A DNA stretch of 57,367 nt, counting the filler, from Dimargaris cristalligena (taxonomy: Eukaryota), in NCBI GenBank assembly GCA_003614675.1. It is 2 parts of 2 records of this genome, joined end to end, with 100 filler letters (N's around TTAATTAATTAA, not from the genome) between each part and the next. Parts side by side here need not be neighbours in the genome. Positions count along the whole stretch, not along the records: positions 1 to 28,678 come from ML002498.1; positions 28,779 to 57,367 come from ML002499.1. One strand, 5' to 3'. Each line of letters opens with the position of its first letter. Position 1 is the first letter of the stretch. The notes beneath the pieces are model-generated. The model had not been told where the DNA came from, did no database searches, and saw nothing but the letters and a program-made list of their open reading frames with translations. This document shows positions 1-57,367 of this stretch, in pieces. The position numbers and the translations under genes were made by a program.

Positions 1-1911
1 GGCCAATTGATGCATAGGGCCTGAAGGGGATTCCTTAGGAATGCAGTTGGGGAAAGTAACTAGTGTCTGGTCGGGCAATAACAAGTGAGCCAGCTCAGAG
101 GCCTTTATAGACAGTAATTTGAATTACAGGTCCGTCTTAAATAAGACCAATAATGTGAGGGGAAATGGTACCACACGGAGAGTGTAATAGGTGTTTGTAA
201 AAACCCTATTTTTGCTTAGTATGGCTGGGTGCTATGATGGGATAAAGTATACAAGAGATTATATAAATACCATATCTGTTTATAGAATTGTTTGATATTT
301 CATCCAGCTCTCCAAGGCCTCAAATGAATGGTGCACTATAATCAGCTGTAGGTGCTCTCTGCGGTAGTATACCAAGAAATATAAAGAAATTTAATACTGT
401 AGATTAGAAATAGAAACTACTTTATGAGAACTTTAGACTTTCCATGGTGGTATATGCTAGATACTAATTGACCAATCAGAAGATGTTGTCTAGATAGTGT
501 TGTGGCCAGACTAGCATGGCCTTAGTAACCCTATTAATTCCTACATCTAACTTTCTTCGGTCTCGGACCTTCCCTCCAAAAAAGGACGGACTCCAAGAGC
601 TTTTTAATTTCTCTAGGAATCAAATCATTATTTCCAGTATATTTATTCAATTCTTTATATTCTATCAGAGTGGCAGACTTTCTGACCACATACCTCAGTG
701 ACACAATGACCTCTCATTGAGGAGCTATGTAGTTATAGTAGTAATAATTAGTAACAATTGATATATATAATCTGGCCGCTCCCCACAGGGTAAATGGCAA
801 TTCCTCTCCTAACTCCAACTTTCTTATTTTCTTATTTTCTTTAAACAAGTAATCATTATAACTAGGGTCGTACTGGAAACTACCTGTGACTATTATTAAT
901 AAATCATCACTTATCTATATTTACCACCTACAATTTAATACATTTCCTTTTCTGGACGCGAGTGGCACAACAATAGTTGCAAAAAAAACCACCCACTTAT
1001 GCTGACGTGCTTTACCTTAGCAAGGTAATCATGGTAGTCAATGTTAACTGTAAAGATTCAAACACATACATATAGTAATAATTTAGCACAGGTGTAAATC
1101 ATTGTGAATGGAGTGTAACTAGGGGCTCTGAATACATTTTCCCCCCAGGTAATAGAACCTATTGTTGCTTTGGTTGACCAAATGACTAGCACCAAACCAG
1201 CGGGCTGGAGCTGCCTCCTTAAAATACCACCACTTGAATGCCTACCCCAGATAGCACTAGGTAGGTCGATACTAGATTAGAAGCTCTATCAACAAGGACA
1301 TATTATTGTTCAAGTAGAAAAGAGGAATATAATGGATACCCAAGTGCGAGCTACTAACTAGGAGTGAACATGTATGGATATATCGCTGAATAAGCCATAC
1401 ATATAGGCAAGGTAATAACAGACAGGTCTGTAACCCAGAAGTGGAACTATGTGGAAGGATGGTACCAAAATGCAACCTAGGGATGGCAATGGTGGCACAG
1501 GGGAGTGTACAATATATCACACTGGAGACTTGGTTCCTCCCTTTCTGTCCAAACACCTTAATATTTTGAAGTACACCGTTCCGCCTATTCCCTTAGCCCA
1601 TCTATAGTTAAACACATATACTTGCCATTCATGTCTTTATCATTATTTTCAAAAGGGCTGAGTTGGTGAAACTTTCGTTGCACCAACCGTACTCTATGAT
1701 TCTACACTTAACTTATATGAATGCAGATGGGGGTTGACACTGTGACACCGGCATTGGTAAATCTGTTTTTCGGCCAGCAAGCATCTGCTCAGCAATTTGG
1801 TGTAAAATTTTAGACGAGACTCCAAAGAATAGGCTCTCAAACTTAGCTGGCCAAGGTAGACTGATTTTCTCTTTCAACGAAATATATCCTCCAGGGTTTG
1901 TCGTCGGTAAC

Positions 1912-2055
1912 ATATGGGTGAACTTCAACCCACCTGTATAGGATTTTACACAATATGTGTATGGGATAATATGTGGGAGAATAACTTTTGACCAGTAATA
2001 TTTACCTCATCAAATGGATTATTCGTTATACAGCCTGGATGAACTTCTGCCTTAT
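1912..2055. mobile_element. MITE-like dispersed repeat, copy A (~144 bp)
   Basis: Starts ATATGGGTGAACTTCA and ends TGAACTTCTGCCTTAT (imperfect terminal inverted repeats). The interior (CCTCATCAAATGGATTATTCGTTATACAGCCTGG) aligns by eye with copy D and with the reverse complement of copies B and C. Confidence 0.75.
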
Positions 2056-2849
2056 TAAGCAACTTCAAAAACCAAAGGTCTCTATTATCGCTTAGCAACT
2101 AAATTATGATAAATCAGATACTTAATAAAATGGCGAGTCAGCTCGGCTATGGTGAATGGTACTGTTTGGCGGTGATATTGTGAACGATTGGGCTAGACCA
2201 AATATCGGCGGACCACTATGCCGACTATGAGTAGGTGGTACTATACGCAGTCTGGTTCATCAAGGAAAAAGATACCACTGATATTCCATGGAATTTATAC
2301 TCACCATGAACCCGATCCTTGGTTACTATTTTAGGACTCTCTTGGCTACTCTGCCTTGATATTTTGCTGAAGAGCAGACCAAGCCATTTGCAACGACCTT
2401 AAAACAGCTTGTGGCTGAAACATTATAGATGCGTAGTTCGGGAAATGCCGCTGTGAGAAGCAGCCGCGATTCGGATTGGCCTAGTCACTGCGATTAAGGT
2501 CCCCATTCAATGTCCATATCGGATACCCTGACCCTGATGTGGCGGAGCCCTTGTAGTACAGTGTAGCTGCTTGCGAATCTCCTCGCTTTTTAGAAGAGTA
2601 AAATCCCATGCCCAATCCCCGTTGGTTCCTGATGCCTCGAAAGTGGATTAATGTGTTGGGGTGGGCCTTGATTATCCAGCAGCTAAATGTTACACGACTT
2701 GCCTTTTAAATTTACAACATGGATAAGTTGTTTTAGGTTATAGAGGGACGCCAGCTTTCCCATTTATTTATTTTCATCCAGGACTGTAGTGGTACGTCAC
2801 TTTCACAGCCCCATCCTGATAATATGTCTTCACTCTAGTCCCAGATAAG

Positions 2850-2857
2850 TATATATA
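2850..2857 (+). promoter_or_regulatory. Putative TATA box of the secreted F-box-like gene
   Basis: TATATATA about 125 nt upstream of ATG 2979, followed by a pyrimidine-rich leader. Confidence 0.4.
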
Positions 2858-2978
2858 GGCCCTTTCCATCCCACCCACTTGCCATCTTTAAGTTTGGGAG
2901 ATTCTCGCTCGTTTGCTTGATCAATTTCTTTATTATACCGTCCCTTAAGTAATCGCCCCAAACTCCGCTTCACTTACC

Positions 2979-4762
2979 ATGAGAAGCCTCATTCTGTTCT
3001 TGAGCGTTCCACTGGCTCAACTTAGCCTACCCGTGCCGGCTCAGCCTATCATCGACCCCTGGGAAAAACTACCCAAGGAACTCCGCGAAAATGTGGTGGG
3101 CACTCTCTCGCTGCCAGATCTAGTAGCCGCAGCTAATGTCAACCTGGAGTGGAGGGCCACCATTTTGGAGGAGCCCACGCGACTGAATAAGCTTGTAAGT
3201 ACGCAATTTCATTATACAGTTTACCACTGCCCAAGCCCCAGACACACTCAGCCAGTGAACGCCCTAATCGCCTGGTGTAGGTCACCCTTATTAATGGCGT
3301 GGCCCTTTTAGTGTGTGGTGTACAGGTCAGCGGAAACTATGCACATAATACTAACCATTGTGACTCTTGCAATACCACCGCCCAATTACGCAAACCGCGA
3401 AAAAACAATTTCAATTAGGCCGAAACCCGTTTTTCAGCTAACCCTCTCAGTTACTACAGCTCAGGCATCAGCGACAGTGAGGCGGATCAAAAATTGCTGG
3501 AATTTAGTCCTCTAATTGGCAACCTTGTCCGATCGATTGTCGTCCAATCCATCCATTTGAGTCTTTCTGCCCTTTGCTTTGATAAATTGGGGAATCCCGT
3601 GACTGGTCAATTTCGAGCCCCTCCCGGAGCCACACTCCCCATCCTTACATCAGCTATCCAGGATTTCAAGCCGGAACTCGAATGGCTCGACAAAAGCGCC
3701 CACATTATGAAGGTCAACGAAGGCTCCGCCGAAGTGTTTGATGTGTTTTTCCCCATTCTGGGCAAGATCCGAACGGGGGATTCCGAAAATTTAGCTCCAA
3801 TGATAAAGTACGTGTTTAGTGATACTTTCAGTAAATCTATATGTCGTCAGTTGGAACGTTGGGTGCCATCGCGCTATATCATGTTTCTAGCTATTCTCAG
3901 ATATGCCAACATGCCAAGGACTACTCCCCTATCTGACGTTGATCATATGGCCGATGCATTTAAGATATATCTGCCGGCGGTTATTCAACGCGACATAAGT
4001 AGCACATTGGGTCGAGCGATTAGTACCCTGGTAGTGCAAACCAACAATTTTCAACAGACCATGGACACCGGTCGAATAATTAAATTCGTGGATGAAGAAA
4101 CTGCCCAGAACTATGTGGGGATGGATTACACCTTCAATTTTGGTACGGCTTCATTTGCGGAAGAGAGCACTGAAACGGATTTCGGACCGGAGCATGATGT
4201 CGTGGACATGCCTCCGCCAGCCCCTATTCAATGGGAGGGTCCTTTACCTCCTATTATGCCGGCGGATATGCCAGGCTCCTCATCGATGTCACAAATGACC
4301 CCCGTACCGATTATAATCCCGGAAACTCAGAATATGGCCATTTTGGTTGCGGAAGTTCAGAAAAGACACGAACTTGTCGAAGCTCTTTCAGATCCCAAAT
4401 TTATGAGTCAGCCCCATGATATTATAGGTTACTGTGCCGTCGAGATTGGTCTTGTCAAACGCACTCTTCTCCCGGAAAATTGGACCACCCCCACTAAGGA
4501 GCGTCTCGTCGACCAGTTGAAAGGACCCGAGAGCGAAATTCCACAACTTTGCAGTAGGCTTTTCACATCGAATGACTATCCCATTTTCCTGGATACTGAT
4601 GGTGATGCCTCGGTTCGATTTTATCCGTATAATTCGGAATCCACTGAGCTAAGTACCCCTGAAGAACTTTCAACTTTACCTATTGAATTTGGGTTTATTC
4701 CTGTTACGAATGTGGCAACTGGAGAGATATTTGGTGAAGCACCGCCTGGATTCCAACTTTAA
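2979..4762 (+). CDS. Putative secreted protein with N-terminal F-box-like motif; join(2979..3194,3419..4762), ~519 aa
   Basis: Hydrophobic N-terminus MRSLILFLSVPLAQLSLPVPA. F-box-like WEKLPKELRENVVGTLSLPDLVAAANVNLEWRATI. GTAAGT donor at 3195 and TAG acceptor ending 3418 join exon 1 in frame (phase 0) to the long ORF ending 4762. Confidence 0.75.
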
Positions 4763-4899
4763 GGCGAGTATCGTTTGATGCAATTAACCTATCCTTATCT
4801 ATATATATGGAAATTATATTTTAATTTTTTTTTAAGTTAAAATATGTTTGAATTCCTGTTTAGTTCTTATTTTAAAATTATTAAAACTCGCTTCCACTC

Positions 4900-5990
4900 C
4901 TCAAGTAGGGGCTGGGTCAATCCCTATCCCCTATTACCAATCACTAATTGGCATTAAGTCTTATAAAATTACCAATTCTGTCCTGAATTGACCTACCAGT
5001 ATAGAAAGCAATAGAGGAGTGCACCCATCTGGCAATTGGCTTATTAATGAGGCACTTGAAAATGGCAAATGCAGGTAATTTAAATAGAGGGAGTGTTTCA
5101 AATGAGTCATATATTTATCACCTGGGTTAACCACTCTTAGTCTGTCAAGAGTCCTGAGGATAGGCTTCTAATGGTAGGCAGGGCTTAGACTTGGCCAAGT
5201 GGGCTATTAATGTTAGGTACAGGCATAGTACTAACTAATAGAGGCTTTAAGTAATAGGATATACAAGGGATATGCAGTAGGTACACTTACTGGTCAGTAT
5301 GAGAGGTGAGTATATAGAGAGTTTATTAGAGTAAACTAGGGTAAGAATAAGCTAGGGAAACTAACTGGCCTCAATAGGGACCAGTTGTATATATGCAAGG
5401 ACAACTCCAGAGGGAGGTCCTAAGTGAAATATACTACTAAACTAAGGTATAGGTAAATAGGCTAACTGGATAGTTGTAAGTATCCAGAAGACTCTAATGG
5501 TAACTGGAAGAGCCTTTAGATCAGCATTTAGGTGATTAGTGCAAAGAGATGGAGTCCAGAAGGGGGGGTTATATAATAAGGATAATATCACAGTACTAAG
5601 TATGCCATGGGAAGGCTTAATATGGTGTAATATGGCCTAATATGGTCAGACATCTAAGCCTATAGGATTAAGGCAGATTAGATGGTCTGACAATATTCAA
5701 GTTATTCTTAAATACCAGTTAATGAATCATATGGTTACCTTTTGGAAAACTAGGTACACACTGTTTCTCCAATTGACTTTATTATTTGTATTAGTTCAAT
5801 ATTGATTACTTTATACATAAAGTTTTGGACTTCTTTTATACATACTGGGTTCCCCAATTCTCAATTCAGTATCATTTTTTGTGGAATTGGCTGCTGGAGA
5901 GTAATATATTTAACACACATGAGCTATGTGAATTACCAGATTAATTGTAAGAGAGAAGAATCCTATTTAGGTTATATGGCTCTCACCACT
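4900..5990. repeat. AT-rich, CpG-depleted degenerate repeat/TE relic, family not identifiable
   Basis: No CpG seen by eye across ~4981-5900, abundant TpA, no long ORF. Composition resembles the decayed DIRS copies rather than flanking genes. Confidence 0.45.
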
Positions 5991-6473
5991 CTGTTTTAGC
6001 AGTGGTGATTTTAACAACAGTCACCCATTTGCTTACCAAGGGGTGCCCAACCAATGGAGTTCAAGGTGCCACAGTACCTGACAATCTCTTTTATACTCTC
6101 TCCCCTCTATAATTCTTTTAAATTGATCCAACCTCTACTTACTTTCTACAAAATACAAAATGTATTATTTGTTTTAAAAACTTATTATGTTAATAGAGGG
6201 GAAAGAAAAAAAATCCATAAAAATATTACTTTCCCCAAAGTAGAAAGGAAAAATTTTCTAGCAAAAATTTATTTATCTTTCTCTTTCTTTTATTCCTTCC
6301 TACCAGCCGACCCTATTAGTTTATTCATGTTTACTATCAGAATTTATTCCCTGCCGTGTTTCTTTATACATGTGCACAACTACTTTTGGTTATTATAGAC
6401 CAGGGACTTGTCCATTGTGTGAAATAAGTATTGCCAACATAATTACAAACATCGACGGCATCTATTAACGATA

Positions 6474-6616
6474 ATATGGGAGAGGTTCAACCAGGCTATA
6501 TATCGAAAAATTCATTGGATGAGTCAAAAAATGATTGGTTATGCATTAATATCTCACCTGTTTTCCCATACATATTATTCAAAATCCTATTCAGCTACAC
6601 TGAACCTCACCCATAT
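6474..6616. mobile_element. MITE-like dispersed repeat, copy B (opposite orientation to A/D)
   Basis: ATATGGGAGAGGTTCAACCAGGCT...TGAACCTCACCCATAT; 143 bp with terminal inverted repeats. Confidence 0.78.
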
Positions 6617-6959
6617 GAATATTCAGTGATATTAGGTATCACTGAGCAGGGGAATAGTTAATTAGCATTGCTTCTTAGGGCAATTCTCAGTGGGAGTAAT
6701 GCAGGCCACCTCTTTCCCGGATACTGTCAAATATCTGATAATTTTAATTGGTTCTTGATCGTCAGCCCATCAGGTTATTTGATCAGCCATATTTACATTT
6801 ATCTAGGACAATTCCCTACAGTTACCTACAGCCCACCCAAATACCTTCAACTGGGCTCCCTTTGGAACTAGGAGTGTATATACATATTTTAAACATACAT
6901 ATTTATTAATCTACTCCATTTGTGACTAACCATTGTGATAGAATTGCCTTTATATTATA

Positions 6960-7838
6960 TCAATTGCTGGTGGTGGGGGGACTGGGGGGATGGATATTTT
7001 TATTGTGGCGGTCAAAATTATCTTTGCGAGTGAACTCTTGGTCACATTTTGGACAGGCAAAGGGCTTCTCCTTGGAATGAGTTTTTAAATGGCGGTTGAA
7101 GTCATATCTGCGCTCGAATTCGTCATGACATTTTGGACAGACGAATAGCTTGTTGGGCTTGGGCGATTTCAGCCGGCTATGGGAGGTGTCAATATCCTTT
7201 TCGGATTTCTGAGCACATAAAACGCAGGCAGGTAGTAGTGTATCGAGGCCGCGCACTTTTGAGAGGTCAGACGTGACTTGGGTGTTTTGATATACGCCAC
7301 CACATAAATTACAAGGGCGGGGCTTCAGGACAGCGAGTGTTTTGGATTGGGAGCCGCAATTGCGACTGGCCCCTAATTTCGGATGACAATTGGGGACCCC
7401 TAAAGGATCTTGATAAATTGGGCCACCCGCCTGCTTATAGTACAGGTGTTGCATTTCCTTCCACAAACTTTGGTCGTTAGGATTTAAAGGAATTCCATAG
7501 GAGTGTTCAAAGAGCTCAGGGCCGGCTGTGGTAACATGGTCATTGTCGCTACCACTACTACCCTTGGCCCTCGATTGGGAAACGCCATCCACCACCAAGG
7601 GAACAGGCTTTCCCGGCGGTTGCATTTGTGTATATTGGTCAGGTGGGAGCAATTGGTCCAAATGGCCGGCCATGTTAGCGTTTTCGGGTTCCGGGCTATT
7701 CGGGGGCCAATTAATGTACTGATACAGTTGGAGAAGTTCGAGTTCGCCGGGGTAGGAAGTTTCATTATTCTGTTCGGAAGCACAGCTGAGAGCGAGAGAA
7801 CCCAGGGTAAGTAAACCAATATAGTTTAAGGTATACAT
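6960..7838 (-). CDS. C2H2 zinc-finger protein with signal-peptide-like N-terminus, 292 aa
   Basis: First ATG at 7838 gives MYTLNYIGLLTLGSLALSCA. Two tandem C2H2 fingers FVCPKCHDEFERRYDFNRHLKTH-SKEKP-FACPKCDQEFTRKDNFDRHNKNIH with a TGEKP-like linker, plus an extra CxxC-x25-CxxC. Confidence 0.85.
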   Translation of the reverse strand: MYTLNYIGLLTLGSLALSCASEQNNETSYPGELELLQLYQYINWPPNSPEPENANMAGHLDQLLPPDQYTQMQPPGKPVPLVVDGVSQSRAKGSSGSDNDHVTTAGPELFEHSYGIPLNPNDQSLWKEMQHLYYKQAGGPIYQDPLGVPNCHPKLGASRNCGSQSKTLAVLKPRPCNLCGGVYQNTQVTSDLSKVRGLDTLLPACVLCAQKSEKDIDTSHSRLKSPKPNKLFVCPKCHDEFERRYDFNRHLKTHSKEKPFACPKCDQEFTRKDNFDRHNKNIHPPSPPTTSN

Positions 7839-8294
7839 ATTTTGAGTGTAACAGGTGAAAAAAAGGATTTTATATGAATACGATATTATTTTAACCAACT
7901 GAGTACAAATATACACCGAAAAAAAAAATAACACTTTAAAGTTACTTAGTATAAGTAAATAATAGTAGTGTATAGGGAGATACTGCCACAATAAATCAAA
8001 CGAAAAGGAAAAAAAGGTAGAAGAAATTTAATGTGACGAATGTGGGTGAGGCTATCCCATTATATAAGACCAACTTGACGAACCCTACCGCCTACACAGC
8101 CTTAGCACGATGTAAAATGGGCCGATAAGTATATTAAAATTCACCCCCGATTTATCGGTAGAATCGGCTAAGCTAAAAATAGACGAGGGCTTCATTGTGT
8201 ATCCAATTTCCCTTCTCAACGTTCTTCGGGGTTGAAATTGGCGAATCAAAGCTGTACTAGGCTAATTCGTATACCCTTCCTTTGTGCGGGTAAT

Positions 8295-8438
8295 ATATAG
8301 GGGAAGTTCAACCAGGCTGTGTAACGAAAAATCCTTTGGATGAGGCCAATATTATAGGCTAAAAATCATTATCCCCTCTATTCTCCCACACACCTACTAT
8401 GTAAAACCACATCCAGCTGATCTGACGTTCACCCATAT
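8295..8438. mobile_element. MITE-like dispersed repeat, copy C (same orientation as B)
   Basis: ATATAGGGGAAGTTCAACCAGGCTGTGTAACGAAAAATCCTTTGGATGAGG...TGACGTTCACCCATAT; 144 bp. Confidence 0.78.
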
Positions 8439-10238
8439 CGAGAGGCACTTGCCATTGTCTATTTTATTTATTGGGGGAGGTTCACTTCGTCACCGTGGCC
8501 ACCATACAGAGAAAGTTCGGTGTTAGATAGTGGCCCATTTTCTTTTCGGATTATATTTCTCTGGTTCCACCTTAACCTCCTTACCTAGATTACATTTTAC
8601 GCCCAATCCAAAGGTCTATACGATTGGGGTGGACCTCTTCCATATTGACAATGGCAGGTTAGGTCTACAACCACCCCACCAATACTACCTTTTGGATGCG
8701 TTCGATTGTGAAAACGGACGAAAAGCACCCATATCCCTGTAGGCCAATCTAGGAATTAAACTAAGGGTATTCGCTTGGTGCAATTGTATGAAGATTGTAT
8801 AGGTGACAGACGGTTCAACCTATAAACAGGGACATTCACAGAGAGATGGATAGTAGTCCCTCAATGGGGACATAGAGCGCTAGCAATGCTACCCTCAAGG
8901 GACTACAATTTGAATTACATTTTTTAAAAAAATGGCACCCAGGCTCTCGAATGAGTAGCTTGTTTAGTTAGAGTAGTCATTTATATGGGGTAAGTTTAGA
9001 CCTGTTACATATTTAAAAAACCCTACATTTAGTGGACAAGGTTTACCTAATTAACAGAATGGCCTGTTCATTTTACCCCACCAATAACTACATTCAAGAA
9101 TTTAATAAGGCTCCAGCGAATTTTATATATTGCTACTCATTTATGTGGGACACTCTCAAAAGCCACTTCTCCTGGGCACCCACTGCGCTAGAGCGTCGAG
9201 CTTAGGGGGTGGCTTTTCAAGTAGATGTGGTGTATTAATGGGAATAGGGGAAGTACGTAGTTGGCTGGATTGGCGAAGGGAAATAGCCCTCCTGGGTTGT
9301 AGGTCAAGTGGTAAAATATAAGATTCGAGGGAATTAATTGAGCCCACTTGAAAAGTCAGCAATGCACCCAATGTACAGATGTAGAAATGTCTAGGCGAGG
9401 AATTGAGAATACTCGACCTGTAAAAAATTACAGACATTTGGAGGACAATCATTAATTCATGTGGATGGGCTTGAAGTTAGTAAAGCAATGTGGAAGACGA
9501 TTCCATCAAAATGAAGGTTGGGTCGAAGGGCAACTCTTGGCATATTCAGCTATGCCCTCACCAGTAAGGCCTCTTCTAGCTAATTAACTTTGGTTAACTG
9601 TAGGTATGCCACTTGTAGCCATCTCCTGGTTGACCGCCTTGAAGGAATTCAATGTCCGCTATAGCCCCCAGTCGGACGTATAGAGGCACCAGTGCCACTC
9701 TGACATGGGGGCAACGGTCATATCCTGGGATAGACATTACTAAAGTCAAACGACCGAATCTGCACCCCAGAAATCTAGTTTCCAAGCTCCAGCACCAGCC
9801 TGGCCACAAGCCACTCTGGGGTCACACTGGCAGGGTTTTAGGACCCACCACCCATGAGGTAACGCACTTAAACCAGGGGCTGGAACTGGCTTGCGTATTG
9901 GGACTGCCGTGTATAGCTATTGACCCGGGCTCCTATTGGCGGAGTGGACTTTCTCCGCCCCGACGGATGGTTCTATTTAGACGCATGGACGGGTGCCCTT
10001 CACACAATCACTGAGGCTTGGCTTTCCCAGCTTGACTCCATGACTCAGTCCAATGGGATACCATATACTATATATATATTGACGGATCTCGACCCTTAAG
10101 ACCAAGTCAGTAAATACTTCCAATTCTATACCCCTTTGATTCAAGCTAAGCAGACTCGCTTCTATTCACTCTCTATTTATATTTGCTTTAGTGGTATCCT
10201 TAGTTATTCGTATTGAACACCGCCTCATTTCTGTCGAA

Positions 10239-13200
10239 ATGCCCGCCGGCGTCACCCCACCAACGACGACAGGGGTTCCACCCGCGCCCGACACTCTGGC
10301 CCAAACCCTATTGTGTGCCGTATTGCATGACCACCTCCAACTACGCCGACCAGGCTGGTCATTGCATTCCGCCCTAGCTTTGGCCCAGCGGCGCTTGCAT
10401 TGGCTTCGCAGTATCGACCGAGTTTGGAAGGAATACAACTTCAATTCGACATCCGTTGCCTCTCCCTCCCAACCAACCACCCCGACTAGCGAGACTATCC
10501 GTGGTTCCGAAAAGGGCTCTCCTAGTCCCCTTTTCAAAAAACTAGACGGCCTCAAGAAACCCAAGTTCTTGAAAAAGGCTAAAGGCATGGGCTACTTTGG
10601 TCGCTCGAAAACTGTTGTCCCTATATCAGGTATTGGTCCCCCATCACCACCAGGCACCCCGCCCCTCGGGTCCTCTGTAATGCCTCAAACAGGGCTTCCG
10701 TCTCCTTATGCAAACTCGACCGGTCGGCTCACGGAAGTGGACGAACCACTGCTTCTGGAAATCGAGACGGGCTTAAAAAAATTACAGCAGGACCGCCGAA
10801 ATTTAGCCGCGTCTACCACCATCATCACCTTATATCTGGGTCTTTTGGCTCAACCCGAGGTGCGGCATGAACTAAAAGAGCACGGTGTCATCGAGGACCT
10901 CATATGGCTATATGGCAAAGTAGTGCTCCTGTTTAAAGTGGTTGACCCTGACTCACCCCAGGATTCACCTCCCCCCGACGCTAGAGACAGCGGTTTATCG
11001 GTCCGAGTGAATCTACCCAGTGAAGTAGCTGCCATCCTCTCCGTCGTCAAGATGGCCCTTGGGCAGATGTATGGGTCCAGCAAATCCGGCACCCAGCGAT
11101 CCTCTGGCACCAACCGCTCCCTGTTAGATTCGCTCGTCGATACTAGCGCGGAGAACCCCACCGCACGAACCGCTATGTACCAGACTCTCCTCCAGCGACT
11201 CGCTGATCGGACTAACTGGTACATATACGTGCTGCTGGATACCTTCGAGCCTGGTCCCATGACCACGCATCTTGCTACCAACTTTGGCCTCCGGCAGCGT
11301 GTGGTTTTGAGTACCTGCCGCGCTTGGGTTCCCGCCCAGATTGGAGCTGCGCTGCTGTTGCGGTTTCAAGCTTATTACAGCAAACTAATGGAACGTCCGG
11401 TGACTATGGCCTCGGTAAACCACCTATATTCCCCCCTGGCCTATCGATACTGGCTCGAAAATGAACGCCATAATGTATACCAACTTATTCGGATATTAGA
11501 CGGCACTGCCCCGCTGACTGAGCCATTGTCCGTGACTGCTCCTCCCCCCCATCTAAAATTACCACCCCCACAAGGGCCCGCCCCCGACCTGCCCATTGCC
11601 CTCCCCCTGGATCCCCACGCCAATTACCGGGATCTTATAAATATTTTGGTTGACCGCCATTTAGTGAAGCCTCTGGGTCGTAATACGGAAGCAGATAATC
11701 TTGCTTTTTTCATCACTTCTACTCCCGGCCCGGCTAATCAAATCCGCGGGGTCCAACTCCCCTGCAGCTTGCCGTCGGATGCCCAGGACATTCTTCAGTG
11801 GTGTGCTCGACTTTGGTACATTAGCGTCCCCTTTAGAAGGGCTTGCTATTTACAGGCTGTATTCCGTCGGGTCGAATCCCGCCAATTACCCCTGTTTTAT
11901 CTCCAAGACGCGCTAGCGGGGGCAACCCAAGCCCTACAGGCAATACCCCACCAAAACTGGTCCCATTTCGATGTAAGTCAAAACCTAAATGTGCTATCTA
12001 GCCAATTGTCCAAACAAATATAATATCCTTTTATGACCCACTACCTATTCGTAACCTTCATCCCGCTCATAACTATTACTCGTCTCCTCTATCTAAATCA
12101 TACAATATACCCTCTATTTTTTTATTGGTGTTTATGGAAACACGTAGAACGATACGATATGGACTCTGCTCTCCGGGATTTTGGACTACATTGAACGTCA
12201 ATTGACGTCGGTGCTGGCGGCCATTGACTACTATCCTAACCTGGATCATTTCAATAAAATGCCCGCCAATATCCAGGTCCGGGTGTCCCTACGGTGGTAC
12301 ACGCTTCGGACTCTTTTGGTGCTTCGTCATGCGCTAGCTCAAAATCCACTTGTACAATATTATCAGCAGGGGCAGAACGACTATACGGAGGCCCTCCGAA
12401 TCCGTATTCACCGGGCCTTCGAGCCCTGGTTCAAGTTCTGGTCCAAACAGTTTGCCCCTGGCAACCGATCGCCCTCTGAAAACACCATGGGTTTTGCGGA
12501 ACTGCTGTGTGCCATTTCCAACACTTTCCTGCTCGCTGAAAAGGCCTTTGGGTTAACCGAACAGCCCGAGTTGGCCCAACGCTGTGGATACCCTGATATC
12601 CTTAACCCGTGTACGCCATTTCTGGACATCATGCTTGGTCGGTATTTAAATGACCTGGAAGCCTGGATTTCAACCATGAAACGGCAACAAGTGGCGAGTA
12701 ATTCCACCAAGGCAGACCCTTTGGAATTGGATTTAGAACTGTGTGGCCACCTTTCCGAGGTCCTTAGCGCCGCCGGCGAGTTGTCCCTACGCGTTTTTCA
12801 AAAGTAAGTTATTATTCACGCAAACCACCTTTTTGACCGACAACAACTCTGGGGGAGATTGGTTGCTGTAGGTTTTTTGCATTTGCCACAGGCTAGAATC
12901 TCATATTTCAGGATTTATGCCCTCTACACCATCGTCTTACTTGACTATTAGATCAAAAGTGGGACCCTTGTCCCAAAAATTTACACATCTGTATGTCGCC
13001 CAAATGATCCAAGCGGTGCAGACCAAGTCCCAGGAGTGGGTCCAATCTGTTCTCAGGGTAGACCAAGCGGTGGTCCTCGGCGATGACTCATCCACAATGC
13101 TCCACACCTCATCCGCGGACGATATCCTGTGCTGTATCTTCGAACCATTTGATTTACTTAAATCGATACCCGCTCTCGACCCGGCCCTTGGGAACTGGGC

Positions 13201-15391
13201 CCGCAGCAGTCTGATGGGCATGGTCTATTACTCCCTGGACCTTTACTGCTCGGCTATGCACCAGGCGTTTCTCGATACTCTGCAGCTCGACCATCCAACT
13301 AACCACGCAAAGGGCCAGCAGGCTTCGCCAATCGTACCCCCTACTCCACCCAAGTCTAACCAATGGAAAAAGCGGATGTTTTTGGATAAATTCGTGTATA
13401 ATGTCCATCCTGCGCCGGTTGAACCGATCGCGCCCAAGCTGGTCATTGAACCAATGGCCTGTCGACCCCTGAATAACCTGTATAAAATCAGTGAACGCCT
13501 ACATGGGTTATTTTCCCCTTTTCTCCCCACACAAAGCGGGACTGCTTCTGGCGACCATCCCTTAGCCCACACCGCCCTTCACGACCACCTGTCCGATGGG
13601 CGCTATTTTGCCCATGGGTTAACCGGTAAACCCACTGAGGCTGATCGGGTGTATACGGTAATGCTGACTATTGTTCACGCCGAAGGCTTGGATACCCGTC
13701 ACCAGGGCCAGCTCCGCAACCCCTACATTAAGGTGGCCATGCCCCAAATCGGGCTTAAAATTGCCAAGACTACCACCCAACGGTCCACAGCCGTGCCCCG
13801 ATGGGACGAAGTGTTCCCGGTCTGGATCTCCGGGCCCTACATTCAGTCGGCGCTGGGGTCGGCTTCCTGCCCGTCCCACGAATCGCCTCTAATTACCCTG
13901 GCTGTATACGATCGAGACAAGATGCAGTCCAGCACCCTCTGTGGCATTGGTCGCTTCCCACTGGACCTTACCCTATATCGGGATACCACGGCGGACCTAT
14001 GGGTACCAATCAAACCACGGGGACGGGTTCTCATTCGTGTAACTTGCGATACCTCCGGAGCTGGCACGCCGACCGATAATCCCAAACCCTCTCATCTCCC
14101 GGCACTACTGCCCTTACCCCCGGATGGTGCCAAATGTGGGGATAGGACCGCCTCGGACCCCACGGCGATTCACCGGAACTATACACGCATTACCTGGCTA
14201 CTCCGTCGGACCCTTAATGATTTAATGCGACAGACCATTGAATCAATGGTACCTGCCATCCGCGTTCATTTGAGCCGCGCGCGGCTTTTAGACAACTCGG
14301 CCTTCCTGGCAAAAACGAATGGGAGCCGTATGAAGCGGCTACTGGCCACCACTCGCTTTAAGCCGTCAACAAAGACGAGGCCAACTTCTCAAATGGAGCA
14401 TCCCAACTCTGCTCAGACCGTGGAAAGCGCCCCTCTGGACGGACTATTCCAATACCTCAACCGTAATCTGGCCGTACTGTTTCAACACTGTTACCCGGAT
14501 ATTGCCCGGCCGCTCATTCTTAATACTTGGCGAGAAATCGTTTTAGCGCTGGTGGCTTCCATTTTACCTTCCCTGCCTACCCTTCTGGCGGAAACGAATG
14601 GTACCCCCTCCGAACAGAGTATTATGGGCTCCCGACGTGGTTCGGCTGGCCTATCGGGTATGCCAACATCCTCATCGCGTCCCCATATAGGCGCAATGAC
14701 CCAATCTTCGGCAGACCTATTGGTCCACCGGCGTTCTGCCAAAAACGACCTGGGTACACGAGGGTCGTTTCAGCAACTCTTTACCACAGTAGCCTCCACG
14801 TCGACCAAAGCCCTTTCCAAGCCGTCGAAACGCCGGATCCAGCTTGGCCCAGAGGAATGGCAGTTTATGGTGGACTGCCTTGACGCCATCCAGGACTTCT
14901 TTACCGGTGACGGTGACCCCGCCGATGGAAATAGTCCCCCGACCATTATTACGCACGCGCAACTTCAGGTCCTCCCGGAATTCAGAGAGTGGCATTTCAT
15001 CCGGGAATGGTACTTTGCCCCCACAGCCCAGCTAATCCGCGAATATATGCATGCTTTAGGGCGCCAACTGGATATACTCAAACAGTGGAACCATCTGGCC
15101 GATCACCCCGGGCGTACGCCCCTTTCGGCCGGCTCCGCCGGACGGGGAGCTTGGAATAATCCTGAAATGCTGAATATCGAATTGGTTGACTACGACCTTG
15201 GTTCAGCCGGTGGTGGCTCCTCCACTGAACTGCTTCAGTCTAGGGACCGAGGCCCCGCGCTGGACAGCGACCCCAAATGGCTACGTTCCCAAACTGATTT
15301 GATCCTCCGAATCCTCCAGACCCGGCACGGAATTGATAAAACCGCCACCGACTTTGTCTCTAGTCACTACACTAGCACTGAGTTTACTTAG
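10239..15391 (+). CDS. C2-domain / Munc13-homology (MHD)-like protein; join(10239..11972,12148..12803,12952..15391), ~1609 aa
   Basis: Three long ORFs join in frame via GTAAGT donors (11973, 12804) and TAG acceptors (12147, 12951). C2 domain: LTIVHAEGL...NPYIKV...PRWDEVF...LAVYDRD...CGIG...LWVPIKPRGRVLIRV. The MHD2-like segment LFQYLNRNLAVL...LILNTWREI resembles fungal Ync13/Yor296w-type proteins. Confidence 0.85.
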
Positions 15392-15899
15392 CTCCCATAT
15401 GTATATATTTTTTTCATGAATTTATTCGGACTCGTTTTTAAATGCTTTGTACCATAAATCCTCTCGCTTTAGCATTTTTTAACCCCTACGAGTGTAAATT
15501 AGGCCTTGGGTATTTGATATTGAGATGCTACAGATGAAGAGATTCAGTGGCAGCTTCGGTTATCCTACTGGCTAGTATTGATTAACGGGCTGGTGTTACT
15601 GAATGGCCGGCACGTATATATAGGCGTATACAACAGTTACAGGGCATAGCCCGGAGGGTTTTTTTTTAGGGAAGGACAGCACTGGCGTATTGTCTAAGGA
15701 TACATATCCCAAAGTTCTCAAAATACCAGCGGGTACTTGGACGCTTCGATGGGAACCCGAGGACGATTGTAATGGTCCTTCGGGTGTTGGCCGAAAAGGA
15801 CGATGAAGGGGCCATATAGTACCAGGTGCTACCGTTAGGTGGTGTGCTACGACATAATCAAACCTAATCCGGCATCAAATCACATGAGGGGCCTGGTTG

Positions 15900-17100
15900 T
15901 AATAGTGCAAAGTGTCCCTCACTAAAATGAGCATAGAATGTTATGACTATTTATTAGGTCCAAAGAGCAATGGCCTAATAGCCAGTCAAGTGCAACTATC
16001 CTATTATATTGAAATATTGATCTGAGTTAAAAGAAAAATAGTAAAATGGTAAGAGGGAGTGCAACATTTGGCCCATATAGGTTTTCAAGGTTTAAATGGA
16101 TAGACAGCAGGCCTCAGAAAACTTGCTTGGGGAAAAGCAGACAGCAGTATGTGGAATCTGCCAGATTTTAATAGAATGGGCTTTGACTACTATGACATAT
16201 TTGCATGTCATTAATCTAAGCCCCCTCTTCTATTATATTATGGTGGCACATTCTATAGATTAACCCAGCCTATCAAGGTGTCTTTTACTTAGTGACATAT
16301 TTGACCAGGGTCTTACAGTGTGGTGAGTTGGTATTGGCAACTTGTCTAATCAGGGTTCCTTTAATCTCTTCTAGTACCACCCCAAATTTAGCCTGGTTGT
16401 GTTCAAGGTCCAGACCTGGGGGGAACCGCAAAACCAACCAAGTGGGCCAGTCACTGAGGATAGCCTCCAAGCTGACCAGTTGGGCACAATCATATCCCCA
16501 GAGGCTGGTGAAAAATTTGATGCAGAAACAGCCCAATGGTATACCATACACTAGAGTAAAAAGGAGAGCTGGTACCACTAAGTTGGCTCTATGTTGGTGG
16601 AAGAGTTGGTTCACCCACAACTGGAAATGCATGTGGCGGTCTGAGTTCTTCCACGTGCCATTCAAAAAGCCGATAGTTGACCCTGAAAGATATCATCCAT
16701 CTGGTAGATGTTTGTCAAATCAGTACCATCTAGAAGGAGGGTGTCAGTGGTCCAGTCACCACTTGTCAGGGGACTTATGCCTCCACATATTTCACTCAGG
16801 GACAACCTTGAGTTGTCCTTCATGGGAATGTTGCTCCCCCTCAGACAACTTGTGCTGGGCATTCCCAGTAGAAGTTTGTTGATGATAGTAGGCCTCTTGA
16901 GGCCATGATAGGCTTTATTTCATCCGATTTGATGTATGATGTGAATAATTTTTTGTAAAAGATGAATCCTTGCCTTGGCAGGTTATATATACTACTGCTC
17001 TAGTCTGGGGCATACCCACCCTTTTTTTTCTCAGACCTTTTGAAGGCCATAACTCACACATTTACATTTCCATCCCTATATTTTGTATTTAAATAAAAAT
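15900..17100. repeat. CpG-depleted degenerate repeat relic upstream of DIRS copy 1
   Basis: Very few CpG, only short interrupted ORFs, ends at a (TA)11 tract at 17111-17132. Family not recognisable. Confidence 0.35.
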
Positions 17101-17132
17101 ATTACCTGGTTATATATATATATATATATATA

Positions 17133-20100
17133 GAAGATTCTGACATTCAAATTAATAATCCAGTTGATACACAACTTGATAATGTGGCCCCCTGTGTCCT
17201 TACCTGTACCACCGAGGAGTTCCAAATCCCAGAGTACCTTACGTAATGGATGGAGGAACACCACATCCCACACCTGGCCAACAGCAGCTGGGTTAATTGG
17301 TCTATTCAACAAGGACTGCAGTACCCAACACTAGTCACTAAACTACCACACCTCAACCCTTTTACAGCCATTAAAATGGCACAAACCAACATGGCCACTG
17401 ACAAAACCCTAGTGAAATACCAGTGATACTTTAGACATAACATCCAAGCCATTGGTGACTTAGCACAATCAATTGACAAAAGGGAAGACCCTACATCCAT
17501 CCATAATTGTTTGGCCCACTTGTTTGACTTCCAGCTCAACTTTTTCATGGAGTGTATAACTGAATGCTACCATCAGGCTGCCAGGGCTATTAAACTCCCT
17601 ACCAAACTCTAACAGCAGGTCCCTTTCATTGCGAATGAAGACCAGGACTTCCTCTTTGGTATAGCCATCAAAGAACAGTTGGAACAAGTAAATGCACAAC
17701 AATTCCAACAGCATCTATTAGCCCAAATGGTGTGGGGAAATATGGGATGTTGTGACCATTTTGGAATAGGCAACTGAGGCTATGGCTGCAAATTCAATCC
17801 TGGAAGACAAGACCAAAGTCAACAGCCACCAACTGAAATAACAATGGGGGTCCAACACCAACCCCCTACAGGCAACCAGTAGCCCTTTTAATAGCAAACT
17901 ATGTGATGCCAGTTGACCAGATCCCTCTTGGGGGGGCAACTTAGCTACTTCTACCCCCAATGGAGGAAGATAACCACAGACTGTTGGGTCCTCTTGGTAG
18001 TTCAAAATGGGTACTGATTATAATTCCAGACACCACCTGAACCAGGAGGACATGGAAGCAGTGGACAGAGCCCTGCAGAAACTATTAGCCTGTGGGGCCC
18101 TGGAGGCAGGCCACGAATTAGCCTAACCCTTTGCCTCAAACATGTTTACCAAGCAGGAGGCCTCCCAAAAAACAGCCCTGCTTAGATATATGCCACATTA
18201 ACTAGCTTATTCAACTGGAGCATTTCAAAATAGAGGGATTACTAGTCTTGAGCTCTACCATTCTACCAGGGAATTACATGCCCAAGCTGGACCTAAAGGA
18301 TGCTTACCTGATGATCCCCATCCACCCAAGGTCATGGAAGTACTTAATAGTACAATTCTACCAGTGATTATACTAGTTCCAATGCCTACCATTTGGACTG
18401 AGCAGCTCTCCCCAGGTATTTACCTGGATGATCAAAGCAGCTCTAACACCCCTACACCTATAGGGGATCTGCCTGTCATTTTATCTTGACAATATTTGTG
18501 TACTAGACTGGATAGCTAAGGAAACAAAATGACATATCCAATGGGTATGGCAATATCTGGAGAAACTGGGGTTTCTGTTCAATGACAAGAAATCCATCAT
18601 GATTCCCAGTTAAGTTCAGGAATTCTTGGGATTCAGCCTCAATACACAGGCTATAGCTATTACCCTACCCAAAACAAAGGTACAAATAGTCAAAGAAGAC
18701 AGTCACCTTCTCCTCACCAAAATAGTAACAGCCTGCAAAGCAGTGGCAATTGTGGGGACCATACCCTCTTGCATTCTGGCAATACAGACCAGTCTATTAA
18801 ACACCTGGTACCTTCAATGAGGCATTCACCAAGTGGTACTACAAGGGGGCTAGAATGGACTGTGTCCCATAAATAAAGATACAACAATAGCCCTCCATTG
18901 GTGGAATACTCTACCACCAGATGCCAACAGAAAACCCCTAGGCTTGCCAAAGTCACCTGAGGTAACAGTATTTACTGATGTGTCTGAAAGCAGTTTGGGG
19001 TTTTACTCCAATACTGCTACCACATATGGTCACTGGGACAAAAACAATCAGAACCAATCCAACAACTACCATAAACTGAAGGTGATTCTAATGACCCTGC
19101 AATACCAAAGGATATGTTGGAAGAGCAAGTGCCTCTTAATTTAGTCGGACAATACCACAGCAATCAAGAATGTGAACCAGGAAGGCTCCCCAGCCTATCC
19201 ACACCTTTATCATCTAGCCAAACAGATTCATGGGTACTGCCATCAACACCAGATCAAAATCCGAGTCTAATTTATTACAGGTCTGGAGAATCAGACAGCA
19301 GACATACTCAGTTACCTGAACATTTTGTATCAGGATGAGGAGATACCACAGGCCATTATACCTCTCCTTTGATGCCTGTATGGGTCCATTCACTTAGACC
19401 TCTTTGTGTCCCACAGAAATGCAAAGTGTTGCCACTTTTTTACTCAATTCCCAGAATAAGGAGTGATAAATTTCAATGCTTGGATAATTCCCTGGCCCAA
19501 GACTGGGGGATACGCCTCTCCCCCATGGAAATTGATACCACTGGTCATTCAGAAACTCCACTGAGAACAACTCCATTAACTGATACTAGTGACACCAAAT
19601 TGGCCAAGCCAACCCTGGTTCCCAACACTATTCCCATGTGACAGGGAATCCAATGGTGGTCAAGAAAGTCCACCAGAAGTTCAGATGGTTTGTGTGGCCC
19701 TTATCCGCAACTGGCTGGGGAAAATGGCCATCAAACCCAAAGCTATTGACAACATTATATGCAGTCGGCAGTTGTTAACTTGGAAAACTTATGAATATGC
19801 CTGGCAAAGCTTTGACACTTGGTACCAAACATGAGCATATGATCCAGCCAAGTACAATTATCCTCACCTAATAAATTACTTAGTGGATATGGCCCAAAAC
19901 TGAACCTGGACAACAATCTGTATTCACCAGTCAGTAATTACCTCCACTTGGAAATTATTTTATCCAAACAACCCACCAGTAACTGAAGACCATTTCCTAT
20001 AACAATTCATGCAAGGGGTCCATAAAAAACAACCCTTAGTCCCTAAACCACCAGTTTGGGACGTCAAACAGGTCCTAGATTACTTACAAGGCATGAGGCC

Positions 20101-20640
20101 AATGGAGGACTTGACAATTTGCCAATTAAGGCTCAAAACCCTGGGCTTATTAGCTCTAGCAACAATGTGGCACCTGCATAGTGATCTTACTAAGATTACT
20201 TTAACAAATACTCAATTTGAACCCAACTGTGAATCACCAATCCTAGTGAATTTAGTGGCCATTCAGGTCAAGGAGGGAGATTACAAACAATTAAGTCTCC
20301 GGGCCCTACAGGAAGATCCAACCATCTGCCCAGTCTGTCATCTGGCTAAATAACTGGAATGGTCACTGCCTCTACAGCGCCTTCCACAGGACCAACAAAA
20401 TCCATTTGCAGTATTTAATGGTCACCACAATGCCTCAGGGGATACTCTAGCCCAATGGCTTAAATCATTGTTACAAGAGGTAGAGATTGATGCATCCTAA
20501 TTTACAGCCCACTCATTTCATGTGGAGTCATCAACAGTGGCAAAGCTCCATGGAGTAAAGGATGAGGATATCCTACAATGTGACAATTGGTCCTCAGTAA
20601 CCCCCTTCCAATGTTATTATTACTGGCCATAACCATCCCT
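17133..20640 (+). mobile_element. Degenerate DIRS1-type tyrosine-recombinase retrotransposon, copy 1 (gag-like, RT, RNase H, MT-like, YR)
   Basis: Gag-like frame with LFG motif (~17140-17880). Pol start LGGQLSYFYPQWRKITTDCWVLLVVQNGY. RT motifs KLDLKDAY, LPFGLSSSP, YLDN (18482-18493). RNase H VFTDVS and SDNTTAI. MT-like LDLFVS...YASPPW. YR LLALATMWHLHSD...CPV...AHSFH...W...F..YY. Many in-frame stops; boundaries approximate. Confidence 0.9.
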
Positions 20641-22608
20641 GGAACACATCCCTTCGGGACTATCTGGCAAATAATATCATTTGTAAGCCCACCCGGAAAT
20701 ATTGGTATTTAGCATCAATCCACTTCAATAAGTACAGTATGGTTGATTTAGTTAATTGCTCATTCAATTCAATCACAAATTTAGGCATTAGAAAACTTAA
20801 TACTCGTTGCTCACAAAAGGTCCAAGGAAGAAAAGGGAGGGCATGCCCCGGACTAGAGCAGCAGTACATATAACCTGCCGAGGCAAGGATTCGTCTTTTA
20901 CAATAAACTATTAACATCATACATCAAATCTGACAAAATAAAGCCTATCGCGGCCTCAAGAGGCCTACTATCATCAACAAACTTCCGCTGGTCTGCCAGT
21001 GGAAGCAGTTAACTTGTATATTTTATATTTCTGGCTGGTAGACCATTTTTCTCATTAGGAGCCCTTCTCAATTTTATTGTAAACATTCTTACAATGGTTC
21101 TTTTATAGCAGGGCTTAATTGTATTGGGCGGGATAACCAGGTCTAATGAAAGCAAGTACAGAAAGAAATTTTTCAGATGGATACAATATCAAAAAGTAGC
21201 CCAAGTAATGCAACAAACAGATTTAGGAGCATATATTTAGGGTCAGGCATTCAAAATTGAATTTGCGTATATTAAGAACGGCGGTTGGTTTAAAATGCCG
21301 TTTATGGTAATGTCAGTACCCAGTTACTTGGCTCATGTCTAGGCATTGTAGAATCAATTGGGCACTTTATGCTAAAAATTCGAAAATAGAAACAGTGGGG
21401 ACCTATTGGAATAGGCAAACCTAGTTGGGCCAAATACCTACAATGTCGGAAGGGACTTAAGGACTACAATTATTATTTTGCTGATACATAAAGAACTCAT
21501 AGCGTTAGGGGCAGTTTTCTTTTTTATAATCCTTGTCCAGACTTGGCTAGCCAAGAAGCACAGCCGCATCCTACATTTGCCTGTTCAAAACCTGGATTTG
21601 AACTTCATTGCCTATATGTGATAAGATGAAGTTCAGTCCGGATAAGTAATAGCCAAGTTACCGCTCAAAAGAAGGCACGCGGCGCGATAATTCAACTGCA
21701 TAGGGGGGTCATAGATATCGACTGCCAATTGCCTTATTTTATGGACATGTTCGGTAGAATTACGGTTGTGATCACTGCGAAGGGAGAAGATCCCAACCCA
21801 GTAGGAAGGGAAGGTGTACTTGCATATTGTGGCGTTTCAACTCGACCATATTTACCTTGTGAGATGCTGTTTTTAGGTGAATAATATTATTTGAATATGA
21901 TAGGGGGGAGAGTATTAATTTATCCGATGCCAATCATTTTCGTCGCTTTTGCTACTCACTCCCATTCCTTGGTCAGATGACTGGTGTATTAACTGTTTGA
22001 AACTTGCAGGGTCAAGAGCGATTGCCATATGCCGACCCGATAGTGTGTATCTATTGGTGGGAGCTGGCGATGTGCTGGGCTCTAGGTGATTAGTCTCACC
22101 CAGCGGCTGCAGGATGTGGTGGGGGCCAGCGGCGTTGATGCCGACTGATGAGCATAGATCGTCTCGATTGCCTGGATGTTACTCTCTCCGCGGTATCATT
22201 CGAGCACTCAAAATTAGAGACAGTTGGGATAAGTAGACCAATTTGAGATGCCGCTCATGTGTCGATTAAAGCATACTCCAAACGGAGTGATCCACTCCAT
22301 TTTCCTTATATGGTTAAGAACTTCTCAAGCCTGTTGTGAGCGACTAACTTCATGTGTATAAAAAAACCCGTGAGCCAGTTGGAGAACGTCGGTCATAGCA
22401 GGACCTTCCAATCACGATGACGGTGATTGGTAATGGAGCATACGAAAAGCATGCGGCGAAAACAAAGTGACCTCGCCAGACTTCTTCATTCGACCACCTG
22501 GTCGATAAGGCCATAAGGATAATCTTTAGGGTGTACGGTAACCGTATGCCCCTGTTGAAAACCCGTAATTGATAAATTTTACACATGCCCATGCCCACCC
22601 CAGCTTGG

Positions 22609-22616
22609 TATATAAA
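22609..22616 (+). promoter_or_regulatory. Putative TATA box of the subtilisin-like gene
   Basis: TATATAAA about 240 nt upstream of ATG 22849. Confidence 0.45.
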
Positions 22617-22848
22617 TACGTGGACATTCCACTATCCATTGACTCAATATCGCCACTACTACTCGGTTTACTAGTTTAATACATTGTTACATATTCTCTT
22701 TAACCCGAGATCTCTTATTTCATTGCCATATTTCTGTCACACTTCTTGTATCCGCTGCTGTTGACCGCGCGGGTATCATTAGTCCTCTAAAGCCATCCGG
22801 AATCACCGTCACCCAATTATCCACCTTGAATCCAAACGCTACGACACC

Positions 22849-25437
22849 ATGCATCGCTCACTGAGCCTCTGGGGGCTCCTTTCGTTGGCGGTCCTAACCG
22901 CTAATTCGGGCTGTTCCGGTGAGAGCGTCATATCGGGGTCCTACCTGGTTCAGTTCGACACTAGCGATGCCAGCCAAGCCACCGGTACCGAACCATTCGA
23001 GCTGTTTTCTTCACAAATGGCCAAGTTGAAAGTCCCTTTCACGTTTGCCAGGAACTACACTACGGTCGTAAAAGGCGCACATATTAAACTGGACGACAAG
23101 TATTCCGCCATGGCCCAAAAGCTCTCCATCGTCTTGAACATGTCCCCCAACCAAGTCCTAAACCAATCGACCACCATCCACGCCTCGACCATTCCGGGCT
23201 TGACACTCGAACCGAAGGAAAATGTCTATCTCAAAGATAACTACATCGTGGCAACCCAGATTGAAAAAAATCTTTACGGTCGGGGCGTTAAAATTGGGTT
23301 CGTGGACAGCGGCCTGGACTACCGCCATCCGATGTTCGGTGGCTGTTTCAAGACCTGCAGTGGGGCCCGGGTGGTTGCCGGCTATGACTTTGTTGGCGAT
23401 CAATTCACCGGATACAACACCCCTAAGCCGGACAAGGACCCTTTGGATAAATGCAATGGTCACGGCACCCATGTGACCGGTATCGCAGCGGGCAATGTTG
23501 GCGTGTTCCAGGGCGCCGCTCCCCAAGCCCAAATTGGCGCCTATAGGGCCATAGGCTGTGGGGGTTCGACCACAGTCGATCTTCTGATGGCGGCAATGGA
23601 GATGGCCTACACTGACGGTATGAACATCATTAACGTGTCCCTCGGCGTTTCGGCAGGCTCGCCGAATTCCCTTTTGTCGCGCATGGCGACTCAGATGACC
23701 AGCAAGGGGGTGATTGTTGTTGCCGCGGCTGGAGATGAAGGTCAATACTCCCTGTTCACCGTCAACTCACCCGGGGTGGGAACCGGTGCAGTGGCCGTTG
23801 GAAGTTTCGACCAACCCTCCTTTTACTCCAAGTCTATCAATGTGGATAGTACCCCCGGTAAAAACTTCCCCCGGTCGTACACCCAGTCCCCCGAGCTGGC
23901 CTTTAACTTCAGTAAGCAAACCCTGGTTCTGGCCACAGACGCCCAAAATGCGTGGGTCGGCTGTCGCCCCATTACGGCGAACGTGAATGGAAAAATTGCT
24001 CTGGCCCAAAACGGCGTTTGCTCCATCGAAACCAAAGCGGCCAATGCGCAGGCGGCCGGGGCAGTTGCCTTGATTGTGTACGACGTCACCTGGAAAGTCA
24101 TCGATATCCCAGCCTTTAAGAGCAAGGGCCTTATCCCAACGGTGATGGTTGAGTACTCCGCTGGCACATTTCTTCTTTCCGCCCTCCAATCCGGTCAACA
24201 AGTAATCATTTCGAGCGACGACAATATGACTGCTCGTAAGCAAACGGAAAAAGTTGGTGTATCCGACTTCTCGTCCTGGGGACCCGGTCCCGATTTATCA
24301 CTCAAACCCAATCTCATTGCTCCGGGTCGTTACATCTATTCAGCCCTACCACTCGAAATGGGCAGCTACGGGATCGCTACCGGCACGGCCATGTCGAGCG
24401 CGTTCGTTACGGGGGCATTTGCTCTCCTGCGGGAGTTTAACCCTAAGTTGACTAGTGAGCAATACGTCATGATGTTGCTGCCGAAACAGGACCTGCAACC
24501 TTCGCGGTATACCAATTTACACTGCTCACCAGTGCAACAAGGCTACGGGGCCCTCCAAATGCAGAATGTCTTTAATTCGCCCGATTTTTTCTTTTCCTAC
24601 AACTCTAGTCTGGGCGATAACCAAAATGTGGATAACGGAAAGAACTTCAATTTTGAAATTCAATTCAAGGTCGATTCATATGCAAAATACCTGACTTCAT
24701 GGGGCTGGCTCACCTCCGAGGACGTCACCATGTTCACCCCTAGCGGAACCCTCATCGCGCCACGCCTTCGCGTTAACGGGACCTTTACGCCTAAAAATAT
24801 CGAGCCCCTTCCTACTTGGACCACGCCTAATTCGAACTTTACTCACCGTATGACCCTCACCCTCAACGATATGGCGCCGAGACAATGGATCTATGGAGGG
24901 TATATTACGTTTAACTTCCTTAGCGGTACCCGGTCAATCCGGTTCACCTTCCCTTTCCTGGCCATGGACGACAACTTTTCCCAAATTCCCATTGTACCAC
25001 CGAGCACCACCACATACTACCCCCAGCTCATTGATTCCGTTTCGTTGAGCGCAATTCCGGCATCTACGCAGACCACATATCAGCTATCTAAGAAGAAATA
25101 CCCGGCGTTCCAGTATTTCCTCCAGTTTACCACCGATCTGCTGCTCATTTATGTGGTACGGGTGGATCAAACGAGCCAACCGCGCTACCTAGTGGACCAG
25201 GGGCAACAGTCGTTTTTGGCCCACAGTTTTATACCTGGCTCGGACTTCCGCAATTTCGTATGGTCCGGCAACATGGTTAAAACGGCTAGCAATGGTGGTG
25301 CTGACTCGCTCACCGCCGCCCCCAACGGTTCCTACCAATTCCGGGTTCAGTGGAAGCGACCTCTGGCCGATTATGCCTCCCGCAAAGATAGCGATTTTAT
25401 TATTTGGCAGTCACCCACATTCAAGCTTAGTCGCTGA
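22849..25437 (+). CDS. Secreted S8 subtilisin-like protein with PA domain, probably catalytically inactive (Ser->Ala), 862 aa
   Basis: Signal peptide and I9-like prodomain. Motifs GVKIGFVDSG (Asp), NGHGTHVTG (His), PA insert VNGKIALAQNGVCSIETKAANAQAAGAVALIVYD, FSSWGP...LKPNLIAPG. The nucleophile motif reads GTAMSSA instead of GTSMAxP. Confidence 0.93.
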   Translation: MHRSLSLWGLLSLAVLTANSGCSGESVISGSYLVQFDTSDASQATGTEPFELFSSQMAKLKVPFTFARNYTTVVKGAHIKLDDKYSAMAQKLSIVLNMSPNQVLNQSTTIHASTIPGLTLEPKENVYLKDNYIVATQIEKNLYGRGVKIGFVDSGLDYRHPMFGGCFKTCSGARVVAGYDFVGDQFTGYNTPKPDKDPLDKCNGHGTHVTGIAAGNVGVFQGAAPQAQIGAYRAIGCGGSTTVDLLMAAMEMAYTDGMNIINVSLGVSAGSPNSLLSRMATQMTSKGVIVVAAAGDEGQYSLFTVNSPGVGTGAVAVGSFDQPSFYSKSINVDSTPGKNFPRSYTQSPELAFNFSKQTLVLATDAQNAWVGCRPITANVNGKIALAQNGVCSIETKAANAQAAGAVALIVYDVTWKVIDIPAFKSKGLIPTVMVEYSAGTFLLSALQSGQQVIISSDDNMTARKQTEKVGVSDFSSWGPGPDLSLKPNLIAPGRYIYSALPLEMGSYGIATGTAMSSAFVTGAFALLREFNPKLTSEQYVMMLLPKQDLQPSRYTNLHCSPVQQGYGALQMQNVFNSPDFFFSYNSSLGDNQNVDNGKNFNFEIQFKVDSYAKYLTSWGWLTSEDVTMFTPSGTLIAPRLRVNGTFTPKNIEPLPTWTTPNSNFTHRMTLTLNDMAPRQWIYGGYITFNFLSGTRSIRFTFPFLAMDDNFSQIPIVPPSTTTYYPQLIDSVSLSAIPASTQTTYQLSKKKYPAFQYFLQFTTDLLLIYVVRVDQTSQPRYLVDQGQQSFLAHSFIPGSDFRNFVWSGNMVKTASNGGADSLTAAPNGSYQFRVQWKRPLADYASRKDSDFIIWQSPTFKLSR

Positions 25438-37880: not shown

Positions 37881-38931
37881 TTAACCAATGACGAGCTGGT
37901 CACCGTCGATTTCGTACTGGGGAATTTCCAGGTTCAGGGGGGCGGGGCCCTTACGAATACGGCCGGAGATGTCGTAGTGGGAACCGTGGCAGGGGCAGTA
38001 CCAGCCGCCGAACTCACCAGACTCACCGACGGGCACACAACCCAAATGGGTGCAGATACCCAACATCACGAGCCACTCGGGCTGCTTCGTGCGGTCGGCA
38101 TCAGTCTGGGGATCACGCAGGGCAGCGATGTTCACGTTGTTGGCTTCGTTGATCTCGGCCTGGGTACGGTGACGGATGAAGACGGGCTTGCCACGCCATT
38201 TAACAATGACGTTCTTGCCCTCGGGGATAGTGGTGAGGTCAACCTCGGCCTTGGCCATAGCCAGCACATCGGCGGAGGCACTCAGATTGGTCAGGAATTC
38301 GTGGACGGAGTTCTTGGCAACGGCGGCCGAGATAAAACCGGTACTGCCGACCATGAAGTAGGCCAGGTTGCGGTTGGTGTAGTCGCCGGACTCCTTGCGG
38401 TAGTCCGAGAAGTCGGGGACTTGGGTGGTACCGCTACCGGCGGCGTAGTTGGAGGAAAGCCGGGTCTGGTAGTTGAACGAGGCATTGGTGGCTAGTGCAT
38501 GGTACACGTGGGGAGGGCATACGGGGATATAGACAGAATGAGGGGGTTAGAACTCAAAGAAAGGGGGTGATAAATCATCTAATACAGGAACTTCCGTCCT
38601 TGGGGTCAGAAAACTCCAGCATAAGGAAGTAATCCGGCTCTTTGAAAAGGCCTGGTGAATCGCCTACGGCCAGGAATGCAGCTAGATTCAAGGGATAGGG
38701 GGATAATCACAACGTACCAGTGATGCCGGTCTTGAAGATCTGGTGGCCAAAGGCGCCCAGCTTGACGTTCTGCTTGCGGGCAGCGGCGGACAGCACCGCG
38801 GGCTTGGCGGGGGTGAGCTTCAGGCTGGCCTGCTTGGAGAATTTGGACCAGATCTGGGCCTCCTGGGGAGTGGTGACGAAGGTCTTGTTGGCCAGCGAGG
38901 CGCTGGATTTGACGGCGTTAGTGAAAGACAT
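37881..38931 (-). CDS. RIP1: Cytochrome bc1 Rieske iron-sulfur subunit; exons 38931-38718 and 38491-37881, ~274 aa
   Basis: CTHLGC and CPCHGS ligand motifs, GRIRKGPAPLNL, SASADVLA, basic mitochondrial presequence. GTACGT..TAG intron in frame. Confidence 0.97.
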
Positions 38932-39609
38932 GGTAATGGATTAAAGTAAATGAAGCGAGGGAAAGCGATAAACACAAAGCAAAGAGAAAAGGAGGGAGAC
39001 CTGTGGTCAGAATCAACAATAGTTGGGTGGAGGGAGAGAGTGAGAGGGCTTTGCAAAGTGTGAATCCAATGCGAGAGAGCAGACGAGATTACATAGGACA
39101 AGGACCCCCCCTATAGAGCACACCCCACACGGCTTTCACATTATCCGGGCTAGTTAAGGTTGAAACCGGAGGGGAGACCTTCTGATAAGCAGGGAAAATG
39201 GTTGGTTGGGGTATGGCAAACGCCCCCCACCACACCACTGGGGCTGGCCTATCTACCGAATAGGTGGTATAGTAAGCAGTGTGTTGAGTGGTGTGGCTGC
39301 TGTATAATAAAGATATCAGCTTGGCTAGCGAGGAGGTTCGCTTGCCTGTCTCTCTTCCATAGGAAACAATTAATAACTGGCAATCTACCCGCAAGGCGGA
39401 TATTTAGTATGATGAAATGACACTTGACTTTTATTAGTTCAGTAGAGATGCTACTACTACTACTAACTACTACTAGTATGGCTGCCTGAACCTAGATAGA
39501 GAGCGATATATATATATACCCCTAATAAGCCTTGCCCCTCCCCCCATCGGGTTAGAGATTTTGAGGGTGAGGCAGAATACTGGTCTTCAAATCACGTGAT
39601 ACCGCGAAT

Positions 39610-41151
39610 TCACCGCTTTCGGGTCGTCTTCTTGTCCTTCATGTTCTCGAGACGTGTCTTGTGTTTGGTATACTGCTTGGTGTTCTCTCGAAGCCGCGCT
39701 GACTTCGTTTCGTACTTGAACGTCCTTTTCTTAATCTTCTTGAGCCTTTTAACATGTCAGCAATCAATGGAAGAAAATCCGTAGGTTAGTACGAATAGGC
39801 CATGGTGTACTCACCCCATTTAATCCTATACAATATACCCCCCCCACACACACAAAGGCCGCCCAGCTCTCTTGGAGCAGGCCAATCCATTATCAATCAT
39901 GTTACTTACTTTGGTTTAACAGGCGCGGGTGTAGTCTCGGCGGCATTTTTCTACTCAGCATAAATAGAAGGAGTTCAAATAATCAAGCTCTGGGTTAATT
40001 CCTCAAAATTCCGCTGCAGCCTAGCAAATTGTTTAGCAGAACAGCACTCTATAAAGTCGGGCTGGGCTTGGGGTCTAATATCTAATCAATCCCCAGCAAT
40101 ATACCCTTAATAAGCCGTACCTTTAGTATCCCACTTAGCGACGAGGTACTCTGTGATTTCTCGCCGGTGGTCCAGCTCTGTAAATCATTCATGTCTAGAT
40201 CGGTCACGACAGTAACCGTAGTTAGACTGTCGTCGGCTTTGAATTCCGATACCTCGGGCTTCGGACCAGTTTCCAGATCGGATGAGGCATTCTCATTCTC
40301 GGCCGAATCGGTTGACTTGCTGACGGTAGCCCCCTTCCCACTCTTGGTGTTGTTGTCGCCGTCGTCGTCACTCTCACTATCGTCAAGAACCCCTAAATTA
40401 AATAATCGTCAAGCAGCAACCGGATTCAAAGCTGTCAAAAAAAAAATGATACTTCGGCCCAGGAAATAGTCAGTATAGCCCAACATACTTGGCTGCGTAT
40501 TCATAGACAGGCTTGGTTTATAATACCAATCCATCCGCACTACTATCAGTAAGGACTTACCGTAGTACGCTTTTTGTTCGGCAATTTTCTCTTCTAAAAG
40601 TCGGTTTTGTTCGCTCTTGCGCTGCTCCGTGGAATTGATTGCAGGCAATATGTTAAGTCCAACATTTAGGTTAGTTACAAGCTATTTTCCAACAAAAACA
40701 GGGGGCTCGGAGGCTATCCGTACGAAATTGGTGGTATTGGGTTATCCACAAACTTACCTCCCGCTTAAGCTCTCGTAAGGCTTCCTTCTCCTTCTCGAGT
40801 AGGGTTTCCTGGTGCTTGCGCTTCTTGGCCTGCTTGCGCTTGGAGAATCCCGTTAGAAACTCACTATATATATAGTTATCCCCGAATCGATACCATTGAC
40901 AACGGATAGTGAAGAGGCTTTGGTTAGTGTATCGGAAAAATAGCGAAGCTGTACCGAATCCGATCCATGGTTAAGGTTAATAACCATAATGCGGCAGGCG
41001 TAAGGGGGGCCTTTCAACCAGTCTCCGCCCATCGGTCTACTTACGCTCGGTTACTTCCGTCAAACACGATCTCGTCCAGCTGGTTCTGCTTAAACTTGCG
41101 TTTCTTTTCCCAAATGCGGCTTCCGCGGGTCAGCAATTCAATGTTGTCCAT
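39610..41151 (-). CDS. RRP17: rRNA-processing protein Rrp17/Nop25 (NOL12 family); exons 41151-41045, 40863-40758, 40621-40561, 40392-40121, 39950-39910, 39745-39610, ~240 aa
   Basis: EIVFD...EFLTGFSKRK signature, acidic middle with TTVTV, C-terminal KKRTFKYETK. Five canonical introns keep the frame. Missed by the ORF track. Confidence 0.88.
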
Positions 41152-42717
41152 AATGGGCCTAAGTCGGTCGAGTGGACAATGACGTTAAATGGACGGGGAG
41201 GCACGCGCTTCACTACACGGCGGATATACGGAGATTCACCCGAGGTGGATTTAGAAAGGGGGGAATAAGATAGAATGCCAGAGCTGGTCGAAAAAGGGAA
41301 TGGACGCAGGCTACCGAATACCCAGAGAAGGTTCGGTTAGTGAAAAAAGTGGAACGAAAATCAGCTGTGGGCAGCAATCGGGTGAGGAGAGTAAGCCAAG
41401 GCCTATATGTCAGTGGCGGCCGCATCCCTTACTTTTTCTTTTTTCTTTTCTTTAGAGATCATAGTCTCCAGCTAACTCCATGGAGTCAGCGTACTGTGCC
41501 TCTTTGACATTGTAGTTCGTTGGTTAAGTCTTTTATAAACCGGTACCTTTTTCTGAATGTCGCTATATTAATAGCAACTACCTCGTAGTTGTAGTAGTAG
41601 CCCTTGGGCTTTGTTAGCCAACTCACCAAGTGTTGGTTAGTGGTTTACGCCATTTTTGGCAAGGGTCCTCTATTCCTTACGCTCTACATACGCGTGAATT
41701 TCGGTTGGACTGAACAGGATTTGGATTAAAAATATGTATGATAAAGTTGGTGGTTTTTTTAGTATACAACAGCACTATACGCACCTACTACACTAAACGA
41801 CAAAGGGCTACTACTAAGTAGTTTTCCATTAACACAATTAGGTAACCCAAATCGAAATAAAAAAACGGGGGCGCCGGTTGAACGGGCTATGGTTTCCAGT
41901 ATTTATTATATGGCGTAGGCCAGATGGCGGTGGAGATAATTGATGAAGTGACCCCCTTATCAGGCAACGCTCCAAAATACATTAGGTAATAGTGAGGCTG
42001 ACCCCCGGGCCGCCTTATCTTTAATAAATTCGCCGGCTGAAGTCTTTAAATAAAGAATATCCCGGGGGTATGGAATCGAAGATATAAAAATTTGCATCTT
42101 AAATCAAGACCAAGTTTGTGCATGGTCATTGGTAAGGCAGGGAGTAGAGCTATTATGGGGCTGTAGAGTCGTTACAAGAGTGTTGGCTGTATTATTATCG
42201 TCTAATTTTATCAACGTCGAATAGAGAATAATAGCATATTGATGCATAGAGTATTAGCAGTCACTGGCACTAACTTTAATAAGTGATCGAAAGTACAGCT
42301 AACCTAAAAAAGACCGAAGATACCACCCTGGCAGGAATATATAATTCAGCCTAGAGTTTAGATGTTAGAGCAGCTGTTTAAGCCAGCCAATTTCCAAAAA
42401 TTCCACCGAAATAAACAAAGCCATTTATCCACAGCCCCTCCATTATTCACACCACCGAGGCGTCATTATCATATGTATGGGTTAACACAGCCTAACCGCC
42501 TTATTACCGGTCTTTATCACAGTTTAACTTCTAAAAAATAATTCATTGATTTATTAACTTGATTTATTCAAAAAGCAGGAGCCGGAATATAAAAAGGGCA
42601 CCATCTTCAACTACATACAATTACATAAAGATATATATATAATTACACTGGTAACTTATACAAAAATAAAATACCACATTTAACCTGCACTTTGGCAGGC
42701 ACCTCCAAGTTATTATT

Positions 42718-42939
42718 TCAAGTGCAGGCTGGGTTGTTTGCCCGACCGCGGTCGGCCTCGGAGAGCTCGTGGGCGCGGTCAAAGGCGGGGTAATCCCTCA
42801 GGGCGAACGAGGGATACCCGGTAGCACCCCGGTGGGAGTGGTTATCAGTAATTTTTGCCTGCATTACTGCAGGGGACGGCAGGTCTGTCTTTATACAGAC
42901 AGCTGCTGAAAAGGGGAGAAATGGCCGTGGTATGGCCAT
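42718..42939 (-). CDS. Possible small orphan protein, 73 aa
   Basis: GC/CpG-rich island in AT-rich flanks, TATAAATA at 43072-43079 (minus), CT-rich leader. No recognisable domain. Confidence 0.3.
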   Translation of the reverse strand: MAIPRPFLPFSAAVCIKTDLPSPAVMQAKITDNHSHRGATGYPSFALRDYPAFDRAHELSEADRGRANNPACT

Positions 42940-44891
42940 TGGAAAAAAGTAGTGAGGGGAGAAAAGAGAGGTGAGGGGGGTGAGATAAAAGCAAATAAGG
43001 AGTGGTTTCTGTTAAACGAGTTGTCGGCATTTGCTGTTAATGATAGGATATTTAGATGGCACCCGCTTGCCTATTTATAACCAACCGGTGATTTTATTAA
43101 CCAGATGCAGTGTAAGTGGCTCCTAACTATCCCTTCAAAATGGACTATCTTCATGTGGCCATTTCAAAACAGTAATGGGGGGATACTATTCTAGTCGGTG
43201 CTGCATATTAGGAATTGGCCAGACAATGGTTACGACATCCTGATGCTCCCTTTGTTGTCTATATAAATGGCTTCATGGATGTCTATCGCAATTGAAATAT
43301 CTACAGGACAATTGCCACTGGACCATGGTTAGGCATAATGAATAGGCGGTATGGCCTAAGGTACCACCTGCGGCACCTAGTCTTGGGATAGGGCTACAAA
43401 CGGGACTATTAACTGAAGGCTTCTACATAGTAATATTTTCATGACGACAATGCCGAAAAGCGTCCTGGTTTTCCTGGTATGTTTTCGCCCAAGGATCATC
43501 GGACCAGCAGCGACAGCTAGACCCTTCCTTGTTGTCCGCTACATGCCTTATTGGGGGAAATGAATCCGCCTGTCGGCCATTGTAATGTACCGCTGATGGC
43601 TCCCGTCAAACCCCACCAGTTCCCCTTAACCATCGGCCAGACCATTGTCTAGGCATAGTATAGCGACGACCAAATGCTACTGCAGCCCTAATAGGAAATG
43701 TAAACCTTTCCGGGCTTCGGCTATGGAATTAAACCAATGGATGGACCGGGACTAACTGGTATTCATTCAAGTACAATGGTGATTGGACAGGTTAATTAAA
43801 TCACTGACGGTTTACTTTTGGCATCGGCGGAGACTAGGGAGGAGAATGGTAAGTCTGGATAGACTGTAGTCTAGTGTCTGTGCCGTGCTTTCATGAATTT
43901 GATGGCAAACTGGTATCCCGGAGCAATATTCACACCGTCGCAGTCACCATGGTTCTTCAGAATGCCCCTACTGCTTTTGGGCCGCAGATACACAGCATAG
44001 GTCGGTTTCATTAGTTAGTTGGGTAGAAGGCACCCTCCTTTGTTGTCCCGTGGCTTTGCCGTCTTCCTAGACCGCGGGGTGCTTCCGAGACTAGTGGTTA
44101 GATATATGACGGGCGTTTATTGGATAATAGGGCGATTTTAAATATGAAGGAGTGAATGCTGAAGAAGTTCCTACATCTATAATGTAAGCATTCTATCCAA
44201 ACTCCCAGAATGGCTTGATTGACATCTTTAATCTGGAAGTACACTATTACAGGCCGCTACCACGATCTATTTTTATTACTACCACCGTACAGGTGAAATC
44301 CAATCCAATTGCATGTAGTTTTAAGTGTGCCTTGTATAGTTTAACGGAAGGATCAAGTCTATAGCAAAAAGTGACATCTCCCCAGCAATCGGATATTTCG
44401 TTATACATCCTCTCTGTACCACAGCTATATTATTTTAATACTTCATTCTACTCATAGTCAATCTATTTACCCAATGATTTATTGACCTCTGAGGCGGGGA
44501 AGCCGGGCCTCTCCACTCTATCTGGATAAAAATATTACTTCATTTTAGAAATTGGCTGCACCCGTACAATAAGCTTATGAACGAGTGAACGGACGAGCCA
44601 TTAATTTGACGACATTTTATTAACAAGACCCGACCATTATTATAAATAATAGGCTACGATCGGACCACGTGAAAAACAAACGAGGGTCTTGCGGGTCACT
44701 CGAGGTCTCAGGTGGCTTGTATCAACACGGTAAAGGCGAGGGATCGGCTAGCTATCCAGCCCCAGCTTACATAAAGCATCGTTACCGAGTGCGGAGACCC
44801 CCCCCCCCCTCCGGTAAATTCCGGCTATTGCAACCCACTCATTAACATCACTTTGAAACCCGGTTGGAACTGTCCAATTAGGCCCTTCCAG

Positions 44892-46698
44892 TCACGCTAA
44901 AGGGGCCAGTGGTGCTGTATAGGGCTGGGGATTAGGACTAAAATGGGCCATCTGTTGAAGATCAGCGAGATAGTCAGGCTCCAGGTCCCGCCAGAAAATG
45001 GTTGAGTCCAACCGGCGGGGGGCCCAAGTGGCAGTATTGGCCGGTTGGACCACCCAACGACCCAAATCCGCTTCGGCGGTGATCTCGCCGGGCTTAAAAG
45101 CCGTGGCCAATACCGATACACCCATTTGGTTAGTATTGGTCAGATACAACTGCTCCATGAGCGGAAGCTGAAGGTAATCCCATACGACTCGATCATCCGG
45201 AGTGCAGTTCCACAGCTGGCGCAGGGCATTAGCACCCCGGGGCAGTCCGGTCGTCCGCATAAAACTCACTAGTCGGCACTGACTGTCGCGCACTAAAAAG
45301 GGCGATAGACCGACTAATTCCCGGTCCACTAAGCGGGACAGCGACGCCATATGTCCCGGCTCCTGGGCCACGGCGGCCAAAAGGAGGGCTAAACGGAGCA
45401 TGGCCAGATAGTCGCATTTGTACCCATAAATAGTGTCCCACAGGGCGTCGATTTTCTTAATTTCGACCAAAAATTCCATCAACACGGTGAACCGGTGCGT
45501 GGTGGACAGCCGGGTCATGGCGAGAACCACGATATTTTTAAATAACCGGCCATGGAGTTTTCGCAAAGCAATCCCGTCTCCCTCGGGGGTGATTCGCTCA
45601 CCTCTAATCAGGCCCATTACCCAACCCAGTTCCGAAGGGGTCCAGCCTTGCAGGCCCATACTAAGCAAGGATGGGTCAGTCAGGGCCCGAATTAATGTCA
45701 CGATATGGGAACCATCGGGCTGATCATCGATGAGCGCGAGCAGAGGCAGTCGGTTCCGCAACACCGAGACGGGCAGTCGATCAGGGCTCACGAATCGCCA
45801 CACCTCCTTTTGAAAAAGGGGATGGTCCTGGTTGGTCTTCAGATACTGGTAGTACCGAAGGGTGGTCGACTGGCTCACGGTACGTACATAGTCAGACATG
45901 CCTCGAAGGGAATGGGAGGTCGAGGACCATTTGGAGTAAGCGGAATAGAATATACTGCCGAGTAACTGTTGGCGAATGATTTGTCGCCAGGCCTGGATGG
46001 TTTCGCGAGATTCCATCACGGACAAATTTCTCGTGTTTGATAGCTGCAGACCGCTTAGAAATGCTGGGTAGAGGTGCTGGGGAGCCAAGAGATAGTTAGG
46101 TACCGAATGGATAGGCATATCAGTAGATTGGAGGGTTAATAAGGAGTGTCGAGGGTGGTTAAATCTCCTGGAGGTGAATCAAACAGGTATATTCCACTAA
46201 GAGGAGTTCGAAGAAGACCTTCCTCCAATTGAGCTATATACCTACCGTATAATATCCGCTCTGGCTGCTTGAAACGAGAGCTGCCAATCGTTTAGATGTT
46301 CGGTACAAAGGACCACAAGCACCGAGATAGGCATAGTCTACGATCATTTCGAGAATTTCCGTTGGAAGACAGTTTAATTGACGTATCTGGTCCAGGCCTG
46401 GTTTCTTTGTCGAATGCTTGGGATAGCCACTGGATTCTACATCAGAATAACTATCTGAGGACTGGTAGGCTGTTGTCCCAGCGACTTCCTCAGGCAAAGT
46501 ACTGGATAATACGGCAGGTTCTAAATTCATCTGATACTGTGAGCCAGTCAGGCTAACGTCCGCTATAGATGGCACTTCATTGGACTGTGTTTGACTTCCC
46601 AAATGTAACCCCGGAGCAGCGCGACTTGGTTGAGCTATAAAACATATAGTTACGATATGAGCAATTGATTTAACAAGCTCACCATGTTGAAACTTCAT
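44892..46698 (-). CDS. Putative secreted protein with F-box-like motif; exons 46698-46246 and 46076-44892, ~545 aa
   Basis: N-terminal hydrophobic stretch (SIAHIVTICFIAQPSRA). F-box-like LNCLPTEILEMIVDYAYLGACGPLYRTSKRLAALV. GTAGGT donor at 46245 and a CTAAC-preceded CAG acceptor ending 46077 give a phase-0 in-frame join. Confidence 0.72.
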
Positions 46699-48702
46699 AG
46701 TTGCCTAACCCGATCTCAATGTCTAGATATATAAACGGGGATGAAAGAAACACTGCTCGTTGACTTATAAAGCAGCCTGCACTAATCAAATTGGTCGAAA
46801 TGACACTAAAAGTAAATGGCGAACTTGGACAACATTTAAAATTGGCCTTGAGGTTCTATTTAAGTTGAAAATAGGAGCCCAACATAGACTGGGCAAGGAC
46901 GGGAAAAGGGGGGGGGGGTGGTTTGTCAGCCATGCTATACAGGCAAATGGCTATCCCCAAACGGACTGGCGGGGAAGTAGCGATGAATCGTCCATCAGCA
47001 AGGTAGTATCGTGCGACCACTATAAACGGTTCCTCGCTGGTGCCTATCATAGTTACGCCATAGACACCGACGGATAGTTTACTGAATGAGTTGCTGTATA
47101 CTAGGGTGCTGTATTTGCTCGAGGGGATTCACGATATAAGCTTACACTCAACGCTATCAGTAGTTTTAAACGAATTTATACTTTTATCGTTGTACAAGGG
47201 GAGGCCGTCTAGCATATTGTGCGACCGACTCATAAAAATAAGACTTTGGGTCTGAGGGTTGAATCAGCCGTAGGTCAATTGGAAGAGGGGTTATGGACGA
47301 ATTTACCTTTGTTGGTATTTTGGGCCCCATTATAATTCATTGGCTAAAGGAACTCGGGCTAATTGTATTTGTCGAGCTCGGAATAGTTTGAACTAAATGA
47401 GCCAGCCAGTACCTAGGTAGAAATCCACCGCATGTACACTTTACGCATATTTATAATGCTATATATCAAAGTTGGGGATAGAGTGCATCGCTCTTTCTAA
47501 ATTCGGATTTGGAATTATAATATTATACTTCCTCGGCTGTCTCTTCCCCTTACCCAAAAGTGGTACAGGGAATCTGGTGGAACTGAATAACCCCTGTCAA
47601 AACATCAGTGACTCGTTGTGCCGGACTATTGTCCCCTCCGGGATGATCAGGCCGCCATCGGGGTAAATATATTAATGGTGAACGGGCTATCGTAGGATGG
47701 ATATTGGTTAACTAATAATAAACGGGCTCAAGTACATGTAATAAGAAGTGGCCGGTCCTAGGGATAGAATATATTAGGTGGTTTTTGTGGGTAGGTTGCT
47801 CTTTTGAGATCCGCATGTTCGCAAGTAAGATAGTCAAGATAAAAATGACGGAGTAAGGTTCGTGCCCAACCCGGAGTGGTAGCCCTAGATAGGAGCAATA
47901 TGGCCCACCCGTCCCCTCACTATGGGATCGAGAAGAACTGGTGCCGCATTACTTTGGAGGATAAGGGCTATTGGGGACTAACCTTTTGTCGACAGGTAAA
48001 TCTTTTAGCCATCCTAATATTTCGGACATTGGCCGCCACACTCTATTCCCTCTACGCGCCTACCTCACACTTATCCATAATCGCTAGCTGTACCTATGGC
48101 TTTAGTCCAGTAACACTATAATGTCTACAAATGAGATGTCTTAGATTGCGCGTGCCCTACCACACCCATTTAGCCAATTCCAACTATTATCCTCCCACCA
48201 GTCCATTTCTAAGCCCACTAAGCTAACCAAAGAAGTTCCTCGGACTATATTATTTACTTGCCAGTGAGAAAGGGGAGTGGGGGTACCTGAAACTCAGCCC
48301 GGTACGGCCCACCTACACGATCTTTATTTAAAACAAGAGTGGTTCGCAATCATAAAGAGACAAGATAAAGTAGTACCTGATGTACCGATCGGGTCAGTTT
48401 TATGTTTTACTTTATCTAAAAAAGTTACGAAAAAGAACAGCCAGTTTTAATAATAGCCCACGATTTATTAATGCTAGTTGTATTGATATTCAATGATAGA
48501 TATAAGTGGCACGATAATGCTCGGATTAATGTAGTCCGAGTGAAGCCGACCCGGGCAGTGGCATGGGGTAGAAAAAAGAAAAGGTATAAGAGAAAAGGGG
48601 GGTATAACAAACGATTGGGGGAGGGGAAGATTTAATGATTGGGATTGAATACATTTGGAGCACCTGAATAACCAAACGAAGACGAACCCGCCGTATGAGG
48701 AA

Positions 48703-49459
48703 CTAGGATAAACCAAACAGGGGACCGAGGTTGGGAATGACGGACAGCTGGTTAGAGTCCTGCGGGCCCAGAGGGATGCCCGCGAGGTTGGGCCGGGGTC
48801 GCTGGGCACCGGAGTCACGCTGGGGCGCCGGCGCGGGCTGCTGGGGCTGCGCGAAGTTCTGGAAGCTAGGGGGGGGGTGGGGCGAAACCCTGGGGATTAT
48901 TACCGCCGAAGCCGGGCGGGGCGAAGAACGGTGAGAATTGATTCGAAGCCGGTTGGAACTGCTGGGGCTGGGGCTGGGTAAAATGGCCGGCTGAGTGCTG
49001 GTTAAAGTTAAAACTGGGCTGGGGATCGGGCTGGGCCGGAGGGAAAAAGGGGGTGGTTCCCTGTCGACTTTGGGGTGGGGGGGGTGGGCTGGAACGAGCG
49101 GAATCCGAGTCGGACTTGCGGCCGCTGGAGGATCGGTGTTCCGGGCGCGGTTCGTCGGGGCCTGCACCTGAAACGGGGTAGTCGTCGTCACCGTCGCTCT
49201 CCAACAACTTGCGGAGCCGGGCAAGTTGCTTGGGAGTCAGCTGGTCCCCCTCATCTGACGAAGGACTGTCCCCGTCGGCACCCCGGCTGCCGCTGCCTCC
49301 GGAACTGGACCGGCTTTTGGCGGGGTCCTCCGATCTATCGCGAGACGGGATGGAGGAACTCACGCAATCCTTGTGCAGACACACCCCCAGGGGCGCGTCA
49401 GCGGCAAAGACCGAGGACGTTAATCCCAGGACTAACAGGGATACTAAGATGGGCTTCAT
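48703..49459 (-). CDS. Secreted Pro/Gln/Ser-rich low-complexity protein, apparent frameshift at a C9 run (197 aa as assembled, ~251 aa if repaired)
   Basis: Signal MKPILVSLLVLGLTSSVFA. The ORF stops right after a C9 run (G at 48869-48877), while same-style sequence (SFQNFAQPQQPAPAPQ...) continues in another frame to 48703. Confidence 0.7.
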
Positions 49460-51268
49460 AGGAATGGCGGTGAAAGGTGGAGAGGTAGGCGAAGGGCTGA
49501 GGGCAAGCGATCGTCAATCAAGTTGAATCAGGGGGTATACAAATCAATCAATACAATCAAGCAGTGGGGGGTGGAAAATGGCAATTGTGAGCAAACTAGA
49601 AGAAGGTCATTAACAAGGTCATGAAATCAATAAAAACTGAGTTATCGTTGGTATAGGGCAGTGGGCATTGGGATAGTTAAATCTGGGGGGAGGCAGCGGA
49701 GAATAGAGTTTAAATAGTATTGCATGTCCTGGCTCAATAGCGCCGGACGAGACCGACTAGCGGGGACACTCCCGCCTATACCTACTATACTCCGCTGTTT
49801 CATACTTATCCTATTATTATCATTTTATATCAGGCTGGGGTTTAGGTATCCTTAATCACTAAAGACCGGTGTGGTGAGGTGGGGTAGTGTAGCACAGGGA
49901 TCCCGTCGCTGTCTGGCCAGGGTGGCTATCCGGCATTTTAGTGGCCATGCTAATTATTTTTTTTCGATACGGTCTGTGGCGTCATGGAGAGGGGGGGGTG
50001 ACTCGACCTGGGGTGTGACTCTACTGCTAAAGATTTAACGACGCCAACACTGAATTATATGAATTTAAGCCAAGGAGGGCATGGAATGGAGGTTAGAAAT
50101 ACACGGAGTGCGACTCCTGCCAACGGCAAATTCTGGCGCAGAAGATGAGAAAGGAGCTCTTGAATCGCTGAACTGAATCGAGTCTCCTTCATTGTTCTCC
50201 TGCAGTGACTCCATATTTCGGCGTGATGGAGGGATGGAGGAGGAGAGGAGGGGACACATCGGAGAGCCGGTTTAACTGGAACTGGGCCATCAGCGCCCCC
50301 TCCCCTCCCACCCATTCCATGGCGGTGGACACGAGCTGCTAAGTCGCGCCTCGCATTGGAAGCTGCCGGGTTATACAACACAGGCTGGGTCTAGTCCAAG
50401 TCGGTACTTACGTGGCGTACGGTGACTATTGAGGAGCCCAAGGGAACGGAGGCCACCTCACTCCCCCATTTGAGTTCAGGTACTATCCGAGCAGGCCGGA
50501 ATATTCGGAATAGAGCAGCCCCAGCTTATCCTGAAATGGGGTCTTTGAATCGGATTTCATTTTGATTTGTTTCTGTTTATTTGGGGCCATTGGAATGCTG
50601 CGTGGGGGTGTGTGATGCGGGGAAGGAGGAGATAATTAATACTTTCTTCGGATTCGGCTGGGGAATACACATAGCCCATTTGTTAACCACACTTCTGGGC
50701 TGCATGGGCGATTCTAAAAGGAGAGGATTATGCCACGTGATATGGCCGGCTAAAGCCCAAACCCCTCCTCTTTAAGCCTCATCGCTCTTTGATTTCCCCG
50801 AGATGCGTGGTTTTATTTATAACCCCTTAGTAGTTGGTTATCACCACTACCAACAGCCTCTCTCGCTCGCTCATTCATTCACTGGTTATCGCTGTCACAC
50901 CGTGATTGGCGAATAAAAAGGGGGAACATACTTATGAACCACAGGGTAAATGAAGCAAGCGCTCCCGCCGGCTCGTTTACTAGGCCCGACACTACAAGTT
51001 TAGTTTTGGTTGCCAGTAGTCTGCCTACTTCCCCTCCCTATCACCATTTATCGACCACCTAAAAACAACGAGGTGAATAGCAGAAAGTGGCAACTACGAA
51101 AAGACACGCCTAGCCTATATACTACCTAATTATCTCTTTCATTAATTTACGGGTGTATTATATACCACCGCTATATTGCTCCAAACTTCTCTCAGCCATC
51201 TGAGCCCATCGGCCGCGCTTCTACTTACTACCTCCTTCTTTTTTACAATCCGATATATAGTCAACAAC

Positions 51269-57367: not shown

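Follow-up and report, generated by a model that had tools for sequence, protein, structure and literature searches.

Parasite-encoded F-box proteins such as Agrobacterium VirF and Legionella AnkB have been proposed to hijack the host SCF. Ordinary cellular F-box proteins, to our knowledge, carry no signal peptide. In the sections of the reports available to us, the SSGP-71 F-box-LRR genes of the Hessian fly encode a signal peptide, their products bind wheat Skp1-like proteins, and the F-box is needed for their activity (PMC4617103, PMC7330099). For the Ralstonia RipG/GALA type III effectors, part of the same literature proposes that the F-box hijacks host SCF (PMC4617103). Published tables already list F-box proteins among the predicted secretomes of other early-diverging fungi. 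As far as the accessible portions show, the Rhizophagus clarus candidate NLS_30765 is a predicted secreted F-box-like protein for which SCF interference has been proposed (PMC4746824), and supplement file 9 of a secretome study lists two F-box-like Mortierellomycotina orthogroups, OG0000176 and OG0000338 (PMC9391592).

The DNA analyzed here is from Dimargaris cristalligena, which parasitizes other fungi through haustoria; we refer to the whole 57,367-nucleotide stretch, joined from two records with filler between them, as the window. The available text of one report gives the biotrophic haustorium as the route by which Dimargaritales parasitize fungi (PMC9866270), and a single supplement row puts the predicted secreted share of D. 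cristalligena proteins at ~11% (815/7456; PMC9391592). A hand count of rows in that supplement gave zero D. cristalligena members for OG0000176. The Dimargaris genome papers, in the parts seen, treat proteases, chitinases, and secondary metabolites; the term F-box is absent from their main texts. Molecular control of living fungal hosts by biotrophic mycoparasites is almost unstudied. We found no paper on the family described below.

Gene A and its paralogs

The first-pass annotation of the window had proposed two two-exon genes, gene A (2979-4762, + strand) and gene B (44892-46698, - strand), and inspection of the sequence confirmed that both pairs of open reading frames are present where it placed them. 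Gene A is a real gene: the public protein P0001 (519 amino acids, 72 + 447) has the identical junction, 3194/3419. Exon 1 (2979..3194, +) consists of 72 codons that match P0001 residues 1-72 and encodes a signal-peptide-like stretch followed by an F-box. With the F-box Leu at codon 31 and the exon end at codon 72, the phase-0 intron lies 41 codons past the Leu, as annotated. The intron (3195..3418, +; 224 nt) has a GTAAGT donor at 3195 and a branch-like ACTAAC at 3350, with the next AG at 3418 and none between, and is the same in the public model. Exon 2 (3419..4762, +) encodes a conserved all-helical body without a fold match. An alternative donor at 3277 and acceptors at 3437, 3450, 3459, and 3464 were set aside because conservation among the paralogs begins with the first residue of the exon that starts at 3419. 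Alignment of the paralog models places breakpoints at the gene A intron column in three paralogous loci, which weakly supports conservation of the intron position across the family. A signal-peptide-bearing zinc-finger protein is encoded 2 kb from gene A.

When 1.84 billion proteins were searched with a profile built from five close sequences, 15 were retrieved; 14 carry the name D. cristalligena, and the fifteenth is a bacterial-type repeat protein that lies at the threshold. The gene A family comprises 14 sequence clusters, all from D. cristalligena, with identity down to ~20%; gene A counts among some 12-14 paralogs in this species. The members have in common an N-terminus that resembles a signal peptide, an F-box that follows it directly, and a single conserved body made up of helices, although P0025 apparently lacks the F-box in the alignment of family members. 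The search was anchored on the gene A body and is blind to other bodies. A word-indexed search with a 12-sequence alignment returned three known members only and is uninformative on other species; a metagenome scan for family loci gave 216 pattern matches with none confirmed, and the leads from Atlas look-ups were all under 0.9. The secreted F-box proteins of early-diverging fungi described above were not among the family profile matches.

The F-box and predicted Skp1 binding

The N-terminal part of the gene A family is an F-box. In gene A it is located at 3060..3167 (+; residues 28-63, with Leu-Pro at 31-32), as judged from Pfam, the family profile against the PDB, and the structural model. 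For single genes the Pfam models give 17.8 bits (E 0.003) for gene A and 14.2 bits (E 0.038) for gene B, both under the Pfam cut-off; for gene A the assignment was confirmed at family level. The family N-terminal profile was built from 8 parts of genes picked by whole-protein or body homology, leaving out P0011, P0017, and P0025, which have long or degenerate heads. Against the PDB it matched 25 sequences at E<=10, 20 of them F-box proteins, including the top 17, with FBXO42 as the best match (E 2.5e-5). Pfam F-box models (PF00646/PF12937) match seven of the eight N-terminal parts at E<=1 (best 7.3e-7). Among 22 family models, 8 match at E<=1; most single F-boxes are under the curated cut-off, and one locus exceeds it at full length (P0015, 23.9 bits; P0024, 20.7 bits). 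Across paralogs of 20-35% identity, Leu-Pro-x-Glu, Val, and Trp are retained at their positions. In the gene A model the F-box forms helices 33-42, 45-54, and 56-79 (block pLDDT 72-95); fold searches with the whole model listed no F-box protein significantly.

The predicted complex of the gene A F-box with Skp1 scored 0.47 versus 0.02 for the best of three controls, with at least 80% of contacts agreeing between runs and a partner pLDDT of at least 67. Of 78 solved pairs, 51 attain the mark applied to this score, as do 2 of 108 mismatched ones; in a eukaryotic calibration it is attained by 39 of 65 solved pairs for which no similar older complex exists and by 2 of 126 that are unrelated. Passing scores up to 0.60 account for only 5 of the 78 solved pairs, yet for all 4 of the passing mismatches among 180. 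A metagenome record (L033) supplied the Skp1, which thus stood in for that of the host, and since Skp1-F-box complexes have already been solved, the pass may reflect likeness to those complexes. The prediction lends weak support to the binding of Skp1 by the gene A protein.

A signal-like N-terminus

The putative signal peptide of gene A spans 21 codons (2979..3041, +) and was assigned by alignment and by a custom heuristic with author-set thresholds, which is distinct from SignalP. The gene A cleavage site is non-canonical, with Pro at -2, and fails the strict rule of the heuristic; in close paralogs the aligned position is occupied by a canonical site. Nine of 13 family loci pass, compared with 24 of 999 internal background windows, and nine of ten pass among the loci whose model reaches upstream of the F-box. 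The three loci besides gene A that fail have models without the N-terminus or with a different one. The signal cores are short, frequently contain Pro or Gln, have Ala-x-Ala-type ends, and carry little positive charge, while the 19-residue hydropathy is 1.65-1.77 in four of ten loci. By this heuristic the gene A family appears to have a signal-like N-terminus. The annotation had described signal-peptide-like stretches in both genes: that of gene A is a putative signal peptide with a non-canonical site, and that of gene B is doubtful, as the public model splices the stretch out.

The helical body

The body encoded by exon 2 of gene A is all-helical, conserved in every member, and non-repetitive in the model. 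Fold searches with the model gave no significant match (none at E<=0.001 in Foldseek against the PDB and viral structures; best Z 5.0); the 519-residue model was searched unsplit, and a known fold may still sit in a single domain. A first structure prediction, from 5 sequences, had been poor (pLDDT 42). A Pro-rich insertion (4100..4306, +; residues ~300-368), modeled at low confidence, is absent or short in most paralogs. It is followed by a C-terminal domain (4319..4627, +) with a weakly ankyrin-like helix pair, invariant Cys residues at 411 and 450, and a terminal beta hairpin. In profile searches of the PDB, 5 of 11 weak matches (E 0.2-1.5) were ankyrin-repeat proteins, Kidins220 and CLPB being counted as such, all on one stretch of the profile. 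In Pfam searches with 23 models, neither ankyrin repeats, as in F-box proteins of the AnkB-like and giant-virus type, nor any LRR family gave a match. The Cys pair could form a disulfide of the kind seen in extracellular proteins. The family proteins showed no host-entry motif.

Gene B

As first annotated, exon 1 of gene B (46246..46698, -; 151 codons) encodes a hydrophobic stretch, an ~80-residue low-complexity linker, and an F-box-like motif (46267..46374, -; residues 109-144). The F-box Leu is codon 111 and the exon ends at codon 151, which upholds the claim of a phase-0 intron 40 codons past the Leu. This intron (46077..46245, -) has a GTAGGT donor at 46245 and a branch-like CCTAAC at 46100, after which the first AG is at 46077; the annotated acceptor at 46077 is not that of the public model, P0007, in which the intron extends to 45993. 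P0007 also removes a 48-nt in-frame segment (46635..46682, -; GTGAG...TAG) that is either the core of a signal peptide or an intron. The segment is 29% GC versus 46-71% in five other signal-coding stretches of the window, and gene B passes the signal heuristic only when it is retained. The hydrophobic stretch may be a 48-nt intron, and the product of gene B may be an ordinary cytosolic protein.

The gene B motif gave Atlas feature matches to F-box clusters, all under 0.9, and no match in the PDB. With the family head profile the gene B head ranked second best of 1134 window fragments (E 0.41), and exon 1 scored 3.9 bits, equaled by 7 of 1000 shuffles. Exon 2 (44892..46076, -) encodes a body without detectable kinship to the gene A family, and the sole relative found is the same locus. 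Against the family this body scored -1.9 bits in hmmsearch (166 of 1000 shuffles equal) and P 0.2 in hhalign, and its in-register score was 21 versus 110-193 for four held-out distant members. Its best alignment fell near the family register, equaled by 8 of 300 shuffles and 6 of 74 natural decoys, and P0007 did not match the family at all. The profile, hhalign, and in-register tests do not support membership of gene B in the gene A family. Nor is the layout the same, as had been claimed, since the F-box lies ~8 residues past the putative signal in gene A and ~80 in gene B. Gene B is probably an F-box protein gene with an intron after the F-box, and the best explanation is a separate F-box gene that is at most a very remote relative of the gene A family.

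Proposed mechanism and rival explanations

We lean, if only just, towards the gene A family being secreted F-box proteins that act as host-delivered SCF adaptors in the manner of the Hessian fly SSGP-71. The N-terminal signal would direct the protein through the parasite secretory pathway to the haustorium, and its removal would leave the F-box at the new N-terminus. The mature protein would enter the cytosol of the host fungus by a route that the model leaves unspecified; we know of none established from a haustorium into a fungal host. There the F-box would bind host Skp1-Cullin1 and the helical body would bring host proteins to the ligase for ubiquitination, a role that is assumed, as the body has no known fold. 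The family would have expanded as whole genes were duplicated and diverged, with a single ancestral intron retained behind the F-box. Secretion, host entry, and substrate recruitment are steps that we infer only. The effector idea of the first-pass annotation survives in that a signal-peptide-like, F-box-containing family exists in a haustorial mycoparasite; it does not survive in its breadth, as the family is built around gene A alone and has one body.

That annotation had envisaged a fixed signal and F-box exon placed before unrelated substrate-binding exons, with genes A and B as two products. The near-identical phase-0 intron positions, 41 and 40 codons past the F-box Leu, are a coincidence of ~0.3% for one random intron (by rough arithmetic, and noticed post hoc), and the two bodies have, as annotated, no significant alignment. 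However, a single homologous body is common to all 14 family clusters. Paralogs more alike in the F-box are also more alike in the body (Mantel rho 0.55, 40 of 5000 permutations; rho 0.45, 225 of 5000, with close paralogs removed), and the F-box part is no more conserved than the body, which leaves exon swapping unsupported in the family as searched from the gene A body. Gene B exon 1 is also twice the length of that of gene A, matches the family head weakly, and may lack the signal, and its alignment near the family register, should it be real, would indicate that the whole genes are distantly related instead. We consider such swapping unlikely. The F-box and signal evidence would also fit a decoy that enters the host and ties up Skp1, blocking host SCF without substrate recruitment, and the body matches no known substrate-binding fold; yet a conserved, folded body of 350 residues at ~20% identity over a dozen paralogs better fits diversified target binding, and we think a decoy quite unlikely.

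Two further readings question delivery or Skp1 binding itself. The N-terminus may target an organelle or membrane for the parasite's own SCF, the F-box staying in the parasite cytosol, on the model of human FBXL4 at mitochondria. The high hydropathy of four loci is in keeping with this, but the short cores with Pro or Gln, Ala-x-Ala-type ends, and little positive charge are not, and a species-restricted, fast-diverging family would be unusual for housekeeping ligases; we regard this, too, as quite unlikely. Least probable of these is that the proteins are extracellular or interface proteins in which the F-box has lost its binding to Skp1 and persists as a structural relic. Mostly sub-threshold scores, the apparent loss of the motif in one member, and the invariant Cys pair would be expected of a relic, whereas retention of the Leu-Pro-x-Glu, Val, and Trp positions and the specific retrieval of solved F-boxes by the family profile would not.

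Returning to host-delivered adaptors, our results suggest that a D. cristalligena family sends proteins into the host to redirect protein degradation. An F-box is functional only in the cytosol or nucleus, so a secreted F-box is a built-in reporter of host delivery, and it makes effector injection by a haustorial mycoparasite directly testable in yeast. If true, SCF hijacking would have arisen independently once more, in addition to its origins in bacteria, viruses, and gall midges, and with a body whose fold, searched as an unsplit model, is unmatched in the PDB. A wider picture, which we hold to be rather doubtful, is that Dimargaris sends hijacked intracellular regulators into fungal hosts via the haustorium, among them at least a dozen secreted SCF adaptors that bind substrates through a new fold, B-like F-box genes on the same ancestral signal and F-box exon, and signal-bearing zinc-finger proteins like that near gene A. 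Were this so, no ubiquitin-hijacking effector family would have been described earlier from a fungus that parasitizes fungi, and some route would have to carry proteins from one fungus into another.

Comparison with known systems

The gene A family shares its F-box sequence profile and three-helix arrangement with FBXO42, Fbw7, Skp2, and Dia2, but these carry WD40, LRR, Kelch, or TPR domains, and none matched the gene A body in the fold searches. RipG/GALA, VirF, and AnkB differ in being bacterial, delivered by type III or IV secretion, and without an ER signal peptide or introns; AnkB joins an F-box to ankyrin repeats, and the weakly ankyrin-like stretch of gene A may be an echo of these. NLS_30765, OG0000176, and OG0000338, as far as their sources could be consulted, likewise place an F-box-like domain in predicted fungal secretomes, but they belong to plant-associated or soil lineages and are a single candidate or undiscussed table rows. 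As described in the available sections, SSGP-71 of Mayetiola destructor is similar in coming from a eukaryotic parasite, in forming an expanded, divergent family with some members that lack the F-box, and in combining a secretion signal (putative in the gene A family) with an N-terminal F-box and a C-terminal region presumed to bind targets. SSGP-71 proper has ~13 C-terminal leucine-rich repeats, which the gene A family lacks, is injected into wheat with insect saliva, and has demonstrated Skp1 binding, whereas the gene A family has an unrelated helical body and a fungal host and is described here from sequence and prediction. No homology between the two was detected, and their resemblance is convergent.

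A gene A family in D. cristalligena

Gene A (2979-4762, +) consists of exon 1 (2979-3194, +, 72 codons), an intron (3195-3418, +) with a GTAAGT donor, ACTAAC at 3350 and no AG up to 3418, and exon 2 (3419-4762, +). The 3194/3419 junction agrees with the public model, whose 519 residues divide as 72 + 447. The long branch-to-acceptor distance is like that of two other introns read in the window (~35950-36110, -, and ~38480-38700, -); in all three a CTAAC branch-like site lies ~55-75 nt 5' of the acceptor, which is longer than the fungal norm. The identical database protein is a D. cristalligena hypothetical protein with the UniRef label 'F-box domain-containing'.

Exon 2 as a query found two paralogs, and a profile of five close sequences searched against 1.84 billion representatives gave 15 matches, 14 of them named D. 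cristalligena. The fifteenth, a 1043-aa repeat protein (E 9.5e-4), is unrelated. As some of the 14 are fragments, the family comprises about 12-14 loci. Aligned members are 19-65% identical to gene A and share the whole body, with invariant Leu121, Gly130, Leu159, Pro184, Pro222, Cys411, Gly416, Cys450 and Gly467. No members outside D. cristalligena were seen with this narrow five-sequence profile, the sensitive search; a later broad profile missed even known members.

In a 12-sequence structure model (mean pLDDT 72.7, pTM 0.72) the body is confidently predicted to be all helix, residues 300-368 form a Pro-rich insertion without order, and a hairpin lies at the C-terminal end; fold searches with this model returned no significant match. 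Five of 11 weak sequence matches to the family profile were ankyrin-repeat proteins, at one stretch (E 0.2-1.5), a possible likeness that we treat only as a lead.

The F-box and Skp1

Taken singly, the F-boxes of gene A and of gene B (44892-46698, -) score under the Pfam cut-off; for gene A, the family strengthens the assignment. A profile of eight N-terminal parts, with three long or degenerate heads excluded, drew 25 matches from the PDB at E<=10. F-box proteins account for 20 of these and for all of the top 17; the other five are FliG chains. The F-box proteins included FBXO42 (E 2.5e-5), Fbw7, Skp2, Dia2, FBXL3, FBXO4 and FBH1. Pfam F-box matches 7/8 head parts and 8/22 full-length family models, one locus exceeding the cut-off. 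The structure model places helices at 33-42, 45-54 and 56-79.

A complex of residues 24-82 with the Pfam-confirmed Skp1 of a metagenome locus (L033), predicted with alignments left unused, scored 0.47 against 0.02 for the best of three controls (contact agreement between runs at least 80%, partner pLDDT at least 67). The mark for such scores was reached by 51/78 solved and 2/108 mismatched pairs; passes at <=0.60 comprised only 5/78 solved pairs and all four passing mismatches (of 180). Among eukaryotes it was reached by 39/65 solved pairs without a like older complex and 2/126 unrelated pairs. The prediction weakly suggests Skp1 binding by the gene A F-box; its pass may come from resemblance to Skp1-F-box complexes that are already solved.

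A signal-like start

Our own signal heuristic, which asks for a hydrophobic 10-mer, a run free of charged residues and small residues at -3 and -1, passes 9/13 family loci, a non-independent count of paralogs. Gene A fails on one point only, proline at -2; P0022, P0023 and P0009, three public models, fail with the N-terminus absent or different. Among window proteins the heuristic passes 3/3 expected secreted and 0/3 expected cytosolic, with a background of 24/999 internal windows. The F-box starts at most ~15 residues after the inferred cleavage site. Retention of the signal at 20% identity suggests selection. At another locus (P0025/P0016) signal and body are kept and the F-box is apparently lost.

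A second combination of signal and nuclear regulator lies 2 kb from gene A: the single open frame at 6960-7838 (-) has a signal-peptide-like start, passing our heuristic, and two C-terminal C2H2 zinc fingers (PF00096, E 6e-7). This exact protein was absent from the searched collection, so its public model differs or is missing.

The intron in paralogs and in gene B

Intron position among paralogs was read indirectly, from breakpoints between alternative protein models. At three further loci, such models have a break at precisely the alignment column that opens gene A exon 2: P0010 leaves out 30 residues and continues from that column, the partial P0016 has its first residue there, and in a separate comparison the similarity of P0009 begins there; the breakpoint occurs in 2/8 model pairs compared. 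These breakpoints suggest that the intron after the F-box is probably ancestral in the family; they argue weakly for its conservation.

For gene B, the annotated 46246/46076 junction fits the donor at 46245 and the first AG past a branch-like site (46077, -), which is in frame, but the public model P0007 takes 45993 as acceptor. P0007 also removes 46682-46635, a segment that would encode the signal's hydrophobic core. Reading these 48 nt as an intron is favoured by their GTGAG and TAG ends and by a GC content of 29%, lower than in five stretches of the window that code for signals (46-71%) and in three of its introns (44-46%). The retained form nevertheless has a plausible signal and, by our heuristic, a canonical cleavage site, and public models elsewhere also drop short in-frame pieces of conserved regions (P0021 lacks 16 residues of P0010). 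A gene B signal peptide stands at about even chances. The database search found no gene B relatives past its own locus, and gene B did not match the family body; an in-register test gave 21 points, equalled in 8/300 shuffles and 6/74 natural decoys, against 110-193 for four held-out family members.

Genomic setting

Ordinary genes make up the surroundings in this fungal window: subtilisin, a CDK8-type kinase, a Rieske protein, Rab and prohibitin, along with relics of retroelements. Where these names go further than the Pfam family, they are our own reading. Broken reverse transcriptase and tyrosine-recombinase pieces (28840-31289, +; 20003-20353, +) are probably DIRS/Ngaro-type relics. A large multi-exon gene (10140-15391, +) encodes a helical C2-domain protein, by our reading Munc13-like. 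In the small secreted protein at 33306-33719 (-), a Lys-Arg site precedes a hydrophobic stretch rich in Gly and a tail that is basic. The ORF at 27740-28726 ends in an N run (about 28680-28726), read as an assembly gap. The secreted subtilisin at 22783-25437 (+; S8 and PA domains) fits the subtilase expansion reported for D. cristalligena. Dimargaritales, according to PMC9866270, parasitize Mucoromycota and some Ascomycota via an appressorium and a biotrophic haustorium.

Proposed mechanism and alternatives

A family protein would be secreted to the haustorium with removal of its signal, enter the host cytosol and bind host Skp1-Cullin1, its helical body recruiting host proteins to the ligase. 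We rate this whole course as just better than an even bet. Of its elements, the family, the F-box, the conserved body and the signal-like start are shown, whereas secretion, host entry and substrates are inferred. The protein might instead be a Skp1 decoy, an anchored ligase belonging to the parasite itself, or an extracellular protein carrying a relic F-box.

The first-pass annotation had proposed a fixed signal and F-box exon before swapped substrate-binding exons. Its F-box-to-intron distances, 41 codons in gene A and 40 in gene B, are correct, but this match does not show swapping; an ancient F-box exon common to both genes, distant kinship or coincidence could each account for it. In every family case the intron parts the F-box from one and the same body. 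F-box and body similarity co-vary (rho 0.55, 40/5000 permutations as high; 0.45 and 225/5000 with non-redundant paralogs) and the F-box is not better conserved than the body, both measures coming from one alignment; together these results argue against swapping. The annotation's observation is partly confirmed and its interpretation partly supported: the gene A finding is larger than it saw, gene B and swapping weaker.

Comparison with known systems

No description of the gene A family was found in the literature covered, at the level of listings and abstract beginnings, a scope that takes in a minority of subscription papers. The term 'F-box' is absent from the main text of each of PMC9866270, PMC6784888 and PMC9391592 and, in the part available, from a 2026 mycoparasite effector paper (PMC13188720), whose main text does not mention Dimargaris. 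As a prediction, a fungal signal with an F-box is not unprecedented, given one predicted secreted F-box candidate in Rhizophagus clarus (PMC4746824) and two orthogroups in Mortierellomycotina (PMC9391592, supplementary table, file 9).

Further comparison systems are the bacterial F-box effectors VirF and AnkB, and FBXL4. The gene A family would act in the manner of SSGP-71 from the Hessian fly and RipG from Ralstonia, as described in PMC4617103 and PMC7330099, but belongs to neither, having no LRRs and no homology to them; the apparent F-box loss in P0025/P0016 resembles one SSGP-71 member reported there without an F-box.

Follow-up and report, generated by a model that had tools for sequence, protein, structure and literature searches.

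The window examined here (the whole analysed stretch of 57,367 nucleotides from Dimargaris cristalligena, GCA_003614675.1, with two parts of two records of this genome joined end to end with filler) carries on its minus strand a gene for a 292-aa protein that combines a signal-peptide-like N-terminus with two intact C2H2 zinc fingers at its C-terminus. That the gene at 6960-7838 is real, single-exon and lineage-restricted is supported, and its model survived every sequence-level test applied. The protein is tentatively regarded as a candidate secreted, host-directed DNA-binding effector. The alternative of an ordinary orphan transcription factor comes close to it in likelihood.

The open reading frame is difficult to attribute to chance. 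The stop-free frame extends over 355 codons, with the upstream in-frame stop lying 66 codons before the ATG and no ATG in between. Because the chance of such a frame is only ~3e-10 at the local composition (~3.5e-5 expected per whole window), the ORF is not considered a chance product; translation and these statistics bear out the ORF that the sequence-only reading had placed here. GC content rises from 0.23 in the last 120 nt ahead of the ATG to 0.45-0.57 across most of the ORF, and drops to 0.23 again just past the stop. Codon log-odds, which were trained on three in-window genes and checked on five other ORFs, have means of 0.159 (~0.16) in coding windows and -0.33 in presumed intergenic windows. 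Codons 1-25 of the gene score 0.153, a value reached by 3.1% of 1,661 presumed non-coding windows, and for codons 1-55 the score is 0.215, which 0.3% of 723 such windows attain. The other five frames are negative, with the exception of one antisense frame across codons 26-55. The codon usage is coding-like along the entire 292-codon ORF and agrees with that of the neighbouring genes.

Sequence statistics also support translation from the first ATG, at 7838, which opens the 292-aa product with the N-terminus MYTLNYIGLLTLGSLALSCASEQ. The presumed 5´ leader contains no ATG in any frame, compared with 2.6-3.7 expected, and a run of this kind was matched in 388 of 20,000 shuffles (1.9%); ATG 7838 is thus the first AUG for any transcript beginning inside the leader. 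It has an A at -3. The TATAAA motif close to the ATG is of concern for this assignment: if it were a working TATA box, transcription might begin no earlier than the ATG itself, which would leave Met56 as the start. Splicing was considered with reference to the CDK8/Ssn3-type kinase gene of the window. Comparison with the annotated D. cristalligena kinase, whose exon parts are identical to the window except for splice-junction residues, revealed three introns of ~140-200 nt each, and all three use the donor GTAAGTT (a small sample). No GTAAGT or GTRAGT donor was found on the gene's strand between 6600 and 9000, which indicates no internal intron or nearby upstream exon; both were therefore rejected for the 292-aa ORF. 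A true start elsewhere, which had been named in advance as fatal to the proposed interpretation, is indicated by none of the donor scan, composition, codon usage and ATG-free leader.

Table 1. Positions of the gene, its parts and the flanking elements, counted from the first letter of the window.
Feature	Position	Strand	Basis
Single-exon CDS, 292 codons plus stop TGA (6962-6960)	6960-7838	-	ORF translation
Signal-peptide-like leader, aa 1-20 (MYTLNYIGLLTLGSLALSCA), followed by SEQ	7779-7838	-	hydropathy and crude signal rule
Acidic, Pro/Gln-rich region, aa 21-170, pI 4.88, without detectable relatives	7329-7778	-	composition, relative searches
Two units read as decayed fingers, aa 174-231 (CNLC..., CVLC...H), basic patch at end	7146-7319	-	CxxC register
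Basic patch SRLKSPKPNK, aa 221-230	7149-7178	-	sequence reading
C2H2 finger 1, aa 232-254, helix RRYDFNRH; linker SKEKPF next	7077-7145	-	Pfam, PDB search, motif pattern
C2H2 finger 2, aa 260-283, helix RKDNFDRH, H-x4-H	6990-7061	-	Pfam, PDB search, motif pattern
Presumed 5´ leader/promoter-proximal stretch, 219 nt, without ATG	7839-8057	-	ATG count against shuffles
TATATAA motif, immediately upstream of the ATG-free leader	8066-8060	-	motif position
TATAAA motif, 36 nt 5´ of the ATG	7874-7869	-	motif position
AATAAA, 53 nt past the stop, possible poly(A) signal	6902-6907	-	motif only
~143-nt MITE-like repeat, downstream flank of the gene	6474-6616	+	repeat search
~143-nt MITE-like repeat, upstream flank, same orientation	8295-8438	+	repeat search
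~143-nt MITE-like repeat, third copy	1912-2047	-	repeat search
~143-nt MITE-like repeat, fourth copy	55271-55417	-	repeat search

The first 20 residues resemble a signal peptide by a crude home-made rule, which is not a trained predictor. To pass, a sequence must have 11 uncharged residues in a row that begin no later than residue 13 and average 2.0 or more on the Kyte-Doolittle scale, with small residues at -3 and -1 within the following 8 residues. The 292-aa ORF passes; counting it, 5 of the window's 101 six-frame ATG-ORFs (minimum length 60 aa) do so. Two of the other four encode a subtilase and a MIR-domain protein, both expected to be secretory, and the other two are small ORFs with textbook signals. 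In the controls, the rule was passed by none of 948 internal Met positions of fetched proteins (mostly kinases, and not a diverse set), by none of 88 internal Met positions of in-window coding ORFs, and by 802 of 200,000 random sequences (0.4%). Ser, Cys and Ala occupy positions -3 to -1 ahead of SEQ, and the h-region is moderately hydrophobic (Kyte-Doolittle mean of 1.9 across aa 7-19), containing Gly, Ser and Thr. The n-region, MYTLNY, carries no Lys or Arg; in contrast, all four other passing ORFs have Lys, Arg or His in this region. Past the hydrophobic core, aa 21-120 carry a net charge of -10, which favours translocation of the C-terminal side. A mitochondrial presequence was rejected, as the first basic residue does not occur before aa 77. 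The signal peptide proposed by the sequence-only reading is therefore upheld in part: the N-terminus is signal-like beyond chance by the crude rule, but its n-region is without a basic residue. Entry of the protein into the secretory pathway is predicted at roughly even chances.

The two C-terminal fingers are well defined. The pattern C-x2-C-x12-H-x3-5-H matches twice, from Cys234 and Cys262, and all ligands are kept in both fingers together with the hydrophobic core residues (Phe241/Phe247 in finger 1; Phe269/Phe275 in finger 2). Pfam zf-C2H2 (PF00096) is detected in two stretches at 31.1 bits, compared with a cut-off of 25.2. In the PDB search, only aa 229-286 align, to the two-finger units of Aart, CTCF, Zif268 and yeast ADR1, the last being the closest solved fungal match (43.6 bits). 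The linker segment H-SKEKPF-x-C aligns with the TGEKPY of designed and natural fingers and differs at two positions. The finger pattern and the TGEKP-like linker together place the pair in the C2H2 class (PF00096, Krueppel-type tandem). At the base-contacting positions, Arg occupies -1 and +6 in both fingers, and the C-terminal DNA-binding part is basic (pI 9.19). Over 62 nt, the coding sequences of the two fingers show 71% agreement. Two linked C2H2 fingers with the helices RRYDFNRH and RKDNFDRH, as read earlier, are thus confirmed by pattern, Pfam and PDB search.

Upstream of these fingers, the array appears to continue in a degraded form. CxxC motifs start at aa 176, 205, 234 and 262, with spacings of 29, 29 and 28 residues, which is the period of tandem C2H2 fingers. 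The first unit (aa 176) keeps C-x2-C-x3-Y, with Leu and Arg replacing both His ligands, and the second (aa 205) keeps C-x2-C-x11-H and has lost the last His. Neither unit of aa 174-231 was matched in the Pfam or PDB searches, and aa 176-194 weakly match the repeated finger-like units of another protein, in one of three weak hits to the N-terminal part. Since the CxxC period is in register with the intact fingers, the CxxC-x25-CxxC segment is most simply read as two decayed fingers of a former four-finger array; its four cysteines could also bind one zinc together. The CxxC-x25-CxxC and the basic patch SRLKSPKPNK described in the sequence-only reading are both present, with the cysteine pairs better read as decayed fingers. 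No K[KR]x[KR] or bipartite nuclear localisation pattern was found in the 292-aa protein, in which basic residues are supplied by the patch at aa 221-230 and by the fingers.

The region between the N-terminus and the finger array is acidic, and the Pro/Gln-rich character ascribed to it holds, with 10 Pro and 4 Gln among the 40 residues of aa 41-80. A sequon (N25-E-T) is present within aa 21-170. AlphaFold2 with a single sequence gave a mean pLDDT of 37.9 and a pTM of 0.18, a model of low confidence throughout and unusable.

Relatives were sought at several levels. The whole-protein search among proteins of 160-511 aa returned one hit, an animal-like multi-finger protein, and the search with aa 170-292 returned one hit, a fish ZSCAN protein. 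Against 1.84 billion representatives, aa 1-228 gave three weak hits at E<=1e-3; the two of these three that were examined were rejected as relatives, both being repeat-driven (a multi-copy motif in one, repeated finger-like units in the other), and no relative of aa 1-228 was established in this set. In the Protein Atlas, the whole protein falls to generic C2H2 clusters, the nearest of them fungal, with recognition below usual, and nothing usable came up for aa 1-228. The 58 pattern matches of a metagenome scan all went unconfirmed, and no paralogue was found within the window. No fungal protein was returned at E<=1e-3 in the database searches. Msn2/Crz1/CreA-type orthology beyond the finger motif was likewise not found in the whole-protein, aa 170-292 or N-terminal searches. 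An orthologue with the same N-terminus, which had been named among the findings that would speak against the effector proposal, did not appear in any fungus in the database and metagenome searches. The exact 292-aa protein and its Met56, Met72 and Met129 forms are also absent from a 15-billion-protein collection. That collection does include proteins of D. cristalligena, Tieghemiomyces and Dimargaris xerosporica, so the gene is apparently not in the public annotation in those forms.

The window is eukaryotic, and its other genes encode a PA-domain subtilase, a C2-domain protein, the CDK8/Ssn3-type kinase and a Rab5/Ypt51-type GTPase. The kinase ORF is 99% identical to a D. cristalligena protein, 85% to one of D. 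xerosporica and 81% to one of Tieghemiomyces parasiticus. Published descriptions make D. cristalligena an obligate mycoparasite with a biotrophic habit (PMC6784888). Dimargaritales are reported to parasitise Mucoromycota and some Ascomycota with the help of an appressorium and a haustorium, and a non-haploid state is considered possible for them (PMC9866270). The genome study is reported to have found no gene set marking mycoparasitism; it does describe a subtilase expansion in D. cristalligena, PF00082+PF02225 architectures included (PMC6784888). The subtilase of the window (22849-25437, plus strand) is of the secreted type, with a PA domain and a clear signal peptide.

Several other features of the window were recorded. 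The Rab5/Ypt51-type GTPase (52916-53749, minus strand) has no introns, and among solved structures yeast Ypt51 matches it best (E 1.7e-60). The GTPase contains an acidic insertion of ~44 residues (residues 143-187) that is absent from the solved Rab5 structures listed. A 102-aa ORF (33306-33614, minus strand) encodes a textbook signal peptide, a KR dibasic site, a Gly/Ala-rich 'glycine-zipper' peptide and a basic tail. Its Pfam matches stay below threshold: Bacteriocin_IIc scores 18 bits (E 0.0028; cut-off 27.1), and the other match is glycine zipper 2TM. A secreted membrane-active peptide of the mycoparasite is a possible product. A 197-aa ORF (48866-49459, minus strand) begins with a clear signal peptide (MKPILVSLLVLGLTSSVFA), continues in Ser/Asp/Pro/Gln-rich low-complexity sequence and matches no Pfam family; its product is a candidate secreted protein. 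An open frame at 30618-31289 (plus strand) shows a sub-threshold likeness to tyrosine recombinases (Phage_integrase, E 0.004, 17.4 bits against 27.1) and may be the remnant of a Crypton- or DIRS-like mobile element.

In the effector reading, which is preferred tentatively, translation would start at ATG 7838 and the first ~20 residues would act as a cleavable signal peptide that directs the protein into the secretory pathway. The mature protein of ~30 kDa would be released at the host interface and enter the host fungus, where the two intact Krueppel-type fingers would bind a short G-rich DNA site. The canonical C2H2 recognition code reads bases from helix positions -1, 2, 3 and 6. With Arg/Tyr/Asp/Arg and Arg/Asp/Asn/Arg at these positions, the predicted site is ~5´-GAGGCG-3´. 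The acidic N-terminal half would modulate host transcription, and the working mode would be like that of MoHTR1-3 of Magnaporthe oryzae, but against a fungal host. As D. cristalligena is a haustorial biotrophic mycoparasite, such a role is biologically sensible. The context is also effector-like: the protein is shorter than 300 aa, its N-terminal 228 aa are an orphan sequence, and the gene lies isolated between two MITE copies.

Secreted proteins of this kind have been described in the rice blast fungus. Published accounts report 20 curated secreted proteins of M. oryzae with DNA-binding domains, half of them C2H2, and state that MoHTR1 and MoHTR2, which were modelled on the single-finger GAGA protein, reach rice nuclei and bind specific elements (PMC7672089). 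MoHTR3 is described with an N-terminal signal peptide, a middle NLS and a C-terminal C2H2 domain (PMC10189765). By the layout given in these descriptions, the present protein resembles MoHTR1-3 in being small, with an N-terminal secretion signal (here predicted) and a C-terminal C2H2 domain, and in being lineage-restricted and from a biotrophic fungus. A C2H2 domain within a lineage-specific protein of <300 aa, as in the MoHTR proteins, is present here (292 aa). The likeness in action would be host-promoter binding, which is proposed here. Unlike MoHTR1/2 as described, the protein has two intact tandem fingers and two decayed ones in place of a single-finger model, and unlike the described MoHTR3 it has no classical NLS pattern; the host is fungal and not a plant. 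As the database searches gave not one fungal protein at E<=1e-3, sequence similarity to MoHTR1-3 could lie nowhere but in the finger motif; the likeness drawn here is to their published descriptions. The sequence-only reading had inferred a secreted transcription-factor mimic acting in a host nucleus. The anatomy, the start and the signal-like N-terminus of that proposal stand, whereas the uncharged n-region, the lack of a classical NLS motif and the fact that the kind is already known tell against it. Its premise that such two-finger proteins are not secreted is outdated, since MoHTR1-3 have been published as secreted C2H2 host-nuclear effectors. An effector here would consequently not be a new kind, but a known kind in a new biological setting. 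None of the literature matches listed dealt with a mycoparasite effector that works in the nucleus of a fungal host.

Other comparisons are more distant. Msn2, Crz1 and CreA/Mig1 are fungal two-finger C2H2 regulators. With these and ADR1 the protein shares two Krueppel-type fingers, a TGEKP-like linker (here SKEKPF) and an acidic region elsewhere; unlike them, it shows no orthology, is much smaller, has a signal-like N-terminus and carries other helix residues. The TAL effectors of Xanthomonas are bacterial proteins delivered by type III secretion, with TAL repeats as their DNA-binding part. The likeness to them is one of mechanism idea only, namely a parasite-delivered sequence-specific DNA binder with an acidic activation region by which host transcription is reprogrammed, and the proteins are unrelated in sequence and fold.

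The strongest competing explanation, which we rate as a serious possibility although not a probable one, is that the protein is one of the parasite's own ordinary C2H2 transcription factors, intracellular and evolving fast. Its acidic half would be an activation domain, its fingers would bind the parasite's own promoters, and its hydrophobic N-terminus would be a product of chance or a structural helix. Classic activators likewise place an acidic part (here pI 4.88) ahead of a basic C-terminal DNA-binding domain (here pI 9.19), and this layout counts against the effector reading. The closest solved fungal match is itself a regulator, ADR1, the nearest Atlas clusters are generic fungal C2H2 clusters, and the absence of a basic residue from the n-region points the same way. 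The reducing environment of the cytosol or nucleus, where zinc fingers normally fold, also suits an ordinary factor; a secreted protein would have to take eight zinc-ligand cysteines through the oxidising ER. In addition, very many windows were screened for the sequence-only reading, so that a rare false-positive signal is expected somewhere. An ordinary factor must nevertheless account for a signal rule whose false positives amount to at most ~0.4% in three controls, and for the net charge of -10 in aa 21-120, which favours C-terminal-side translocation. Core regulators usually keep recognisable orthologues, and none was found here even though Tieghemiomyces and D. xerosporica proteins are in the database.

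The gene lies alone in ~5 kb of AT-rich, repeat-laden DNA, between flanking ORFs that end at 4762 and start at 10140. The ~143-nt repeat that brackets it has inverted termini, ATATGGG...CCCATAT (ATATGGGAGAGGTTCA ... TGAACCTCACCCATAT), which are intact in the two bracketing copies; the mean column identity of the four window copies is 78%. In two runs of the organism, the summed contig depth of this repeat reaches thousands, compared with 19 and 185 for single-copy DNA, and is hundreds of times that of the gene. In both runs, the gene itself has single-copy depth and shares its contigs with its flanks. Contamination was rejected, as the codon usage fits the neighbours and the gene shares contigs and depth with its flanks in two runs. 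The differences listed between the runs number at least six in the flanks, with none listed inside the CDS. Other very high-copy dispersed repeats, distinct from the 143-nt repeat, were seen at 5500-5767 and 6170-6474, with depths up to tens of thousands. A run of a second organism contained solely such repeats, including a 151-nt piece identical to 8189-8339 at a depth of 2.5.

In the second run, a contig of 1,421 nt aligns only with two pieces of the window, 7763-7914 and 6611-6725, at ~84-85% identity, and between these two pieces it has 75 nt of its own. The first segment comprises 76 nt of the leader and codons 1-25. A second locus or divergent haplotype would thus share the promoter-proximal and signal-coding part and the 3´ flank with the gene, but not the body. 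The contig could represent a paralogous locus, a divergent haplotype without the gene body, or the ancestral state before insertion of the finger part. The ~84%-alike copy of the 5´ region and codons 1-25 hints at a reused promoter/signal module. In a more specific form of the effector reading, which we consider unlikely, this early-diverging haustorial mycoparasite would send a sequence-specific C2H2 activator into the nuclei of its Mucorales host, as a fungus-to-fungus analogue of the TAL and MoHTR effectors. In this version, the gene may have arisen recently in a MITE-rich compartment, when a reusable promoter and signal-peptide module was joined to part of a four-finger gene.

The same features can be taken to describe a young or decaying gene with little or no function, either a four-finger remnant or a finger fragment captured between MITEs, which would be expressed weakly or never and whose N-terminus would have no selected role. 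The loss of His ligands in two of the four finger units, the flanking by two equally oriented copies, with intact termini, of a MITE-like repeat of very high copy number, the absence of relatives and of the protein itself from the 15-billion-protein collection, and the second-run contig in which the flanks remain and the body is replaced by 75 nt are all in line with this explanation. It is nonetheless improbable. The ORF is intact across 292 codons, every ligand and core residue is preserved in both C-terminal fingers, and the codon usage is coding-like throughout. The ATG-free leader, the A at -3 and the AATAAA past the stop look like those of a working gene, and the between-run differences, at least six in the flank and none listed in the CDS, are a weak indication in the same direction. 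A secreted or ER-targeted protein that is not a host-nuclear DNA binder, with its C-terminal cysteines in disulfides or holding an extracellular metal, or with the protein retained in the parasite's secretory system, would suit the signal-like N-terminus, the ten cysteines of the mature part and the lack of a classical NLS pattern, but is very unlikely, because the full set of C2H2 ligands, the finger core and Arg at -1 and +6 are hard to explain without DNA binding.

The secreted, host-directed DNA-binding effector accordingly remains the tentative first choice, and what follows from it differs from what follows if the protein stays in the parasite. In the latter case, the gene would serve as a warning that an orphan transcription factor can come to have a signal-like N-terminus by chance. 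To our knowledge, the means by which obligate mycoparasites control the fungi they live on are almost undescribed, and a secreted DNA-binding protein would open the matter to direct tests.
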